From positions 91,229 to 155,228 of IMG/VR virus record IMGVR_UViG_3300032236_001530: a stretch of 64,000 nucleotides of DNA, one strand, 5' to 3'. Positions 1-64,000 of this stretch are shown piece after piece. Numbering within the stretch: position 1 is the first letter of the stretch; each line of letters opens with the position of its first letter. Both the position numbers and the translations under genes were made by a program. The notes under the pieces were generated by a model that saw only the letters and a program-made list of their open reading frames with translations, was not told the DNA's origin and did no database searches. This DNA is from a virus.

Positions 1-98
1 GAATACATGCCTGTTAAACTATTATCAAGTGTGATTTCTTTTTGAGCGTATGTCTTTATTGTAAGTAGTGTTAGTAAAATAAATAATATTTTTTTCAT
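1..98 (-). CDS. Secreted protein, 5' part only (MKKILFILLTLLTIKTYAQKEITLDNSLTGMY...); not in ORF track
   Basis: Hand translation from ATG at 98; basic N-terminus, hydrophobic core and A-Q cleavage site typical of Bacteroidota Sec signal peptides. Confidence 0.7.
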   Translation of the reverse strand, partial: MKKILFILLTLLTIKTYAQKEITLDNSLTGMY

Positions 99-183
99 CG
101 TAGTGATTATTTTTGTCTAATTATATATAAATAAAAATTTTTAAAAAAATAGAAAAATATATAAAATAAAAATATTAATCACT

Positions 184-318
184 ATGGCAAAAGCTACTAC
201 ACAACCTGTTAAATCTTTTTCTTCTAAACCTAAGAAAAGAGGCAAGTACTCTAAAAAAGAAAGTTCTAATAAAACATCAAAGAACTATAAGAAAAAATAC
301 AGAGGTCAAGGTAGATAA
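184..318 (+). CDS. Small basic protein, 44 aa, ending KKYRGQGR; not in ORF track
   Basis: MAKATTQPVKSFSSKPKKRGKYSKKESSNKTSKNYKKKYRGQGR*; similar YRGQG C-termini occur in small basic proteins of T4-like phages. Confidence 0.75.
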   Translation: MAKATTQPVKSFSSKPKKRGKYSKKESSNKTSKNYKKKYRGQGR

Positions 319-348
319 ACAATTTTGCTATTAGTGTCTATAAACACT

Positions 349-690
349 ATGTTTATTTCACAAATATTTTGGGTTAATTTTATACTATTCATTTGGTTTG
401 AAACTGATGGCTTTATAGAGTATGCAAAAATATTTAAGATAAGTAAGTATTTTAAGATTGATGATTTTGAATTGTATAAAAAAGAATCGAATCCATCAAT
501 TACATATCACTCATATATAAGACAAAAACACAATAGCTTTTTATCGAGATTAGTAACATGTGTGCCTTGTTTTAACTTTTGGGTTGTTCTTATAGTTGCT
601 TTATTTTTTAATAGTTTATCAATTTATCCAATTCTTTACATAATGAGTTATGTAATATATAGATTATTAAAAAAGTATATCTATGGCTAG
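349..690 (+). CDS. Small membrane protein (DUF1360-like CxxC...W motif)
   Basis: Hydrophobic segments and LVTCVPCFNFWV; ATG at 349 preferred over TTG at 325. Confidence 0.55.
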   Translation: MFISQIFWVNFILFIWFETDGFIEYAKIFKISKYFKIDDFELYKKESNPSITYHSYIRQKHNSFLSRLVTCVPCFNFWVVLIVALFFNSLSIYPILYIMSYVIYRLLKKYIYG

Positions 691-943
691 TATAACCAGA
701 AATCTAAATATTGAATCAAAAAAACATCTTTATAGATTAATTAACACCAATGAAGAGTTGTCATCTAATAAGATTTTTTTACCATTTATGGATTCAATGC
801 AGGATTATTTTTATGGTTGTAAATGTAATATAGATATTTATGAATTAAAATCAAACGAACAATATAATAGTTTATCAAGTAATCAAGAAGCGTTATTAAA
901 ACTAAAAGATTACTTTAGATGTCAAGAGATTATTTTTAACTAA
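683..943 (+). CDS. Hypothetical protein
   Basis: ORF overlapping the upstream stop, followed by a terminator. Confidence 0.6.
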   Translation: MASITRNLNIESKKHLYRLINTNEELSSNKIFLPFMDSMQDYFYGCKCNIDIYELKSNEQYNSLSSNQEALLKLKDYFRCQEIIFN

Positions 944-970
944 AAAAGCCACTTAATGAGTGGCTTTTTT
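942..970. terminator. Bidirectional intrinsic terminator
   Basis: AAAAAAGCCACT-TAATG-AGTGGCTTTTTT between convergent genes. Confidence 0.85.
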
Positions 971-987
971 AATTTAGTTTTGATAGA

Positions 988-1404
988 TTATTGAACTGAA
1001 ACAACTTCAATATCAAAAATAAGTTCTTTACCAGCAAAAGGGTGATTGCCGTCAATCACTGCGTGATCTTCATGCACTTCTTTAACCATAACATTAACTG
1101 GCATACCGTTATCAGCTTGTGCTTGTAATGACATACCAACTTCAACTGGTCCAGGTAATTGAGAACTTGGTACCTTTACTACTAAGTCTTCTCTAACTTC
1201 ACCATATGCTTCAGCTGGTGGAATGCTTACAGTTACTTTATCTCCAACATTTTTACCAATAATAGCATTTTCAAAACCAGGAATAATTTGTCCTGTTCCT
1301 ACTGTAAAAGATAAAGGTGCTTTTCCTTCTGATGAGTCGAAAACTTCACCATCAGTGAGTCTTCCTGTGTAATGCACATTTACTGTGCTTCCATTTTGTA
1401 TCAT
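988..1404 (-). CDS. FKBP-type peptidyl-prolyl isomerase (SlyD/SlpA family, no His-rich tail)
   Basis: VHYTGRLTDGEVFDSS, IIPGFENA, PAEAYG, DGNHPFAGKELIFDIEV. Confidence 0.95.
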   Translation of the reverse strand: MIQNGSTVNVHYTGRLTDGEVFDSSEGKAPLSFTVGTGQIIPGFENAIIGKNVGDKVTVSIPPAEAYGEVREDLVVKVPSSQLPGPVEVGMSLQAQADNGMPVNVMVKEVHEDHAVIDGNHPFAGKELIFDIEVVSVQ

Positions 1405-1443
1405 TTGATTATTCTTTTTTTATTTGTATATAATAAGTATAAT

Positions 1444-1465
1444 AAAGTTTATCATATTAAACTTT
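1444..1465. promoter_or_regulatory. Back-to-back TAAACTTT elements of a putative middle promoter class (AAAC-N17-ATAWAA)
   Basis: TAAACTTT at 1444-1451 (-) and 1458-1465 (+); the same bipartite motif precedes clpP, the polymerase, infC, the clamp and the uvsY operon. Confidence 0.6.
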
Positions 1466-1490
1466 TATTGTAAAATTTGATAAAAATATC

Positions 1491-2168
1491 GTGAGAGAAT
1501 CTTTTACGGAATATAAAAAAACATTAGAACAAAATCTAATGAACATCAGTTATTTATATAACGGTGATGTTATTTCGTCTATAGATTCTAGCTATACTGA
1601 AATTAAAAACTCACCTCTCACATCACCGAGTTTTATGATTAATAGTATAGTTAACATATATCAAGAAAGCTTTGATATAATGGTTGGTAAGTCTAAAGAG
1701 TTTGTGATACCAGAAGAATCTATAGCTGGCTTAGGTAAACAAGGAAATCTATTTGATAAAATATCTGAATTAGGTATAAAAGCAAATTATATTTTTTGTT
1801 CTGATAAAGGTAAAAAGTTATTTGGTTTGAGTAGCAACTTCTCAACAAATACAAGTGCTTTCCCATCATACTTTTATAGTATAGACAAGTATGTTGGTCT
1901 AAATATAGAAGTATTTAATTCACCTCTTATAAAAGAAGACAGTGATGAAATGGTTCTGTATGTTTTTGATAGGTCTATACAGAGTTTAGTATATTCTATA
2001 CAAAATATGGAGTATTCTATTGTTCCAAATGATAAAGATAACTTTGAGTGGAATCACACAATAAGTTATAAATTATATGATTGTAAATTCAACTCATATA
2101 AATTATCAATAAGAAATGTCTCTCGATTGAGGCACGATAAAATTAATAAAATATTAGATGGTAATTGA
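1491..2168 (+). CDS. Hypothetical protein with weak similarity to a capsid A-domain segment; C-terminal RHDKINKIL motif
   Basis: ANYIFCS...VGLNIEVFNSP resembles the gp23 NFIIAS...GKYRVYIDQ region. Confidence 0.55.
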   Translation: MRESFTEYKKTLEQNLMNISYLYNGDVISSIDSSYTEIKNSPLTSPSFMINSIVNIYQESFDIMVGKSKEFVIPEESIAGLGKQGNLFDKISELGIKANYIFCSDKGKKLFGLSSNFSTNTSAFPSYFYSIDKYVGLNIEVFNSPLIKEDSDEMVLYVFDRSIQSLVYSIQNMEYSIVPNDKDNFEWNHTISYKLYDCKFNSYKLSIRNVSRLRHDKINKILDGN

Positions 2169-2544
2169 TTTGTCAGATATACCTTTTGTTCATTCCGGTA
2201 GTTATCGAGACGAGTGTAGAGTAAAAGGTAATAAACTACTAACTGAGCTTAATAGAATAAATATTAATATGTCAACTAAACATAATTATATAATCATACC
2301 GGTTAGTATTTATAATCTTTTAGAGATAAATGATAGTTTTATATCTTTAGAAAAGTCCGCTAATACATATGATGGTCCAATTAAAGTTGGCTTGATTGGT
2401 GAGTTTATTTGCTATTTAGATATACATTTACCGCCAAATGAAATTATTGTTTCTTGGGATAGACAAACATCAAGAAATGTTAAATTAGATTCTATATTAA
2501 ATGATACATTTGAAAAAGAAAAAAGAATTAAGGTTATATCTTAA
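2158..2544 (+). CDS. Small protein resembling an isolated gp23-type capsid A-domain; RNVKLDSIL motif near C-terminus
   Basis: NKLLTELNR..HNYIIIPVSIYNLL..KVGLIGEFICYLDIHLPPNEIIV. Confidence 0.5.
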   Translation: MVIDLSDIPFVHSGSYRDECRVKGNKLLTELNRININMSTKHNYIIIPVSIYNLLEINDSFISLEKSANTYDGPIKVGLIGEFICYLDIHLPPNEIIVSWDRQTSRNVKLDSILNDTFEKEKRIKVIS

Positions 2545-4394
2545 TTCTTTTTGTTTATATAGCTTTCAAATTTTGCTATTATTTTCTTGTTTACATTATC
2601 TATAGTCATTAAACTCTTTCTATCTGGTTTCATGCCTTTTGTAGCACCAGCCTTTAAGAATTCATCTCTTGTCACAGGTACTGGTTGTCCAGTCTTTTTA
2701 TCAACTATATTATATTCAAAGTTTTCATTTGTGTCTTGTCCTAATAATTCAACACCTTTTGTGTCGTATTCAACTTCACCACCTTGGTTAGCTATATCTA
2801 TTTTTGATTTTAATACATTAACAAAATCTTTAGCAACTGTTTTAAGAACATCAACATACTTTTCAGTATTATAAGCTATTTTAAGAGCTGGTTTATTATA
2901 CTTTAAGAAGTTGAAACCAGAGATATTTGTAATTGAAGGGTGACCACCTGAGTTTCTAATAATAAGTTCCCATGCAGGTATTTTGATATTACTTAAATAT
3001 GTTTTTTGGTCAGGAGCTAAATCACTAAACGAAACATCCATATACTCTCTCAACTCTGGATTGTTAATATCAACATTAACAATTTTACCATCTTTCTTCT
3101 CATACATACAATCTTTGTAAAAAGCTTCTAAATCAGTCCATCTAAACCCAACACCTTCATAATCCTCACCTTCTGCTTTTTGCATTGCTTTCCAATCTTG
3201 AGATGTTTCAAATTCTTTTTTAAGAGATTCTAATGAAACATAAAATCTTTTTAATACTGATTCATGTTTTGCTAAAACTTCTTTAGCTATTTCACCTAAG
3301 TTAATTTCTTTTAACTTCTTTTCTTTGAATGGATTACAAGAAACTTGTAATAACCCCATTGGCCAAGCAATACAGTTAAAGTCAGCCTCTGGGTTGTTTT
3401 TGAATACCACATATCTATCATATGAACCAGCTTTAATCATATTACCACCACCATATTGAGTAACGATTTTATAATCAGAGTCAAAGTTAACACCTTTGCC
3501 AATTTTAGCGCCAGTTGATAATAGATTTTTATGTCTCCAATTTGTTGGATCATATTCGGTCACATCACCTGTATTTGGATCTTCAATGAAACTATAATTC
3601 TTCATTCTATCAATGTAAGAGTTTAAGTTATCTGTAATTTCTTCAGGTGTTGCTAATCTTCCTAATTTATCAGAAGTTTTAGCATTACTAATATAATGTT
3701 TAATGTTGTTAAACATTGAGTATAAACTACCTGTAGAATCCAAAGTTAAACATTCAAGAATATTTTTATTAATATGATTTCTCTTACCATCTAAAGATTT
3801 AACAGTGATTCTTTTATTTTTATAAGCCAATAATAATCTATTAACTACAAAACCCATCATAAATCTATTCTTAGCTGGTGTTTCAGCTCTATCTTGTGTA
3901 AAGATTGCTTTTTGTACATCTTCTGGTTTGATATTATATGTTAAAAAGTTAGCTGAGTCAACTGTTTTAATTAGTTCAATATCTTGAGGTGTAAAAATAT
4001 CAGAGTATGATATTTCACCAGAAAGTATCTCAACATTTGAACGAGCATGTTTGAAGTATGTTGATTTAGTATCTTCAGCACCAACTTGTTTATCATGATG
4101 ATCTGATTGAATGTGGAACATTGGCTTACCGTGAGCAAAGTCAACTAGCACACAAAGGTTACCCTCTTGGTGATGCTTAATAGCGTATTCTAAACCACCA
4201 TATTGTATAATATGACAATCAACAGTTTCTATTTGATAGTAATTCTTTAAGAATTCTTTCATAGCAATAGCTGATGTAACACCATCTAAGTCTTTGTGGA
4301 AATAAATCTCTGCAGTTTTATGAAGCTTTGCTATCTTAGAAATGTTTTTAAGACCTACTTCCTCGTTTAGGAAATTTTGATATTTTTTTATCAT
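2541..4394 (-). CDS. DHH/DHHA1-family phosphoesterase with N-terminal CTS-like peptide
   Basis: HKDLDG, VDF, SDHH and C-terminal GGH motifs; starts MIKKYQNFLNEE. Confidence 0.8.
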   Translation of the reverse strand: MIKKYQNFLNEEVGLKNISKIAKLHKTAEIYFHKDLDGVTSAIAMKEFLKNYYQIETVDCHIIQYGGLEYAIKHHQEGNLCVLVDFAHGKPMFHIQSDHHDKQVGAEDTKSTYFKHARSNVEILSGEISYSDIFTPQDIELIKTVDSANFLTYNIKPEDVQKAIFTQDRAETPAKNRFMMGFVVNRLLLAYKNKRITVKSLDGKRNHINKNILECLTLDSTGSLYSMFNNIKHYISNAKTSDKLGRLATPEEITDNLNSYIDRMKNYSFIEDPNTGDVTEYDPTNWRHKNLLSTGAKIGKGVNFDSDYKIVTQYGGGNMIKAGSYDRYVVFKNNPEADFNCIAWPMGLLQVSCNPFKEKKLKEINLGEIAKEVLAKHESVLKRFYVSLESLKKEFETSQDWKAMQKAEGEDYEGVGFRWTDLEAFYKDCMYEKKDGKIVNVDINNPELREYMDVSFSDLAPDQKTYLSNIKIPAWELIIRNSGGHPSITNISGFNFLKYNKPALKIAYNTEKYVDVLKTVAKDFVNVLKSKIDIANQGGEVEYDTKGVELLGQDTNENFEYNIVDKKTGQPVPVTRDEFLKAGATKGMKPDRKSLMTIDNVNKKIIAKFESYINKKN

Positions 4395-4395
4395 A

Positions 4396-4809
4396 TTATT
4401 TTATATAATTTTGATCTGTTTTTCTATATATTAATATATTCAAGTGTTTATTTTCAATGTATTCTTTATGTATATAATAACCTAAATCATCTAATCTTAG
4501 TGATGCAACTTCCATTATTTCTTTATACTCTTCAGAGTTTTTCAAATTGGTAAGTTCATTATTTATTTTCCAAAGACTCTCTTGAAAAGGTCCCCAGTTT
4601 TTACCAATACTAATTTGAATGTAAGTAATTAAAGCAAATTTTAATGCTGATTCATCGGTGTTTTTAAAATCAAATAGTTTTTTTAAAAATCTAACATCAA
4701 CTATCCAACCGTTATCTGATATATCAGTGAATAAAAATTCAATATCTTCAGGTGTTAACTTAGATTCAGGTGATAGATGTATATTTTCAAACTTTTTTAA
4801 GTATTTCAT
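4396..4809 (-). CDS. Hypothetical protein with CTS-like N-terminus
   Basis: Starts MKYLKKFEN. Confidence 0.7.
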   Translation of the reverse strand: MKYLKKFENIHLSPESKLTPEDIEFLFTDISDNGWIVDVRFLKKLFDFKNTDESALKFALITYIQISIGKNWGPFQESLWKINNELTNLKNSEEYKEIMEVASLRLDDLGYYIHKEYIENKHLNILIYRKTDQNYIK

Positions 4810-6203
4810 TATTTCTTACCAAGCAATCCTTTTCCATAACCTTTTATAGTTCCTTTGGTTTCACCTTTAGTCTCGGTGTCAAATTTCGTATCAAAGAAGT
4901 TATTATTATCTGTAACTATTTTAACATCAGCATCCATAGTAGCATAAGGTCCTAATTTACCTGAACGATAAACACCACCAAACATATCACCATTCAAGTA
5001 ACCTTCCATAAAGTAACAACCTGTTAAATCAGAAGATTCTACTTTACAATTAAGAACTTTTGAGTTTTGTGCTGACGATTGTTGTAATTTACATTTTGTC
5101 ATTTGTGAGTTTTTAATCTCTGACCCTACAAAAAAGCAATCTTCAAATATACCCTCAACTTGACAATTTATTAAATCATATCCTTTTAGTGTTGATGTTG
5201 ATTTTATTTTAGCATCAACTATTTCCATTGTTTGTGTTGATGTTACATAGTTTACTATACATTCTTTTAATTCAGATGTTGAATCTATTAAGTTATAGAG
5301 TTTTGAGTATATACTATTATAATATGATGTTACCATATCATAGTTCATATTTTGGTCAATTTGTAATTGAATGGTTGGAAAGTCTATAATAAAGTTATCA
5401 TACTTTGAGAAATTTTTAAATGTAGAAATATTCTTTTCTAAATGTTCTTCAAGTTTATTAACATCCTCCGCATTAAAATCAACATCAATTGCGTCATAAA
5501 CATTAATGATAAATCTGTCCATGAAGTAAATTAAATTACCTATATTCTTTTCATAATCCTTACCACCAACATATCTTAATTCAAGTCTTTGAGAGTCCTT
5601 ATCGTTATTAATATGTAAGAAGTTGATACCGTAGTATTTATCATTTGGTGTTCTTAAATTATTCTTTACAACACTAATTGGGATATTAAAGAAGTCATAT
5701 TCTTTATAAGGAATCATTTTCTTTACTGACTTAGCGTAAACATTATCTTTTCTTGATGGGTAAACTCTATAAATTTCTTCTTCATCAGTATTTAGAATCA
5801 GTTTAAGAATATTCAAATCATTTAGATTCTTATCATCATCATTAAATGATAAGTTAAAGTGAATAGATGATTTTTCATTAGTTTGACCATGTGTTTGAAT
5901 AAATTTAACTATTTTAACTAAATAGTATTTAGCATCATAGTAGCTTAATGGACCAGTTACTAACTCAACCATGTTTGAACCACCTGATAAATCCGGTTCA
6001 ATTTTGAAATTCTTTTCATCTGGTGTGAAACCAGAGTGGTATTCTCTAAATCCCCAAACTTTCACAGGTGCTAACTCTTGGTTTAATAACTCCATTGCTT
6101 TATAGAAAGATAATTCTTTCATATAAAATTCAAATTCAAAGCCAACACGAGCATGCTTTAATTTATTTGATTGGTTTAGAAATTTATCCGAATACTTCTT
6201 CAT
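4809..6203 (-). CDS. Putative amidoligase (COOH-NH2 ligase type) with C-terminal beta-helix-like repeats
   Basis: GFEFEF, EPDLSG..MVELVTGPL, SIHFNLS, KYYGIN, ELRY motifs; I/L-x-x-C/S pentapeptide-like tail. Confidence 0.75.
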   Translation of the reverse strand: MKKYSDKFLNQSNKLKHARVGFEFEFYMKELSFYKAMELLNQELAPVKVWGFREYHSGFTPDEKNFKIEPDLSGGSNMVELVTGPLSYYDAKYYLVKIVKFIQTHGQTNEKSSIHFNLSFNDDDKNLNDLNILKLILNTDEEEIYRVYPSRKDNVYAKSVKKMIPYKEYDFFNIPISVVKNNLRTPNDKYYGINFLHINNDKDSQRLELRYVGGKDYEKNIGNLIYFMDRFIINVYDAIDVDFNAEDVNKLEEHLEKNISTFKNFSKYDNFIIDFPTIQLQIDQNMNYDMVTSYYNSIYSKLYNLIDSTSELKECIVNYVTSTQTMEIVDAKIKSTSTLKGYDLINCQVEGIFEDCFFVGSEIKNSQMTKCKLQQSSAQNSKVLNCKVESSDLTGCYFMEGYLNGDMFGGVYRSGKLGPYATMDADVKIVTDNNNFFDTKFDTETKGETKGTIKGYGKGLLGKK

Positions 6204-6209
6204 ATTACT

Positions 6210-6220
6210 TATATATTAAA
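6210..6220 (-). promoter_or_regulatory. Putative late promoter TTTAATATATA (representative copy)
   Basis: 6 nt upstream of ATG 6203; about 20 similar copies upstream of genes in the window. Confidence 0.75.
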
Positions 6221-6310
6221 ATCAAGTTCTCAAAATTAAATTACTTAAAATCAGGAGGGACAATATGTTTTTTATATATATTTCAATATTATAAAAATAA
6301 TTAATAGTAA

Positions 6311-6700
6311 GTGGAGTTCTTTTGTGTTTATTGTAAAACCCGCAAAAAAGTAGATAAGTTTATTAAGGTTAACCGAATAAAGAATAAGTACATTATCGAT
6401 ATAAAAAAGATAATGGAAGAAGAAGAGGTTAGTTTTGAAGACGATAAGATGTATCTGAAGGTGCTAATCTTTCAAAAGATACAGCAGGCAATAGATAAAA
6501 AGAAAGACATCTACTACATACCCGACTTCGAAAACGAGTTTTCAATCGAAAAACTACTCAATCTTAAAAAGATTCTCGGTGAGAATAACTTCAATGTTTT
6601 AATATTTTATAATGAATTCCGAAAAAACCCGGAAATAATCGATGATGTTTTTTCAAACCTTTCCAAATTTTCAAACTCACAAATAATAAGAGATTACTAA
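6311..6700 (+). CDS. Hypothetical protein (GTG start)
   Basis: 129-aa ORF filling the gap between flanking genes. Confidence 0.65.
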   Translation: MEFFCVYCKTRKKVDKFIKVNRIKNKYIIDIKKIMEEEEVSFEDDKMYLKVLIFQKIQQAIDKKKDIYYIPDFENEFSIEKLLNLKKILGENNFNVLIFYNEFRKNPEIIDDVFSNLSKFSNSQIIRDY

Positions 6701-6703
6701 TAG

Positions 6704-6714
6704 TTTAATATATA
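6704..6714 (+). promoter_or_regulatory. Putative late promoter TTTAATATATA
   Basis: Upstream of the baseplate gene block. Confidence 0.75.
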
Positions 6715-6734
6715 ATAAAAATTAAATTATTAAC

Positions 6735-8645
6735 ATGGCTTTTAATAGATCTATTTTAGGTGGCTCTCCTCTTGGTCTCATTGGTGTAAGAAGTTATTAC
6801 GATGCTAATGGATTATCTACATTTAATGCGGGTAAAAGTAGAAATATTAAGGTACCTGATTATAATAAAACATCCAGCTCAGCTGGTATGTTATATGGTA
6901 ATAGTTTATTTTCTGGATATAGAGTTTTAAGAGCTTGGCCAAATGTTAGTACTGATGACCCAAAGGGGTTGAATGATATTGATTATATTAATAAAAAAGA
7001 CAAGTCTACAAGAAGAGAACTACATAACAATTCTGTTTATGATACCAGTGTTCTTAATATAATTGAGAAGCTATCAGGTACAAAAGCTCAATTAAGACCA
7101 GCGGACTTTGCTTATTTGAAAAATATTGGTGTTTATCCAAATAATAGATTAATGATAGCTAGAAGATTTGCTTCTCCTGTTGATGATAATATAATGGTTC
7201 CTAAAAAAGATTCTGAACTATCATCATTTGCTACTTTAATAAGTTGGGTTCCTGAAAATGAAAACTTTTTATCATTTACATTTGGTGAAGAGTGGACTGA
7301 TTCAGAGGCAGATTTCACCAATATACTTACATCATTGGGTCAAGATGTTGGTTTGGGTAATTTAGGTGGTATATCCGGCGCTGCTGGTAATATTCTACCT
7401 TTACCTGGGTTTACTGAAATATTTCAAAGAAATTTTTTAGCTAAATTAGGTCTAATAGAAAATGATGCTAAAAATTCAATACCAGCTGGTAATCCTAACT
7501 TAATTAAACAATCTAAAAGAAGAAAATTAGTGGGTTACTCTGATGCGGGTTCTGGTTTGAAAACCACTGTTAATATTAAAATGACTTGTGAGTATGAATT
7601 AAAATACATATCTGGTATTGATCCTACAATTGTTTGGATGGATTTACTTGGTATGATTACAAGATTTGGTACTTCTAATAGTGAAACATATGGTTTGAGT
7701 AAATCTGCTGGTGCTAAAATGATAACTTGGGCTAATAATCCTAATCAGTTAATAAGTGATGCTGCACAAGCTATATCTGATGCTATAAAAGGAATAGTTG
7801 ATGAAATAAAAGCCGCAATCGAGAAGGCTTATAACGCAACCAAAGAGGCGAATAAATCTCTATCAAATACCGTAAATGATAATACACAGGAGAAACCAGC
7901 ACCTATAAGTGACCAAGCAGCGGCTAATAAAGCAAACGAGGCACAAAAAGCCGAATCCTTAAATGTATTAAAGGGTATAGAAGGTACAATTGGTAAAATT
8001 GGAACTGATATAATTTCTGGCTTACTTCAAAAATATAGGGTTAAGATAATAGGTGTTATTAATTCATTAACTGGTTTACCATCTACACCTTGGCACATAA
8101 CAGTTGGTAATCCAATGAGACCTACATTTTGCTCAGGTGACATGTTAGTTGAGCAAGTTGAAGTAAGATTAGGACCAATATTAGCCTTTAATGATCTTCC
8201 ATCATCTATAAGTGTTGAGTTTAACATGACTAACGCCAGACCTTGGGGTTTGCAAGAGATAATGGCTAAGTTTAATAGTGGTTATTTAAGAACAGTTGAT
8301 GTGCAAAAATCATTCTATGAAACAAATAAAGTAACAGGCGCTGATAATGTTACTTATAATGAGCCTGTTGGTATATTACCACTTAATGATTTTGTCTATG
8401 CGACAGCTAGCACTACCGGTTCAAGTGGATCTAGTGGTGTGTCTGGTTCAAGTGCTGGTCAATCAGGAACAAATGCAAATCCATCAAATAGTGGAACTAG
8501 TGGTGTTGTTAGTACGGATTCTACTACAGGTAATCCAGTTACTACATCAGTAGATCCAAATAATGTTACCAAGGCAAAAGGTGGTAAACAAGTAGATAAT
8601 GCTACTATGAATAAAGATGCTTCACAAAGTATTTATAATAAATAA
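6735..8645 (+). CDS. Probable baseplate/tail structural protein
   Basis: Late promoter, position directly before a gp53-like gene, PWHITVGNP..GDMLVEQV..DLPSSISVEF C-terminal domain, Ser/Gly-rich tail. Confidence 0.55.
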   Translation: MAFNRSILGGSPLGLIGVRSYYDANGLSTFNAGKSRNIKVPDYNKTSSSAGMLYGNSLFSGYRVLRAWPNVSTDDPKGLNDIDYINKKDKSTRRELHNNSVYDTSVLNIIEKLSGTKAQLRPADFAYLKNIGVYPNNRLMIARRFASPVDDNIMVPKKDSELSSFATLISWVPENENFLSFTFGEEWTDSEADFTNILTSLGQDVGLGNLGGISGAAGNILPLPGFTEIFQRNFLAKLGLIENDAKNSIPAGNPNLIKQSKRRKLVGYSDAGSGLKTTVNIKMTCEYELKYISGIDPTIVWMDLLGMITRFGTSNSETYGLSKSAGAKMITWANNPNQLISDAAQAISDAIKGIVDEIKAAIEKAYNATKEANKSLSNTVNDNTQEKPAPISDQAAANKANEAQKAESLNVLKGIEGTIGKIGTDIISGLLQKYRVKIIGVINSLTGLPSTPWHITVGNPMRPTFCSGDMLVEQVEVRLGPILAFNDLPSSISVEFNMTNARPWGLQEIMAKFNSGYLRTVDVQKSFYETNKVTGADNVTYNEPVGILPLNDFVYATASTTGSSGSSGVSGSSAGQSGTNANPSNSGTSGVVSTDSTTGNPVTTSVDPNNVTKAKGGKQVDNATMNKDASQSIYNK

Positions 8646-8660
8646 AAATAATAAAATAGA

Positions 8661-9146
8661 ATGGACATAACATCACTATCTCAATTAAATTACAACTCAA
8701 CAACTAAGTTGTTTAATGTTTATTATCCTCAATTTATTTATACTAAGAGTAGTCTTTATACATATGTTGTTCAGGGTGGTGAAGAGATGAGAATTGATTT
8801 GGTTATGTTATCTATGTATAACAACGATGATTCGGTTTTGAGTAGCATTGATGTTATATTATTTATTAATGGTATTGATAACCCTTTAAATATTTATGAA
8901 GGTGATACTCTTTACTACCCACCACAAGAATCTTTAGATAGTTATAGATATGTGTTTGAAGAAGGTAGCACACCAGGTCAAAATATTAGACAAGCTCTTG
9001 CTGTTCCTAATAAAACAACGGTTAAGGATAGTAGTAGAAAGAAATTTGTTGATAATGGATTCTCTCTACCACCTGTTGTTTTGGATGAGACCAAATCACC
9101 GGTTAGATTAGAGAATGGTAATATTGTTATCGGTGGATTAAATTAA
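8661..9146 (+). CDS. Baseplate wedge protein, T4 gp53-like (LysM-like)
   Basis: YVVQGGEEMRIDLV...ILFINGIDNPLNIYEGDTLYYP. Confidence 0.7.
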   Translation: MDITSLSQLNYNSTTKLFNVYYPQFIYTKSSLYTYVVQGGEEMRIDLVMLSMYNNDDSVLSSIDVILFINGIDNPLNIYEGDTLYYPPQESLDSYRYVFEEGSTPGQNIRQALAVPNKTTVKDSSRKKFVDNGFSLPPVVLDETKSPVRLENGNIVIGGLN

Positions 9147-9153
9147 TTAAGTT

Positions 9154-10722
9154 ATGGCAGATCAATTATTAAAAGCGGTTAGAATTACTGATAATATAAA
9201 ACTTGAGGTCTATCAGCAAGGTAGAAAAAGAAAGTACGCACTTTTTTATGATTCGGAAATGACAAAAAGTGAAAAGTATGATGTTTCATTAACAGATGAC
9301 CAAGTTATACAGGAAGCTTTGAGTATTTACAACATTAAATATGCTAATGATAATAAAACATTTAAAGTAATTCAAGATCCTTATAAAGACCCTTTTGTAC
9401 AAAGAACTTATGGTAATGGTGATAAAAGTCCTTACTATATAAATAACGGTTGTGGTATAAATATATTATGGGAAGGATATGCAAATTCAAGTCCAGTTAT
9501 TACTTCACAAAGTGATATTAACGATCCAAATGTTGCTAATAAGGTAGTTACAGTTTATTTACCAAGTGGATTCACTGAAAATAATGGTAAAGGTTATTTA
9601 GTATGGACAACAAATGGTTTTAATTATAGTGATAAGGTTAATATTGGTAATATATCTAACTTTGGAAGTTATGTAGAAGATCATTCAATTGTTGACATTA
9701 TTATATCTAGATTTCAGTCGGATGTAAAAACCTTACATGGTCTAAGTGAATATGATTTAAAACTTTGCTCTCCTGATACAGAGTCTTGTTCTATTATTAC
9801 ATATAAAAGTCCATTAGAAGCCCCAAAGAGTACAAATGCCCAATTAGTAGCTGCTCAGACTCCACCAAGTCCTACACAATCAATACCTAAAATAAAGTTC
9901 ACAATAGATGGTCTTGGTGATACTATACAAGTAAAAGCTAAAACAGACTTAGACACATTTACTGTCTGGACTGGTCCTATACCTAAACCAGCTGACCAAA
10001 TAGATCAATTTGATAACTTAGGTGAGTTAGACCCAGAATATACAGAGTCGAGTTATGCTGGATTTGAAGAAACTGGTATTGATTATCAAACTTGGAAAGT
10101 ACAAGATGCTGTTTCAAATGGTCAGGAAGATTGTAGCCAACCACCTACACAAGTTGGTACTCCTGCTAATGTTAAGCTAACAACAACTTATAACGATTTG
10201 ATGAATTTAGCTGGTAGATGTGCTAGAGAACTTGGTAAAAATAATAGAGTTAATGCTGACAACTTAAAGAAAGGTTATACACCTGGAATACATGGTTTAT
10301 GTCCTCAGGGAACTCAAGCAGTTTTGTATGCTTTAACAGGTATAAAGGCTCTTGGACAACTAGTTGGTAATGCTGACTGGTTCTCATTTAAATCTCCTAC
10401 TCTACCAGGTGGTGGTGATGGTAAAGGAAATTTATCTAACACTGGTTATTATAATCAAAAAGTCAAAATATCACAAAATAGTGGATCATGGAAAGGTACT
10501 TATTTAACAGATTCAAGTCAGTGGCAAGTAGGTGATGTTATAGCTATGGGTTATGTTGGTAAAGAATATGGTCACATTCAATGTTATACTGGATATTGTT
10601 GGCAAAGTGACTTTAAGCAAAATGCTATACAGCAAAATCATGTTGATGTAAATTCTGTTGCTCTTTGGAGACTAAATGATAAAGGCTTACAAGCGATAAA
10701 AAATCTTAGTGCTGTTGCATAA
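9154..10722 (+). CDS. Virion-associated protein with C-terminal CHAP/NlpC-P60-like peptidoglycan amidase
   Basis: GLCPQG...GNA...QVGDVI...YGHIQ..TG..WQSDFKQ (Cys/His dyad). Confidence 0.65.
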   Translation: MADQLLKAVRITDNIKLEVYQQGRKRKYALFYDSEMTKSEKYDVSLTDDQVIQEALSIYNIKYANDNKTFKVIQDPYKDPFVQRTYGNGDKSPYYINNGCGINILWEGYANSSPVITSQSDINDPNVANKVVTVYLPSGFTENNGKGYLVWTTNGFNYSDKVNIGNISNFGSYVEDHSIVDIIISRFQSDVKTLHGLSEYDLKLCSPDTESCSIITYKSPLEAPKSTNAQLVAAQTPPSPTQSIPKIKFTIDGLGDTIQVKAKTDLDTFTVWTGPIPKPADQIDQFDNLGELDPEYTESSYAGFEETGIDYQTWKVQDAVSNGQEDCSQPPTQVGTPANVKLTTTYNDLMNLAGRCARELGKNNRVNADNLKKGYTPGIHGLCPQGTQAVLYALTGIKALGQLVGNADWFSFKSPTLPGGGDGKGNLSNTGYYNQKVKISQNSGSWKGTYLTDSSQWQVGDVIAMGYVGKEYGHIQCYTGYCWQSDFKQNAIQQNHVDVNSVALWRLNDKGLQAIKNLSAVA

Positions 10723-10746
10723 AAAAACCCACTCAATGAGTGGGTT
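10721..10746. terminator. Intrinsic terminator hairpin
   Basis: AAAAAAACCCACTC-AAT-GAGTGGGTT between convergent genes. Confidence 0.75.
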
Positions 10747-10765
10747 AAATTTTTTAATAAAAAAC

Positions 10766-11125
10766 TTACTTATCAGTTTTCTTATTAGAATTTTTTGGCT
10801 TACTAGGCTTACTAGGTTTTTTATCAGTCTTAGTAGTAGTTTTTGCTTTAGTAACTTTTTTCTCTACTGATTTAACTTCTTCAGTTGCTTTTTCAGCTAC
10901 TGATTTAACTTTAGCTTTGATTTCTTTAGCTGTAACCTTTTTTTCTTCAGCAATCTCCGCAAGTCTAGTTTCTATAGCCTTTGTAGCTGACTCAACATCA
11001 ACTTTAGATACTTCAACATCTTTTTTCACTTCCGTTTTTATTTCAGCAATAACCGGAGTAATTTTAGCTTCAACTTGTTCTTCAGCTTTCTTAAACCAAC
11101 CTTTGATTGTGTTCCAAATACTCAT
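10766..11125 (-). CDS. Lys/Ala/Glu-rich small protein with basic tail
   Basis: Amphipathic MSIWNTIKGWFKK start, KKPSKPSKPK tail, GAATATATA upstream. Confidence 0.65.
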   Translation of the reverse strand: MSIWNTIKGWFKKAEEQVEAKITPVIAEIKTEVKKDVEVSKVDVESATKAIETRLAEIAEEKKVTAKEIKAKVKSVAEKATEEVKSVEKKVTKAKTTTKTDKKPSKPSKPKNSNKKTDK

Positions 11126-11235
11126 AGTTTAAATTATTTTTTATTATATATTCACTTTCTTTTCTTCCCTCTATAAAAAACCTCATAAAAACCACAATTT
11201 TAAACAAGAGCCTTATTTTAATATATAATAATAAG

Positions 11236-12846
11236 ATGAAATTTAGATATGACAAAGAAAAAGAAGAAATAGTTGTATCTGAGGCCACAAGAATTGAATA
11301 TCATCAATTAGGTCTTTGGTTAACACGACATGTAAAGGGGTATAGATATATGCCCGCCTTTAAGATGGGTGTGTGGAATGGTCAACAATCTTATTTCAAA
11401 AATGGTCGTATCAACTTAGGTCTTTGGAAAGAAGCAATGAGAGGTTGTAAAGAAATTGATGCTCCTTTTATTTTAGAAAACAAAGATGACTTTCCTCTAA
11501 ATAGAGATGTTACTTTAGAAGGTGTTAGAGAATTTTGTAAAGAGTATTTTAAAACACATAAAGTAAGAACTAAGTCAGGTGAGTGGGTTCCATTTATGCC
11601 GTATGACCACCAAATTGAATCAGCATATAAAATATTAAAAAATAGATACTGTATGGCTGAGGTTGCTACATCAGGTGGTAAATCTCTAATCATATCAATT
11701 GTTATTTTTTACACACTTAAAAATATAAACCCTAAGGCTAAATTTTTAATTATAGTTCCTTCTATTACACTAGTAACTCAATTTTATGATAATATTGTAG
11801 AATATAATATGGGTGTTAATAATATCTTAGAGATGAGAGAAAAGAAAATAGATCATATCTTAAATGATTCTCACTTACCTTGCGATATTAGAATTGAAGA
11901 AGTAATGTCCGAAAGACCTCGTAAGTGGTCTGGTACATTAGATGCTAATGTTTATATTGGTACTTATCAATCTTTGGAGAAATGGCCCAAAGAGTTCTTC
12001 AAACAATTTCACACAGTTGTTACTGATGAGGCTCATGGTGCTAAAGCAAAAACAATAACAACTATTTTAGGTCATACTTTTCATTCAGCTTACTCAAGAT
12101 TTGGTGTTTCTGGTACATTTCCTGAAGAAAACACTTGTGAGATACTAACCATTCAATCTGTTTTAGGTCCTAAGATTACTGAGGTATCTGCTATGGAACT
12201 TAAAGAAAAAGGTATTATCACTCCAATGGATGTTCGTGTTGTTATTATGAATCATGAGGACTTAGAATTTGACGATAGAATGACTCAAATAAGAAAAGGT
12301 GGTTATGGTAAAGAAGCCTTTGAATTGGAAAAAGATTACATACATCAATCCGGTAAAAGATTAGAATTTATTAAGAAGATTGTTAATAAATGTGATTCTA
12401 ATACTCTTTTATTATTTCATACTATTGAGTATGGTCAACAAATATTTAATACCTTGAGTAAGGATTTAACCGATAAAGAGTTTTATTATATTGATGGTGA
12501 GATATCGGGTAAGAAAAGAGAAGAGATTAAGAAACTAATGGAAGTAACTGATGGTAAAGTTAAAGTACTTGTTGCTTCTTATGGCACTTTATCAACCGGT
12601 GTTTCTATCAATGCTATCTTTAATGTAATATTTGCCGACTCATTCAAATCAGAACAAATTATAATTCAATCAATAGGTCGTGCATTACGTTTACATGATG
12701 ATAAAAAGAAAGCAAATATCTTTGACCTTGTTGATGTTTTCTCAAGTAGGGAGATGTCTAATATACTTTACAAACATTTTAAGGAACGTGAGAAGTTCTA
12801 TATCAAGAGAGGATATCCATATAAAATAATTAAAGTTAATATTTAA
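11236..12846 (+). CDS. uvsW: UvsW-like SF2 DNA helicase
   Basis: WNG N-terminal segment, ATSGGKS, DEAH, SGT, STGVSI, QSIGRALR. Confidence 0.9.
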   Translation: MKFRYDKEKEEIVVSEATRIEYHQLGLWLTRHVKGYRYMPAFKMGVWNGQQSYFKNGRINLGLWKEAMRGCKEIDAPFILENKDDFPLNRDVTLEGVREFCKEYFKTHKVRTKSGEWVPFMPYDHQIESAYKILKNRYCMAEVATSGGKSLIISIVIFYTLKNINPKAKFLIIVPSITLVTQFYDNIVEYNMGVNNILEMREKKIDHILNDSHLPCDIRIEEVMSERPRKWSGTLDANVYIGTYQSLEKWPKEFFKQFHTVVTDEAHGAKAKTITTILGHTFHSAYSRFGVSGTFPEENTCEILTIQSVLGPKITEVSAMELKEKGIITPMDVRVVIMNHEDLEFDDRMTQIRKGGYGKEAFELEKDYIHQSGKRLEFIKKIVNKCDSNTLLLFHTIEYGQQIFNTLSKDLTDKEFYYIDGEISGKKREEIKKLMEVTDGKVKVLVASYGTLSTGVSINAIFNVIFADSFKSEQIIIQSIGRALRLHDDKKKANIFDLVDVFSSREMSNILYKHFKEREKFYIKRGYPYKIIKVNI

Positions 12847-12902
12847 CAGATACCCAGAGTTCATTCTTTTTAATATATAAATCAAAATAAAAAGAATGAG
12901 AA

Positions 12903-15149
12903 ATGGCTGTATATAGTGCCAAGTTAATATCAACAGTTGGTGTTCCACCAGTTCAAATAACCTTTGATTTATTCAAAGATAACGTTCTTTTTAAAAACTA
13001 TGCTGATACTTCAGGATTCACATTCAAGAAATCAGATAAACTATTTTACATAGTAGCTGGTGATTATTTTTGGACCGGTGCTGGTAAGTGGATTGGACCG
13101 GGACCAGAGGCTGATATTGCAAAGGATGCTAAAATAAATATTGATGGTTATACATTTTCTGATCCAACACCACCAACTAGTCAACAAGTGGGTGGTTCTG
13201 CTAGTGGTGCTGCAAATGCGGTTGTTCCTAAAAAGCCAATCAATAAATTCATAACAGGTAAAGTAACAATCACAAAGAAAAGTGGACCAGGTGAAATAAC
13301 TGGTGTGACTGAACTTGAACTATCAGATAGTGGTAACACTGGAACAACAAACGTGACGTTCAAAGGTCTACAATTTACCGACCCTGGTGATTATGTTTTG
13401 TCTATAACTTGCACATCAGGTGAAGTAGAACCAATGGAATTAAAAGTTACTGTTCTTAACTCAGATGCTGTGATTGCTCAGCCAGAAAGTAAAGGTAGTA
13501 ATACTGAACAAAAACCAATAGATGGTAACAGACCAATTATAGCTCAAATAGATAAACCAACAATTAAAGTCCCACCTATTACAATTAAACAGGACGGAAC
13601 TGGTAATAGTGGTCAGGGTGCTTATACAAAAGGACTGGGTTATACCCCACTTATTTGGTATAAAGGATTTGCAATAGAAGAAAGATATATTTCTACTTTA
13701 AGATTATATCATGTTGGTTTGGTTCCTAAAATTGAATTTACATTTGAGGATACTAAAGATATATTAAAAGGCACAACAACACCTACTGATGATTCTACCA
13801 TTGATTTATTTTTGAACTCAAGTTCAAAAAACTTAAAGTCGATTCATATGGTCTTCAAAATTGAAAGTTTTGACCAAGGTGCCGAAAAAGCAAGTCAAAA
13901 ATATACTATTGTAGGCACTGTTAATATTCCCAATCTTTATCTTGTTGGTAATAATTCATATAACGATACATCTTTTAATTCTTTGAGAAAGATTTGCGGT
14001 GAATTAGAGATAGGCTTTAATTCAAATATAACAAATACTGATGATAAGATGGCTTGGAGAAATCCAAATAAAAAGATATTCGAATTCATGGATGATATTG
14101 TATCAAGGTCTTATATTTCGGATGAGTCTTTTATGGTTGGTTACATAGACTACTACTACTGTTTTAATTATGTTGATATTGAAAAAGAAATGAATAGAGA
14201 TGCTTCAAATGATGTTGGTATAAACACCGCGGGTCTTTCTGAGCAATCCAATGCTGATGAGACTCAAAGAATTGTACCTTTAAAGTTGACAAATGATCAA
14301 GCACAAACATCATCATCTAATTTTATTGGTTCTGTCGTTAGGGTAAATGATTCAACTAAAAAGTCATTAAAAGAAGGATATGCTACTGTGACCAAGTTTT
14401 ATGATAGGATTAAAAAGCAGTTTTTAGTTTTTACAGTTGACTCAACAACATCAGACGGTAGTAAATCCATAATTCTTAAAGGTGCTGAATATGATGATAA
14501 GTATCAAAAAGCAAATGTTAAGCACAAATTTGCAGGAAAAATAGATACAGATAATGTTCATAATAACTTTAATTATTCAGCTACTCAAAACAGAATAAAC
14601 TTAAATAATTTAAATAAGATTGCACTTAATGTTAATCTACCAAATGCTAATTGGAATTTATATAAATTTCAAAAAGTTGATGTTCAGTTAATTAATAAAT
14701 CATCGACATTTGCTAACCCTAGTATTATGGATCATAGATATTCTGGCTATTATATTATAGCTGATATAGAGTATATTTGGAGTAAGGGTAAGATGTCTCA
14801 AAATTTAAGATTAGTTAGAAAAGAACTTAATAAAACACCGGATGAGATTAAAAATGCACCACCTGTTCAAACAAAACCAGAGGTTAAAGAAAATAACTTT
14901 AACCCAACAGGTACATCATCTGTTGTACCAGCACCAAATTCTGTCTACAATATTGGTCAGACTTATTTAGTACAGGATAAGAATGGTAAGTTGTATAACC
15001 TTACTGTAACTAAACTTTTGGATGATGGTTTACAGGTTACTGGTACATTAAAAGAATCGCCGGTTGGTGCTTCGGCTAGTGGTCCTAATACATCACCGGT
15101 TGGTACAAATACATCAATTAACCCAGCTACACAATCTACTAGCTTATAA
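12903..15149 (+). CDS. Probable baseplate hub protein (gp27/late control D-like) with N-terminal Ig-like part
   Basis: Late promoter; location before lysozyme and gp5; YSGYYIIADIEYIW...LRLVRKE hub-like C-terminal strand. Confidence 0.55.
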   Translation: MAVYSAKLISTVGVPPVQITFDLFKDNVLFKNYADTSGFTFKKSDKLFYIVAGDYFWTGAGKWIGPGPEADIAKDAKINIDGYTFSDPTPPTSQQVGGSASGAANAVVPKKPINKFITGKVTITKKSGPGEITGVTELELSDSGNTGTTNVTFKGLQFTDPGDYVLSITCTSGEVEPMELKVTVLNSDAVIAQPESKGSNTEQKPIDGNRPIIAQIDKPTIKVPPITIKQDGTGNSGQGAYTKGLGYTPLIWYKGFAIEERYISTLRLYHVGLVPKIEFTFEDTKDILKGTTTPTDDSTIDLFLNSSSKNLKSIHMVFKIESFDQGAEKASQKYTIVGTVNIPNLYLVGNNSYNDTSFNSLRKICGELEIGFNSNITNTDDKMAWRNPNKKIFEFMDDIVSRSYISDESFMVGYIDYYYCFNYVDIEKEMNRDASNDVGINTAGLSEQSNADETQRIVPLKLTNDQAQTSSSNFIGSVVRVNDSTKKSLKEGYATVTKFYDRIKKQFLVFTVDSTTSDGSKSIILKGAEYDDKYQKANVKHKFAGKIDTDNVHNNFNYSATQNRINLNNLNKIALNVNLPNANWNLYKFQKVDVQLINKSSTFANPSIMDHRYSGYYIIADIEYIWSKGKMSQNLRLVRKELNKTPDEIKNAPPVQTKPEVKENNFNPTGTSSVVPAPNSVYNIGQTYLVQDKNGKLYNLTVTKLLDDGLQVTGTLKESPVGASASGPNTSPVGTNTSINPATQSTSL

Positions 15150-15163
15150 AATAATATAAATAA

Positions 15164-16027
15164 ATGGCAACACAAAGTTTAAATATTACAACACCTGTTA
15201 CAAATCCACCTTTGGATAAGATTCAACAACCTCAAGAAGTTGGCTATACATTTAATGTTGAGAAGAAAGACACATTTGTTATCGTTGGTGGTTCTATGAG
15301 TGGTGTGCAATTCACTATTGTTCCAAATGATGGTGTTGTTTATATAACTAATGATAGTATTAATAATAACACTGAAGATGAGTTAGGAGATGAATATACT
15401 GAGAGTCAATTTTCTGGTGTTGAGGAAACTGCCGTTAAACTAGAATACACCCCAAGTCCTGATGATAAACAAGCTGTTATTACTGATACAAAATCACTAG
15501 ATGGTCCAGTTGAAATAACCAAACCTAAAGATGGTAGTATGACTGTTAGTTTACAAGGTTTGCGTAATTTGAAAAAACATGAAGGATCTAGGAGTACTGT
15601 TTATGATGACAAAACGGGTAAATCAATATCTTCCTGGAATGAATGTATTGGTTTCCCAACTATTGGAGTTGGTCATCTTATCCAAAATAATGAAAAATCA
15701 GCATTTAGTAAATTCCTAAAACCAGGTGCAATGAGTGATAGTGAGATAGATAATTTATTATTAAAAGATTTACAAGAAAGAATTAACGGTTTAAATAAAA
15801 AGCTAAAAGTTAAAGTAAGTCAAAATCAATTCGATTCTCTTTTATCTATGGGATTTAATACAGGTTTTGCTAATCCTAGTTTCTTAAAAGCTATTGATTT
15901 GACAAACCAAGGTAGATTCAAGGATGCTTCTGAACAAATAAGAAGTGGTCCAAAAACTTCTAAAGGTGTTGTCTTGGCTGGTCTAGAGAGAAGAAGAAAT
16001 GATGAAGCTAATACTTATATAGCTTAA
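15164..16027 (+). CDS. Baseplate-associated lysozyme (GH24)
   Basis: LKKHEG..VYDD..PTIGVGH, QNQFDSLLSMGFNTG, GLERRRNDEA. Confidence 0.85.
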   Translation: MATQSLNITTPVTNPPLDKIQQPQEVGYTFNVEKKDTFVIVGGSMSGVQFTIVPNDGVVYITNDSINNNTEDELGDEYTESQFSGVEETAVKLEYTPSPDDKQAVITDTKSLDGPVEITKPKDGSMTVSLQGLRNLKKHEGSRSTVYDDKTGKSISSWNECIGFPTIGVGHLIQNNEKSAFSKFLKPGAMSDSEIDNLLLKDLQERINGLNKKLKVKVSQNQFDSLLSMGFNTGFANPSFLKAIDLTNQGRFKDASEQIRSGPKTSKGVVLAGLERRRNDEANTYIA

Positions 16028-16047
16028 TAAATTTAATATATAGTTTT

Positions 16048-18015
16048 ATGAGTATTTTTAGTAGTGATTCGGTTAGCTCAATAAGTTCAAATGCAATTGA
16101 TGCCGCAAAAGGCACAGTTACTGGCGTTGTTAGTTCGATAAACGGAATAAGTAAAACTGATGGTATTAGTCCAATCTCACTAATAGGTAGAGGTGGTGTT
16201 AGAGAAAAGCCAGGTTTTACTCCAAATGAATCATATGCTTCTAATTTAGGTAATAAAGGTACATCAAGTGGTCATTCTAATGATACCTGGTTTGGTGTTT
16301 TACTAAGCACTCACCCTGATTACTCTGGTACTAATACCACAAATACAAAACCTTTATCTACAATAGATAGATTTGAAAAGTCAAAATCCTATCCAAATTT
16401 TTCAAGTGAAATAATAGATCCTTCTAATCATTTTTCTACAAGAGACTACTATAATTTATTTGGCGATTTATCAACAGACTATTTTAAACATGGTTTATAT
16501 GAATACACACCATTAAGACCTGATAAAAATAATAGAGAAGTCTGGGATGGTAAAGAAGAATACCCTTTAAGATTAGCTCAGTTTAAGACTACTCCTTTTG
16601 AGAATAACGACCCTGTTTTATTTGGATTTGAAATAGTTATAGACGCTGTTAGTTCACCTTTATTAAATGGTGCAGTTGAAGATTTTATAAATCAATTTAG
16701 TTCAATAAGTGAGGTTGGTGCTAGAAAATATGTTATTGCTGATTTTAAAGAACAATTTAGTAAGTTATTTAAGACTAAGGGTAAAATATTTAGAGATAAT
16801 GGTGTGGATATAAAAACATCAATTAAAAATCAATATGTTGGTGATGATAAACAAACAACCATTTCAATGGCTGGTCATTTATCTTATTTATCTTATTATC
16901 TAAAAAAGGTGGCTGGTTTGGAAATGCTTATAGAGTCAAATACACCATCTAAAAAGAAATATTTAACAGATTATAGAAATGATGTTATTAAAATGACATT
17001 CGCTGAGGATATCTCTTTATCTATGGGTACTTTGGCACATCTTTATAAATTATTATATTGGTCAAAAGCAAATGGTAAGTATGTTATACCAGACAATCTA
17101 TTAAGATTTAATTGTAACATTATAGTATCAGAGGTTAGAAACTTAAATAGAGTTAGAAAAGCATTAGACACTCTTAATTTAGAAGTTGTTAAAGATAATG
17201 TAAGTAGACATGTTTACTCGTTGAAAGAATGTCAGTTATACTTTGACCAACCTGCTCACGAAGGTGAGATTGACCTATCGCAACCTACTAAGGATTTTGA
17301 TCAATTCGTAGTAACTATGGATTATAAATTTGTTAGCTCTAAATTTGAAAGATGGGTACCTAATGGCTTTGGATGGGGTATGTATGCTGGTTATGACAAC
17401 GGTGCAATGTGGAAGATAGGTAATCCTGGATCTAGAGGAACTCAGTCAACTGATAATGCTGGTACGATTAATGATAACTCTGTGCCTAAATTCTTTACAT
17501 CAAATATTAATCAATTTGGTCAAAATGGTGTTAAGATACCTTTAGTTTTAGAAGCATATGGTATATCAGCTGATTCTATATCAAAAGCACAAACTTCCGG
17601 TGCTAATGCAACAGATGGTGGTGCTGGTCCAAATGATACATCTAATACAGCTCCTAAAGATAATAGTAGAACACCTCAAAAGAAAACAGACTTTCAAAAC
17701 TTTATAGACAATTCTAAAAAAGCTAGTATTAAATTAGCAAAAAATTTAGAAAAAGCAGCTATAAAGGAATTACAAGGTCAAGTTAATATAAGACTTAGAT
17801 TGTTAAATAACACCTTAGATAAGCTTAGAAATGAAGCTGGTATAGGTAGAATGAGAGAACCAACTAATGTTTATAAAACATATAGTAATCCATTAGGTAT
17901 TTCATCTAACTTTTTCTTTGATGTTCATAATTCACTAAGAGATTTTGCTGGTGAGTCAGTTGGTGGTGCTTTAGGTGGAATATTAAAAGGTGGTAATAAC
18001 ACTACATTATTTTAA
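16048..18015 (+). CDS. Probable tail/baseplate structural protein
   Basis: Late promoter 16032-16042; located inside the baseplate block. Confidence 0.5.
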   Translation: MSIFSSDSVSSISSNAIDAAKGTVTGVVSSINGISKTDGISPISLIGRGGVREKPGFTPNESYASNLGNKGTSSGHSNDTWFGVLLSTHPDYSGTNTTNTKPLSTIDRFEKSKSYPNFSSEIIDPSNHFSTRDYYNLFGDLSTDYFKHGLYEYTPLRPDKNNREVWDGKEEYPLRLAQFKTTPFENNDPVLFGFEIVIDAVSSPLLNGAVEDFINQFSSISEVGARKYVIADFKEQFSKLFKTKGKIFRDNGVDIKTSIKNQYVGDDKQTTISMAGHLSYLSYYLKKVAGLEMLIESNTPSKKKYLTDYRNDVIKMTFAEDISLSMGTLAHLYKLLYWSKANGKYVIPDNLLRFNCNIIVSEVRNLNRVRKALDTLNLEVVKDNVSRHVYSLKECQLYFDQPAHEGEIDLSQPTKDFDQFVVTMDYKFVSSKFERWVPNGFGWGMYAGYDNGAMWKIGNPGSRGTQSTDNAGTINDNSVPKFFTSNINQFGQNGVKIPLVLEAYGISADSISKAQTSGANATDGGAGPNDTSNTAPKDNSRTPQKKTDFQNFIDNSKKASIKLAKNLEKAAIKELQGQVNIRLRLLNNTLDKLRNEAGIGRMREPTNVYKTYSNPLGISSNFFFDVHNSLRDFAGESVGGALGGILKGGNNTTLF

Positions 18016-18047
18016 TACCAAAAGTGATACTTTTTTATATATAATTT

Positions 18048-20153
18048 ATGAAAGTTGAAAGTGGTAAAACTTATGTTGGTGTAGTTGAAGATAACAACGA
18101 TCCTAAAAAACTTGGTAGAGTTAAAGTTAGAGTATTGGATGTTTTTGATAATACACCTATAGCTGATATACCTTGGGCTAATCCTTGGAAGGATTTATCA
18201 GGTGATCATTTTGCACTTCCTGATAAAGGGAAAGTAGTTACCGTTGTTTTTGAAAATGCTAATAGTAATAATCCCGAATTTATTTTTTCGGATCATTATA
18301 ATGTTAATTTAGAAAAGAAATTATCACAATTAGGAGAATCTGATTACTTATCAACGAAGTCCCTTATCTTTGACCATAAGACACAAGTTTATGTTAATGA
18401 TGGTGAAGGTCTTAAACTAGACCATAAGTTCAACCTTATTAATATTAAAGAAAAATCCATTGATATAAATCTTAAAGATAACTTTGGTAAAATCAATTTA
18501 GGTACTGCTAATTCAACTCAAAGAACAATCCTTGGTGATAACTTCTTAAATTGGTTTGATGATTTTGTTAGTATTCTAATGGGTTCTAAAGGTGGTCCTT
18601 TCTTGGGTAACTTGGGTGCTCCTGTTGTGGCAACACCTGCTTTACTTGGTAGTTTACAATTGTATCAACAATTAAAAGATCCTAAATTCTTATCTAAAAA
18701 TGTTTATGCGGTTGATAATGAAAATGTTGCTAAACTAGATAGAATTGCTGAGGGTCAAAAAGGTGACACTTGGGCTTCTACAGTTAAAGATAATGAAGTA
18801 ACATCTAAAGAGCCTGTTAATTTCAAACCAACTGATGGTTCGACAGATACTACTTTTGACCAACCACCAGTTAATGCGCCTTTATCACCTACTCAGTCTG
18901 TTGCTACTGGTTTAACTTCTTCAACTCCTACTCCTAAGCAAAATCCAGATGTTGATATTATTATAGAATTATTAAAGATGAAGAATTACACTCTTTATGA
19001 AGATGTAATGAAAATTAATATAATTGCTATAAGAAATCAATGTCAAGTAATTGGTGATAAATATACTGACTTATTTTCGGATAGATTATACGCTATGTTC
19101 AAAAAAGAAGATGGTTCTTGGGAACTAAAGCAATACATGATTTCAACAGTACCAGGTCTTGAATTTACAGTAACTGATAGTTGGCTATCAGAAAAGAACT
19201 TCACTAATATAAGTCCTTGGGTTGGCTCAACTGGTAAGAAAATATTTATGAAAGAGTATGCTAAAAATGCTGGTACGGTTAATGGTGACCCTAACTTGAA
19301 AAACGGATTACCTATTTTAGTACCTTCTCAATATATTGATTTATATTATTTATCACAATATAAAGGAGCTAAAGCCTTTTTGGTTATAAATGGAGCCAGT
19401 CAGTTAGTCTGGAGAGATAGTGATACTGATAATCCAGATATTTTTAATCCTAATAATTATACAACACCTGAGTTACTAACTCCTAATAACCTTGTTGATA
19501 ATGGTCTTAAATTCCATTTAGGTTATCCGGGAGGTCAAAAAGTTGGAAACTGGTCTGAAGGTTCTCAAGTATTCTCTAATGCTGAAAGCTTAAATGAGTT
19601 CTTTGGATATTGTGAGAAACATAAAGAAAAATATGATAATAAATTTACTTATACTTTAGCAACTAAGAATGATTGGGATGAAGCGGTTAAAGCTATCGAC
19701 TCTAATAAGAAGTCTGATAATTTAAGTCCAACTCAAAGTCAAACAGTTCAATCAGCCACTCAAAGTGTGAATCCTCAACCCGATGCTAGTAATTTAGGTG
19801 GTACTCAAAGTTCTACCGCTACTGCTTCTACCGCTACTCAAAGTTCGGTTATTAATACTAACACTAGTAGTCCAACTCAGTTTACTATTGGTATATTAAA
19901 TCCAACTTCAGAAGCTAGTAAAAAAGTTTCTGGTACGGTTACTATTAGTAGACAAGGTTTATTATATACCGCAACTGGTATAATATCTGGTTTCCCTGAT
20001 GGTAATACAATAGGTCCAATTTCGGGAGCACCACTTTCAGGTGGAACAGATATAATTGACTCATTGGTTAATGAAATGATGATTAATTTAGAAAATTCAA
20101 TAGCATCAAATTATAATGTTAAGGTTAAACTAATTGTTGTTGAGAAAAAATAA
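18048..20153 (+). CDS. gp5-like baseplate spike (OB-fold) fused to an L,D-transpeptidase-like domain
   Basis: GVVEDNNDPKKLGRVKVRV..PWA..P..G..V.VVFE; later NIIAIRN..STVPG..VWRD..FH..WSEGSQVF..FTYTL. Confidence 0.75.
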   Translation: MKVESGKTYVGVVEDNNDPKKLGRVKVRVLDVFDNTPIADIPWANPWKDLSGDHFALPDKGKVVTVVFENANSNNPEFIFSDHYNVNLEKKLSQLGESDYLSTKSLIFDHKTQVYVNDGEGLKLDHKFNLINIKEKSIDINLKDNFGKINLGTANSTQRTILGDNFLNWFDDFVSILMGSKGGPFLGNLGAPVVATPALLGSLQLYQQLKDPKFLSKNVYAVDNENVAKLDRIAEGQKGDTWASTVKDNEVTSKEPVNFKPTDGSTDTTFDQPPVNAPLSPTQSVATGLTSSTPTPKQNPDVDIIIELLKMKNYTLYEDVMKINIIAIRNQCQVIGDKYTDLFSDRLYAMFKKEDGSWELKQYMISTVPGLEFTVTDSWLSEKNFTNISPWVGSTGKKIFMKEYAKNAGTVNGDPNLKNGLPILVPSQYIDLYYLSQYKGAKAFLVINGASQLVWRDSDTDNPDIFNPNNYTTPELLTPNNLVDNGLKFHLGYPGGQKVGNWSEGSQVFSNAESLNEFFGYCEKHKEKYDNKFTYTLATKNDWDEAVKAIDSNKKSDNLSPTQSQTVQSATQSVNPQPDASNLGGTQSSTATASTATQSSVINTNTSSPTQFTIGILNPTSEASKKVSGTVTISRQGLLYTATGIISGFPDGNTIGPISGAPLSGGTDIIDSLVNEMMINLENSIASNYNVKVKLIVVEKK

Positions 20154-20177
20154 ATATCTCAATTAATATATACATTA

Positions 20178-20870
20178 ATGAAACACTTAAAGAATTTTCA
20201 ATTATTTGAATCTAAAAAAGAAGAGCCTTCTAAAAAGTCTCAAGAAATGATCGATGCTTTTAAGAAAAAGTATGGTACTGAATTAGATGAAAAATTTGAT
20301 GTTGACCAAATAAAATTGATTGAAAGTGCTTTTGAATTTTTTGATAAAAAGTTTATCAAAAATAAAATTGAAAAAATAATACTTGATGACTTGGGTGGTG
20401 TTCATGGTAGATGGTCGGAAACAAAGACTAAAAAACAAATGACACTTAATCCTTCTATATTCAAATTCAAAAAAGAGTTTGAGAATGGTTCTAAAGATAT
20501 CCCTTATAAAGAGTTTGTTATTGTTCATGAGATAGGTCATTGTGTTGACCATGTTGAAAGAGTTTCTTATTCTAAAACATGGCAAGCTATCTCTGGTTGG
20601 AAAAGACTAGATAGAGATAAACCCGTTCCAGAAGGATATGTTAGATATGTGGAAGAAAGAAAAGGTAGAGAAATAGCTGGTCCTAAAAAATCAAACTGGA
20701 TTCATAAAAAAGATGCTTTTTTCTGTAGAAAATATACTTCTAGAAATCCAAGAGAAGATTTTGCGGATTGTTTTGCGTTTGGTGTGTTTGGTGATTGGGA
20801 TAGATTCAAAGGTGAAGGTGGTGAAAAGAAAATGGCTATTATTAAAGCCACATTAAAGAAAGTAGATTAA
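20178..20870 (+). CDS. Zincin-like metallopeptidase with CTS-like N-terminus
   Basis: VHEIGH and downstream REDFAD; starts MKHLKNFQLFES. Confidence 0.7.
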   Translation: MKHLKNFQLFESKKEEPSKKSQEMIDAFKKKYGTELDEKFDVDQIKLIESAFEFFDKKFIKNKIEKIILDDLGGVHGRWSETKTKKQMTLNPSIFKFKKEFENGSKDIPYKEFVIVHEIGHCVDHVERVSYSKTWQAISGWKRLDRDKPVPEGYVRYVEERKGREIAGPKKSNWIHKKDAFFCRKYTSRNPREDFADCFAFGVFGDWDRFKGEGGEKKMAIIKATLKKVD

Positions 20871-21517
20871 TCTAAATCAGCGGCTTGAACCGTATCTTTA
20901 TTGTAAATATAGATTATAATATTAGATATCTTTTCACCTTCTAATAAATCCAATAAATCATCAATATCTGTTGAAGTCTTTGTTAATGATATAGTTTCTG
21001 TTTCTCTCATTTCTTTAGATTTTGTTACTTTCATAGTAAACTCAGCATCTAACATTTTTAATTTACCCTGAACATCTAATAAATCCTCAACTATTTCTTC
21101 ATTTGTGTTATATTTAATACTAACTATATCGACAACAAAAGCACCAAAGTCAAAGTTACCAGAATCTTCAACGTCATCTGTTCTATCTAACAAAGGTTGG
21201 ATACAATCCATTATATCTCTATAATCAACATTTATATTAAAAGCTTGTAGGAATGATTCTTGAGAACCGTCGTGTATTTCATATTGGAAATAATCTTTAT
21301 AATCTTCTTCTACTTGGTCAATAAATTGGTCAAGAAGTGATTTTGTTTTACTCGTAAAAACACCATTACCTGGTCCTTGAACATTTGATTGTAGATTAGA
21401 TTCAATATGATCTATTAAAGGTTTGAATATCTCTTCCCAATCAACCGGATTTGTAAGTGGGCTCATTTCACGAGTTTCACTTTTAGTTTCTAATATAAGT
21501 TTAGAGAATTTTTTCAT
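20867..21517 (-). CDS. Acidic hypothetical protein with CTS-like N-terminus
   Basis: Starts MKKFSKLILE; late promoter 21523-21533. Confidence 0.7.
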   Translation of the reverse strand: MKKFSKLILETKSETREMSPLTNPVDWEEIFKPLIDHIESNLQSNVQGPGNGVFTSKTKSLLDQFIDQVEEDYKDYFQYEIHDGSQESFLQAFNINVDYRDIMDCIQPLLDRTDDVEDSGNFDFGAFVVDIVSIKYNTNEEIVEDLLDVQGKLKMLDAEFTMKVTKSKEMRETETISLTKTSTDIDDLLDLLEGEKISNIIIYIYNKDTVQAADLD

Positions 21518-21543
21518 CTCTTTATATATTAAATACTCAAAAG

Positions 21544-21975
21544 CTATTTCTCGTTTAAGATTTGATTTATTATTTGTTCTCTTTTCATTAATGGATCTTC
21601 TACAAAAACGCCTCTAATCATATAGGATTGATTTTGAGAAATATTTGGCGCATTAGAAACAACATCGTTTGTAATCATAATGTTATACAGTACAAAGAAA
21701 TTATTGGGATTATTAGACATTAATATCTTAAAATCACCAATTGTGTCACATTTGTACGATAAACAAGTATAATTTCTTCCTTTGAACTCAAATGCTGGTG
21801 ATTCAGATATGAAATAAACTCTATCTTCTATATAATTAGCTATTTCAAACAAAATAGATGGTTCAATTACAGATTGAAAGGGTGAAAAATTCATACTATT
21901 TGATGTCTTTTTACAAACTTCTTCATTTATTTTTACAACTCTTTCTTCTTTAGTTAAATGTGAAACTTGTATCAT
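21544..21975 (-). CDS. Hypothetical protein, C-terminal REQIINQIL motif
   Basis: Directly downstream of clpP. Confidence 0.65.
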   Translation of the reverse strand: MIQVSHLTKEERVVKINEEVCKKTSNSMNFSPFQSVIEPSILFEIANYIEDRVYFISESPAFEFKGRNYTCLSYKCDTIGDFKILMSNNPNNFFVLYNIMITNDVVSNAPNISQNQSYMIRGVFVEDPLMKREQIINQILNEK

Positions 21976-21977
21976 TT

Positions 21978-22634
21978 TTATTTTCTTTTTATCACGATAT
22001 CATCAATCATCCCGTACTTCTTAGCATCAACCGCAGTCATCCAATAGTCTCTATCACCGTCCTTACTAACTCTATCATAAGGTTGACCAGTTCTTTCGGA
22101 AATTATTTCATATAATTCCTTCTTTAATGAGTTGATTTCTTTAGCTTCAATTTCCATGTCAGAAGCTTGCTGCATCCAACCACCAAAACCTAAAGGTTGG
22201 TGAATCATCGTTCTACTTCTTTTAAGTGCTTTTCTTTTTCCTTTAGCCCCTGCGCATAAAATAACAGCTCCCATAGATGCTGCTAGACCAGTATTAATTG
22301 TTACAATATCTGGTGTTACATATTCCATAACATCTAAAAGACCTAAACCAGAGTAAACTGACCCACCAGGTGAGTCTATATAAATTTTAATATCTTCGTC
22401 ACTTTCACTTTCTAAATAAAGTAGTTGAGCTTTGATGATGTTACATACATCCGAATCAATCTCATCGGATAAAAAAATGATTCTATCATCTAATAATTTT
22501 GAAAAGATATCTACTGGTAACCCATTAGATTCTATGAGATGTGAATTTACACTCTTTTTATTTAACTTTCTAAAGTAGTCATCTATCTTTGTCCCACTAA
22601 TACTTTGCATTGCATATTTTCTAAAATCATTCAT
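21978..22634 (-). CDS. clpP: ATP-dependent Clp protease proteolytic subunit
   Basis: DIFSKLLDDRIIFL, YIDSPGGSV, GLAASMG, MIHQP, DRDYWM. Confidence 0.95.
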   Translation of the reverse strand: MNDFRKYAMQSISGTKIDDYFRKLNKKSVNSHLIESNGLPVDIFSKLLDDRIIFLSDEIDSDVCNIIKAQLLYLESESDEDIKIYIDSPGGSVYSGLGLLDVMEYVTPDIVTINTGLAASMGAVILCAGAKGKRKALKRSRTMIHQPLGFGGWMQQASDMEIEAKEINSLKKELYEIISERTGQPYDRVSKDGDRDYWMTAVDAKKYGMIDDIVIKRK

Positions 22635-22747
22635 TTATCTAAAGAGTTTTTTATTTTTATTCAATAATATAATAAAAGTTTACTATGTAAATAAAAGAGA
22701 AAAATGAGGTTACATATTTAATATATACTAAAAAATAATATAATATT

Positions 22748-23083
22748 ATGAAAACTACAATAGAAATTAAAGGTTATCAAATAGTTATTGACGAAACTGA
22801 AGAAATGGTTACCGTTACTGCTATGAAAGATGACGAAACTGTAGAGGAATTTACTTTAGATTTAGGTGAAGAAGCTCAAGGTGAAGAAGAAGCTCAAGGT
22901 GAAGAAGGTATCAAATCATTTGATGATTTTGGTGGTGAAGAAGAAGACTTCGGTGATGAAGAAGATGAAGAAGGAATGGAAGATGAAGAATCTGAAGAAG
23001 GCGCTCAAGAAATGGAAGATGGTGAAGAGGAAGAAGAATCTAAATTAGAATCATTCCAATCTTTTATCAATAAAAAGAAGTAA
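22748..23083 (+). CDS. Highly acidic protein (possible prohead core/internal protein)
   Basis: Glu/Asp-rich; internal GIKSFDDF and C-terminal KLESFQSFINKKK; late promoter 22717-22727. Confidence 0.65.
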   Translation: MKTTIEIKGYQIVIDETEEMVTVTAMKDDETVEEFTLDLGEEAQGEEEAQGEEGIKSFDDFGGEEEDFGDEEDEEGMEDEESEEGAQEMEDGEEEEESKLESFQSFINKKK

Positions 23084-23092
23084 TTTTTAACA

Positions 23093-24142
23093 ATGGTTAA
23101 AAAATTCAATCAATATATTTCAGAAAGTAATTCTGATTACTTGCTATACTATGCCTTTGACTGGGATGATAATATACTTTATATGCCTACTGTAATCCAC
23201 ATGGAAAGAAAAGAAGGTAATGAGTGGGTACCAGAAGATGTTTCTACTTCTAAATTTGCAGAAGTTAGAAATGACAAAGAAAATTATAGACTAACAAATG
23301 ACGCTTTCTCTGACTTTAGAGACACGGGTCCAAAAGGTGGTTCTATCTTTTTAGAAGATGCTAAAAAGGCAATATCCGCTGGTAAGTTTGGTCCAGCTTG
23401 GCATGATTTTATTGAATGTTTATCAAATGGTTCTTTATTTGCTATCATAACAGCTCGTGGTCATGAGTCTGAAACTATGAGAAAAGGAGTAGAGTGGATA
23501 ATAGATAATATTCTAACAGAAGAACAAGTTTATAGTATGTATAATCATCTTATGATGTATGCTTATCATTTTTCTCAGGATAGAGGAGAATCTCAAGAAA
23601 GAGTTTTAGTTGGTAAACCATCTGAAAATAAATTGGTTAAAGAATATTTAGACAATTGTGATTTTATTGGGGTGTCAGCACCTTCAAGAGGTGGTTCGCC
23701 TGCAAATCCGGAAAAGTCTAAAGAAGAAGCTCTTCTTACATTTCAACATAAAATTGATGAATTTGCTGCAAAAAGAGGTCTTAAAGCAAAAATTGGTTTC
23801 TCTGATGATGACTTAAAGAATGTTAAGCACATTGAAGATTTATATGCTAACCTATCAAAAGAAAGATTTCCAAATATTACTGAGTTTATAGTAAAAGGAA
23901 CTAAGGATCCTAAAAATATTACTAAAACTATCAGAACTATGGAATCATCTGAACAAACTCCTGGTTTGGAATCATCAGTTCTTAAATTCACAGAATTTGG
24001 AAATATGACAGGTCAATTATACCCACAAGGCCCTGACCAAAGACAAGATGATTTTGCTAATCAATTCAAAAGACAAACTAAATATCTAACTAAAACATCA
24101 AAGGAAATTTTAGGTGATAAAAAACGTAAAAAAAAAGATTAA
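23093..24142 (+). CDS. HAD-superfamily phosphatase-like protein with CTS-like N-terminus
   Basis: FDWDDNI motif I, ITARGH motif II, GFSDDD motif IV; starts MVKKFNQYISES. Confidence 0.7.
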   Translation: MVKKFNQYISESNSDYLLYYAFDWDDNILYMPTVIHMERKEGNEWVPEDVSTSKFAEVRNDKENYRLTNDAFSDFRDTGPKGGSIFLEDAKKAISAGKFGPAWHDFIECLSNGSLFAIITARGHESETMRKGVEWIIDNILTEEQVYSMYNHLMMYAYHFSQDRGESQERVLVGKPSENKLVKEYLDNCDFIGVSAPSRGGSPANPEKSKEEALLTFQHKIDEFAAKRGLKAKIGFSDDDLKNVKHIEDLYANLSKERFPNITEFIVKGTKDPKNITKTIRTMESSEQTPGLESSVLKFTEFGNMTGQLYPQGPDQRQDDFANQFKRQTKYLTKTSKEILGDKKRKKKD

Positions 24143-24184
24143 CTGAAATCTCAAAAGGTTATAAAGTTAATCCAGTTAATAAAT

Positions 24185-24216
24185 AAAAAAACCCACTCAA
24201 TTTGAGTGGGTTTTTT
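24185..24216. terminator. Bidirectional intrinsic terminator
   Basis: AAAAAACCCACTCAA-T-TTGAGTGGGTTTTTT. Confidence 0.85.
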
Positions 24217-24235
24217 GTTTTATTTAATATCAGTA

Positions 24236-26182
24236 TTAGTTTGATACTAATGTTACTGTTATTGGTGATCCAGCTGTAAATGGTGCTCCTGCAGTTTGTA
24301 TTTGTGTAGCACCTGTCATTATAAATTGACCTAGGTTTTGGTAACCCGATGTGTATATTATATTAGCAGCAGGTACCGTATAGATAGCTGAATGTCCTCC
24401 TTGTGTCAATGTTAATGTACCACCATTAGCATCCATGGATGTTAAAACAGATGAAGCATCCGCACTATACATATCATAGCCAAATAGTGAGATATTATAT
24501 GGAGCTCTTACACCATTTTCTGTTCTAAAGTCTGGATTCAATGTATTGACATATCCTATACCTGTAGCCCCATTTTTATTCATAGTCATTTTACCAGCTG
24601 AATTAGGTGTAGTTAATGAGCCACTTTCAGTACCTGATAATAGATAAGTAAATGTTCCAGATGATGCACCACCTCCGCCACCAGAAGCAGATATTATTAT
24701 ATTTAAGTCAATTGATAGTCCATATGTGAATGGAGTTGAAGCACTAGCAACCATAGTAGCATTTTGAGTTGGTATAGCAAGGTAGGATTGAGTTCCAGAT
24801 CCACCAACACTTGCAATGTTTTGTCCAAGTGTATAAACAGCTTGATTTGAACCTTGAGCTATGGATATTGTACCACCATTTGATTTTAAATTATTAAATT
24901 GTGTTGTGTAATCTGTTCCATTATTTCCTATAACATTAAAGTAAAGATTATTATTAGCACCACCAGATATTTTATTTGGACTAAATGTGTTGTAAGAACT
25001 GTATGTACCACCATTGACTACAAATATAGCATTGCTTTTATTAATAGGTGGACCTACTGTTATAATACCCTCAGTTGATTGATAGAAGAACCAAGAACCT
25101 GTAGCACCAGACGAACCACTAGAACCTGATGATCCACTAGATCCCGACGAGCCACTAGATCCTGATGATCCAGCTGAGCCACCAATATGTAGCGTCATTG
25201 ACCCATAGTTAGAACCAGTTCCCCAATGGTAAACATAATCACCATTTGTTACTCCTAGGTCAGATAGTGTTTTATTATTAAATGTTGTGCTACCTGAAAT
25301 TACACCACTTGTATAACCAGTTGGTACAACTAAATATCTATTACTACTAGTAAGCCCATCACCAATCAAACCAAATCCACTTCCCGAACCAGTAGAACCA
25401 CCCATTCCAGAACCTGTACCAAAACTAAATGTACCTAGTGATGGTCCTGTGTATCTATCAACATTATACCAAGATCCACTATAGAATGTTCCTGTGTCAG
25501 GTCCTATACCTCCTTGACCGATTGGAATATTATCAATATATGTTAAATCACCAAGATTAAAACTACCGGTACCTATTAAAATAACATCAGATCCTATTTG
25601 AGTTAATGTTATTATAAAACTAGATGTACCACCTGAACCACTAGATCCTGAAGATCCGCTTGATCCGGAAGATCCACTTGATCCGGAAGATCCTGAAGAT
25701 CCACTTGAACCACTTGATCCGGATGTACCTGAACTACCTGAAGTACCGGATGAACCACTTGAACCACTAGATCCTGAAGATCCGCTTGAACCAGAAGATC
25801 CGCTTGATCCAAGATTTAAGAGTCCAAAATTACCACTATTATTTAGCCAATTTTTTGCTGAATTGATATCAAGAAATGATTGAGTATTACCTGGTAATCT
25901 ATTGATTAGTTCTAATAAAGCAGCATCTGTTTTACCTTTACTTCTAAAAAATGTAGGTTTATAAGCTAATGCTGTGGAATTTCCATTACCAGCTGGTCTA
26001 CCATATAGATTTGTTGAACTTGTATCAGAGTAAATTACATATCCTGCGTCATCACTAACACCTCCATACCAACCACCAGTTGTATAGTCAACTTGTCCTA
26101 TAGCAATAGCTAAGGTTCCTATTTGTGTAGCCCCTGGTATATAAGTACCACTTGGGTTATATTTTACATCATATATAGCCAT
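24236..26182 (-). CDS. Virion surface/fibre-like protein with (GSS)n linkers
   Basis: Two Gly-Ser-Ser tracts (about 25629-25810 and 25099-25180) separating beta-rich domains; late promoter 26206-26216. Confidence 0.7.
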   Translation of the reverse strand: MAIYDVKYNPSGTYIPGATQIGTLAIAIGQVDYTTGGWYGGVSDDAGYVIYSDTSSTNLYGRPAGNGNSTALAYKPTFFRSKGKTDAALLELINRLPGNTQSFLDINSAKNWLNNSGNFGLLNLGSSGSSGSSGSSGSSGSSGSSGTSGSSGTSGSSGSSGSSGSSGSSGSSGSSGSSGSSGSGGTSSFIITLTQIGSDVILIGTGSFNLGDLTYIDNIPIGQGGIGPDTGTFYSGSWYNVDRYTGPSLGTFSFGTGSGMGGSTGSGSGFGLIGDGLTSSNRYLVVPTGYTSGVISGSTTFNNKTLSDLGVTNGDYVYHWGTGSNYGSMTLHIGGSAGSSGSSGSSGSSGSSGSSGSSGATGSWFFYQSTEGIITVGPPINKSNAIFVVNGGTYSSYNTFSPNKISGGANNNLYFNVIGNNGTDYTTQFNNLKSNGGTISIAQGSNQAVYTLGQNIASVGGSGTQSYLAIPTQNATMVASASTPFTYGLSIDLNIIISASGGGGGASSGTFTYLLSGTESGSLTTPNSAGKMTMNKNGATGIGYVNTLNPDFRTENGVRAPYNISLFGYDMYSADASSVLTSMDANGGTLTLTQGGHSAIYTVPAANIIYTSGYQNLGQFIMTGATQIQTAGAPFTAGSPITVTLVSN

Positions 26183-26241
26183 ATATTAAGTTTTAATTTA
26201 TAACGTATATATTAAAAATCAAAACTTAATATATAGTGAAT

Positions 26242-28104
26242 ATGAAATTTTTATCAAGCTACTTAGATTTTATTTTTGAGGCGGTCACTAAACAAGAAAT
26301 GAGACTTTATTTCTCAGATGAGTTTAGAGATATGTTGAGAAGATTTCAAGATAAATCAAGTATTGCACAAGCTTTATTAAGCTCAGAAGATTCTAATCAA
26401 ATGACTGATGTCTATACTCTAATAGATATCACTGAAAAGAATGATACAATTTCATTAATACAAGTAAATAGAATAACCAGAGCCAATCCCGAATTAGGCG
26501 AAACATTACCATATAACATTCGTAATAAGAAAAGAGGAAGTGAATTTTGGACTAAAGCAAGAACTGAAATAGGTATTGGTAGATGGGTTAGAAGAATATT
26601 TACCGAAGTTCATAAATCAACTATACTGGATTCTAAAATTGAAGAGTTTGTTAATTTATACAAGGCGGCCTTTGATGGTGGTGATGTATCAAGGTTTGAA
26701 TTGGTTAGTGGAGAGGATATTAGAAAATGGTATTATGAGAATAATTATGAGGAAAAAAGAGGTCAATTAGGAAACTCTTGTATGAGGTACTTTAGTTGTC
26801 AAAGTTATTTTGATATTTATGTTAAAAATCCTGAAGTTTGTAAATTACTTATTTTAAAATCTGAAAGTGAACCAAATAAAATTACAGGTAGAGCTTTGGT
26901 ATGGAAGTTAATAGATGGATCTTATTATATGGATAGAATCTATACTATAAATGATTCTGATAGATTTCTATTTAAAGACTATGCAAAGAAAAACAATATT
27001 GAGAACTTACACGAAGATAAATTTGATATCACTGTTCAATTAGGGGATCATACATACACTAAATATCCATATATGGATACCTTTGTTGTTTATAATCCAA
27101 AAACTAAAATTTTAAAAGATGATGAGGATTTATGGCCTAATAATGGTTATATTAAACTACAAAGCACGAATGGTGGATTTTCCTCTGATGATGTTGTTTA
27201 TTCAGAATGGCATGGTGAATATATCAATAGACAAAATGCGGTTTATTGTAGTAATGTCGAGGATTGGTTAGACAGAGATGAAGCAAAATATTTAGAATAT
27301 AAAGATATATGGGTAGCACCAAATGATGATGTTGTTTACTCAGAATACCACTCAGAGTATTTCCTTATGGATGATACTGTTTATTCTGATTTAATGAATG
27401 ATACACTATATCCAGATAGTAAAGATGTTATAGATATACAAATTAATTCAGATGGTGATACAGATTGGGGTGTTAAATCAAGAACCGATCTTTATATAAT
27501 AGGATGGGTAGATGAAAGACCTAGATATTACCTAAGAGAAAACTATATTAAAAATCCTTTTACTGGTGAATATCATTTCAAAGATGAAGATATAGATGGT
27601 GTTAAATTTAGTAATTATTTAGATAAAAAAATAGCTGAGAAATTAGATATTGTATTAGATGATAAAAACACTGATAGAAATGGTAAACCACATGATTCAT
27701 TGGTTCAAAAAGTAAGAGTAGAATTAAAAAATCTAATGAAAGATTTTGAAATCACAGACAATATAAAAGAAGCTATTGATAACAATAATATTTGGAATAA
27801 TAGTGTTAGAAATGTTTTTTGGGGATTACATAAAGATAATATGCCAACTGAAGAAGATATGTTTTTGGTAATTAAAGCTTATCCAACAATCTATCCTATG
27901 TCTAATCCATATGTACAATTTATGAGTTTAACTTGGAATAAACTTATGACAACAATAATTGAAGACTTTTCAGGAAGTGAAAAGAAGTTCAATATATTTA
28001 AATCAGAAGGTATATTAAGAAATATGACTAAAGCCGCTTATATCTTTGACTATTCTTTATTTCCTGAAGAAATTTATCTTAGATACTTATTTATCACTAT
28101 CTAA
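26242..28104 (+). CDS. Conserved phage protein (SCM/GRALVW/MDRIY/YPYMDT family) with CTS-like N-terminus; paralog of 44151
   Basis: Shared motifs with 44151..45281; ATG 26242 lies 6 nt after TTAATATATA. Confidence 0.75.
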   Translation: MKFLSSYLDFIFEAVTKQEMRLYFSDEFRDMLRRFQDKSSIAQALLSSEDSNQMTDVYTLIDITEKNDTISLIQVNRITRANPELGETLPYNIRNKKRGSEFWTKARTEIGIGRWVRRIFTEVHKSTILDSKIEEFVNLYKAAFDGGDVSRFELVSGEDIRKWYYENNYEEKRGQLGNSCMRYFSCQSYFDIYVKNPEVCKLLILKSESEPNKITGRALVWKLIDGSYYMDRIYTINDSDRFLFKDYAKKNNIENLHEDKFDITVQLGDHTYTKYPYMDTFVVYNPKTKILKDDEDLWPNNGYIKLQSTNGGFSSDDVVYSEWHGEYINRQNAVYCSNVEDWLDRDEAKYLEYKDIWVAPNDDVVYSEYHSEYFLMDDTVYSDLMNDTLYPDSKDVIDIQINSDGDTDWGVKSRTDLYIIGWVDERPRYYLRENYIKNPFTGEYHFKDEDIDGVKFSNYLDKKIAEKLDIVLDDKNTDRNGKPHDSLVQKVRVELKNLMKDFEITDNIKEAIDNNNIWNNSVRNVFWGLHKDNMPTEEDMFLVIKAYPTIYPMSNPYVQFMSLTWNKLMTTIIEDFSGSEKKFNIFKSEGILRNMTKAAYIFDYSLFPEEIYLRYLFITI

Positions 28105-28425
28105 TATATCATCAAGTTTCTTAGCTCTAACTTCTTGAGTGGTGTTATTAGAGCCTGTTTCCCATTTTACTTTATATTCTTGAATGAACTTTTTAGCATC
28201 TTCCAAATTTTTATATTCTTTACCATGTCTAGCAATACTATCAAAAGTTGCTTCTTGCATATAATCACATAACTCAGATGTTAATTTGAGACTATTATTA
28301 TTGGTATTACCATATGAAATAACATAGTACTTCCATTCTACTCTTGTAGTTGAGAATATACCATAAACACCTATGTTTGAATGGTCTTTTATTTTTTCCT
28401 CGTATAAAAATCTACCTTTTTGCAT
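28087..28425 (-). CDS. Hypothetical protein, C-terminal RAKKLDDIL motif
   Basis: Translationally coupled to the upstream ORF. Confidence 0.65.
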   Translation of the reverse strand: MQKGRFLYEEKIKDHSNIGVYGIFSTTRVEWKYYVISYGNTNNNSLKLTSELCDYMQEATFDSIARHGKEYKNLEDAKKFIQEYKVKWETGSNNTTQEVRAKKLDDILDSDK

Positions 28426-28661
28426 TATTTTATAAATTGATCTATTTTAATATCTCTTTCGATTGCTTGTTGATTCATATGATACCACCTACGAAAATCA
28501 TGAGAGTAATAAATGAATTCTTTTACTGTACCATCTTCGTTAGTTTCGGCTTGACAAGCTTGACCCATTATAAATTGATTCCAACTTTCTTTCCAGATTT
28601 CCGGAATATCAGAGTCTCTAACGTTTCTACCTTCCTCATAAACTTGTCTTAAATTTTTCAT
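28425..28661 (-). CDS. Hypothetical protein, C-terminal RDIKIDQFI motif
   Basis: ATG at 28661, 3 nt after a TATATTTG box. Confidence 0.65.
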   Translation of the reverse strand: MKNLRQVYEEGRNVRDSDIPEIWKESWNQFIMGQACQAETNEDGTVKEFIYYSHDFRRWYHMNQQAIERDIKIDQFIK

Positions 28662-28664
28662 ATA

Positions 28665-28672
28665 CAAATATA
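28665..28672 (-). promoter_or_regulatory. Bacteroidota-type -7 promoter box TATATTTG
   Basis: Matches TAnnTTTG; also at 37952, 41358, 44075, 50207 and 54172. Confidence 0.65.
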
Positions 28673-29584
28673 CTAATTTATTTCAATATTTAATATTTTA
28701 AATATTTTGTTTTTCTTTTTATATGATATTCTTATTAGCTTAATATCATTTTCTAAACACCAATTACTCTTAATATCATCATTTATTTTTATTCTTTTTA
28801 GTGTCAATTCACCACCAAATATTTCAGACGGTCTATAGTGTAGTTCACCATCATATTCTATACATATTTTATAATCAGGTAAATAGAAATCAAATGGTAA
28901 CTCTTTGATATTTTTACAAGTTTCAAATTTCTTTTCTCTTATATAACTAATTGAATTTTTATCTAGAAATTCTTTTATCTTTTTTTCACCAAATGATTTT
29001 CTATTAGTTTCACATCCTAAAAAATCCACATATCCTTTCCAATTGTCTCTATAGACATAATCGGGTCTTTTGGGTAAAAACTCTATATTATTATCTTCTA
29101 TGTAATTTATATACTCAGATTGTTGTGTAAATTTTATATCATTTATAAATTTTTTAGCTTCCTCATATGTTAAAAATAAATTACGTTTATGTATAGGTGG
29201 TGTCTTTTTAATAGATAAGAAATTCTGCCAACCCTCCCATTTATTTTGCTTTTTATAAACATGATCTGGTCTATTTGGTATTTTTTTATCAATATTTACT
29301 TTAGTGAACTCATAAAAGTCTCCCCTATTGCTAAATTTCATCTCACTAATTATTGATTTACAATACTCATAATCATAATACTCTCTATTATTATAACTTT
29401 CAATACCTGAATCTAACCAATCTGACAGTGATACCCATTCATTTTTATAATATACATTAGGATTTGATGGAATTTTATAAATCTTTGACTTACCCTTTAT
29501 CCAATTATCCCATTCTTTTTTACTTTTTAATCTTTGTTTTCTGACAACTTTTCTAGCATCTTTGAATAACAAATACATAAACAA
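28673..29584 (-). mobile_element. Putative homing endonuclease: tandem helical repeats plus Vsr/DUF559-like PD-(D/E)XK domain
   Basis: Three repeats of the type YEEAK..P.RPD.VY...W.GW..FL; SFGEKKI..PFDFYLP..CIEYDGELHY. Confidence 0.7.
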
Positions 29585-29593
29585 TCTTGTGTT

Positions 29594-29611
29594 TTTTAAT
29601 ATATATTAAAA
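29594..29611. promoter_or_regulatory. Palindromic TTTTAATATATATTAAAA giving late-type boxes on both strands
   Basis: Perfect 18-bp palindrome between the divergent endonuclease and primase genes. Confidence 0.6.
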
Positions 29612-29638
29612 TCGTGTGCCCCTATTGTAAAAATAAAT

Positions 29639-30829
29639 ATGGATCAGAATTATATAAAAGATATTATCCAAAGAGTTCTTAATAAGGAATTTTCTTCTAC
29701 ACATAGAAGAAAAATAGTTCCATATACAGATCGTCTGAATATATGTTGTCCATATTGTGGTGATGGAAAATCAGACCATAAAAAAAGAGGTAACTTCTAC
29801 TACAATCGTCTTATTTACATTTGCTTTAACTGTGATAAGAAAACAACCTTTGATAGATTCTGTAAAGACTTCAATGAACAATTAGATCCTGATAAAAAGT
29901 TAGAAATGATTGAACACTTAAATAGTGTTATGACTTACTCTGACTATGAAGGTGATTTTGTTGATGCCAGATTTGAAAATCTAATTGATATGTCCGAACT
30001 TGAAAGAGTATTTAGTCAAGATTTAACCCCCATTTCAGACTTCAAACCAATTCAAGTGAATGGTGGTGTTTATAAATATTTAGTAGGTCGTGGTATTCCA
30101 CCAGAATATCATAAGAATATCTATCAAGCTAAATACTGGAAGAATGAAGATGAATCTGAATGGATTATCGCTCTGTTAAATCGTAGAGGTGATAAAGTTT
30201 TAGGTATGCAGATTCGTAACTTAAAAGAAGGTAAAAGAAGAACATTTAAAATCTATAATTATGAGAATCTTTTAGAGTGGGTTAGTCTTGGTAAAGATTT
30301 ACCTGAGCCGGATATGAATGATTTAGTTATTTATAATAAGCTATCTTATTACTTCAATATACTTAATGTTAATCTTGAAAGTAAAATAACCGTATTTGAA
30401 GGTTATCTTGACTCACTTTTCTTTCCTAACTCAATTGGTCTTGTTGGTGTAAACACTGACTTTAGATTTTTAGAGAATAATAACTTAGATTTACAATATT
30501 TCTTTGATAATGACGAGGCTGGTTATAAGAAATCAGAAGAAAAGCTAAAAGAAGGATATCCTATTTTCTTATGGAAGAAATTATTTGAAGATATTGTTAA
30601 TAAAAAGAATGCACCAGATCCATATAGATTATTACATAGAATTAGTAAGGTAAAAGATATTAATAAATTAGCTGAATTGGTTCCGGAACCTTATAAAAAA
30701 CTTGATTTAGATAGCTTCTTTAGTCAAGATATAATGGATATTAAGTGGATTCCTAAGTTTAGGAGAAGAAAAAAGACAGAGGAAGAAACTGATTACAATA
30801 AGAAGTTTGCCAACTTCAAAAATCTTTAA
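29639..30829 (+). CDS. DNA primase, T4 gp61-like
   Basis: CPYCGD..CFNC zinc ribbon; VFEGYLDS and FFDND TOPRIM motifs. Confidence 0.85.
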   Translation: MDQNYIKDIIQRVLNKEFSSTHRRKIVPYTDRLNICCPYCGDGKSDHKKRGNFYYNRLIYICFNCDKKTTFDRFCKDFNEQLDPDKKLEMIEHLNSVMTYSDYEGDFVDARFENLIDMSELERVFSQDLTPISDFKPIQVNGGVYKYLVGRGIPPEYHKNIYQAKYWKNEDESEWIIALLNRRGDKVLGMQIRNLKEGKRRTFKIYNYENLLEWVSLGKDLPEPDMNDLVIYNKLSYYFNILNVNLESKITVFEGYLDSLFFPNSIGLVGVNTDFRFLENNNLDLQYFFDNDEAGYKKSEEKLKEGYPIFLWKKLFEDIVNKKNAPDPYRLLHRISKVKDINKLAELVPEPYKKLDLDSFFSQDIMDIKWIPKFRRRKKTEEETDYNKKFANFKNL

Positions 30830-30965
30830 GTAATTCTTTTGGCTTTTCTCGACTTCTATATTTTTTTTCATTTCTCTGGTGTTTTATTGAGCAATACTTC
30901 TTTAACTTATCGAAATCGCAGTTTATGACAATCTCTTTATTACAATTTCTGTAATTACACTTCAT
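30816..30965 (-). CDS. Small Cys-rich basic protein, 49 aa; not in ORF track
   Basis: MKCNYRNCNKEIVINCDFDKLKKYCSIKHQRNEKKYRSREKPKELLKDF*; overlaps the end of the HNH gene. Confidence 0.5.
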   Translation of the reverse strand: MKCNYRNCNKEIVINCDFDKLKKYCSIKHQRNEKKYRSREKPKELLKDF

Positions 30966-31617
30966 AGTTTTGTTTATCTCTTTTTATATCTCTATTTACC
31001 TTACTACAAAGAGGTTGTAGATTTGTATAATGATTTAATCTTATTAAATCTTCTTCTGTAGTAGCCGTTGATAATGGAACTATATGATCGATATCCCAAC
31101 CATAGTCGAATTCACCATTATATAGACCCTTGTTATCTCAATTCATCCAAGGTTCGAATTTGGACTCTATGTGTAATTTAAAATCATCAAATGAGCATCC
31201 TAAAATATCAACAGTTTTTTTAGATTTTTTAAATCCATTTGTTTTAAATAGTGTGTGTATATTCTTTCTTATTCTCTCGGTGAGAAAATATAATATATCT
31301 GTTTTACTTCTTTTTTTCTTATACTCTCTTTTATAATTTCGATATCTAATTTTTACAGATTCTTTTGAGTTATACTCTTTAATTTTATCTTTATTTATCT
31401 CATGGTATAAATTACTTATATCATTTAATCTGTCTTTATTTTCCTTATAAAAATTAGACCTTCTAATTTTAATTTTTAATTTATTTTCTAAATTATACTT
31501 TTTATTAAATTCGCTAACACATTCCTTACATGTGTAATCCAGACCATCTTTAGATTTTTTTCGATTATTAAAATTGGATATATCTTTTTCCAATCCACAT
31601 TTTTTACACTTTTTCAT
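30955..31617 (-). pseudogene. HNH homing endonuclease interrupted by an in-frame TGA at 31138-31140
   Basis: CKKC..CKEC N-terminus, ILGCS..HIESKF.PWMN*DN..WDIDHIVPLS..LNHYTNLQPLC continues in frame to TAA at 30955. Confidence 0.85.
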
Positions 31618-31651
31618 ATTATATATATATTAAAAAGTGTCCTCCACCTTT

Positions 31652-32125
31652 TTAGATGAATTTATTTTTTAACTTTCTATACTTTTTATTCTTTAATGTT
31701 AAATATTCATCAAAGTCTAAGTTTCCGCGTTCATTATTACAATCTTTACAACAAACAACTAAGTTCACTTGTGTATTATTACCACCTTTTGAAATTGGAA
31801 TTATGTGGTCAGCCGTAGCGTTTTCTTTATCTAACTCTATATCACAATAGATACAATTAGCACCTATATTATCATCTAAGAAATCTTTAGCAAAGCCACT
31901 AGTTCTTCTTTTAACGTTTTTACCATTGTATTTAAGTCCTATAACAACAAAATCTTCCATAACCTTATACTTCTTACGGAATATTTCACAAGACTTGTAA
32001 TTTTTATTTAACCCAACCACTAATTTGATTAAAAATCCCCATCTAAAATAAGTTTCTTTATCAACTGATAAGAAGTGTGGGTGTTCGGCTTTGTATATAA
32101 ATTTTAATATTTTAATCAATCTCAT
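31652..32125 (-). CDS. HNH endonuclease (McrA-like)
   Basis: CIYC..ATADHIIPISKGG..NLVVCCKDCNNERG. Confidence 0.85.
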   Translation of the reverse strand: MRLIKILKFIYKAEHPHFLSVDKETYFRWGFLIKLVVGLNKNYKSCEIFRKKYKVMEDFVVIGLKYNGKNVKRRTSGFAKDFLDDNIGANCIYCDIELDKENATADHIIPISKGGNNTQVNLVVCCKDCNNERGNLDFDEYLTLKNKKYRKLKNKFI

Positions 32126-32203
32126 AATTTCTTCACGATTTATATATTGAAAAATACCACTTTCCTAAAAAGATATATAAATTATAAAAAATAATTAATC
32201 ACT

Positions 32204-32590
32204 ATGAATTTACCTAAAATTGGAGACATTAAAAAGTGGTCATTTGGTGAAATGACTTCTAACCCTGATGGAAAATCATCAGTAACATCAACATCAGGAT
32301 TTATGATTGTAACTGTTGGTTGCTTATCTTTCTTACTTGGTGTTGTTGATAAAATGTTTATTGATAAATCAATGGATGTTATAAATCAAGCTGTTGCTTT
32401 TACAATGATTGGTGCTGCACTAATTGGTTATAAGAATCTTACAGGTAGTAAAGTAACTATGTCTAAACATCAAGCAGATGCTGCTATTGCTACTAGCAAT
32501 GCTAATACTGACTCGGATACTTCAGCTGATACAACTACGGATACTCCAGTAGATCCTAGCACTTCAACAGATCCTAATGCTACTAAATAA
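32204..32590 (+). CDS. Two-TM membrane protein (holin-like) with Asp/Thr-rich tail
   Basis: DGKSS followed by two hydrophobic helices; AGATATATA upstream. Confidence 0.5.
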   Translation: MNLPKIGDIKKWSFGEMTSNPDGKSSVTSTSGFMIVTVGCLSFLLGVVDKMFIDKSMDVINQAVAFTMIGAALIGYKNLTGSKVTMSKHQADAAIATSNANTDSDTSADTTTDTPVDPSTSTDPNATK

Positions 32591-32610
32591 TTATAATATT
32601 ATTTAAAATT

Positions 32611-32640
32611 AAAAAAACCACTCAAATTGAGTGGTTTTTT
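32611..32640. terminator. Bidirectional intrinsic terminator
   Basis: AAAAAAACCACTCAA-A-TTGAGTGGTTTTTT. Confidence 0.85.
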
Positions 32641-32641
32641 A

Positions 32642-33121
32642 TTATTTACCGAATTTCTTTAGTCTTGTATGTCTGTAACTTTTAGACTCAAACTTTTCTT
32701 CTTCCTCTTCACTATTCATCATCTCTTCTTCATTATCCATCTCGTTTTCTTCAACTTCATGATGACTGTGTGTATGTTCAGGTGTTGTTGATTTCTCTAA
32801 ATAGTTAACAACTTCTTCAGCTGTTTTAAATTTCTTATTATCAACGTGAAAGCTTTCAGTTTCTGAGAAGAAGTTAATAGTCTTACCATCGTGTTCAATC
32901 TTATTATCTATAACTTCAGTACCAAGCATTTCTGCTAACTCAGCCATTTTCTTTTGACCTTCGTATTCACCACCTTCTTCTTCAGGAAGTTCTGATTCTT
33001 CCATTTCAGTGTTATCCATTTCTGTTTCATGCATATCCATTTCTGGTGCTTCAACTTCATGTTCCATTTCGAAGTCCTCATTTACTTTACCTTTTACAAA
33101 GTCTGTATATCTTTTAATCAT
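32642..33121 (-). CDS. Acidic protein with CTS-like N-terminus (putative internal head protein)
   Basis: Starts MIKRYTDFVKGKVNED; Glu/Met-rich; late promoter 33156-33166. Confidence 0.7.
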   Translation of the reverse strand: MIKRYTDFVKGKVNEDFEMEHEVEAPEMDMHETEMDNTEMEESELPEEEGGEYEGQKKMAELAEMLGTEVIDNKIEHDGKTINFFSETESFHVDNKKFKTAEEVVNYLEKSTTPEHTHSHHEVEENEMDNEEEMMNSEEEEEKFESKSYRHTRLKKFGK

Positions 33122-33166
33122 AATAATAATATTATTTTTTGTATATTATAGATAGTATATATTAAA

Positions 33167-33670
33167 TTATAAATCTTTATTTTTTTCACTTTCTAATTCA
33201 CCTACAACATAATCTAAAAATGAATCTAATTCATATTCCAGGCCATTACAAAACTCAAACACATCATATGATTCTTCATTTGGTTTTTTAGACACTGAAT
33301 AAAAATCTGGTGATATTTGATTACTATTAAAAACAACTATTCTACCCTCTAATCTACCTTCAATTCTTTTACCACTTGGGAATACTAAGTCTGGTACATA
33401 CAAAGTGCCTATATAATGCACCTCATCACCATAATCTTCTGTTTCGGTGTGTTCAAATTTGAAATATCCATTATCATCTTCAAATACTCTCTCACTTTCA
33501 TCAACAATCATCTTATTATGAACTTCTTCTTGATTTCCTGACTTATGCGCATTTAGAAAATCTCTTTCATCATCTCGCAATGAAGACATTCCATATTTAG
33601 ATATTTTATCCAATATGTCATCTACTCTTTGTTGAGCTGTATATCCTTCATATCTCATTAGATGTTTCAT
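33167..33670 (-). CDS. Protein with CTS-like start and DUF6576-like helical hairpin
   Basis: MKHLMRYEGY; VDDILDKISKYGMSSLRDDERDFL. Confidence 0.65.
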   Translation of the reverse strand: MKHLMRYEGYTAQQRVDDILDKISKYGMSSLRDDERDFLNAHKSGNQEEVHNKMIVDESERVFEDDNGYFKFEHTETEDYGDEVHYIGTLYVPDLVFPSGKRIEGRLEGRIVVFNSNQISPDFYSVSKKPNEESYDVFEFCNGLEYELDSFLDYVVGELESEKNKDL

Positions 33671-33698
33671 AATAATCATTGATGTATATATTCAATAA

Positions 33699-34112
33699 TC
33701 AATCATCACTTTTTCTAACCTCAATTTTCCAAGCTCCTCCTGATTTTACAACTCTATTGTCATTATATTCTGTTAATTGTAAATATGGTGCTGTCGGTTT
33801 GTAATTATTTATAACTTTCTCTCTAATAGCTTGATATAATATGTCTATGCCAATTCCATCAGCTTGGTAAATACATATGTAATTATTATCTATATCTTCC
33901 CAGTCAAAATCAGAATATTCTGTGTTATTGATAACTGATTTTATTTTATTATCTCTATTATATTTTTGTACTTCTTTTATCCAACTATCCATAAAACAAT
34001 AAATGAACCCATCGGATCCATCTTTACTATGTTTAATTAAAATATCAAAGTCAACACCGTCGTAAAAACGAATGCTTACTCCTTTTTGTTCTACTTCCTC
34101 AATCAAGGTCAT
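33699..34112 (-). CDS. Hypothetical protein (internal RDNKIKSVI motif)
   Basis: Likely start MTLIEE overlapping the upstream ORF. Confidence 0.6.
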   Translation of the reverse strand: MTLIEEVEQKGVSIRFYDGVDFDILIKHSKDGSDGFIYCFMDSWIKEVQKYNRDNKIKSVINNTEYSDFDWEDIDNNYICIYQADGIGIDILYQAIREKVINNYKPTAPYLQLTEYNDNRVVKSGGAWKIEVRKSDD

Positions 34113-34329
34113 CAAATATATCATCAATTTTTTTGTCTCTTACTTCAGACTTATGCAATTCTATGACTTTTTTATGAAAAAGTTCATCATTTTCAAATCT
34201 GTACTTGAAGTCTTCAAATGAACTACTGCTCATTTTTAATAATGCAAGAGATCCTTTTGATATTTTACTCTCATTTAATCTATCATTTAAGTAGTCTATG
34301 TAATAAGGATATATTTCATCATTTTTCAT
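34099..34329 (-). CDS. Hypothetical protein, C-terminal RDKKIDDIF motif
   Basis: 76-aa ORF with AGATATATA upstream. Confidence 0.65.
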   Translation of the reverse strand: MKNDEIYPYYIDYLNDRLNESKISKGSLALLKMSSSSFEDFKYRFENDELFHKKVIELHKSEVRDKKIDDIFDDLD

Positions 34330-34361
34330 AATTTATATATCTACTTTTAATATATACCATT

Positions 34362-35141
34362 ATGATTAAAAAATACTCAAGTTATATTAATGAATCTGAT
34401 GACCAAAGAGTTTATTTAGATGACAACCAAAAAGGCCCAGGCTTTTATACCAATAAATATGGTCCTAATTCTATTGCTAATTTGAATCAGAAGATTTATA
34501 ACTATATTCATCAAGTATATGGTCCTTTAGGATTTTCTTATCCTCGTAAAGGTACTGTAGCTAATTATGATGTAACTGTAAATGGTGAGTTAATAAGTGG
34601 TGAGTATATATCTAAAATGGTTAATAACTACACTATATTCAAAACATTTATTAGAGAGAATAAAATCAAAGATGAAAATACATTTTATACCCTTTTAGAA
34701 TCTAAATTTGATGATGTTTATCACTATAATGGTAGTTTCTTCAAAAGACAGACTTTACCTATTTTAATAAACACAACTAGAAAAGGAAATAGTAACGAAA
34801 TTAGATGTAAACAGAAATTTATTGAATTTGCTAATACAAAAAATCTAAATATAGTTATAACAGATCCTACGGTTGCTGAAGATGTTGATGGTGTAGATGC
34901 TAAGTTTGTACACAATGGTAGAACATTCACTATTCAAATCAAACCATTTAGTGAGTACAAAACTATAGGTGATAAATTATACGCTAAGTCAGCTGGTTCT
35001 TTATCAGTTGGTTCTGTTAATTATTTAATGCTTTATTCAGCTACTGAATATTTAATAATTAAAAATGTATCTACAGACCCAATAAAAATAAAAGGTGATG
35101 TTTTCATCGCCTCTTTATCAAGTGTTATTTATAAAGATTAA
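34362..35141 (+). CDS. PD-(D/E)XK nuclease-like protein with CTS-like N-terminus
   Basis: GNSNE...EDVDGVDAKF...TIQIKP; starts MIKKYSSYINES. Confidence 0.6.
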   Translation: MIKKYSSYINESDDQRVYLDDNQKGPGFYTNKYGPNSIANLNQKIYNYIHQVYGPLGFSYPRKGTVANYDVTVNGELISGEYISKMVNNYTIFKTFIRENKIKDENTFYTLLESKFDDVYHYNGSFFKRQTLPILINTTRKGNSNEIRCKQKFIEFANTKNLNIVITDPTVAEDVDGVDAKFVHNGRTFTIQIKPFSEYKTIGDKLYAKSAGSLSVGSVNYLMLYSATEYLIIKNVSTDPIKIKGDVFIASLSSVIYKD

Positions 35142-36574
35142 AAACCACCTTTCCCACCCATACCTGAGAAAATATCCATCACAACACTCAAACGTTTCGT
35201 GATTTCTGGCATTCCCAATGGTTCAATAATTGAGTTAATAGGTGATAAGATTGATTTATCAAACTGCTCGTCATAATCTATAAGTGGTGCGAACTCCATA
35301 GGATAAGAACCCCTGATATAAGCAAACATATCTGTTACTGATTTATCTTTGCAGCAGTAGTATTTAATTTTAGTACCTGATTTAATGAATTCATACTTTT
35401 GTTGATAATCTTTACTCTTCATTAATAAGTAATTATAGTGAGCCGCTGATTTAACAGCAAAGTGAGCACCGCTAACAAATTGTAAAGGTAAAGATTTATC
35501 ATGCAAGACTTTAGTTTCGTAGTTAGAAACAGAAGACTGCATACAAATATCATCAATATCCGCTAATTCAAACTCTTTTCTTAATCCTTTAACCAACTTT
35601 AACAAGTCTTTAATGTTGAATGTATCTGGATGAGAGAATAGATATTTTACAATACTTACAATTTTATCACGAGCAAATGCTGGTGTTGATGAACGAACTA
35701 GTTCTACACCTTTAGGGAATATATAACCAAGTCTTTCAAATGGAATACCATCTTCAAATAAGATATGTTGAATGTATTTCTTTTTAGCAATTGATATAAT
35801 TGATTCTGATATTCTTTCTAATTCAAAATCTTCTTTATTATCAACTCCAAAAGAAGCAGCATAATCTTCAAGACATTTCTTAAAGTAACCACCGTATCTA
35901 AAATGGTCAAGACCATGAATAAAGTCAAGTTCACAAGACCAATTCCATCTTATCTCTCCAGTGAATGCACCGGAAGAAATCATTTTATTTAATTCTCTAT
36001 CTTTAACAAAGTATCCATCTATTAGAACCACTTCATAATCTAATTTAATCAATTCTTTTAACTCATCAATATTATGAGCTTGACTAACAAAATTAGTATT
36101 ATTGACTTTTATTTCTTCTTTGGAAAGAATAATAAATTTCTTGTCAAATGATTCTAAATAATATTTATTAAAAATAAGATTTTTCCAATCACAATGGTCA
36201 ATAGCTGGTTTAAAAGAAACAAATAACGAGTCAGTATCAGCATAGATACTAACATGTTCTTCTTTTGGTATAGGTGTTACGTTTTTAATTCCTACATTAG
36301 AATGTAGTTCAAAGTCATCTTGCCATTGTTTATACCAATAGTCTTCGTTAACTTTATCCATTGTTTTGGTAAGGTCACGACCTTGAGCCGTAATTGTACC
36401 AGCAACGTGATTATTATATAATATGAAATATGAGGTAGCGAATGCACCATAAGAACCATTAAGTACTAATTTTAACGCAAGTTGTAGTGCGTTATAATAA
36501 TCAACTTCCTTTTTAATATCAGAAGCTTTCTTTTTAAGTAATTCAATCTTTTTTAATTTCTCCTCTTTTGTCAT
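35138..36574 (-). CDS. Family-B DNA polymerase, C-terminal half only (split gp43B-like)
   Basis: QLALKLVLNGSYG (motif B), IT..GR, YADTDS (motif C), KKKY, KGVELVRSSTP; no exonuclease domain or motif A. Confidence 0.9.
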   Translation of the reverse strand: MTKEEKLKKIELLKKKASDIKKEVDYYNALQLALKLVLNGSYGAFATSYFILYNNHVAGTITAQGRDLTKTMDKVNEDYWYKQWQDDFELHSNVGIKNVTPIPKEEHVSIYADTDSLFVSFKPAIDHCDWKNLIFNKYYLESFDKKFIILSKEEIKVNNTNFVSQAHNIDELKELIKLDYEVVLIDGYFVKDRELNKMISSGAFTGEIRWNWSCELDFIHGLDHFRYGGYFKKCLEDYAASFGVDNKEDFELERISESIISIAKKKYIQHILFEDGIPFERLGYIFPKGVELVRSSTPAFARDKIVSIVKYLFSHPDTFNIKDLLKLVKGLRKEFELADIDDICMQSSVSNYETKVLHDKSLPLQFVSGAHFAVKSAAHYNYLLMKSKDYQQKYEFIKSGTKIKYYCCKDKSVTDMFAYIRGSYPMEFAPLIDYDEQFDKSILSPINSIIEPLGMPEITKRLSVVMDIFSGMGGKGGF

Positions 36575-36615
36575 AGTAGAGATTATATTAAAAAAAATTA
36601 ATAAAGTTTGTAGGA

Positions 36616-37146
36616 TTATTTCTTAGAAAAAGGCTTCAACATCATGAGCCATCTACCATTTTCTAACTTTGGAAGTGATTCTGGAACACCACAAGCATCA
36701 ACACCTGCGGCATATTTTAACATAACTAACTCGCCTCTTTCGGGTGAGGCTTTCTGTCTACCTTTAAGTTGTAAAACACATTTGATTTTATCACCATGTT
36801 GTAAAAACTCAATACCTTTTTTAATTTTAGTATTTAAGTCATTATCTGATATTTCAGATGAAAGTTGAATTTCTTTAGTAACTGATTTAACAGAGTTCTT
36901 TTTCTTTTCTTTCTCTGATTTTTCTAAATGGTAAAGAAATTTTTTGTAATCTTCTATTTTTACAATAGGTGGGTTTTGATTCTCGTTAATGAGAATTAAA
37001 TCTAACCCTTGTGATTCTGCTAATTTAGATGCTTCATATGAAGTCATTATTTTTGGTTCATCGTAGAACCCGATTAGCCTTACTTGTGGAAAACGGACAT
37101 CACCGTTAATCTTGTGTCTTGTTGTTTTGTTTCTGTTAATTTTCAT
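36616..37146 (-). CDS. infC: Translation initiation factor IF-3
   Basis: INGDVRFPQVRLI, LDLILI..PPIVKI.DY.KF.Y, KEIQL...I.DNDL.TK, FL..GDKIK..L.LKGRQ. Confidence 0.92.
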   Translation of the reverse strand: MKINRNKTTRHKINGDVRFPQVRLIGFYDEPKIMTSYEASKLAESQGLDLILINENQNPPIVKIEDYKKFLYHLEKSEKEKKKNSVKSVTKEIQLSSEISDNDLNTKIKKGIEFLQHGDKIKCVLQLKGRQKASPERGELVMLKYAAGVDACGVPESLPKLENGRWLMMLKPFSKK

Positions 37147-37186
37147 GTATAAAAAACATGAGTTTTATAATAATAATTAAAAAAGT

Positions 37187-37585
37187 TTATTTAATTTGAT
37201 TTAAAACAGGAACAAATGGCACAACTATTGGTTTTAAAGTATCTTTTGTAGAGGAATCTTTAATTTTTACCGGATGTTGTGTATGTAATAAAGAAGAATC
37301 AAATCTATGAAAGTTATCTTTTTTGATAAGAATTTTAGATGTTGTGTCTGGTTGATTAATATCTTTAATAACCTTGTTCAAAGAGTCTATAATAGAATTT
37401 CTTCTGATAGCGATTTCTTGTGTATTTGATAAATCCTGTCTGATGGTTGTTATCATTTCATGATTATAAGAAATATCATTATATAAATTAGTTATCCAAA
37501 CCGATAAACCTATACATAAAAAAAATAACCAAGAAACTGCACTTCTGTTTCTTTTAAGAGCTTTTCTGTCGTTTCTGCCTAACAT
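37187..37585 (-). CDS. Single-pass membrane protein with periplasmic coiled segment
   Basis: Basic N-terminus, one TM helix, D-S/T-x motifs (DSL, DTT, DTL). Confidence 0.6.
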   Translation of the reverse strand: MLGRNDRKALKRNRSAVSWLFFLCIGLSVWITNLYNDISYNHEMITTIRQDLSNTQEIAIRRNSIIDSLNKVIKDINQPDTTSKILIKKDNFHRFDSSLLHTQHPVKIKDSSTKDTLKPIVVPFVPVLNQIK

Positions 37586-37947
37586 AGTATATTATTAATT
37601 ATTGTTTCTCTATTTTCTAATTTCAAGAAGTTAATAAAATCTTCTAACCACATTTGTTTACCTTCAATTCCACTATCCATTCTAAATCTAAAGTCAGAAG
37701 ACTTGAATAGTTCAAATTTAGATCTTAAGTATTTACCAATATGGTTTGAATATTTAAATGGATCATCTGGATTATCAGAATAGATAAAATCAATCTCATT
37801 AAATCTTTCATCAAATAACATTTGAAATGATGAATGATCAGTTTCCACTAAACATCTTCTTACCTCACGAACTTCTTGGCCACCACCATCATTATAAAAA
37901 ATAGTAGTATTACCTTCCGATATGTGAAATTTGTGTTTATAATCCAT
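37579..37947 (-). CDS. Hypothetical protein, C-terminal RETIINNIL motif
   Basis: TATATTTG box 4 nt upstream of the ATG. Confidence 0.65.
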   Translation of the reverse strand: MDYKHKFHISEGNTTIFYNDGGGQEVREVRRCLVETDHSSFQMLFDERFNEIDFIYSDNPDDPFKYSNHIGKYLRSKFELFKSSDFRFRMDSGIEGKQMWLEDFINFLKLENRETIINNILC

Positions 37948-37967
37948 TTTACAAATATAAGGAAAAA

Positions 37968-37994
37968 TTAATCATCTGAAAAATCTTGCTCAAA
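37968..37994 (-). repeat. Duplicate of the clamp gene 3' end (encodes FEQDFSDD*)
   Basis: Shares AAAATCTTGCTCAAA with 38122-38136; the clamp ends SFEQDFSDQD*. Confidence 0.8.
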
Positions 37995-38017
37995 AATGAT
38001 TTTTTATTATTTAATGT

Positions 38018-38110
38018 GAGGAAGATGTTTATAAACTAAATCATTATACTAACTTTCAACCTCTTTTTTGGAAAGAAAACATTTCAAAAGGCAATAGATG
38101 GAAGGATTAA
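38018..38110 (+). pseudogene. C-terminal remnant of an HNH homing endonuclease
   Basis: EEDVYKLNHYTNFQPLFWKENISKGNRWKD*, homologous to EEDLIRLNHYTNLQPLC of 30955..31617; no start codon. Confidence 0.8.
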
Positions 38111-38889
38111 TCTTGATCACTAAAATCTTGCTCAAACGAGAGCATGAGATTTGAATTATCATCTCTAACTAACATAAATGTTTCAAAAATACTAAATTCA
38201 ATATTATCCATTTCATTTATACAACTCAAGAACTTTTTATTTAGCATTAAACTAGCATTTCTATCATCATCAATAGACTCGATTTCTAACTCCCAAGCGG
38301 CTCTTTCTGATAAAGTAACTTTACCTTCCAAAATACCAATATTGATAATTCTTTCTGAGTTAATACTTGATAGCTTCTTAACATCAGAGAATTCTGATTT
38401 GTTGATATTAAAGTACCATTTTCTATTTTTAAGATTTAATCTTTGAGCTAAAGCACCTTTATTAATATCTCTCATTTCATAATGCTCACCTGCAATCCAA
38501 TTGACTTTTAACTTACCACCAACAATTTGCAAAGAACGACCATTCATAATAGTGTCATCATCTGGTGATTCTTTATATGATATCTCTAAAGTTATCTTTT
38601 CTGAGTCTTTAACAAAGTTAAGATTCTTAACAAACTTTTTAGCATTAGCAATAATTACATCCATTGAGTAGTCCAAATCGTCAGCATATTCTAAATACTC
38701 TCTTGTGTTTACCAAGTAATTCTTAAAAGCTAACATGGTTTGACCACTACTTAACATAGAATACATTAAAATATTATCATTATCAATTTTTAATTTGATA
38801 GTGTCTTCGATTTTGGTCAAATCATCTAATTTAGAGATAAAGTCTGAGAACTTATCACTATTGATTTTGAATTTTACTTTATTTGCCAT
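38107..38889 (-). CDS. Putative sliding clamp (gp45/PCNA-like)
   Basis: 260 aa with two repeated beta-alpha-beta-beta-beta units; shares promoter class with the polymerase. Confidence 0.6.
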   Translation of the reverse strand: MANKVKFKINSDKFSDFISKLDDLTKIEDTIKLKIDNDNILMYSMLSSGQTMLAFKNYLVNTREYLEYADDLDYSMDVIIANAKKFVKNLNFVKDSEKITLEISYKESPDDDTIMNGRSLQIVGGKLKVNWIAGEHYEMRDINKGALAQRLNLKNRKWYFNINKSEFSDVKKLSSINSERIINIGILEGKVTLSERAAWELEIESIDDDRNASLMLNKKFLSCINEMDNIEFSIFETFMLVRDDNSNLMLSFEQDFSDQD

Positions 38890-38962
38890 AGTTAAGGTAT
38901 AATTTACTACATGATATATTCAAAAATATCAATTTTGTTTATTTAGTTTTAATATATAAGGT

Positions 38963-39526
38963 ATGATTAAAAAATGGAATGAGTTTATTAGAGAATTTGT
39001 AGAAAGTGAAAGTTATATTGATGCTAAAATGCAAGAGTTGAAAGACCTTGTTGACGGCGCAACTGATGGTAATAACATAATCTACGAATGGGAAAATAAA
39101 AATGACCACGAATTAACGGTTACTTTTTCAATGGGTGAATTATCTATCAGATATGACTTTGACATTGATGATTTACATGTAACTAAAACAGCTGGTGGTA
39201 AAATAGACTTTCAGAATAATGTTGAGTCTATTGATGAAGGCTTGGAAATCATAGAAAAGGATATTCAATCTATTTTAGGTATATCAGAATCAAGAAAGGG
39301 TAGACCAAAAGCTCAAAGATATAAGGGTCGCAAAATACCTGGAAAATATCTAACTAAGAATCCTGGTAAAATGAAAAAAGAAATTGACACATTCAGAGGT
39401 AAGAAAGAATATAAAAAAGACTGGGATGCCGACTACACATCTGGTAAAGGTGGAGAAGGCAAAAGAGTTAAAACTAAAAAATCTGCTGCTACAAAAGCAT
39501 ACCAAAGAATGTTTGGTGATAAATAA
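38963..39526 (+). CDS. Protein with CTS-like start, acidic domain and basic DUF5824-like C-terminus
   Basis: MIKKWNEFIREFVES; KTKKSAATKAYQRMFG. Confidence 0.65.
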   Translation: MIKKWNEFIREFVESESYIDAKMQELKDLVDGATDGNNIIYEWENKNDHELTVTFSMGELSIRYDFDIDDLHVTKTAGGKIDFQNNVESIDEGLEIIEKDIQSILGISESRKGRPKAQRYKGRKIPGKYLTKNPGKMKKEIDTFRGKKEYKKDWDADYTSGKGGEGKRVKTKKSAATKAYQRMFGDK

Positions 39527-39540
39527 AAAATAAAAATAAT

Positions 39541-39870
39541 ATGAAATACTTATTAACATTTGAATCTTTATTTGAAGATTACTCAAAGTTTATAACCGAA
39601 GAAGATATTAATGAATCTAAAGATTCTGGTGTAACTGCTTCATTAAAAAAGAAATCAAAAGCATCTGGAATTCCAGTTGGTATTTTAAGAAAAGTATTTT
39701 CTAAAGGAATGCAAGCTTGGAACGCTGGTCACAGACCGGGTGTAGCTCAACACCAGTGGGCTTTTGGAAGAGTAAACTCATTTATTACTGGTGCTGGTGG
39801 TGCTAGAAAAGCTGACGCTGATTTATGGACTAAAGCGAAAGCCGCAAAAGCTAGAAAGAAAAAGAAATAA
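39541..39870 (+). CDS. DUF5824-like basic protein with CTS-like start
   Basis: LKKKSKASGIPVGILRKVF.KGMQAW..GHRPG...QWAFGRVNSF. Confidence 0.7.
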   Translation: MKYLLTFESLFEDYSKFITEEDINESKDSGVTASLKKKSKASGIPVGILRKVFSKGMQAWNAGHRPGVAQHQWAFGRVNSFITGAGGARKADADLWTKAKAAKARKKKK

Positions 39871-39871
39871 T

Positions 39872-39903
39872 AAAAAAACCCTCTGAGAAATCAGAGGGTT
39901 TTT
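39872..39903. terminator. Bidirectional intrinsic terminator
   Basis: AAAAAAACCCTCTGA-GAAA-TCAGAGGGTTTTT. Confidence 0.9.
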
Positions 39904-39907
39904 AGTT

Positions 39908-41338
39908 TTAAGCCATTTCTTCAATTTGAATTTCGACTTGAGCACGTTCACGAACTTCCTCAAACGTCCATTCTTTCATGACTTTACCATTTAAGAATAC
40001 TTCAACCAATTCGTCTCCATCTTCATCATGTGAATGTTCAACGGTTTGACCATTTACTAATTTCAAACGACCAGCTTTTGACTTTTTGAAAGACTGTACT
40101 CTTTCGCCTTTCTCGTTAATCTCAATTGGATTTTTACGAACTTCGGCTTCTTCACCGTTGATAGTGATAGAAGAACATTTGAAGGCGAATTTTTGAGTAT
40201 CTCTATCTACTTTTTGTAGAAGAGCACCACCCATTCCAAATGCGATGTTTTCAATTGAGAATCCTTCTTCAATCATCATATTACAGATGTCTGAGATTGA
40301 TTCATAGTTAACACCATCACCTTGGATTACTCTAACATGTGGGTCAAGTACTTTGAACCCTTTGTCGTTAGTTGTTCCACCAAACTTATCCCATAAAATA
40401 TGGAAGATTTGTTTTAGCGTTTGTACTGGATCACCTGAGTCAGGACGAATTACTAAACGTCCATCACGAGATAAGATTTTATCTCTTAAAGCTGTTCCCC
40501 AATAATCTCTACAAGCACGAATGATATCGAAAGAGTCAGATACACAAGCAACTAAGCCAGTAGGATATGAATCTAACATATTTTCCATTGCTTTGACTTC
40601 GAATGGTTCGCCCCAAGAAGTCATTGTAGAATGCTCAGAAGCTGGAATTGAGAAAGCTAGTGGATTCTCAGTATTGTAGAACTCTTGAGCGAACAAGATA
40701 GCAGGTACAGTGTCAGTTCCCATAAAGTTGATGATATGAGAAGATCCACCTAAACCAGCAGATTCTACAGAACTTACACCTCTGAAACCGAAATCATGTA
40801 ACATGAAAGCTACCACACCACTAATTTCTTCTGGGTTGTAAGATGTTGTTTTTTTAAGATAGTTGATAAGATTTTTCTTAACTTCTCTTGAAAGTGTACC
40901 AACTGTAATTGGGTACCAAACTTGTAGTAAGATACTTTCTAAGAAGTTAGTTAACCAAGGAACTTCTGGGTCAGTGTTTTCAACTGTAACAAGAACGTTT
41001 CCTGTTTTAACTACGGTTCCTTCTGGAACAGCTTTGATGCGAACTGGTAAATGTCCGTTGTGTTTGTCTAGGATATGTCTCCAACCAGATTCATTGAAGA
41101 GACCTGGTCCTAAATGGGCATCCCAAAGTTTTTTAGCTTGTTGAATTTTTTGTTCTGTTACAACTTGACCAGACAAATATTGTTTGATAAAGTATTGTAA
41201 GCCATAGAACATTGTGTTGTTAAATTTACCACCTCTTGATTCAAGATAAGAGTAAACTTTTGTTGATCCTTTCGGATACTGCTTCCAGTGTGTGGCTTTG
41301 TAACTGTCAGTCAGTGTTAAAATGTTATTGTTATACAT
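39908..41338 (-). CDS. nadV: Nicotinamide phosphoribosyltransferase
   Basis: TDSYK, HDFGFRG, SIPASEHS, VIRPDSGDP, IQGDG, FGMGGALLQ, RDT..FAFK. Confidence 0.95.
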   Translation of the reverse strand: MYNNNILTLTDSYKATHWKQYPKGSTKVYSYLESRGGKFNNTMFYGLQYFIKQYLSGQVVTEQKIQQAKKLWDAHLGPGLFNESGWRHILDKHNGHLPVRIKAVPEGTVVKTGNVLVTVENTDPEVPWLTNFLESILLQVWYPITVGTLSREVKKNLINYLKKTTSYNPEEISGVVAFMLHDFGFRGVSSVESAGLGGSSHIINFMGTDTVPAILFAQEFYNTENPLAFSIPASEHSTMTSWGEPFEVKAMENMLDSYPTGLVACVSDSFDIIRACRDYWGTALRDKILSRDGRLVIRPDSGDPVQTLKQIFHILWDKFGGTTNDKGFKVLDPHVRVIQGDGVNYESISDICNMMIEEGFSIENIAFGMGGALLQKVDRDTQKFAFKCSSITINGEEAEVRKNPIEINEKGERVQSFKKSKAGRLKLVNGQTVEHSHDEDGDELVEVFLNGKVMKEWTFEEVRERAQVEIQIEEMA

Positions 41339-41362
41339 AACTTATAGATTTATTATACAAAT

Positions 41363-42469
41363 TTACGACTTTTTTAATAATCTGTCAAAATATTCCACAA
41401 ATATTTCATGGTCTACTGATACAGAAATTCTTGATACGTTTTTCAACTTTTCTTCTGTGTTTTTGAATGTGAATTTATTCAAAGGTACACTTGAAATTTT
41501 AGCTGAAAGTAATTCATCAAATGTTTTATTGATGATAGCAAATGGTCCAGTTGGAATATCGGTATATTCATCAAATAACAAACCATTATCAGAAAGATAT
41601 TGAATGTTCTTTGTGATATGATGTTTTGTTTTCATTCTATAATTATCAAAAGCCATCTGTCCTTGATTAGAAGTAAGAAGTTGATTGATAATCTCTTGAG
41701 GCACTGTTGAAATAGAGTTATACTTATACAAAGAACGAATCTTCATTGTGTCGTACAATTCTTTATTCTTAGTAGCAATGTAACCAATTCTTAATCCCGA
41801 TAAACCAACTGATTTAGAGAATGAAGAAATAACAATTACGTTATCTGAATAAAGTTCATATATCTTATCAGACATTTCATTGAATAAATAATAGTAAGGT
41901 AAGTCAAGAATAAGAGTTTGATTTCTTTCTTTACAAATATCAGCAAAAGCTTTTAAGTCCTCAAATTTAGGCGCGTACCCTGTTGGATTTGATGGGTAAC
42001 ATAACATTACAACACCGCTAAATCCTTCAATTGGATCAACACATCTAACATTCTTGATATCAAAGTCATTAAATGTTTTGATTTCTTTACCATGAATAGT
42101 AAGAATTTTATTCCAAGAACCCCAGTGATATTTAGGAACCCAGAATGTTTTATCTGATAGTGAATTAATAACAACATCTAATGTAGCCATTCCACCTGGA
42201 ACAGTCATTACATAGTGTTCTTTAAGATGGAATTTATCTTTTATGGTTTCAATAAGGTTGGCATCACCATCATTACCACCATATTGTTGAATTTTCTTTT
42301 GATTGAAGTCAATGTTTTGAGCAAATGAATTCAAATCGATTGTTGTGACATCCATAACTCCGCGATGAAGTTTAAGATATTTATCACCTGTTTCTTTTTC
42401 TAATTTTGCCGCCAATTCACCAATCTCAACAATGGATGAATAAGTGACAGGAGAAGTGTTTACGTTCAT
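41363..42469 (-). CDS. PLP-dependent aminotransferase, class I/II
   Basis: YPSNPTG, ILDLPY, SFSKSVGLSGLRIGY. Confidence 0.88.
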   Translation of the reverse strand: MNVNTSPVTYSSIVEIGELAAKLEKETGDKYLKLHRGVMDVTTIDLNSFAQNIDFNQKKIQQYGGNDGDANLIETIKDKFHLKEHYVMTVPGGMATLDVVINSLSDKTFWVPKYHWGSWNKILTIHGKEIKTFNDFDIKNVRCVDPIEGFSGVVMLCYPSNPTGYAPKFEDLKAFADICKERNQTLILDLPYYYLFNEMSDKIYELYSDNVIVISSFSKSVGLSGLRIGYIATKNKELYDTMKIRSLYKYNSISTVPQEIINQLLTSNQGQMAFDNYRMKTKHHITKNIQYLSDNGLLFDEYTDIPTGPFAIINKTFDELLSAKISSVPLNKFTFKNTEEKLKNVSRISVSVDHEIFVEYFDRLLKKS

Positions 42470-42475
42470 ATATGT

Positions 42476-43123
42476 TTATTTTTTTAAGTCTTCAGTTTCG
42501 TATTTCCAAATGTAATCTTTATAGTATTTTTGTGTATTATTTAAACATCTTATAATTCCTTCATGTTTGATATTTAATTCACGAGCACACATTCTTATAC
42601 CATCCCATATTTTTATAAAATTACCATCTTTATCATACTGTACTATTTTTTTCTTTTTTCCTTCACCATAAGCGGTTAATTTATCTGAATGATCTTTACT
42701 CAATTTTTTACCTTTATGTGATTCTGATATTCTTTTTCTACATTCATCACTTCTGGTAAGTGTGCCATTTTTCCTTTTTATATCAATAAGCCTTTCAATG
42801 TAATCTTTTGATCTTTTAGCTCCGTTTCCACCATCACCTCCATTTGTACCGTTTGTTAGATTATTTCCTATATTTTTATAAAATTCAATCCAATATATTT
42901 CTCTTTCTTGCCAATCAGAATCAACCACTTCTTCTATAAGAATGATAACTGGTCTGTGATTTAATTTTAATAAAGATTTAATCCAATTATTTTTATGATT
43001 TTTTTCTTTTAGATTTCTAATTGTACAATGTTCATATAATCTTTTCTTTAGATCATTTTTTGTTTTACCAATGTATCTTATATCATCAGATATTGGGTCT
43101 TTTAGTGCGTATATTTTATTCAT
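42476..43123 (-). mobile_element. GIY-YIG homing endonuclease with NUMOD3/IENR1-like DNA-binding tail
   Basis: KIYALKD..RYIGKT, ERE.YWI, LTN...GGDG, RISESHKGKKLS, IVQYD..G.FIK.W. Confidence 0.85.
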
Positions 43124-43152
43124 ATTATATATATAAAATATACTAAACCATT

Positions 43153-44055
43153 TTATTTCTCTTTTACATCTTCTAAAAACATTTTTAATAATATTTTGTG
43201 TTCATTTACAATCATATCATCATTCAATTCTTCTATTTTAAAAAACTTCAACTCAGAAACATCATCAGATGGTTCAATTCTACCCCAACCTTTAGTTCCT
43301 TTGTAAAGAATTGTCATAATTTTATCTTCTTCACTTTGATATCTCCAATCTGGTACTTGAGCACTACCAATATATTCAAGACCTGTTATTACTAAGTTTA
43401 CACCCGCATCATCACTAACTTTCCTACGAGCTGTATGTTCATAACTTGTATCTGTTGGTTTAGAAAAACCACCAATAAATCTCCAAGCATCTTCATAAGG
43501 CCTTTTGGCTAAAAGAACTTTATCATTTTCCACAACAGCAACATCCACACAAGGATGTACTTTAGGATATTGATTATAAGCTTGGTAGATAACACCAGCT
43601 CTAAAGTCGGAAGAATCTTTAACCTCTGATGAAACCATTTTTCTAACTTCTGTACCGGATACAAAAGTATATTGGTCTAACTCTTGACAATCAAACTGAC
43701 CGCCACCATTTTTATAATAAGGAATAAATGAATCTCTACCACCATACATAAGAACATCACCTACAGCATACACTTCACGAATTCTTTTATCTAATTCATG
43801 TGACCATCTTTTATCATCACCGAAGTCTGGTAAAGCAAGAATAACAATATCTGGGTAGTGATGTTGAATCATCTTTTTACGGGAATCGTAATCTAGTGGA
43901 TTCTTTTTAGTACCAACAACTTTTGGTACACCTAAAAACAAAATAACTTTTTTATGATTTTTAACTACTTGGTCAATTAAGTAGTGATGAGCTTCGTGTA
44001 GTTCATGAACTTGAAATCGTCCTACTAAGGCTCCTATTGTATAGTTTTTATCCAT
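43153..44055 (-). CDS. nadM: Bifunctional NMN adenylyltransferase / Nudix protein (NadM-Nudix, NatV-like); Nudix box degenerate
   Basis: VGRFQ..LHEAH, KNPL, GGRDSF, SGTEVR; Nudix box GGF..RRKVSDDAG; ATG 44055 downstream of TATATTTG. Confidence 0.85.
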   Translation of the reverse strand: MDKNYTIGALVGRFQVHELHEAHHYLIDQVVKNHKKVILFLGVPKVVGTKKNPLDYDSRKKMIQHHYPDIVILALPDFGDDKRWSHELDKRIREVYAVGDVLMYGGRDSFIPYYKNGGGQFDCQELDQYTFVSGTEVRKMVSSEVKDSSDFRAGVIYQAYNQYPKVHPCVDVAVVENDKVLLAKRPYEDAWRFIGGFSKPTDTSYEHTARRKVSDDAGVNLVITGLEYIGSAQVPDWRYQSEEDKIMTILYKGTKGWGRIEPSDDVSELKFFKIEELNDDMIVNEHKILLKMFLEDVKEK

Positions 44056-44150
44056 GATATGATAAATTTGTTTACAAATATACAACTTTTTTAAGAATTG
44101 TTTATTTGAATTTTATTTTTTGTATAAATAAATTTAATATATATACTTAT

Positions 44151-45281
44151 ATGATAAAAGGGTATAATGGTTTTTTATTACAACAATTAAAGGCAGAGTT
44201 ATTTTCATTAAATGAAGACATCTTGTATGCATCTAGCGAGCTTATGGTAAAATTAAAAAAGATGGCTGAGATGGATGATAAAGTTGGTGAAATAGCAAAT
44301 GCTATTGTTGATACTATTGAGTCCGAAGATTGGTTTCCAGATGTCGATACTAAACAGAACTTTTTTGATGTAACTGATAAAGAAGATTTTATATCTTTTT
44401 TACCATCTAATAAAGTACCAAAAGATTGGGACCAAGATGATGATCCTGCTTTACCATATAACTCAAAAGGTAGAAGTGAAGTTAAAGTTGGTAAACTTGT
44501 AAGAGCTTTACTTAAAATTGCTGATATTTCAGATAGAGTAGATTCTTCTATAAATGATAAAGATTATGAGGATTTTGTAAATGCTTTCAAATCTCTTAAA
44601 GTTGATACATCTAGAGAATTTAGATTAGTTAACGGTGAAGATATTCACAAATATTATCAAATGAAGAACTATTATTCAAGTCATGGTTCTTTAGGTGGTT
44701 CTTGTATGGCTGATGAAGGTAAAAATACATTCAGAGTTTATACAGAAAATCCAAGAAAAGTTCAATTACTTATTTTAATTGATAGTGATGATAAAATACA
44801 CGGTCGTGCTCTTGTTTGGAAGTTAAAAGAATCTCCTTGTGAAGCTAAATACTTTATGGATAGAGTTTATACTAATGCTGACTCTGATGTAATTAAATTC
44901 AAAGCTTTTGCTGAAGAAAAAGGATTCCTTTATAAACAAAAGAATAATAGTTATGTTGAAGATAACATTAAGTTTATGTATAAAGGCAAACCTTTAATGG
45001 GTGAAGTCAAAGTGAAATTAGACGGTGACTTCAAGAATTATCCATTCATTGATACTATGTGCTTCTTGAGTAAGAAAATGGGTGATTTATCAAATATACC
45101 ATCAAAAGATTGTTACTTCTTACATTCTGTTTCTGGTGATTGTGAAGTGTGTGATAGATGTAATGGTAAGATAATAGAAGAAGATGGAGATTTCTGTAGT
45201 GAATGTGGTTCAGGTATCGAACAGTTAGAAAAATCTGGTATCAAAACTAAAATTGGTGAGAAATTAAAAGATAAAGAATAA
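44151..45281 (+). CDS. Paralog of 26242..28104 with C-terminal Cys cluster and CTS-like start
   Basis: GSCM, GRALVWKL, MDRVY, YPFIDT; CEVCDRC..CSEC; late promoter 44133-44143. Confidence 0.75.
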   Translation: MIKGYNGFLLQQLKAELFSLNEDILYASSELMVKLKKMAEMDDKVGEIANAIVDTIESEDWFPDVDTKQNFFDVTDKEDFISFLPSNKVPKDWDQDDDPALPYNSKGRSEVKVGKLVRALLKIADISDRVDSSINDKDYEDFVNAFKSLKVDTSREFRLVNGEDIHKYYQMKNYYSSHGSLGGSCMADEGKNTFRVYTENPRKVQLLILIDSDDKIHGRALVWKLKESPCEAKYFMDRVYTNADSDVIKFKAFAEEKGFLYKQKNNSYVEDNIKFMYKGKPLMGEVKVKLDGDFKNYPFIDTMCFLSKKMGDLSNIPSKDCYFLHSVSGDCEVCDRCNGKIIEEDGDFCSECGSGIEQLEKSGIKTKIGEKLKDKE

Positions 45282-45776
45282 TTATCTACCAAGATAATTC
45301 ATCAACTCAATCATATTCTTAATAGAGAATCCTAATGACTCTAAGTTTCTAACTGTATCTCTTAAAAATTCAATATAAGATTCAATTAATTCGATACATC
45401 TATCATTTTCTGCGATATGACCGTCAATTAAAATACCTTTTTCACCTAAATTTGTTTTAATACCAAATCCAGTTGCATAGAATACAAACTTATCTTGTCT
45501 TAATTTCTTAATCTTGGTAGTTTCTTTACTTCTTTTATTTAAGAAAAAGTTAATTTGCTCATTAATTTGTTGTCTAAACGACAAAGCAATAGATTGAGCT
45601 TCTAAAATTTGTTTAGAGTTTGATGGGTTACTTAAATCAACAGCTAAAACCTTAAATAACGGCTCAACATTTTTATTCCAATCAGCTCTTTTATCATTAA
45701 AAAATTCTTCTAACTTATCGTTAGTTTCTTTAACCTTGGTTATTCTATCTATTTCTTCTTGATTATAAAGATTCAT
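45282..45776 (-). CDS. uvsY: UvsY-like recombination mediator
   Basis: Helical 164-aa protein ending IEFL.DTV.NL.SLGFSIKNMIE, like the UvsY GF.IKN.IE C-terminus. Confidence 0.6.
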   Translation of the reverse strand: MNLYNQEEIDRITKVKETNDKLEEFFNDKRADWNKNVEPLFKVLAVDLSNPSNSKQILEAQSIALSFRQQINEQINFFLNKRSKETTKIKKLRQDKFVFYATGFGIKTNLGEKGILIDGHIAENDRCIELIESYIEFLRDTVRNLESLGFSIKNMIELMNYLGR

Positions 45777-46203
45777 TATCTGGTAGTATTTTTTTCATTT
45801 GATATGTTCTGTGTAAATTCTTATTATAACAAGAGCTTAAAGCATTTTCTATAACATCTTTTACTTTTGTAGAAACATCTTTGTTTATATATTCTTCTAA
45901 TATACCACTCCATTTATCTACTAACTGTTTATCTTCAATTATAATGTTTTCCATTCCATTATCATGTATCAATTCAATACAAGTATTTCTATTATCAACA
46001 ACTACTTCAATTGAATCTGAGATTCTATAACCTCTTATAGAACCATAGGATTGATTTTTATTGTTATCTTCTTCTGGTTTATCATCAATATTAAAGCTGA
46101 TATAGTAGTATCTATAACCATATTTCATCTTTTTAGTGAAACTGATTCTTTCATCGGATTCATGCTCTAATAGGAAGTGTAAAAATTCATCAATTTCCTT
46201 CAT
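45763..46203 (-). CDS. Hypothetical protein
   Basis: ORF coupled to the uvsY-like gene, behind a TAAAC-N17-ATAAAA element. Confidence 0.65.
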   Translation of the reverse strand: MKEIDEFLHFLLEHESDERISFTKKMKYGYRYYYISFNIDDKPEEDNNKNQSYGSIRGYRISDSIEVVVDNRNTCIELIHDNGMENIIIEDKQLVDKWSGILEEYINKDVSTKVKDVIENALSSCYNKNLHRTYQMKKILPDNESL

Positions 46204-46244
46204 ATTACTTTTATGAAATAAATTTGTATTTGTTTATACTGTAT

Positions 46245-46276
46245 AAAAAAACCTCTTAGATTTCTAAGAGGTTTTT
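46245..46276 (-). terminator. Intrinsic terminator
   Basis: AAAAAACCTCTTAG-ATTT-CTAAGAGGTTTTT. Confidence 0.85.
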
Positions 46277-46293
46277 ATTATAATTTTATATTA

Positions 46294-46902
46294 TTAGTTT
46301 TGAAAGTTATTGAAGCTTTTTATACCACTCATTTCTTCTTCATCTTGCATTTCTTCAGATTCTTCTTCATCTTGCATTTCTTCTTCCATTTCATTATCAT
46401 CCATCATTTCATGTTCGTCCATTTCGTGCTCCATATCGTGTTCAGGATTTTCATGACCAGCTAAGAAATCAAATACTTGCTCTAAGTTTTCAGTAGCAAC
46501 AGAGATATGATCAGAAGCCCAATCATGTTCCATTAAGATAGCATCGATATCTTCACGATCCATAGCTAACAACTCATCAACAAGTCTTTTCATTGTTTCT
46601 AAGTTACCAAAAAACATATAGTTACCTTCTTCTTGGTGTTCTTTTAATGATTTTAATGTTTTAGCTAAATTTAATCTCTTATATTTAGTAGCATCTTTTT
46701 TACCTAATTGAGCACCTGGCTTATTAGGATCTTTATCTTTAGCTTTTAATTTAGCTAATTCGGCATTAATCTCTGATTTAGAGATTTTCTCACCTTCTTT
46801 TTTACCCATAGACTTTTTCAAAGCACCTGGATTTTTGATAGCATCTTGGATCCATTTTTCACCTTTTGCTTCATTAAATGAATTAAATGATTTAATACTC
46901 AT
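46294..46902 (-). CDS. Putative internal head protein with CTS-like motifs at both ends
   Basis: MSIKSFNSFNEA...GIKSFNNFQN*; basic KWIQDAIKNPGAL domain followed by an acidic domain. Confidence 0.7.
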   Translation of the reverse strand: MSIKSFNSFNEAKGEKWIQDAIKNPGALKKSMGKKEGEKISKSEINAELAKLKAKDKDPNKPGAQLGKKDATKYKRLNLAKTLKSLKEHQEEGNYMFFGNLETMKRLVDELLAMDREDIDAILMEHDWASDHISVATENLEQVFDFLAGHENPEHDMEHEMDEHEMMDDNEMEEEMQDEEESEEMQDEEEMSGIKSFNNFQN

Positions 46903-46952
46903 ATTCAGTTTTTAATTTTTTTTTTATATATTAAATTTATATATTGATTTTT

Positions 46953-48113
46953 TTACTTTAATACTGTAACTACTTCTGGGTAGTATTCTGCAATTTCTGG
47001 ATTTTTACCATCATAGTTTATATCAGAAAGTACATACCTCATAGCATTTAATCTACCTATCTTTTTATCATTTGAGTTAATAATAACCCAAGGTGACATT
47101 CTACTTGATGTTTTTGTAAACATTTGGTTTTTGAAGTTACCTATTACTTCCCACTTGTCTAATACTTTAGCATCATTTGGTGAGAATTTCCAATACTTTA
47201 AAGGACTTTGTTGTCTTAGCTCAAATCTTTTGATTTGTTTTTCCTGTGTGATAGAAAACCAGAACTTAATTAGTATTAAACCATTACTTATTAAATCTTC
47301 TTCCCAATCAACAACTTTATCCATAAAGTCTTTATATTGTTCTTCTGTGCAGTAACCCATAGCGGGTTCAACAACAGCTCTATTATACCAACTTCTATCA
47401 AAGAAAACTATTTCACCTGGTTTAGGTAAATGCTTTTCATATCTTCCAAACCAATTTTTCTTTTCTTCTTCGGTTGGTAGACCTAAAGCCACAACTTTAA
47501 ATCCTTTTGGATTCAAATATTCTGTAAATCTTTTAATTGTTGAGCCTTTACCAGCAGAATCTCTACCTTCAAATACAATAGCTACTCTTTTTTGGTTCTT
47601 AATAACCCATTCTTGTAATTTTAATAACTCAACTTGTATTTGGTATTTTTCAGATTCATATTGTTTTCTTGGAAGAATCGAGCCTTCACCACCTGGTATC
47701 TCAAATTGTTCACCAGATTCAGGTTCACCAGCATTTTTTACTTGTTGAATTCTTTCTTCAATTGATTGATAATACTCATCAAATGCTTCTCTTACTTTTC
47801 TTTTAGTATTTCTTTTTCTTAGTTCTAAAATCTGATTTACTTTTCTAAGAAATGCTTCTACGTTTAACTCTTGAATAAATTCTAATGTATATTCATTTGT
47901 TAATTCTCTCATTATAACTTTAATATCAATTTTATCAAAGTTTTTATATTCTATTTTATTAGTAAGTGTGTTATAATGTATATTGGCTAATATGTATGTA
48001 CGATATTCATTAAGTCTAAACATAAAATGTTCTTTTGTAGACTTTAAAGTTGCATCATCTAGTTTAGAGATACTTATTTCTTCATTAATAAATTTATTAA
48101 AATCGAATATCAT
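46953..48113 (-). CDS. ppk2: Polyphosphate kinase 2 with about 140-aa N-terminal extension and CTS-like start
   Basis: FEGRDSAGKG, FDRSWYNR, IKFWFSI, WKFSPND; starts MIFDFNKFINEE. Confidence 0.92.
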   Translation of the reverse strand: MIFDFNKFINEEISISKLDDATLKSTKEHFMFRLNEYRTYILANIHYNTLTNKIEYKNFDKIDIKVIMRELTNEYTLEFIQELNVEAFLRKVNQILELRKRNTKRKVREAFDEYYQSIEERIQQVKNAGEPESGEQFEIPGGEGSILPRKQYESEKYQIQVELLKLQEWVIKNQKRVAIVFEGRDSAGKGSTIKRFTEYLNPKGFKVVALGLPTEEEKKNWFGRYEKHLPKPGEIVFFDRSWYNRAVVEPAMGYCTEEQYKDFMDKVVDWEEDLISNGLILIKFWFSITQEKQIKRFELRQQSPLKYWKFSPNDAKVLDKWEVIGNFKNQMFTKTSSRMSPWVIINSNDKKIGRLNAMRYVLSDINYDGKNPEIAEYYPEVVTVLK

Positions 48114-48151
48114 AATATAATAAGGTTTGAATTATATATTAAAGTTGAAAA

Positions 48152-49054
48152 TTATATTTTCTTATCGAATAAGTAAAGGTCATAAACAGCATTGCCTTTA
48201 ACTTTCTTAATACTTTTAAGAACTTGACCTGTTGTTGAATCTAAAACCTTATAAACACCGATATTTATACCTTTATCATCTAAAACCTTAACTGTGTTAC
48301 CTGGTTGACCTAAAGCACCTAACACTGCAATATATTTATTACCATAAATACTTTTTAGAAATGATATCTTGGCTGTAGCTATGTCTTTTATATTATTCAC
48401 ATAAGCATTCTCTAATGGTTTGTTTAAGTCTAAAACTGATTCTGTATTTTTTGTTCTAATAGTTACCGATTTTCTTTCCTCATCACCTAAAGTAACTTCT
48501 TCTCTGTTTTGAATTTTATTCTGTGTTAATAATGATTGTTGATTTCTTCTAATTTCATTGAAATCAGCCTTAGCTATGATACCACCTCTCATACCTTTAT
48601 CATTCATGTTATAACCAACCGGTGCTAATCTATAGAATGAACCAGTGAAAGTCATAGAAAGAATTCTATCTGTTCTAAATAAACGCCAGATTTTTTCAGT
48701 GTGTCTCTTTTGTGATACAGACCAACCATTTAAGTGCCAACCTCTTAAAAGTGTTTTACCTTTGGTTGAACGACCTAAAACCATGAAATAGACGGCTCTC
48801 TCATGACCAGCAAAGTGATTATCTTCAGCACCTTTATAGTTAATAAGGAAAATCATACCATATTTAATGGCCTTTATAGCAATCGAATCAGAATATTTTA
48901 TTGGCTCGTTGATTGGAATGTTAGCAATATCCTTTACATTTTTCAATGTAAATCTTGGGATATATTCTTTATCCTCTACTAATTCATAGTTTTCTCTTAC
49001 TATGAACTCAACATCTTTCTTATTATAGTAATCTTTTAATTGAGACAAATTCAT
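48152..49054 (-). CDS. WYL-like domain protein
   Basis: INY....ERAVYFMVLG....LLRGW....WRLFRTDRI. Confidence 0.6.
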   Translation of the reverse strand: MNLSQLKDYYNKKDVEFIVRENYELVEDKEYIPRFTLKNVKDIANIPINEPIKYSDSIAIKAIKYGMIFLINYKGAEDNHFAGHERAVYFMVLGRSTKGKTLLRGWHLNGWSVSQKRHTEKIWRLFRTDRILSMTFTGSFYRLAPVGYNMNDKGMRGGIIAKADFNEIRRNQQSLLTQNKIQNREEVTLGDEERKSVTIRTKNTESVLDLNKPLENAYVNNIKDIATAKISFLKSIYGNKYIAVLGALGQPGNTVKVLDDKGINIGVYKVLDSTTGQVLKSIKKVKGNAVYDLYLFDKKI

Positions 49055-49109
49055 ATCGTATATATTAATTTGTCTTTGTCTAATTATGAGAAATTAAACT
49101 CATATAATG

Positions 49110-49847
49110 TTATTTTTTCAAAAATTTTGATAGTCTTTTTATTCCGATTTCTAAACTTCTTGGATTTATATCACATCCAATATACCTTCTGTTCAAACCT
49201 AGAGCGGCTTCTCCTGTAGTATGTGATCCGGCATAAAAATCGGCTACTAAGTCTCCTTCATCTGAAGATGATTTGATAATTCTTTCTATTAAAGACTTTG
49301 GTTTCTGAGTATCATAACCAACTCTTTCCTTTTTATCATTTTGACCTAATATATTCATTTGCCAAACATCACCAATTACTTTGCCTTCTGGGTGGTAGTA
49401 TTTTTCTTTCTCATAGCCTCTTGGTGCGGTTAAAGAGTAAGGTTCTCTAACTGGATTGAATTTATACTTATCAGTTTTTGAATATCGATAAATTATATCG
49501 TGTCTTTTACCAAAGTCGGACTTTTTTCTTGGTGCTGTATTATAAAACCAAATGATTTCATTTCTCATATTATCATATCCAAAGATATCATCCATAATAC
49601 AACGAATCCAATGATTAATTTTAGTATCCATTTGTAAATAGATTGTACCGGTGCTTTTTAAAATACGGTGCATTTCTTTTATACGGGGTATATAATGTTC
49701 ATCTATATCTGATTTAATTGGCTTTAAGTCTTGATAGTCAGAAAATTTACGACCAGTACCATATAGAATATCACAGTATATAAGATCAATAGAATTATCC
49801 TCTATTGATTTCATAAATTCTAAATTATCTTGGCATTCTATTCTCAT
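49110..49847 (-). CDS. DNA amino-methyltransferase (N6/N4 beta class) with atypical DILY motif IV
   Basis: IDLIYCDILY, RNEIIW.Y, YDTQKPKSLIERII, VADFYAGSHTTG. Confidence 0.85.
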   Translation of the reverse strand: MRIECQDNLEFMKSIEDNSIDLIYCDILYGTGRKFSDYQDLKPIKSDIDEHYIPRIKEMHRILKSTGTIYLQMDTKINHWIRCIMDDIFGYDNMRNEIIWFYNTAPRKKSDFGKRHDIIYRYSKTDKYKFNPVREPYSLTAPRGYEKEKYYHPEGKVIGDVWQMNILGQNDKKERVGYDTQKPKSLIERIIKSSSDEGDLVADFYAGSHTTGEAALGLNRRYIGCDINPRSLEIGIKRLSKFLKK

Positions 49848-49865
49848 ATTAAAATTATTTAAAAC

Positions 49866-49897
49866 AAAAAGAGAGACTCTAAGTCTCTCAGTTTTTT
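49866..49897 (-). terminator. Intrinsic terminator
   Basis: AAAAAGAGAGAC-TCTAA-GTCTCTC downstream of the lipoprotein gene. Confidence 0.7.
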
Positions 49898-49911
49898 AGT
49901 TAGTCAGCTAA

Positions 49912-50091
49912 TTACTTAGCAGCTTTAACAGCTGTATCAACTGCTTTTGTAGCTGTTGTATCAACAGATTTTGCTGTTGTGTCAACTGCTACCTTAGTAG
50001 AGTCAGATGTTGAAGTTGAAGTTTTTTCAGCTCCGCTACCGCAAGAAGCTAAAATTGCTGATGCTAAAAGCACGAACGCGATTTTTCTCAT
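49912..50091 (-). CDS. Small lipoprotein, 59 aa, with VDTT/DST repeats; not in ORF track
   Basis: MRKIAFVLLASAILAS-CGSGAEKTSTSTSDSTKVAVDTTAKSVDTTATKAVDTAVKAAK*; lipobox LASC. Confidence 0.85.
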   Translation of the reverse strand: MRKIAFVLLASAILASCGSGAEKTSTSTSDSTKVAVDTTAKSVDTTATKAVDTAVKAAK

Positions 50092-50224
50092 AATTGTTGT
50101 TTTTTTTGTTTTGTTTTTAATTATTAAAGTTATTGAATATTATATATCATTTTTTTATTCTTTTGTTTTAAAAAGTAGTAAAATATTTTTTATATATACT
50201 ACAATACAAATATACAAAAGATTT

Positions 50225-50425
50225 ATGAAACACCTAAAAAAATATGAAAGTTTTGAATTGGCTCAAGAAGAAATTGATCCAAAACCAAGCTATTACTACA
50301 GTTGTGATGAATGTGATAACATCTGGAAAGATGACGAAGAATGTAAGTCTTGTAAACACTGTGATTCTGATGAAATAGAGGAATTACATGAAGAAGAGTG
50401 GAATGAATTAAATAAATCAAAATAA
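50225..50425 (+). CDS. Small zinc-ribbon protein with CTS-like start (true start of track ORF 49979..50425)
   Basis: MKHLKKYESFE..CDEC..CKHC. Confidence 0.75.
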   Translation: MKHLKKYESFELAQEEIDPKPSYYYSCDECDNIWKDDEECKSCKHCDSDEIEELHEEEWNELNKSK

Positions 50426-50426
50426 T

Positions 50427-51137
50427 ATGTCAATTAACAATAGAGAAGATGCTAATAAGTATTACCAAATGATTAATGATTTGGTGGATGAATATACTGA
50501 AAAGAATAAGATTAGACCTTCTAACCTTAAAAGATACTTACAACCTGGTTCTGAAAGATTTAATAGATTCTTAGAAAGAAATAAACTTAAAGATATCAAA
50601 GGTGCTTCTATTATATTAAAAGATATAATTGAAGATAGAGAAAGTATGGAAAAGGATGGTGTTATTACTTTTGAATCTTTTAAAATGTTTGAGTCAGAAG
50701 AATTCAAAATTCATTCTATGAAACAGTGTCTTTATAAAGGTATTGAAAAGGCTACTCAACAAATGGAAAAAGTATTAGCCGATCATTTTGATACTAATTT
50801 AGGTGATATTGATATTGTTGACGCTGATAAACACATATTCAAAATTAGCGATTGGAATAATCATGATGTTCAAGTTGTTATTTATTCTAAAGAAGAAATG
50901 GATGTTATTTTAACAAATATAGTTGAGCATTTATATGGTGAGCTTTCTAAAAAGAAAATTGAATTATCTCAACACATTTCTATTGAACTTTCTGATTTAA
51001 TTAAAGAAGACGCTTTTACTACTAAAATTGAAAATATCTTAACAGGAGATTTAGCTAAAAAACTTATAAGTGATTGTTTAGACAATGGTTTCAATTTCAA
51101 AGATGAGTTTAAAGGTTATTTTATCTGGATTTCTTAA
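50427..51137 (+). CDS. Hypothetical protein with internal ITFESFKMFES motif
   Basis: Coupled to the upstream gene. Confidence 0.7.
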   Translation: MSINNREDANKYYQMINDLVDEYTEKNKIRPSNLKRYLQPGSERFNRFLERNKLKDIKGASIILKDIIEDRESMEKDGVITFESFKMFESEEFKIHSMKQCLYKGIEKATQQMEKVLADHFDTNLGDIDIVDADKHIFKISDWNNHDVQVVIYSKEEMDVILTNIVEHLYGELSKKKIELSQHISIELSDLIKEDAFTTKIENILTGDLAKKLISDCLDNGFNFKDEFKGYFIWIS

Positions 51138-51249
51138 ATCATGTAACATCATGATAATCTCTTAACACTAATTATAATTACTTTATAATCTGAATGGATT
51201 TTTTTTAATTCCTTATTGTAATATATAAATCAAAATAAAATAAAAATAT

Positions 51250-52083
51250 ATGTTACTAAAAGTAGGATCTAAAGGAAATGAAGTGAAACAACTTCAAGAA
51301 AAATTAGGTTTAGCAGCGGATGGTTCTTTTGGACCTGGAACAGAAAAAGCTGTTAAAGAATGGCAATCGGCTAATGGATTAACAGCTGATGGTCTAGTTG
51401 GTGATGGAACTTGGAGTAAAATGTTCGGTGGTGTTTCTGCACCAGTTGCGGCTCCTGTTTCTAATGTTGTTATTCCACCAAGTGAATTTAAATTAGAAAA
51501 TCTAAAAGGACACGTTCCTGACGCTGTTATCGCTCAAATCCCTGATACAGCAGCAAAATTCAACATTACTAATCCATTAAGATTAGCTCACTTCTTGGCT
51601 CAGTGTGGTCATGAGAGTGGTGGTTTCAAAGCAATTTCTGAAAACTTAAATTATTCTGCTGATGGTCTTGTTAAGATATTTGGTAGATATTTTAATTCAG
51701 CTACAGCGCCTTCTTATGCTAGAAATCCTGAAAAAATTGCTTCTAAAGTATATGCTGATAGAATGGGTAATGGTTCAGAATCAACGGGAGAAGGATTTAA
51801 ATTTAGAGGTAGAGGTTATATTCAATTAACTGGTAAATCAAACTATACTGGATTTACTAAGTTTATTGGTGAAGATTGTGTTGCTAATCCAGATTTAGTT
51901 GCTACTAAATACCCATTAGCTTCTGCTGCTTATTTCTTTGATTCAAATAAACTTTGGGCTATCTGCGATAAAGGTGCTGATGTTGCTACTGTAACAGCTG
52001 TAACAAAAAGAGTAAATGGTGGTACTATTGGTTTAGATGATCGTATTAAACACTTTAATGAGTTTTATGCTTTATTGAAATAA
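51250..52083 (+). CDS. Endolysin: peptidoglycan-binding domain plus GH19 catalytic domain
   Basis: LLKVGSKG.EVKQLQ..DGSFGPGTE..DGLVG; AHFLAQCGHES, ENLNYS, FRGRGYIQLTG, TKRVNGG..GLDDR. Confidence 0.92.
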   Translation: MLLKVGSKGNEVKQLQEKLGLAADGSFGPGTEKAVKEWQSANGLTADGLVGDGTWSKMFGGVSAPVAAPVSNVVIPPSEFKLENLKGHVPDAVIAQIPDTAAKFNITNPLRLAHFLAQCGHESGGFKAISENLNYSADGLVKIFGRYFNSATAPSYARNPEKIASKVYADRMGNGSESTGEGFKFRGRGYIQLTGKSNYTGFTKFIGEDCVANPDLVATKYPLASAAYFFDSNKLWAICDKGADVATVTAVTKRVNGGTIGLDDRIKHFNEFYALLK

Positions 52084-52100
52084 GATAATAAAAAATATAA

Positions 52101-52131
52101 AAAAATAGGGAAGATAAACTTCCCTATTTTT
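52101..52131. terminator. Bidirectional intrinsic terminator
   Basis: AAAAATAGGGAAG-ATAAA-CTTCCCTATTTTT. Confidence 0.85.
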
Positions 52132-52345
52132 ATTTTAAATAATCACCTCCGTGTTTAAATTGCTTATTAATAAACTCATTTAATACCTGACACTTTTCAT
52201 AATCTTCTTTATACTCAAAGAAATCTAAAGCCATTTTAACTTGTTCATGAGAAAAAGGTTTTAGATTGTTATCAAATGGTTTGTTTTCCTTAATTCTTTT
52301 ATAGATTTCATTTACTAATGAATCTACTGATATGAGTCTAATCAT
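52130..52345 (-). CDS. Small protein with UVR-like motif
   Basis: MALDFFEYKEDYEKCQVLNE. Confidence 0.55.
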   Translation of the reverse strand: MIRLISVDSLVNEIYKRIKENKPFDNNLKPFSHEQVKMALDFFEYKEDYEKCQVLNEFINKQFKHGGDYLK

Positions 52346-52970
52346 TTTTATTGTAATTTTTCAAGAATTCCTTTTCTTCTTTTGTTAAATTATCAATACC
52401 TACTTCATTAATTCTATCAAGAATTTCATTTATATCTAATCTAGTACTATTCTTTTTAATAATGTTACTAACATCAGAAATATCCGAGTTCATTGATTTC
52501 ATATTATCTATTCTTTGGTTCAACTCTTGAACTGTTATACCAAATGACTTTTCAAAATCTTCTCTTGAGAATGTTAATCCTAATACATTAACAACATCTT
52601 CTATTTTATGATAATGTACTTTATAGATTGACTCTACTACTTTAGATAGTAATTCTTTTTCAACTAAATCAGAAGTCATTATACACTTATCATTCTTAAA
52701 AATAACCAAGTCATTTTTATCTAAAAAAAGAATAACATCTACTTTGCCGTAGTCCTCTAGCTTAACACCAATATAAACAGTATTGTTTATACGATTTTTA
52801 AATCTAGATCTTTTTGTATTAACCTTTTCTAAGATTTGTCTGAATTGCTTATTCTTATCAAGAATGATTTTATTATGTGATATCTTTTCGGATAGTTTAT
52901 TTGACCACTTAGCTAATAGACCACCCAGAAAAACACCAATAAAAAGGACTAATAAGTAATTAACTATCAT
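52338..52970 (-). CDS. Membrane-anchored protein with C-terminal DUF6576-like hairpin
   Basis: N-terminal TM helix; INEILDRINEVGIDNLTKEEKEFL. Confidence 0.65.
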   Translation of the reverse strand: MIVNYLLVLFIGVFLGGLLAKWSNKLSEKISHNKIILDKNKQFRQILEKVNTKRSRFKNRINNTVYIGVKLEDYGKVDVILFLDKNDLVIFKNDKCIMTSDLVEKELLSKVVESIYKVHYHKIEDVVNVLGLTFSREDFEKSFGITVQELNQRIDNMKSMNSDISDVSNIIKKNSTRLDINEILDRINEVGIDNLTKEEKEFLKNYNKND

Positions 52971-54154
52971 AGTTTATATATTTGTTTTCTAATTTTTACA
53001 ATTAAATTATGAATAAATTTTAATTCTACATTATCTGGTAGTGAAGAATTATCAAAAAGTTTATCAATTTCAACAATCTCTTTTTCCACATTATCAATTA
53101 GTGTTTGTAGATCAACCTCTCCTTTTCTAATAGCAATTAGTTCTTTAGCATTTGGTCTACGAACATTAATTCCTTTTCCTTCTGCAATTTCACGAGCCAT
53201 TTCCATTAGACGTTTACAATGAAGCATATTCTTACCGTCAATTTTTTGACCGTGTGATTTCACATCTACCCAACGAGCATCATTTTTATTCTCTAACCAA
53301 GTTTGGTAAGATTTATAATCATTACAGTGTTGAGTATAACCATCTTTGTTATAAGTAACAACACAGATAGGAGTTTCACCTTTTGGAATAGAAGAAAGTC
53401 TTAGTTGATTTGATTCGGCTGAGTTAGCACCTTCACCAGTTTTAACAAGACCTTTATAACCAAATCCCATTGGTTGACCAGATTCCTTTTGAAGTTTAAT
53501 TAGACCATTTCTATCTTGTTCTGAAATACTTTCAGAAAACATATTTCTAGCAGCGTTATCATAATAAACTGCATAAATATCTCTAGCATTTGGAACATTA
53601 ACAACACCAATGAATTTTTCTTCATATCTACCATCGCTATTCCAAACTTTCCAAGGAATGGATTTTTCACCTTCAATTACATAAACAAAGTCAAGTACTT
53701 CTTTACGAGTTACTTTATCTTTTTCCCAGTTTTGTTTTTTATTTTGACCTTTTGCTTTTTGAATTTGCATTTTAGCATAACCACCAAAAGATTTAGCACA
53801 GATTTTAGTGATAAAATTTTCACGATTTTCTAGAATTATATCAAAAGCAGGGTCTTTATAGATAATACAATCTTCAGGAGTATTGAGTAATTCAAGTACA
53901 GTAGGATTGTTACTTCCTAAAAGTTCAAGAAATCTACGAACTTCATAAATAACAGTATCATTATTATCATCGTTTATTTGTTCTCGATATTTATTTCCTA
54001 AGATATCATCAATTGATTGTATAAAAACACCAGCATAGTCAGTATCTGATGTTTCAACATTTGTTCCATAGGCATGTGATCCTCTAATAACAAGATATAG
54101 AGGTTTAGCACCTGGTGATTTTTCCTCAATTAATTTAAGTAATTCGTCTTTCAT
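52967..54154 (-). CDS. Pol-beta-superfamily nucleotidyltransferase (RlaP/YcgL-like)
   Basis: RGSHAYGTNVETSDTDYAGVF, NPTVLELL, SFGGYA..Q, K.MLHCKRL, IRKG. Confidence 0.85.
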   Translation of the reverse strand: MKDELLKLIEEKSPGAKPLYLVIRGSHAYGTNVETSDTDYAGVFIQSIDDILGNKYREQINDDNNDTVIYEVRRFLELLGSNNPTVLELLNTPEDCIIYKDPAFDIILENRENFITKICAKSFGGYAKMQIQKAKGQNKKQNWEKDKVTRKEVLDFVYVIEGEKSIPWKVWNSDGRYEEKFIGVVNVPNARDIYAVYYDNAARNMFSESISEQDRNGLIKLQKESGQPMGFGYKGLVKTGEGANSAESNQLRLSSIPKGETPICVVTYNKDGYTQHCNDYKSYQTWLENKNDARWVDVKSHGQKIDGKNMLHCKRLMEMAREIAEGKGINVRRPNAKELIAIRKGEVDLQTLIDNVEKEIVEIDKLFDNSSLPDNVELKFIHNLIVKIRKQIYKL

Positions 54155-54249
54155 ATGATTATTATAGATGGCAAAGATAATATATTTTTAATTAAATAAC
54201 AAATAAAGATTCTTAGGATTTAATATATAAGAAAAATAGATAGATTTAA

Positions 54250-55176
54250 ATGATAATAGGTACATATAGTGGAGGTAGTGCATCAGCTAATGAATATTCA
54301 ACTCTCCCTGAGTTACTAAACCAATTACCAGATAATACCGCTAATCAAATTGACGCTATTAATGTTAGAAACTCGGTTTATACTTTATGGGAAAGAATAT
54401 TAGATGTTCAGATGGTTGCTAGTCAATCAGCCTCAGCTTCTTCTGTTTACTCTAATTCTACACCTACTCCTTATACTATTGGTGGTATACCAGCTGGTAC
54501 TACATTTAGTAATCAAACAATGCAACAAATGTGGGATGCTTTGCTTTACCCTTATATAGCCCCTTCTGCTTCTTTAGGTGGTGGAGGTACGAGAGAATTT
54601 GGTGGTAGTAATGTTTTAACATTAAGTTGGTCAGCTACCAAGGGTAGTAAATCTATAACATCTATTATTGTTAACGGTACACCTATTTCGGTTACTGGTA
54701 ATAATCAATCAGGCACACAAGCTGCTACAGCTACACAAAACGTAAATACAACATTTTCTATGACAGTTTCAGATATACCTAATGGTACAAGTACCGTTTC
54801 ATCATCAACATCACTTAATTGGAGTTCAGCAGTTTATTGGGGTAAAACACCAACTTTTGCTTTACCTAGTATGACTATTGTTGGTACTCAACCAGCTTGG
54901 GCAACAGGTGCCGGTGTTGGTTCTGGTAAGGCATTATCTACATCAAGAGCTGGTACTTATAATGGTATTAATGGTGCGGGTCAATATTTAGTATTTGCTT
55001 GGCCTTCTTCTTATGGAGCGCCATCATTTACAGTTAATGGTTTGCCAAATACTGCATTTACTAAGATAGGAAGCGGAGTTTCACATACAAATATGTATGG
55101 TTATGTTGTAAATTATGACGTTTGGATATCCAATACGGCACAAAATTCACCAATTGCTAGTTTTGTAATAAGCTAA
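54250..55176 (+). CDS. Virion structural protein (fibre/decoration cluster)
   Basis: Late promoter 54219-54229; Ser/Thr/Gly-rich beta protein. Confidence 0.65.
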   Translation: MIIGTYSGGSASANEYSTLPELLNQLPDNTANQIDAINVRNSVYTLWERILDVQMVASQSASASSVYSNSTPTPYTIGGIPAGTTFSNQTMQQMWDALLYPYIAPSASLGGGGTREFGGSNVLTLSWSATKGSKSITSIIVNGTPISVTGNNQSGTQAATATQNVNTTFSMTVSDIPNGTSTVSSSTSLNWSSAVYWGKTPTFALPSMTIVGTQPAWATGAGVGSGKALSTSRAGTYNGINGAGQYLVFAWPSSYGAPSFTVNGLPNTAFTKIGSGVSHTNMYGYVVNYDVWISNTAQNSPIASFVIS

Positions 55177-55201
55177 TGAAAAAAATATAAGATAAGATAA
55201 T

Positions 55202-56689
55202 ATGTCACAAAATATAGGAACACTTGTAACCGCGGCGATTAGACCCAATGACTCATTGGATTTGATAGCATCGGCATTTGCAAATGAGATAATGGGTGGT
55301 TTACACACCGCTACTTCAAGTACAGATAGAGATGCTATTATGACTGCTAGAAGAGAGTGGGGTATGATGTGTTATGTTATTAATGATAATAAAACATATC
55401 AGTTATCTTATGGGTATAGTTCAAATGTTATAACTGATAATCTAAACTGGAAAGAGTTTAGTGGTTCAGGTGGTTCAGGTGGTGGTGATTGGTTAAATCC
55501 TGTTATAACTGTTTTAACTACTGAGCCTATAAGTAATAGTGATGGTGATAGATATTTAGTTGGTAGAAAACCTTCAGATGTTGTTAGTGGTACAAACTGG
55601 TCATCTAATGCACCTGGATTTGTTGCTCAGTGGAGTTCAGTATTAAATAATTGGAATTACACTCTTCCTGTAGATGGTATGTCTGTTAGAGTTAATGATG
55701 AGGATAATGCTATTTATAGATATGAGGGTTCTTATTCATCAGGTTCTTGGCAAAAAGAAAAAGAAAGTCAAGTTAGATATTTAGCGGCATCTGCATCAAA
55801 TGGTGCTAGTTACTCAGCTGTTAGTAGTCCTTATTTTAATGCTTATGACCAAGAAACATTATACATTGTTAAGTTTGCTACAACAAATACTGGCGCAAGC
55901 GTTTCATTAAGTATAAATGGATTACCTCATAAGTCGTTAAGAAAGACAGATGGTGTTTCTTTAACAGATATTATAACTAATGAATTAACTACAAATTATC
56001 AATACTTTGTTACTTATGATGGAACTGGATTTGAGTTATTAAACCCTTCTTCAAGTGGTTCAGGTACTGGTTTGAGTAATAAGTATTATATAGCTAGTGG
56101 TGAGACTATTACAGTTCCGCCTAGCACTCAATATTGGATTTATGGTAATATGGATATTGAAGGTACTTTGAATAACTATGGTGAAGTAGTTGTTGCTAAT
56201 GGTTCTTTAACAGTTGGTTCAGGTACCTTTAACGATTATGGTACTTATTCAAATATTTACTTTGCCCAGATAAATGGATTAGGTCAACCTAATTATGTTC
56301 CAAGATGGCAGACATCTTATATGTTGACTGCTACATCATCAATATATGATGATGGTTCACAAGTTATTGTTTCTTCTCCGACATTTTCGGTATTAAATAA
56401 TTTAGTTTTACCTAGTGGTGCTTCAGCTGGTTATGTTTTAACATCAGATTCAAACGGTCATGCTACTTGGCAACATGGAGTTAGTAAATATACAGCAACT
56501 CAATCATTTAATGCTAATGCTACATATTCAATATCACATAATCTTAATACAAGTGCTATAATATTTAACTTCTGGGATGAAAATACAGGAGATATAATTA
56601 TACCTTCTATTAGAAAAACATCATTGAATACAATAGATGTTATGACGACTGCTACTTTTTCAAATGGTAGAGTTGTTATAATGTCATAA
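55202..56689 (+). CDS. Tail-fibre-associated protein with DUF2793-like domain
   Basis: GDRYLVG..W..FVAQW..W.YTLP.DGMSV.V.DE..IYRY.G; GYVLTSD..G.ATW. Confidence 0.6.
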   Translation: MSQNIGTLVTAAIRPNDSLDLIASAFANEIMGGLHTATSSTDRDAIMTARREWGMMCYVINDNKTYQLSYGYSSNVITDNLNWKEFSGSGGSGGGDWLNPVITVLTTEPISNSDGDRYLVGRKPSDVVSGTNWSSNAPGFVAQWSSVLNNWNYTLPVDGMSVRVNDEDNAIYRYEGSYSSGSWQKEKESQVRYLAASASNGASYSAVSSPYFNAYDQETLYIVKFATTNTGASVSLSINGLPHKSLRKTDGVSLTDIITNELTTNYQYFVTYDGTGFELLNPSSSGSGTGLSNKYYIASGETITVPPSTQYWIYGNMDIEGTLNNYGEVVVANGSLTVGSGTFNDYGTYSNIYFAQINGLGQPNYVPRWQTSYMLTATSSIYDDGSQVIVSSPTFSVLNNLVLPSGASAGYVLTSDSNGHATWQHGVSKYTATQSFNANATYSISHNLNTSAIIFNFWDENTGDIIIPSIRKTSLNTIDVMTTATFSNGRVVIMS

Positions 56690-56704
56690 AAATAAAAACA
56701 AGAA

Positions 56705-59155
56705 ATGTCTCAAAAGATACAAACTAGTCTAATTGTTCAGGGTCAGCAAGGTTTACCTCCGTTTAGAGCCCTTAATAATAACGGATCCGATGCTTTTGTT
56801 GTTGGTTCAGATGGTTATGTTTACATTTATAATGTAAGCTTAACATCAACTTCACCAACTTATAGCTTTCTTGTATTAAATTCCAATGGTAGCATTGGAT
56901 ATACAAATATTGTCGGACTAACAGGCCCATCCGGTTCTTCTGGTATATCAGGTTCTTCAGGTTCTTCAGGTACTAGTGGTGTATCGGGATCATCCGGTTC
57001 GAGTGGCACATCTGGTAAAGATGGTACATCTGGTATTGATGGTACATCCGGTATTAATGGTACTTCTAATATAGTTAGTTTTAATGATACTACTACTATT
57101 GGATTCATAACACAGAGTGTTCCTGGTGGTCTATCGGCATCTGCTTATGTAAAACCAGGAAGTTTAACAGCTTCTGCCTTAAATACTGGTTCAAATGGAG
57201 GTGCTACTGCGGGTTATATTTTATCAAATACAAATGATGGTAGCTTTTCATGGGTACCTGCTAGTACGGGCGCTGCTATATCAGTTAGTGATTATAATCA
57301 AGGTTTAACATTTAGTAATGTTGAACATATTATATTTAGAGGTGGTATTGTGGATGTACCTGTTAGTGGTTCTAATCCTGGTGGTACAGCTACTGGTGAA
57401 TTAGTTAGTGGTGTTTCGCCTACTGTAACTGTTTGGATTCCAGCTCCTACTTATGTTGGATATTTTACCCCTACTTTATATAATGCTCCTTATACAAGAT
57501 ATGTGTCTACACCTACTACAAATGGTTATAATGCTATACCTGGTTTTAGTGGTCACTATGGTACTGGTACTTGGGTTACTACAACAGATTTTACAAATGG
57601 TACAACAAGAGATGTTTTAAATTCCTCATCATCTATAACAGCTTTCACATCAACAAGTTTTGGTTGTTTTAGTACAGGTACAACAATGAGTTTTTATCTT
57701 TATAATCATGATGGATCTACTTTAGCTTCTATAATTGGTTATGTTATAAGTGGTATTGGTTCTACATCTTCAAATGGATTAACTATAAATGTTACAGGAT
57801 TTTCTCCTGATAATGATAGATATCAAGCAACTATCAATGGTACAATTGATGTTGGTACTTTATTTCCTAATGGTGGTAAGTTTAACTGGCGTGTTGTACA
57901 TTATAATGGATTTGGTGCTGGTTATAATAATAATGGTTCAGCAACATCTGGTGTTTATGACTATACTAAGGTAACTCCAGTTTTCTATGATAATGATGGT
58001 GCTGTTTCAAGTGCTAATATAGCAGGTGGTGTTAACTTTGATGAGTTATCTGCTACTAAAGTTTATTATTCAGGTGTTGCTTTTTATGCTATTAATTCAA
58101 CATTTGCTTTTACTGCTTCAAATATTAATTTATTAAATGATATTACAATACCAACAACTAATCAAATTACATTAGCTTGTACAAATCTTGCTACTTCTGG
58201 TAGTTATGCTGGTTATGCTGATGGTAGTAAACCAGGTGTTGGTGCTACTATTAGTGGTTGGACATTAGATTGGAATAAATCGGGTTTAACTTATTCAAGA
58301 ACATTGACATCAAATGTTGGTAGCTCATATGTTCCAGGATTTTCAACTAATAATACAATAAGTAATACTCCAACATCATATGTAACTGCTACAATTTATG
58401 ATTATGGTGCTGTTGGTACAAGTCAATCTGTTAGTAGATTGATGTTATTTGACACTTATACTCCTGGTTCAGTTGCTTATAATGATAATCCATTGGATAG
58501 TGAGAATAGTAGATTATCAACTACTGGTGTTTTGACTAGTGGTACATCTTCATTTAATTCAAGTGTTGTTTTACCATCGGATGAGTTGCAATATATTTTT
58601 GGTAGAGTTATATTTCCTCAAACCAATTTTACGCAATTTTATCCAAAAGTAAATGGTACAGCTTCTATTGATTATTCTGGTTTAACAGGTTCTAATAAGA
58701 CATTTACCGTTTATACAAATATTAACACAGGTGCTACTACATCGTTAGTTGCTAATGGTTATAGATGGCATGTTACCTCATATGGTAAAGATGCTGCTTA
58801 TTCTTCATCATTTACAAATGGTATTTTTACTTTCATAAGTAATTTCACAGAAGCTGACTTGGAATACAATGGTGTTTTGAGTAGTGCTGGTACAAATGAT
58901 TTAGCAATATTGGTTGGTATTGATTCAAGTGGTTCAAGTAATACACCTGATAAGTTTTTATATGTTTCTGGCGATCCGGTTACATATGCGACTAGACAAG
59001 TTCCAGGTACTTACAATTTAAATAATGGTACACAACAGATACAATGGTCGAAAGGTACTTTACCAGCAACGGTTAAAAAGGTTTGGTTATTTATTGGTTA
59101 TAAAAGTACTACAAGAGGTAAAAATTTGAATATGACAAATATTCACTTATCATAA
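56705..59155 (+). CDS. Fibre-like structural protein with short Gly-X-Y tract
   Basis: GSSGTSG tract about 56924-57066; module shared with the 59374 protein. Confidence 0.65.
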   Translation: MSQKIQTSLIVQGQQGLPPFRALNNNGSDAFVVGSDGYVYIYNVSLTSTSPTYSFLVLNSNGSIGYTNIVGLTGPSGSSGISGSSGSSGTSGVSGSSGSSGTSGKDGTSGIDGTSGINGTSNIVSFNDTTTIGFITQSVPGGLSASAYVKPGSLTASALNTGSNGGATAGYILSNTNDGSFSWVPASTGAAISVSDYNQGLTFSNVEHIIFRGGIVDVPVSGSNPGGTATGELVSGVSPTVTVWIPAPTYVGYFTPTLYNAPYTRYVSTPTTNGYNAIPGFSGHYGTGTWVTTTDFTNGTTRDVLNSSSSITAFTSTSFGCFSTGTTMSFYLYNHDGSTLASIIGYVISGIGSTSSNGLTINVTGFSPDNDRYQATINGTIDVGTLFPNGGKFNWRVVHYNGFGAGYNNNGSATSGVYDYTKVTPVFYDNDGAVSSANIAGGVNFDELSATKVYYSGVAFYAINSTFAFTASNINLLNDITIPTTNQITLACTNLATSGSYAGYADGSKPGVGATISGWTLDWNKSGLTYSRTLTSNVGSSYVPGFSTNNTISNTPTSYVTATIYDYGAVGTSQSVSRLMLFDTYTPGSVAYNDNPLDSENSRLSTTGVLTSGTSSFNSSVVLPSDELQYIFGRVIFPQTNFTQFYPKVNGTASIDYSGLTGSNKTFTVYTNINTGATTSLVANGYRWHVTSYGKDAAYSSSFTNGIFTFISNFTEADLEYNGVLSSAGTNDLAILVGIDSSGSSNTPDKFLYVSGDPVTYATRQVPGTYNLNNGTQQIQWSKGTLPATVKKVWLFIGYKSTTRGKNLNMTNIHLS

Positions 59156-59186
59156 ATAAAAAAAATAAAAAATAAGATAATATAAA

Positions 59187-59360
59187 ATGACAGATATCAA
59201 AATTACTAAGTTATTTAAGGATCCAAACACTGGCACTGATATTTTTATTCTTTCGATTCAATTAGGTACAGAATATTTTAATATTCCTGTAACAAAAACC
59301 CAGTTTGAAGAAATTTTTTTCAAATTAAGAGGTATATATGATAATATCGAGTTGGAATAA
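59187..59360 (+). CDS. Small protein, 57 aa; not in ORF track
   Basis: MTDIKITKLFKDPNTGTDIFILSIQLGTEYFNIPVTKTQFEEIFFKLRGIYDNIELE*. Confidence 0.65.
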   Translation: MTDIKITKLFKDPNTGTDIFILSIQLGTEYFNIPVTKTQFEEIFFKLRGIYDNIELE

Positions 59361-59373
59361 AAATATATAGAGT

Positions 59374-62300
59374 ATGTCTAATCAAAATACAAACTTACAA
59401 AGAACCGCAGCATTTTATCACTCATTAGGAAAGGTACAAACTGAAATTAATAACCTTGTAGGAAATGAGCTATATAAAAGTGCGCATAATGTCAGATCCA
59501 CTGAAGTATGGATGGATTCGATATCTTATGCTCCTACTACAGCATCGGCTTCTCAATATTCAAACGGTATTGTTGTTAGACAAGTTGGTAGTTCATCAAC
59601 TGCTCCTGATTACACAGGTATATTTTCTACTCCTGTATATCTTTATCCTTTAACACAAACAAACTATGAAACATGGTTTATAGATACTGGTACTCCGAGT
59701 GCTGCTATTGATGGTTTCGTTCCATCTAGCAATTGGGTTAAACCTTTAATAAATCCTTCTGACGTTCCTAACGCGGCGGGTGCTCCTTCATTTGGTTATG
59801 AGTTAATAATGTATAATCGTAATGGTACTACACCAATTTCTTATGGTAGTGCTTATTATGATGTTGATTATTTTGCGGGTTTGATTAGATTTGATATTGG
59901 TAAAACACCAATTGATACCGCATTAAATAGTGGTTTAGGTTTTCAATTTAGTCAATCGACTTTTGAGGCTTTACCAGTTAATGATGCTACAAGAAAAGCT
60001 TATATACAAAGTGTTACAACGGGTGGTCCTCGTGCTGTAGCTTGGCAATATGTAGGTCAAAAGTTAAGTAATTTTAATGCAAATGTTGCTTTTAATAGCA
60101 CATCTACAATAGGTTTTACACAAAGTGGTGTAACTTATTCATTTTATATTGAACCAAATAGTTTAACAGCTTCTATGTTAAATACTGGTTCAAATGGTGG
60201 TGCTACTGCCGGTTATGTTCTTTCTACTACATCAGATGGTAATTTTGCTTGGGTTCCTGCGGGAAGTGGAAGCAGTGGAAGTACTGGTACAAGTGGTACT
60301 TCAGGTACTAGTGGATATTCAGGAACATCCGGTACATCCGGAACATCCGGTATTTCAGGATCAGATGGTGTTGATGGTACATCAGGTACTTCAGGTACAA
60401 GTGGTACTTCTGGTATAAGTGGTGTTGATGGTGTTGATGGTACTTCCGGTACAAGTGGTTCTAATGGTACATCAGGTACTTCTGGTATCAGTGGTTCTGA
60501 TGGTGTTGATGGCACATCGGGTACAAGCGGATTAAGTGGTACTAATGGAACATCCGGTATAAGTGGTGTTGATGGTGTTGACGGTACTTCCGGTACAAGT
60601 GGTTCTAATGGTACATCCGGTACATCTGGTATTAGCGGTTCTGATGGTACTTCAGGTACTAGTGGATTAAGTGGTACCAATGGTACTTCCGGTACATCAG
60701 GTGTTGATGGGACTTCAGGCACTAGTGGACTAAGTGGTACATCCGGAACCTCTGGTGTATCCGGGTCTGATGGTGTTGATGGTACTTCCGGTACATCTGG
60801 TAATTCTGGTACAAGTGGTACTTCTGGTATAAGTGGTGTTGATGGTGTTGATGGTACTTCTGGTTCAAGTGGATTAAGCGGTACATCAGGAACCTCTGGT
60901 ATTAGTGGTTCTGATGGTGTTGATGGTACGTCAGGTACTTCCGGTACAAGTGGAACTTCCGGTACATCGGGTATAAGTGGTGTTGATGGTGTTGATGGTA
61001 CTTCTGGTTCAAGTGGATTAAGTGGTACATCTGGTACATCAGGTACTTCCGGATCTGATGGTGTTGATGGTACTTCGGGTATAGATGGTACTTCAGGTAC
61101 TTCCGGTACAAGTGGTACATCGGGTGCCTCAGGTTCAAGTGGATCTGATGGTTCAAGTGGTACTTCTGGTACATCAGGTATTTCAGGATCTGATGGTGTT
61201 GATGGTACATCGGGTGTTGATGGTACTTCAGGATCAAGCGGATCAGATGGTTCAAGTGGTACTTCAGGTACCTCAGGATCAAGTGGTTCGGATGGATCAA
61301 GTGGATCAAGTGGTACATCTGGTGTTTCAGGTTCCGATGGTGTTGATGGTACTTCAGGTACATCAGGTACAAGTGGTACATCGGGATCAAGTGGATCAGA
61401 TGGTTCAAGTGGTACATCAGGTACTTCTGGATCTAGTGGATCAGATGGTTCTTCTGGTACAAGCGGTACATCAGGTACAAGTGGCTCATCCGGAACATCT
61501 GGTTTATCATTAAATTGGGTAGGTACTTGGGTTAATACAACTCCTTATGGTGTTTTTGATGTTGTTAAATATGGTTATCCTTATAAAGTTTATATAGCTA
61601 ATACAAATATAGCTATTGGTGCTACTGCGCCTGATGCTAATCCTGATTGGGAAGTTTTAGTTATATCAGGTGAAAATGGTACTTCCGGTACATCAGGTTC
61701 AAGTGGATCAGATGGTTCAAGTGGAACATCAGGTACTTCCGGTGTTTCAGGTTCTGATGGTGTTGATGGTACTTCCGGTACTTCCGGATCAAGCGGATCA
61801 GATGGTTCGAGTGGTACAAGTGGTACATCTGGATCAAGTGGATCAGATGGTTCGAGTGGTACTTCTGGTACATCAGGATCAAGCGGATCTGATGGTTCAA
61901 GTGGAACTTCAGGAACTTCTGGATCTGATGGATCTTCTGGTACAAGTGGTACTTCAGGATCAAGCGGATCTGATGGATCTTCTGGTACAAGTGGTACTTC
62001 AGGATCAAGCGGATCTGATGGTTCAAGTGGAACTTCGGGAACTTCAGGATCAGATGGATCTTCTGGTACATCAGGTACTTCTGGCTCAAGTGGATCAGAT
62101 GGTTCGAGTGGTACTTCCGGTACATCAGGTATTAGTGGTTCTGATGGTGTTGATGGTACTTCAGGAACTTCTGGTTCAAGTGGATCAGATGGTTCAAGTG
62201 GAACTTCTGGTACATCGGGATCAAGCGGATCAGATGGTTCGAGCGGTACTTCAGGTTTAAGTGGTGTTGATGGATCTTCCGGTTCAAGTGGAACTTCTGG

Positions 62301-64000
62301 TACAAGTGGATCAGATGGATCAAGCGGAACTTCAGGTACATCAGGATCAAGTGGATCAGATGGATCTTCTGGAACTTCTGGTATTAGTGGTATTGATGGT
62401 GTTGATGGTACATCTGGTAGTGATGGTTCAAGTGGAACTTCCGGTACAAGTGGCACATCGGGATCAAGTGGATCAGATGGTTCAAGTGGAACTTCGGGAA
62501 CTTCAGGATCAAGTGGATCAGATGGATCTTCTGGAACAAGTGGTACATCGGGATCAAGTGGATCAGATGGTTCTTCGGGTACATCAGGAACTTCCGGATC
62601 AAGTGGATCGGACGGCTCTTCAGGTACTAGTGGTACATCAGGTATTAGTGGTATTGATGGTGTTGATGGTACTTCAGGTGTTGATGGTACAAGTGGTACA
62701 TCAGGTAATAGTGGGACCTCAGGGACTTCAGGATCAAGCGGATCAGATGGTTCAAGCGGAACTTCTGGTACATCAGGTATTAGTGGTATTGATGGTGTTG
62801 ATGGTACATCAGGATCAAGTGGGTTAGATGGTACAAGTGGTACATCGGGTACTTCTGGATCAAGTGGCTCTGATGGTTCGTCAGGTACTTCTGGTACAAG
62901 TGGTGTATCTGGTTCATCAGGTTCTGATGGTTCATCAGGTACAAGTGGTACATCGGGTTTTAGTGGTGTTAATGGTGAAGATGGTACATCAGGTACATCA
63001 GGATATTCTGGTACATCAGGTACTTCCGGTTCAAGTGGATCTGATGGTTCTTCTGGAACTTCTGGTACATCGGGTTTAAGTGGTTCAGACGGTGTTGATG
63101 GTACATCAGGTACTTCCGGTACATCAGGTTCAAGTGGTACTTCCGGATCAAGTGGTACATCAGGAACATCAGGTATTTCAGGTTCAGATGGTGTTGATGG
63201 TTCTTCCGGCACTAGTGGTACATCAGGTTCAAGCGGATCCGATGGCTCTTCTGGTACTTCAGGAACTTCTGGGTCTAGTGGTTCCGATGGTTCATCTGGT
63301 ACTTCAGGAACTTCAGGAACTTCAGGATCAAGCGGATCAGATGGATCTAGTGGTACTTCCGGTATTAGTGGATCTGATGGTGTTGATGGTACTTCAGGTA
63401 CTTCAGGAACATCAGGATCAAGTGGATCAGATGGTTCTTCTGGAACAAGCGGTACTTCCGGTACATCAGGATCAAGTGGTTCTGATGGTTCAAGTGGAAC
63501 TTCAGGATCAGATGGTTCAAGTGGCACATCGGGAACTTCAGGATCAAGTGGATCAGATGGTTCTTCCGGTACATCAGGTTTTAGTGGTATTAATGGTGAG
63601 GATGGTACATCAGGTACATCAGGCTCAAGTGGATCTGATGGATCTTCTGGAACAAGTGGAACATCAGGCTCAAGTGGGTCCAATGGTTCTTCTGGTACAT
63701 CAGGTACATCAGGCTCTAGTGGATCAGATGGTTCAAGTGGCACATCGGGAACTTCAGGATCAAGTGGATCAGATGGATCTTCAGGGACATCAGGAACAAG
63801 TGGTACTTCAGGATCGAGTGGATCTGATGGATCTTCGGGTACTTCCGGTACATCTGGATCAAGTGGATCAGATGGATCTTCTGGTACTTCAGGATCGAGT
63901 GGATCTGATGGTTCAAGTGGTACTTCAGGTACGTCAGGTACAAGTGGTACTTCAGGAACTTCCGGCTCTAGTGGATCAGATGGTTCTTCCGGTACATCAG
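59374..64000 (+). CDS. Giant Gly-X-Y (GTS/GSD/GVD) repeat fibre protein, 3' end outside the window; not in ORF track
   Basis: ATG 59374 (MSNQNTNLQR...), open in frame 1 to the end of the window; AATATATA upstream. Confidence 0.9.
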   Translation, partial: MSNQNTNLQRTAAFYHSLGKVQTEINNLVGNELYKSAHNVRSTEVWMDSISYAPTTASASQYSNGIVVRQVGSSSTAPDYTGIFSTPVYLYPLTQTNYETWFIDTGTPSAAIDGFVPSSNWVKPLINPSDVPNAAGAPSFGYELIMYNRNGTTPISYGSAYYDVDYFAGLIRFDIGKTPIDTALNSGLGFQFSQSTFEALPVNDATRKAYIQSVTTGGPRAVAWQYVGQKLSNFNANVAFNSTSTIGFTQSGVTYSFYIEPNSLTASMLNTGSNGGATAGYVLSTTSDGNFAWVPAGSGSSGSTGTSGTSGTSGYSGTSGTSGTSGISGSDGVDGTSGTSGTSGTSGISGVDGVDGTSGTSGSNGTSGTSGISGSDGVDGTSGTSGLSGTNGTSGISGVDGVDGTSGTSGSNGTSGTSGISGSDGTSGTSGLSGTNGTSGTSGVDGTSGTSGLSGTSGTSGVSGSDGVDGTSGTSGNSGTSGTSGISGVDGVDGTSGSSGLSGTSGTSGISGSDGVDGTSGTSGTSGTSGTSGISGVDGVDGTSGSSGLSGTSGTSGTSGSDGVDGTSGIDGTSGTSGTSGTSGASGSSGSDGSSGTSGTSGISGSDGVDGTSGVDGTSGSSGSDGSSGTSGTSGSSGSDGSSGSSGTSGVSGSDGVDGTSGTSGTSGTSGSSGSDGSSGTSGTSGSSGSDGSSGTSGTSGTSGSSGTSGLSLNWVGTWVNTTPYGVFDVVKYGYPYKVYIANTNIAIGATAPDANPDWEVLVISGENGTSGTSGSSGSDGSSGTSGTSGVSGSDGVDGTSGTSGSSGSDGSSGTSGTSGSSGSDGSSGTSGTSGSSGSDGSSGTSGTSGSDGSSGTSGTSGSSGSDGSSGTSGTSGSSGSDGSSGTSGTSGSDGSSGTSGTSGSSGSDGSSGTSGTSGISGSDGVDGTSGTSGSSGSDGSSGTSGTSGSSGSDGSSGTSGLSGVDGSSGSSGTSGTSGSDGSSGTSGTSGSSGSDGSSGTSGISGIDGVDGTSGSDGSSGTSGTSGTSGSSGSDGSSGTSGTSGSSGSDGSSGTSGTSGSSGSDGSSGTSGTSGSSGSDGSSGTSGTSGISGIDGVDGTSGVDGTSGTSGNSGTSGTSGSSGSDGSSGTSGTSGISGIDGVDGTSGSSGLDGTSGTSGTSGSSGSDGSSGTSGTSGVSGSSGSDGSSGTSGTSGFSGVNGEDGTSGTSGYSGTSGTSGSSGSDGSSGTSGTSGLSGSDGVDGTSGTSGTSGSSGTSGSSGTSGTSGISGSDGVDGSSGTSGTSGSSGSDGSSGTSGTSGSSGSDGSSGTSGTSGTSGSSGSDGSSGTSGISGSDGVDGTSGTSGTSGSSGSDGSSGTSGTSGTSGSSGSDGSSGTSGSDGSSGTSGTSGSSGSDGSSGTSGFSGINGEDGTSGTSGSSGSDGSSGTSGTSGSSGSNGSSGTSGTSGSSGSDGSSGTSGTSGSSGSDGSSGTSGTSGTSGSSGSDGSSGTSGTSGSSGSDGSSGTSGSSGSDGSSGTSGTSGTSGTSGTSGSSGSDGSSGTS
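60268..61509 (+). repeat. Gly-X-Y coding repeat, tract 1 (about 138 triplets)
   Basis: 9-bp period GGN-NNN-NNN with synonymous variation. Confidence 0.9.
61669..64000 (+). repeat. Gly-X-Y coding repeat, tract 2 (at least 259 triplets)
   Basis: 9-bp period continuing to the end of the window. Confidence 0.9.

Follow-up and report, generated by a model that had tools for sequence, protein, structure and literature searches.

The majority of genes in huge phages are ORFans that offer no handle for study. Among described short signals, the C-terminal degrons of Clp include the ssrA tail (LAA-COOH) and C-motif 2 of ClpX, as in MuA (R-R-K-K-A-I), and the clamp-binding motifs include the beta-clamp motif QL[SD]LF and the PIP box Qxx[LIM]xx[FY][FY]. 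In bacteriophage T4, the C-termini of gp43, gp55 and gp33 bind the gp45 clamp; these peptides are short, hydrophobic-acidic and interchangeable, and they follow divergent linkers of variable length (PMC2988020).

A 64,000-nt window of a 155,228-bp phage contig was analysed here for a tag that recurs near the ends of its small proteins. Like the T4 clamp epitopes, the tag is a short, portable C-terminal peptide on unrelated phage proteins, preceded by a variable, divergent linker and found alongside T4-like replication genes; unlike them, it reads R-x-x-K-h-x-x-h-h with conserved basic residues, and is present on about 40 carriers per 155 kb rather than three. It shares with the Clp degrons a short C-terminal signal in which basic residues precede hydrophobic ones (a subset of tags reads R-x-K-K-[LI]), but is longer, has helical periodicity and tolerates 1-15 trailing residues as well as internal positions. 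The T4 capsid-targeting sequence and the MKYLK-type N-tags of the present phage are likewise address-like peptides common to many unrelated proteins of one phage; the tag differs from these leaders in lying at the opposite terminus, lacking a protease-site ending, being mutually exclusive with the N-tag and occurring with different promoter-like motifs. The tag has the appearance of an address or docking label that has not been described before.

A translation check returned all eight peptides that a first-pass annotation of the window had reported (8/8), each exactly where it had been placed. These copies, a further copy within a helicase and a DNA polymerase fragment are as follows.

2130..2156, plus strand: tag RHDKINKIL, 3 residues short of the end of a 225-aa ORF (1491-2168)
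2473..2499, plus strand: tag RNVKLDSIL, 14 residues short of the end of a 128-aa ORF (2158-2544)
11836..11862, plus strand: internal tag-like REKKIDHIL in a UvsW-like helicase ORF (11236-12846)
21556..21582, minus strand: tag REQIINQIL in a 143-aa ORF (21544-21975) directly downstream of clpP
28102..28128, minus strand: tag RAKKLDDIL in a 112-aa ORF (28087-28425)
28431..28457, minus strand: tag RDIKIDQFI in an 80-aa ORF (28425-28667)
33930..33956, minus strand: internal tag-like RDNKIKSVI, mid-protein in a 142-aa ORF (33699-34127)
34114..34140, minus strand: tag RDKKIDDIF with an acidic tail in a 76-aa ORF (34099-34329)
35138..36574, minus strand: family-B DNA polymerase (PolB) fragment, PF00136
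37585..37611, minus strand: tag RETIINNIL in a 122-aa ORF (37579-37947)

Enrichment was assessed over the whole 155,228-bp contig, using 232 greedy ORFs. A strict regular expression, identical to that of the first-pass annotation (R-x-x-[KI]-[IL]-[DN]-x-[IF]-[LFI]), gave 14 matches, 13 of them no more than 14 residues from a C-terminus, compared with 0.017 expected from whole-protein shuffles and 0.04 from shuffles of the last 30 residues; reversed proteins searched with the same expression gave 0 matches. A relaxed expression, R-[DE]-x-K-[LI]-[NDE]-x-[IL]-[L/F or G-I], matched the C-terminus of 41 of the 232 ORFs. By either pattern the motif exceeded a composition-matched background at C-termini (0.02-0.04 and 1.1-1.5 expected, respectively). 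Arginine occupied position 1 in 35 of 44 C-terminal tails of the K-L-x-x-I-L type and in only 8 of 134 internal ones, indicating that Arg1 is real and not an artefact of the expression. The extended consensus is h-x-E-h-R-[DE]-x-K-[LI]-[NDE]-x-[IL]-[L/F, or G-I], and a profile built from 40 tails had 43 matches in the contig, every one in an open frame. The description of the tag as C-terminal holds for most copies, the tag ending no more than 1 residue from the C-terminus in 30 of the 41 relaxed-motif ORFs and 0-4 residues from it in 39 of 41; it is not strict, however, since two conserved copies lie inside proteins and the tag may be followed by as many as 15 residues (1-14 for the seven C-terminal tags of the window).

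The carriers had been said to share nothing else, and this was borne out: their N-terminal parts formed 39 BLAST components among 41, with no Pfam or PHROG family, and no Pfam family scored above cut-off in 47 carriers from three genomes. None carried the MKYLK-type N-terminal tag, as had also been proposed (0 overlap, hypergeometric P=0.007). The T4 capsid-targeting sequence, an N-terminal leader with a prohead-protease site, was rejected as a match because the tag lies at the C-terminus or internally and shows 0 overlap with the MKYLK...FE leaders. The earlier view that most carriers lie behind host-type or middle-type promoters agrees with the upstream regions, as tagged operons were enriched for the promoter-like motif TATATATTAA or had the Bacteroidota TAnnTTTG -7 box.

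The tag was also kept in orthologs, several carrier families having been aligned; neither of the two outcomes named beforehand as refuting the motif, no enrichment at C-termini and no conservation, was therefore observed. The 76-aa RDKKIDDIF protein is the best-conserved carrier, and across 19 orthologs no block of it is better conserved than the tag, with indels of 4-7 residues immediately ahead of the tag. In the RHDKINKIL carrier, R, K-I-N and L were retained in orthologs of 73-51% identity; in the RNVKLDSIL carrier, R and the last L were invariant although the orthologs were just 31-39% identical overall; and in the REQIINQIL carrier, R132 and I136 belong to the six residues that are invariant across 14 orthologs (19-70% identity). 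The tag was retained in 3/3 homologs of the RAKKLDDIL carrier (39-69% identity), and homologs of the RDIKIDQFI carrier kept R-D-x-K-[IL] in 12/12 cases and the full pattern in 7/12. The single homolog of the RETIINNIL carrier (40% identity) ends in RDKKIEKIL. Conservation of the five core tag columns, compared with the remaining protein, was 0.95/0.79, 0.80/0.68, 0.86/0.57 and 0.88/0.67 in four ortholog families; the linkers before the tag vary, and the trailing tails range from 0 to 15 residues. Internal copies behaved similarly: R-x-x-K-[IL]-x-x-[ILV]-[LIV] was present in 16/16 homologs of the RDNKIKSVI protein. The stretch of about 42 aa that holds REKKIDHIL in the helicase (residues 194-235) aligned to just ~20 residues of T4 UvsW (2oca), indicating an insertion, and matching helicase-sized open frames in two relatives also scored with the tag profile.

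The proposal of an amphipathic helix agrees with the pattern, since the conserved R1, K4, L5, I8 and L9 are predicted to fall on one helix face. In AlphaFold2 models of two carriers, a terminal helix passes through the tag with falling confidence. The model of ORF 21544-21975 (pLDDT 83) ends in a helix at 128-141; in that of ORF 34099-34329 (pLDDT 91), helix 49-73 spans the tag and pLDDT drops from 96 to 78 to 60. The two models differ in fold, one being alpha/beta and the other a helical bundle. A helix-extended-helix motif of the SAP/HeH/Rho_N kind was rejected because the tag is one helix only, its hydrophobic spacing is -1, 5, 8, 10 rather than -1, 3, 7, 9, and there is no Pfam match.

To place the tag phylogenetically, related genomes were compared. 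ORFs ending in the tag made up 18.5% here, 9.0% in relative G311, 8.8% in G306 and 0.4% in G308; the G306 tag is a drifted variant in which K4 is lost. The published 634-kb Mahaphage LR745206 had 34 tag-profile matches. In 301 Bacteroidota genomes the profile performed at chance level only, with 8 weak matches (E<=0.05) against ~15 expected by chance. Judged by these comparisons, the tag is specific to one clade that includes LR745206, and the phage is assigned to the Mahaphages, a clade of huge phages of Bacteroidota. As a separate observation, G306 holds a 95-member family of true paralogs with a conserved C-terminus.

We favour, with moderate confidence, an explanation in which the tag serves as a short, portable linear motif for docking, in the form of a capped amphipathic helix about 10-14 residues long. 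Such a helix would protrude from the ends of numerous accessory proteins that evolve fast and are unrelated to one another, and now and then from a loop, and its single face (R1, K4, L5, I8, L9), under protein-level selection, would plug into the groove of a common reader. Through the reader, early or middle ORFan proteins would as a class share one fate: recruitment, localisation or turnover. That a single common reader exists we infer to be probable. Docking or addressing to a common partner, as first suggested, is thus the best-supported reading of a selected, shared peptide, while the proposed link to ClpP is circumstantial. A selected peptide common to a tenth to a fifth of a proteome provides a handle on ORFans, defines a functional class and predicts a single reader; it is also a ready-made portable label for Bacteroidota phage biology.

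The leading candidate for the reader of this docking helix, although a weak and doubtful one, is the phage's own Clp machine, consisting of ClpP and a ClpC-like unfoldase; the helix would then set the time at which accessory proteins are removed, either as a degron or by docking an adaptor. As the first-pass annotation had noted, ClpP is encoded in the window (21978..22634, minus strand; PF00574, E=1.4e-66). A search with this ClpP gave 80 related loci, and in ~15 relatives the gene immediately downstream of clpP is a tagged one. The ClpC-like gene is not on the 155-kb fragment; in relatives G309, G311 and G307 the protein is ~710 aa long, has two AAA modules, a UVR/M-domain and a VGF loop, and lacks a Clp_N domain. 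The VGF loop is the ClpP-docking loop, and the relatives carrying the protein are near-complete.

The Clp reading is favoured by the presence of ClpP here and of a ClpC-like unfoldase in relatives, by the tagged neighbour of clpP and by the many tags that end at or next to the C-terminus (30/41). Against it, G308 has ClpP and the ClpC-like gene yet practically no tags (0.4% of ORFs), and the internal copies and long trailing tails make a poor fit to a degron with a free C-terminus; a single conserved helix face is more in keeping with a groove than with an unfoldase pore. Conserved carriers beside replication genes would also be odd substrates for destruction. Should this Clp reading hold, the phage would provide the first example of a degron and its protease both encoded by a virus and directed at that virus's own proteins, a viral degron system timing the removal of takeover proteins. 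A still more tentative extension is a proteome-scale code of the Mahaphage clade, in which the C-terminal helix on 9-18% of proteins would address a phage-encoded reader, the N-domain-less ClpC-like/ClpP being the candidate, and the MKYLK N-tag would direct a non-overlapping class into the capsid.

An unlikely alternative is docking to the replisome or sliding clamp, the tag being a counterpart of the T4 gp43/gp55/gp33 tails on gp45 that has spread to dozens of clients. The window has a T4-like replication set with the UvsW-like helicase and PolB, its carriers are found close to PolB and their tails are hydrophobic-acidic, and relative G311 encodes a clamp loader of gp44 type (Gp44_lid, 28.4 bits) as well as a late sigma resembling gp55 (phrog_234). 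The tag-like motif within the helicase insertion points the same way, as do the shortness of the tag, its position near the C-terminus, its linker indels and its variable tails, all as in the T4 epitopes. In T4, however, the polymerase and late sigma themselves carry the shared epitope. The C-terminal tail of PolB here, K-R-L-S-V-V-M-D-I-F-x-G-F, is conserved in 11 relatives and is not the tag, being absent from tag-profile matches at E<=10, and the gp55-like protein of G311 also ends without a tag. Neither a gp45-type nor a DnaN-type clamp was detected in the contig or five relatives (PF02916, PF09116 and PF00712 gave no match in the contig, and PF02916 and PF00712 none in the five relatives); given the gp44-like loader in relatives, a clamp may have diverged beyond detection. 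The tags of early arrays are mostly basic or neutral rather than acidic, and a single clamp serving forty or more clients would, to our knowledge, have no precedent. The beta-clamp motif and PIP box were rejected as matches, since Arg fills position 1 of the tag in 35 of 44 tails and Gln in none, the tag ends mostly in I/L, and the spacing differs.

It is also quite unlikely that the tag docks on a host hub (RNA polymerase, ribosome, beta clamp or protease adaptor) and so brings takeover proteins to one machine. The carriers are small ORFans within tandem early-type arrays, some preceded by TAnnTTTG promoters of Bacteroidota type, which is typical of host-takeover genes; but the chance-level result in the 301 Bacteroidota genomes provides no host family with a similar helix to mimic, and the loss of K4 in G306 suggests co-evolution with a fast-evolving, probably phage-encoded partner.

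To distinguish a peptide from a DNA signal, codons and gene overlaps were examined. It is improbable that the tag has no reader at all and arose as a by-product, either of coding constraints imposed by the A-rich, Shine-Dalgarno-free start of an overlapping next gene or of the recombination joints of cassette shuffling. Features expected of such a by-product are present: a Shine-Dalgarno-like site precedes just 6 of 232 genes, upstream regions are 45-60% A, and most tagged genes overlap the following start by 1-8 nt in ATGA-type junctions. Ile8 is ATA in 16/20 cases and Leu9 is CTA in 8/25, and synonymous diversity at the tag is lower than expected (Leu 0.34 vs 0.64, Ile 0.42 vs 0.59, Glu 0 vs 0.32). 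The lowered Leu, Ile and Glu codon diversity and the ATGA overlaps indicate that the A-rich sequence at the translation start of the next gene has shaped some of the signal. However, the composition-matched tail shuffle yielded 1.5 tags compared with the 41 observed, and the tag is kept across orthologs diverged to 20-40% protein identity, at internal positions and at 12 gene ends without an overlapping downstream gene, where the following gene is 12-282 nt off or convergent. The Arg, fixed in spacing, is encoded by codons two or three bases apart (AGA 28, CGT 8, CGA 2, AGG 3, near genome usage), and at the same Arg position the codon differs in 51% of pairs compared with 37% expected. The tag is therefore a peptide signal selected on the protein and not a DNA element, and these controls have already largely refuted the by-product explanation. 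Finally, it is highly improbable that the carriers descend from one old family of paralogs of which only the last helix is recognisable: two carrier pairs are truly paralogous by BLAST, and such expansions occur in the clade (the G306 family), but the 41 carriers fall into 39 unconnected groups without homology beyond the tail, range from 61 to 225 aa, include two differing predicted folds and share their motif with the inside of a UvsW-type helicase.

All eight peptides listed in the first-pass annotation, seven of them C-terminal and one (RDNKIKSVI) internal, were reproduced exactly by translation of the window, which covers 64 kb at the right-hand end of a source contig of 155,228 bp with 31% G+C. 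Counts were made on 232 greedily chosen ORFs covering the whole contig. The strict pattern of the tag, a nine-residue C-terminal helix, is R-x-x-[KI]-[IL]-[DN]-x-[IF]-[LFI]. It matched 14 times in these ORFs, with 13 matches lying within 14 residues of the C-terminus and 12 within four. The proposed enrichment at C-termini over a composition-matched background was borne out: the 13 strict C-terminal matches compare with 0.017 after whole-protein shuffling and 0.04 after shuffling of the last 30 residues, the control matched to C-terminal composition, and reversed proteins from the same 232 ORFs gave zero. Relaxing the pattern to R-x-x-[KQRINS]-[ILV]-x-x-[ILFVM]-[hydrophobic, or G-I/L/V] gave 41 ORF ends against 1.1-1.5 expected. 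The seven C-terminal instances in the window thus belong to a set of about 40, of which they form the right-hand part. Arginine occupied tag position 1 in 35 of 44 C-terminal tails of the K-L-x-x-I-L type compared with 8 of 134 internal ones, and is a genuine feature of the tag. The observation of a shared C-terminal tag is real and very strong.

The signal was then considered at the nucleotide level. Codons for the tag arginine (AGA 28, CGT 8, CGA 2, AGG 3) were near genome usage and differed between pairs of tags more than expected (0.51 vs 0.37). The tag was also retained at gene ends that precede gaps of 12-282 nt or a convergent gene. The end of most tagged genes overlaps the start codon of the following gene (ATGA), and a secondary nucleotide effect was seen: Ile8 was encoded by ATA in 16 of 20 cases, leucine, isoleucine and glutamate codons were less varied than expected, and tag codons beside an overlapping start were skewed to ATA, TTA and GAA. 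Across the genome, only 6 of 232 genes had a Shine-Dalgarno-like site and the sequence upstream of starts was A-rich, both of which are expected with a Bacteroidota host. The codon skew fits this overlapping-start, A-rich, Shine-Dalgarno-poor context. Because of the tail-shuffle control, such an effect is unable to yield a position-specific motif.

The carriers, the proteins that end in the tag, had been described as otherwise unrelated, and this held: with their tails removed, 41 carriers fell into 39 BLAST groups. When 47 carriers, taken from this genome and from two relatives, were scanned against Pfam, nothing exceeded the curated cut-off, and a PHROGs scan of 20 carriers returned no family. 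AlphaFold2 models of two carriers differed in fold, with an alpha/beta structure for the 143-aa protein encoded directly downstream of clpP (pLDDT 83) and a four-helix bundle for a 76-aa protein (pLDDT 91). The tag lay in the terminal helix of both models, where confidence fell to 70 in the former and from 96 through 78 to 60 in the latter. Neither model matched a solved fold by Foldseek against the PDB (nothing below E=0.3), and the ESM Atlas gave no usable match to either protein. A related-locus search with the 143-aa protein as query found no relative, and only one sequence, 98% identical, was obtained when a search was limited to the final 40 residues of one carrier. The SAM synthetase of a distant phage matched the tag regular expression and was rejected as a chance hit.

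Relatives were gathered via a carrier, via ClpP and via a neighbouring gene. Conservation in orthologs, on which the proposal of a functional tag depended, was found in four families, in which the five core tag columns scored 0.95, 0.80, 0.86 and 0.88 against 0.79, 0.68, 0.57 and 0.67, respectively, for the rest of the protein. In the family of the 143-aa protein (19-70% identity), the tag arginine and isoleucine were among only six invariant residues, and the number of residues following the tag varied from 2 to 8. The family of the 76-aa protein had indels of 4-7 residues immediately before the tag. The internal variant RDNKIKSVI was kept in 16 of 16 homologs. A further internal copy was found in the following gene:

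Window 11236-12846, plus strand: UvsW-like helicase, with the tag-like sequence REKKIDHIL in the stretch of residues 194-235.

This stretch is regarded as an insertion because it exceeds the corresponding part of T4 UvsW (2oca) by about 22 residues, and equivalent helicase-sized open frames in two relatives also scored with the tag profile. Taken together, these patterns of conservation are characteristic of a short linear motif that is flexibly attached. Tag residues R1, K4, L5, I8 and L9 lie on the same helix face, and we read the ending -L-G-I as a putative Gly-capped form of -I-L.

A tag profile built from 40 tails gave 43 matches in this contig, 34 in LR745206, a published Mahaphage genome of 634,780 bp, and 4-18 in six other relatives. 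In the set of Al-Shayeb et al. (PMC7162821), the largest genomes fall into the Mahaphage clade, for which Bacteroidetes are the predicted hosts. The genome from which the 155,228-bp contig derives is probably much larger. By whole-genome analysis the share of tagged ORFs was 18.5% here, 9.0% in G311 (436 kb), 8.8% in G306 (597 kb) and 0.4% in G308 (501 kb), all three being relative phage genomes. In G306 the tag has drifted: K4 is gone, and an aromatic residue has appeared upstream. This variant was detected by the whole-genome analysis and is missed by the profile at E<=0.01. Separately, G306 contains a true paralog family of 95 members (138-347 aa), about a tenth of its ORFs and mostly in tandem (loci L234-L263, e.g. 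L235:13719-14417), and all members share the C-terminus W-N-D-D-L-[ST]-L-N-x-x-N-F-x-x-L-L-D-E-I-[KNE]-D-G-L-[EKL]. When 301 Bacteroidota genomes were searched with the tag profile, 8 matches were obtained at E<=0.05 compared with about 15 by chance, none of them C-terminal tails of a protein family. A degenerate DNA pattern retrieved 44 stretches from IMG/VR, of which about half were true tags; these were all on AT-rich contigs, the larger ones of 80-476 kb. No description of a tag of this kind was found in the literature searched.

The best-supported interpretation, though unproven, is that the tag is a helix for docking or addressing, and a single common reader for it probably exists. Genes bearing on its identity are as follows:

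Loci L151, L152 and L154 (relative genomes G309, G311 and G307): phage-encoded ClpC-like unfoldase (about 710 aa) that combines two AAA modules with a UVR/M-domain and a VGF ClpP-docking loop.
Window 35138-36574, minus strand: family-B DNA polymerase fragment of 478 aa, matched by the Pfam model only from model position 137 onward.
L210:12600-12965 (G311), plus strand: gp55-like late sigma factor of 121 aa (phrog_234, profile positions 10-106 of 181).

The unfoldase has no Clp_N domain and carries an acidic, disordered, low-complexity stretch in its place. From the partial Pfam match, the polymerase gene may be split. In G311, a gp44-like clamp loader and a T4-type terminase are encoded close to the gp55-like gene.

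That the phage Clp machine reads the tag is possible, though doubtful. A true ClpP is encoded in the window, clpP is followed by a tagged gene in about 15 relatives, and near-complete relatives encode the ClpC-like protein with its ClpP-docking loop. Together with ClpP, this protein gives the G309, G311 and G307 phages their own complete Clp protease. However, G308 has both Clp genes and lacks tags, and the internal copies and long trailing tails are a poor fit to a terminal degron. A replisome hub such as a T4-type clamp is a distinctly less probable reader. Its nearest precedent is the C-terminal epitope of T4, the closest known case of a portable epitope on variable linkers (PMC2988020), and the gp44-like clamp loader and gp55-like sigma occur in relatives; against this, no clamp gene was detected in searches of this contig and five relatives, and both the gp55-like tail and the polymerase tail K-R-L-S-V-V-M-D-I-F-x-G-F, conserved even in distant G308, differ from the tag. 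A hub of the host is, by a little, the most improbable reader of the three. Phylogenetic profiling yielded 101 G311 proteins, including terminase and structural genes, that are present in G306 and absent from tag-poor G308, a contrast that does not discriminate between readers because G308 is too distant.

The tagged proteins had been reported to lack the separate N-terminal tag of this phage; indeed, no C-tagged protein had the MKYLK-type leader, which is present on about 25 others (P=0.007). The motif TATATATTAA preceded 9 of the 19 tagged operons vs 16 of 91 others (P=0.013). It recurs genome-wide 10-100 nt upstream of 25 operons, including those at window 28667-29584 and 34329, and is a candidate phage-specific promoter element. 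Upstream of other tagged operons lay the Bacteroidota TAnnTTTG box. None of the tagged operons was preceded by TATAAATA, the late-promoter sequence of T4. These promoter data weakly support an early or middle class for the C-tagged genes, distinct from the N-tagged class.

Other features of the window were:

24236-26182, minus strand: 648-aa protein with collagen-like repeats.
31652-32125, minus strand: HNH endonuclease.
36616-37146, minus strand: translation initiation factor IF3, with IF3_N and IF3_C domains.
39908-41338, minus strand: nicotinamide phosphoribosyltransferase (NAMPT_N plus NAPRTase).

Both G+C and GC skew rose at the contig end (window 60001-64000), reaching 45% and +0.28, respectively. 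The minus-strand ORFs of this region include a 717-aa frame and three shorter ones whose ends are repetitive and rich in His, Gln and Tyr.

Follow-up and report, generated by a model that had tools for sequence, protein, structure and literature searches.

In bacteriophage T4, proteins that begin with a short capsid targeting sequence (CTS), MKTYQEFIAE, are retained in the head (PMC8442874), and in the giant phages phiKZ, 201phi2-1 and SPN3US conserved N-termini on diverged paralogues have been proposed to be CTS-like (PMC5694885). Our literature search found no published description of a comparable tag set for the clade considered here, that of a very large, uncultured, Bacteroidota-type phage represented by a 155-kb contig with 229 ORFs. 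About one in five of its proteins opens with a common N-terminal peptide of 9-12 residues. The explanation we favour, at somewhat better than even confidence, is that this peptide targets proteins to the capsid and marks them for processing there, as in T4, and that a clade of huge Bacteroidota-type phages has greatly expanded its use. The tagged genes in the window, the 64,000-nt stretch of this contig that was analysed, are given below with one example of the promoter box that precedes many of them; slashes in peptides mark cleavage sites, known or proposed, and orthologues are those of a tag-bearing relative, G001.

2541..4394, minus strand: tagged 617-aa protein, MIKKYQNFLNEE/VGL..., start verified, with a weak DHH-like N-terminal domain (Pfam DHH E 4.7e-5, below cut-off)
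4396..4809, minus strand: tagged 137-aa ORFan, MKYLKKFEN..., placed second in a unit that a box leads; orthologue MKYLKTFEG
20178..20870, plus strand: tagged 230-aa protein, MKHLKNFQLFES, in which HEIGH is a zincin-like motif only; box 14 nt before the ATG
20867..21517, minus strand: tagged 216-aa ORFan, MKKFSKLILET; box 14 nt before the ATG
23093..24142, plus strand: tagged 349-aa HAD-superfamily phosphatase by fold match, MVKKFNQYISES followed by a linker and YLLYYAFDWDDN
26242..28104, plus strand: tagged 620-aa protein, MKFLSSYLDFIFEA, with two further paralogues on the contig; box 15 nt upstream of the start codon
32642..33121, minus strand: tagged 159-aa acidic ORFan, MIKRYTDFVKGKVNED; orthologue begins MIKKYNQFVNERVNEE
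33167..33670, minus strand: tagged 167-aa protein, MKHLMRYEGY, with DUF6576 (Pfam E 2e-7)
34362..35141, plus strand: tagged 259-aa ORFan, MIKKYSSYINES, matching the T4-spacing pattern; box 14 nt before the ATG
38947..38962, plus strand: one instance of the TTTAATATATA box, sited 4 nt ahead of the start codon of a tagged gene
38963..39526, plus strand: tagged 187-aa ORFan, MIKKWNEFIREF; box 13 nt before the ATG; orthologue begins MVKKWNQFIREF
39541..39870, plus strand: tagged 109-aa basic protein, MKYLLTFESLFE, with DUF5824 (Pfam E 2e-14), downstream in one unit with the gene at 38963
44151..45281, plus strand: tagged 376-aa protein, MIKGYNGFLL..LNED, a paralogue of the 26242-28104 protein with two CxxC pairs; box 16 nt before the ATG
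46294..46902, minus strand: tagged 202-aa protein, MSIKSFNSFNEA, with a Lys-rich middle and an acidic tail
46953..48113, minus strand: tagged 386-aa polyphosphate kinase 2 (Pfam), MIFDFNKFINEE followed by about 135 aa and the PPK2 domain
50225..50425, plus strand: tagged 66-aa zinc-ribbon-like protein, MKHLKKYESFE, with CDEC and CKSC pairs; orthologue MNHIKKYESFD

An earlier note on this DNA had listed about 15 unrelated proteins sharing such an N-terminus. All 15 are real, and their start codons and peptides match its text, but the full set is three times larger and extends beyond the window, with about 44 of the 229 ORFs on the whole contig tagged and 15 of these inside the window. Four of the starts (26242, 33670, 44151 and 50225) are ATGs within longer GTG/TTG or ATG frames, and were taken as true because box spacing and orthologues agree. 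The tag is portable, being common to otherwise unrelated proteins: the 44 bearers form 38 groups with no detectable mutual similarity, and BLASTP with the first 14 residues removed places nine of them in three small families and leaves 35 singletons.

Two flavours of the tag were recognized, M[KR][YH]LKx[YF]..E-S and M[IV]KK[YFW]xx[FY][IL]xE-[SE] (type B), which have a common layout: the start is basic, a pair of residues that are aromatic or hydrophobic stand three or four positions apart, and a Glu and then a small residue follow. The Glu is nearly invariant and is followed by Ser or Asn. That the motif is truly shared was borne out by a control in which residues 2-31 were permuted inside each protein with composition kept; a loose core, [KR]x[YFW]xx[FYIL]x0-3E starting within residues 1-8, was found in 21 proteins, whereas 200 shuffles gave 2.0 on average and never more than 7, and its per-position rate at the N-terminus is about 11 times the internal rate. 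A strict, clade-specific expression matched 16% of ORFs here and 13% in a related 242-kb contig, but none of 122 ORFs in T4 and none of 79 in Cellulophaga phage phi38:1. Overall, the share of tagged genes is put at 16-24%. Position P1' is Ser in 45% of tags (8% in the background) and small or acidic in 80%, and P3 is hydrophobic in 73% versus about 35%. None of the window's genes for helicase, DNA polymerase, NAMPT, baseplate or fibre carries the tag, as had been claimed.

Most of the cargo consists of ORFans, and as a whole it is acidic (median pI 5.4). Of the enzymes named in the earlier note, polyphosphate kinase 2 is well supported (PF03976, E 7e-79, scoring 265 bits over residues 149-370 where the cut-off is 22.3), as are the HAD phosphatase by its fold and a zinc-ribbon-like CxxC pair; the DHH assignment is sub-threshold, the zincin amounts to the HEIGH motif in a protein that matched neither Pfam nor PHROG families, and the nuclease was not confirmed. 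The HAD phosphatase had neither a Pfam nor a Foldseek match, but its AF2 model has a Rossmann-like HAD fold with FDWDDN (the DxD motif) on the first strand, and the best VIA-align match was the 3'-phosphatase domain of T4 Pnkp (Z 9.9, 130 aa, rmsd 3.0), with many HAD hydrolases ranking next. Family searches (Pfam, PHROG) returned no match for the ORFan at 20867..21517. The family of the 26242..28104 protein has 7-15 copies in huge phages. Elsewhere on the contig, tagged cargo includes NUDIX and pterin dehydratase fusions.

The tag is selected as a peptide and not as DNA, because synonymous sites within it vary as they do elsewhere and Ser is encoded by both codon families. Codon use within tags equals genome-wide use, with Ser encoded by TCN and AGY, Lys/Arg by AAA/AGA, and Leu by TTA/CTA. 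The tag is kept across more than 100 orthologues and is then followed by a variable linker. The HAD phosphatase has 2565 homologues, and its tag M[IV]K[KR]FxQF[IL]xE[SN] is conserved ahead of a linker of variable length; in 96 orthologues F5, F/Y8, I/L9 and E11 are each retained in at least 90%, whereas the 3-6 residues that come after them differ in sequence and length. The G001 orthologue of the 33167..33670 protein (69% identity) retains MKHLMRYEGY. The two flavours interchange among orthologues; for a 129-aa gene that follows the capsid gene, some orthologues have MIKK[YF]..F.ES and others MK[YH]LK.FES. The tag is predicted to be a short helix outside the cargo fold: in the AF2 model of the HAD phosphatase, pLDDT is about 37 over residues 1-14, of which 5-11 form a helix, and 80-95 in the domain that starts at residue 16.

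Tagged genes belong to the TAATATATA-box class, along with structural genes; the box is also found upstream of fibre, baseplate and portal genes. The link between tag and box proposed in the earlier note held when checked for enrichment: of the 44 tagged genes, 23 have TAATATATA in the 60 nt upstream, but only 22 of 185 untagged genes do (p = 3e-8), and when units led by a box are counted, meaning a box gene plus its co-oriented, closely spaced downstream genes, these take in 36 of 44 tagged genes (82%) versus 63 of 185 untagged genes (p = 1e-8). The TTTAATATATA box is a probable gp55-type late promoter that would give near-leaderless mRNA, and a gp55-like late sigma factor was found in the relatives.

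No head genes (protease, scaffold or capsid) were found on this 155-kb contig; their presence in this phage is inferred because tag-bearing relatives have them. In addition to the sigma factor, those relatives encode a T4-type portal, a gp21-type protease and a gp23-type major capsid protein, in the same PHROG families as T4 gp20, gp21 and gp23. This putative S77-type protease was found in tag-bearing LR745206, G001, G003 and G004, and the last three combine the head module with orthologues of the window's tail gene; G001 has between 47 and 86 tags. The relatives' protease matches phrog_207 at E 4e-30, the family that holds T4 gp21 (E 8e-76), and an hhalign comparison with T4 gp21 (E 5e-5, probability 67%) aligned GEFDHP with GELNHP and VSSR with VSSR. 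Its Pfam S77 score of 20 bits is under the curated cut-off of 27, no sequence match was found in PDB, and the AF2 model, with a pLDDT of 40, is too poor for a fold search. This protease is fused to about 13 tandem repeats of YSEY[LI]AEN, the full repeat being a 13-residue unit, NIxYSEY[LI]AENLDK. Tags are scarcer near the head module (67 of 1570 ORFs, 4%). Phage phi38:1 has a homologue of one cargo family, that of the 26242..28104 protein, but the homologue is untagged and the phage has no S77 match.

The tags, the protease repeats, the T4 CTS (MKTYQEFIAE/A) and the T4 gp23 cut site follow one common pattern. Written as [YFW]xx[YF][ILV]xE[small], it matches 6 and 6 N-termini in two contigs where 0.3 and 0.6 are expected, 6-10 sites in each of 78 protease-repeat proteins, and T4 IPII, IPIII, and gp23 at F59-A66. 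The PPK2 tag matches the T4-spacing pattern, and so does the 2541..4394 protein, at residue 5. The G001 orthologue of the latter (65% identity) begins MKKYTEFVNEE/VGL, and its tag MKKYTEFVNEE is close to the T4 CTS. The likeness to the T4 CTS that the earlier note had suggested is sustained for type-B tags, which have the aromatic-x-x-aromatic-[ILV]-x-E-small arrangement of IPII, IPIII and the gp23 maturation site, and by the presence in tagged relatives of T4-type head genes and pattern-matching protease repeats. The accompanying cut rule of T4, (I/L)-x-E, did not carry over in full: about a third of tags (MKYLKxFES) fall outside it because P3 is not hydrophobic: 29 of 91 tags have Glu at residue 8, with Thr, Lys or Arg at P3, and these P3 residues are also given for 22 of 91 tags. 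A profile built from the scaffold repeats picks out the tags weakly.

Since the tag closely matches the T4 head-loading signal, the phage probably ships an unusually large, ready-made kit of proteins, some of them enzymes, together with its DNA. Late in infection, the tag helix would bind a scaffolding core in which tag-like units of 13 residues, repeated in tandem, are joined to the gp21-type protease, and we propose that cargo is built into the prohead because the core consists of such units. The protease would then cut the cargo after the tag Glu, a position proposed because all S77 proteases known to us cleave after Glu, and would also chop the repeat array and the propeptide of the capsid protein (..SEYAEFHSINE/N). 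Mature cargo would remain in the head and exit with the DNA, delivering PPK2, the Pnkp-like HAD phosphatase, the NUDIX and pterin dehydratase fusions, and mostly ORFans. A bolder version can be put forward only tentatively, namely that roughly a fifth of the encoded proteins are pre-loaded as a 'starter proteome', each tag imitating one unit of the protease-fused repeat scaffold, co-assembling with it, and being released by the same cuts that dismantle the array. Such a proteome would comprise nucleotide- and polyphosphate-handling enzymes plus dozens of fast-evolving ORFans.

The extent of tagging counts against packaging: tags on 16-24% of genes are far above any packaged set known to us, and raise questions of capsid capacity and stoichiometry. 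Other points against it are the acidity of the cargo, the scarcity of tags near the head module, the tags outside the T4 cut rule, the weak response of the tags to the scaffold-repeat profile, and the sub-threshold Pfam S77 score of the protease. A localisation label would fit that number of bearers better than capsid cargo does, and it is conceivable, if rather unlikely, that the tag is an uncleaved address or docking helix for a destination other than the prohead, such as a membrane, a chaperone, an assembly factory or a phage-made compartment. Short N-terminal amphipathic helices rich in Lys and aromatic residues and predicted to stand apart from the cargo fold would suit such a role, as would acidic cargo that includes ordinary cytoplasmic enzymes. 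However, membrane binding has no need of a near-invariant Glu followed by Ser or Asn, the Glu and the aromatic spacing match the T4 CTS, the gp23 cut site and the protease-fused repeats of this clade, and no candidate receptor was identified. It is quite improbable that tagged proteins enter the prohead but go undelivered, adding to the mass of the core or scaffold or acting as zymogens activated or destroyed by the head protease, and are then degraded and expelled. T4 gp22, gp67 and gp68 are degraded and expelled in this way; the tag resembles one scaffold-repeat unit, many tagged proteins are small acidic ORFans (gp67 and gp68 are likewise acidic), and many cargoes might be cut up because [ILV]xE tripeptides are frequent within proteins. 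Yet strong purifying selection downstream of the tag on folded enzymes (PPK2, HAD phosphatase, NUDIX) would be odd for filler, and retention is the fate of the CTS-bearing proteins of T4 (PMC8442874).

Two further readings were weighed. Tagged genes often start 4-6 nt past the promoter box, and the first codons of such near-leaderless mRNAs might be selected so that translation starts efficiently or elongates well early on in a host that lacks Shine-Dalgarno pairing. In favour, the box lies within 17 nt of the ATG in 43 of the 63 tagged genes that have one but in 22 of 60 untagged ones (p = 6e-4), and AT-only codons serve most of the residues that make up the tag (K, Y, L, F, N, I). We consider this reading very improbable: the freedom of synonymous sites and the use of both Ser codon families argue against it, about half of the tagged genes are operon-internal and not leaderless, fibre genes with equally short box spacing are untagged, and the motif is lost when residues 2-31 are shuffled with composition kept. 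Equally little credence is given to the tag as a leader for a modifying enzyme (RiPP-like, for example radical SAM) or as a mere recombination linker for cassette swaps. One radical-SAM gene is present in G001 and one in LR745206, but each is a single 300-aa enzyme with no association with tagged genes seen, and the gene is absent from this contig despite its 44 tags. The 46294..46902 protein ends in a second tag-like peptide, MSGIKSFNNFQN*, apparently vestigial, that hints at recombination between tags; the tags would nonetheless offer poor homology for it because at the DNA level they are no better conserved than the encoded peptide demands.

If the capsid-targeting reading is right, such targeting is no T-even curiosity but an old feature of T4-type head assembly, here scaled up by about an order of magnitude, and a simple sequence rule would predict the proteins that uncultured megaphages bring into their hosts at infection. 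These would be the likeliest actors in take-over and counter-defence, and dozens of ORFans per genome would become a defined functional class. The fusion of protease and repeat scaffold suggests that the CTS is recognized through mimicry of scaffold units, which makes the idea testable, and a short portable loading tag with its cognate shell could be of practical use in protein encapsulation. Should the reading be wrong, an N-terminal label on about 20% of the proteome still calls for explanation.

N-terminal membrane-binding amphipathic helices, such as MLKKFRGMF of E. coli MreB, also place a Lys-plus-aromatic helix at the extreme N-terminus, but they lack the conserved Glu plus small residue and are unrelated to head-protease substrates. 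Encapsulin cargo-loading peptides resemble the tag in that a short conserved terminal peptide with a flexible linker brings enzymes into the interior of an HK97-fold shell; they differ in being usually C-terminal and uncleaved, in binding the shell protein directly, in serving one or few cargo types per system, and in having no sequence similarity to the tag. The systems of phiKZ, 201phi2-1 and SPN3US (gp175/gp245 proteases) are closer: they belong to giant phages, their gp21-type proteases cleave after Glu, and many internal head proteins are delivered to the host, much as is predicted here. Their propeptides, however, are mostly longer than 100 residues, only about eight proteins are processed, no single short tag spans dozens of unrelated proteins, and cutting occurs at [A/S/G]-x-E, whereas P3 of the tag is hydrophobic or aromatic. 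Closest is the T4 CTS system (IPI, IPII, IPIII and Alt, from which gp21 removes the CTS): a peptide of about 10 residues heads unrelated proteins, the portal, protease, capsid protein and late sigma factor of the relatives are homologous to those of T4, and the genes are scattered over variable regions and not in the head operon, as are the polymorphic ip loci of T-even phages. In contrast to the handful of bearers in T4, there are tens per 155-240 kb here (16-24% of genes), with a second, commoner flavour (MKYLKxF..ES) in which P3 is often non-hydrophobic. The cargo here, with sizeable enzymes among it, is mostly acidic, whereas T4 internal proteins are basic, and the proposed packaging system has in place of a separate gp22 a protease fused to a CTS-like tandem array.

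About 44 of the 229 ORFs on the 155,228-bp contig, 15 of them in the window, encode proteins that begin with a 9-12-residue tag, a candidate capsid targeting sequence (CTS) as in T4. An earlier note had proposed about 15 tagged late proteins as a packaged and injected enzyme set; all 15 of its N-terminal peptides were found at the starts it assigned to them, and the shared tag proved real, on a larger set than it had counted. Its flavours are type A (M-[KR]-[YH]-L-K-x-[YF], after which comes ES, NES or K[ILV]FES) and type B (M-[IV]-K-[KR]-[YFW]-x-x-[FY]-[IL]-x-E-[SE]). A loose core starting in residues 1-8 was present in 21 proteins, where shuffling of residues 2-31 gave an expectation of 2.0. 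A fixed tag expression matched 16% of ORFs on the contig, 13% on G001, a related contig of 242 kb, and 8% across 91 kb of LR745206. As controls, 83 kb of T4 sequence (122 ORFs) and the 79 ORFs of the Cellulophaga phage phi38:1 gave no matches. The count in G001 ranged from 47 (strict) to 86 (loose) tags in 364 ORFs. Of 91 tags examined, 88% have their first Glu at residues 8-11, Ser occupies P1' in 45% (8% in the background) and P3 is hydrophobic in 73% (about 35% in the background), with a non-hydrophobic P3 in a third of tags (MKYLKxFES). An exact DNA pattern for MKYLKKFNE[S] matched only 21 stretches in 2.9 million IMG/VR viral contigs, all on contigs of 13.7-508 kb, several of which also carried a gene for a gp21-type head protease fused to tandem repeats.

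Neither Pfam nor PHROG assigns a family to most of the tagged proteins; as a group, the tagged proteins are acidic, with a median pI of 5.4. Two of the enzyme names proposed earlier, PPK2 and HAD phosphatase, stood up, whereas "DHH" was a sub-threshold match, "zincin" reflected a HEIGH motif only, and the nuclease was unconfirmed.

Tagged proteins with assigned domains or families
46953-48113: PPK2, domain at residues 149-370
23093-24142: HAD phosphatase, AF2 model confident from residue 16; best fold match the T4 Pnkp 3'-phosphatase domain (Z 9.9), for which VIA-align wide was needed, Foldseek having given nothing
Tagged cargo: DUF5824 and DUF6576 proteins
Outside the window: NUDIX hydrolase, domain from residue 14, immediately after the tag
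Outside the window: pterin-4a-carbinolamine dehydratase fusion, tagged

The tag is portable, is conserved as a peptide rather than as nucleic acid, and is predicted to be detached from the cargo fold. When the first 14 residues were removed, BLASTP joined just 9 of the 44 tagged proteins, in three small families, indicating that the tag is borne by largely unrelated proteins. Among 96 orthologues of the HAD phosphatase, which are 64-89% identical overall, M1, K3, F5, F/Y8, I/L9 and E11 each show at least 90% conservation, and the 3-6 residues that link the tag to the conserved domain vary both in sequence and in number. An AF2 model from 40 sequences shows residues 5-11 as a helix of low confidence (pLDDT about 37) ahead of a domain with pLDDT 80-95. 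In G001 the tag persists in the orthologues, with changes at residues outside its pattern. The gene immediately downstream of the capsid gene in the relatives encodes a 129-aa protein, assigned to no PHROG family, whose orthologues carry either a type A or a type B tag, so that the two flavours are functionally equivalent. A homologue of the 620-aa family in phi38:1 has no tag and is missing roughly its first 136 residues. Virion annotation of phi38:1 was tried as a proxy for packaging and was uninformative, as that phage has one cargo-family homologue but no tags.

Genes of related huge phages (locus L009 is LR745206; L010-L089 are further loci)
L009:27508-27897, and the gene after the capsid gene in L010-L089: conserved 129-aa tagged protein, motif ...G[RK]DAKSND...
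L009:23546-25669, also in L010-L089: protease-repeat gene
L009:14151-14516 and G001 188610-188975: gp55-like late sigma factor, short (121 aa), near head genes

Several further features of tagged and tag-like proteins were also observed. At genome positions 356-31389, outside the window (loci L001-L002), many small type A proteins share a second motif, [DE]DI[FL]LEL.D.G[FY], about 10 residues past the tag, a pattern that suggests a common small domain mostly missed by BLASTP. Window positions 46294-46332 (minus strand) encode the C-terminus of the tagged protein at 46294-46902, whose last residues, ...EEMSGIKSFNNFQN*, repeat the tag at its N-terminus, MSIKSFNSFNEA; this copy may be a scar of tag-tag recombination or a vestigial downstream gene start. 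The 464-aa protein at 4809-6203 (minus strand), which has a weak, sub-threshold pentapeptide-repeat match, starts MKKYSDKFLNQ, tag-like with Gln in place of Glu, and its G001 orthologue (MRKYSDKFLSQ) likewise has Gln for Glu, so that this may be an uncleavable variant. An expression for a separate C-terminal helix label matched only 3 C-termini, none of them in tagged proteins, and was uninformative as to any overlap between the two labels.

Tagged genes were strongly associated with the upstream element TAATATATA, as the earlier note had claimed. The 60 nt upstream contain this box in 23 of 44 tagged and 22 of 185 untagged genes (p = 3e-8), and when co-oriented downstream genes are included, box-led units take in 36 of 44 tagged and 63 of 185 untagged genes (p = 1e-8); G001 repeats both enrichments (p = 6e-6 and 1e-8). 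The box also precedes fibre, baseplate and portal genes, and the relatives have a gene for a gp55-like late sigma factor (phrog_234, the T4 gp55 family, E 2e-7; BLASTP against T4 gp55, E 2e-4), which together make it reasonable, from sequence, to read TAATATATA as a putative late promoter. The gp55-like ORF was spotted by eye, and PHROG and BLASTP then confirmed it; a search of four records with the single T4 gp55 sequence found nothing.

The IMG/VR virus contig, of which the window is bases 91,229-155,228, is linear, with a G+C content of about 30%, and its 229 genes, from a simple non-overlapping ORF call, cover 93% of it. It is a genome fragment: a 471,672-bp contig carries a protein identical to one from the window, indicating that the parent genome is very large. 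Its relatives by nucleotide and protein searches are uncultured huge phages, LR745206 and LR756501-4 (635-735 kb), with Cellulophaga phages as more distant kin, and the sole match in a megablast search for the nearest annotated phages was a helicase, to two unannotated huge-phage records. Window positions 59374-64000 reach 45% G+C, and there long ORFs in several frames of both strands overlie one another within a frame longer than 1542 aa; from this ORF and G+C pattern, our guess is a repetitive, perhaps collagen-like, fibre gene. Outside the window, genome positions 61334-71497 and 84160-91326 contain series of genes whose products have signal peptides of the lipoprotein or secretion type, and one N-terminus resembling a response-regulator receiver domain; judged on their N-termini, these genes could be host-like.

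Peptidase_S77, Gp23 and the relatives' protease-scaffold had no match on the contig, and no head genes were found there. LR745206 encodes a terminase, and its portal (phrog_213), head maturation protease (phrog_207, E 4e-30) and major head protein (phrog_138) belong to the PHROG families of T4 gp20, gp21 and gp23. The protease aligned with T4 gp21 by hhalign (E 5e-5), with GEFDHP/GELNHP and VSSR matched, and scored a sub-threshold 20 bits against Pfam S77; a PDB sequence search with its profile gave no relevant match, and an AF2 model of the protease domain, built on 8 closely related sequences, was unusable (pLDDT 40). A search of IMG/VR gave 118 proteins related to this protease, and 80 loci were retained. 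Every one of them joins the protease to about 13 tandem copies of a 13-residue repeat (N-I-x-Y-S-E-Y-[LIV]-A-E-N-L-D-K), with an acidic tract behind the array. The protein has the look of a protease fused to a scaffold, and its repeat unit is similar to a capsid targeting sequence. A PSSM from the repeats recovered the tags weakly, with 6 of 16 best windows N-terminal and scores of at most 6 bits. The relatives' capsid protein starts MSHIRIDKQKAMKKWSPVLENMG..WMSEYAEFHSINENAY, recalling ..LNKWKPLLEGEG.. of T4 gp23. Tags are scarcer near the head module, in 4% of ORFs. Since G001 and two other related contigs, G003 and G004, carry the head module and also encode proteins orthologous to the 748-aa tail protein of the window (45-49% identity), the window's phage, by bracketing, very probably has the same head module.

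In the mechanism we propose, the tag helix would dock onto the repeat scaffold while the core assembles, the protease would cut after the Glu of the tag, of every repeat and of the capsid propeptide, and the mature cargo would stay in the head and later exit with the DNA. Several features speak against a CTS, namely the unprecedented number of bearers, the third of tags with a non-hydrophobic P3, the acidity of the cargo, the scarcity of tags at the head module and their weak recovery by the repeat profile. It is possible that the tag is instead an address to another destination, such as a membrane, chaperone or compartment.

A purely translational role seems unlikely, although the near-leaderless arrangement is favoured among tagged genes. 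In 67 of 152 copies on the contig and G001 the box ends 4-6 nt ahead of the ATG (for example at window positions 38947-38965), so many such mRNAs should be leaderless or nearly so; among genes with a box, short spacing precedes 43 of 63 tagged versus 22 of 60 untagged genes (p = 6e-4), and the spacing is mostly 26-38 nt for fibre, baseplate and portal genes. Against such a role stand bearers located inside operons, untagged fibre genes with equal spacing, and the codons themselves: tags follow genome-wide synonymous use (Ser TCN and AGY, Lys/Arg AAA/AGA, Leu TTA/CTA), which also counts against a signal in the DNA or RNA, and likewise against a linker for recombination. A role as a radical-SAM leader was considered and found no support, the contig having no radical-SAM gene.

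In T4, the targeting peptide MKTYQEFIAE is cut once and the cargo is retained in the head (PMC8442874). The CTS is the sole feature common to T-even internal proteins (PMC3012670), and every known gp21-type protease cleaves after Glu (PMC5694885). In the T4 record, IPII and IPIII start MKTYQEFIAEA and IPI starts MKTFKEF.... Across 75 kb of T4, N-terminal matches to the pattern [YFW]xx[YF][ILV]xE[small] are exactly IPII and IPIII, and the pattern also matches gp23 at F59-A66; the maturation cleavage of gp23 follows Glu65. The same pattern occurs at 6 N-termini on the contig (0.31 expected) and 6 on G001 (0.60 expected), and at 6-10 sites in each protease-repeat protein. The literature yielded no paper containing the tag strings and none connecting CTS with huge Bacteroidota phages, and the tag set of these phages appears to be unpublished. 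The tag of one orthologue, MKKYTEFVNEE, comes close to the T4 CTS peptide.
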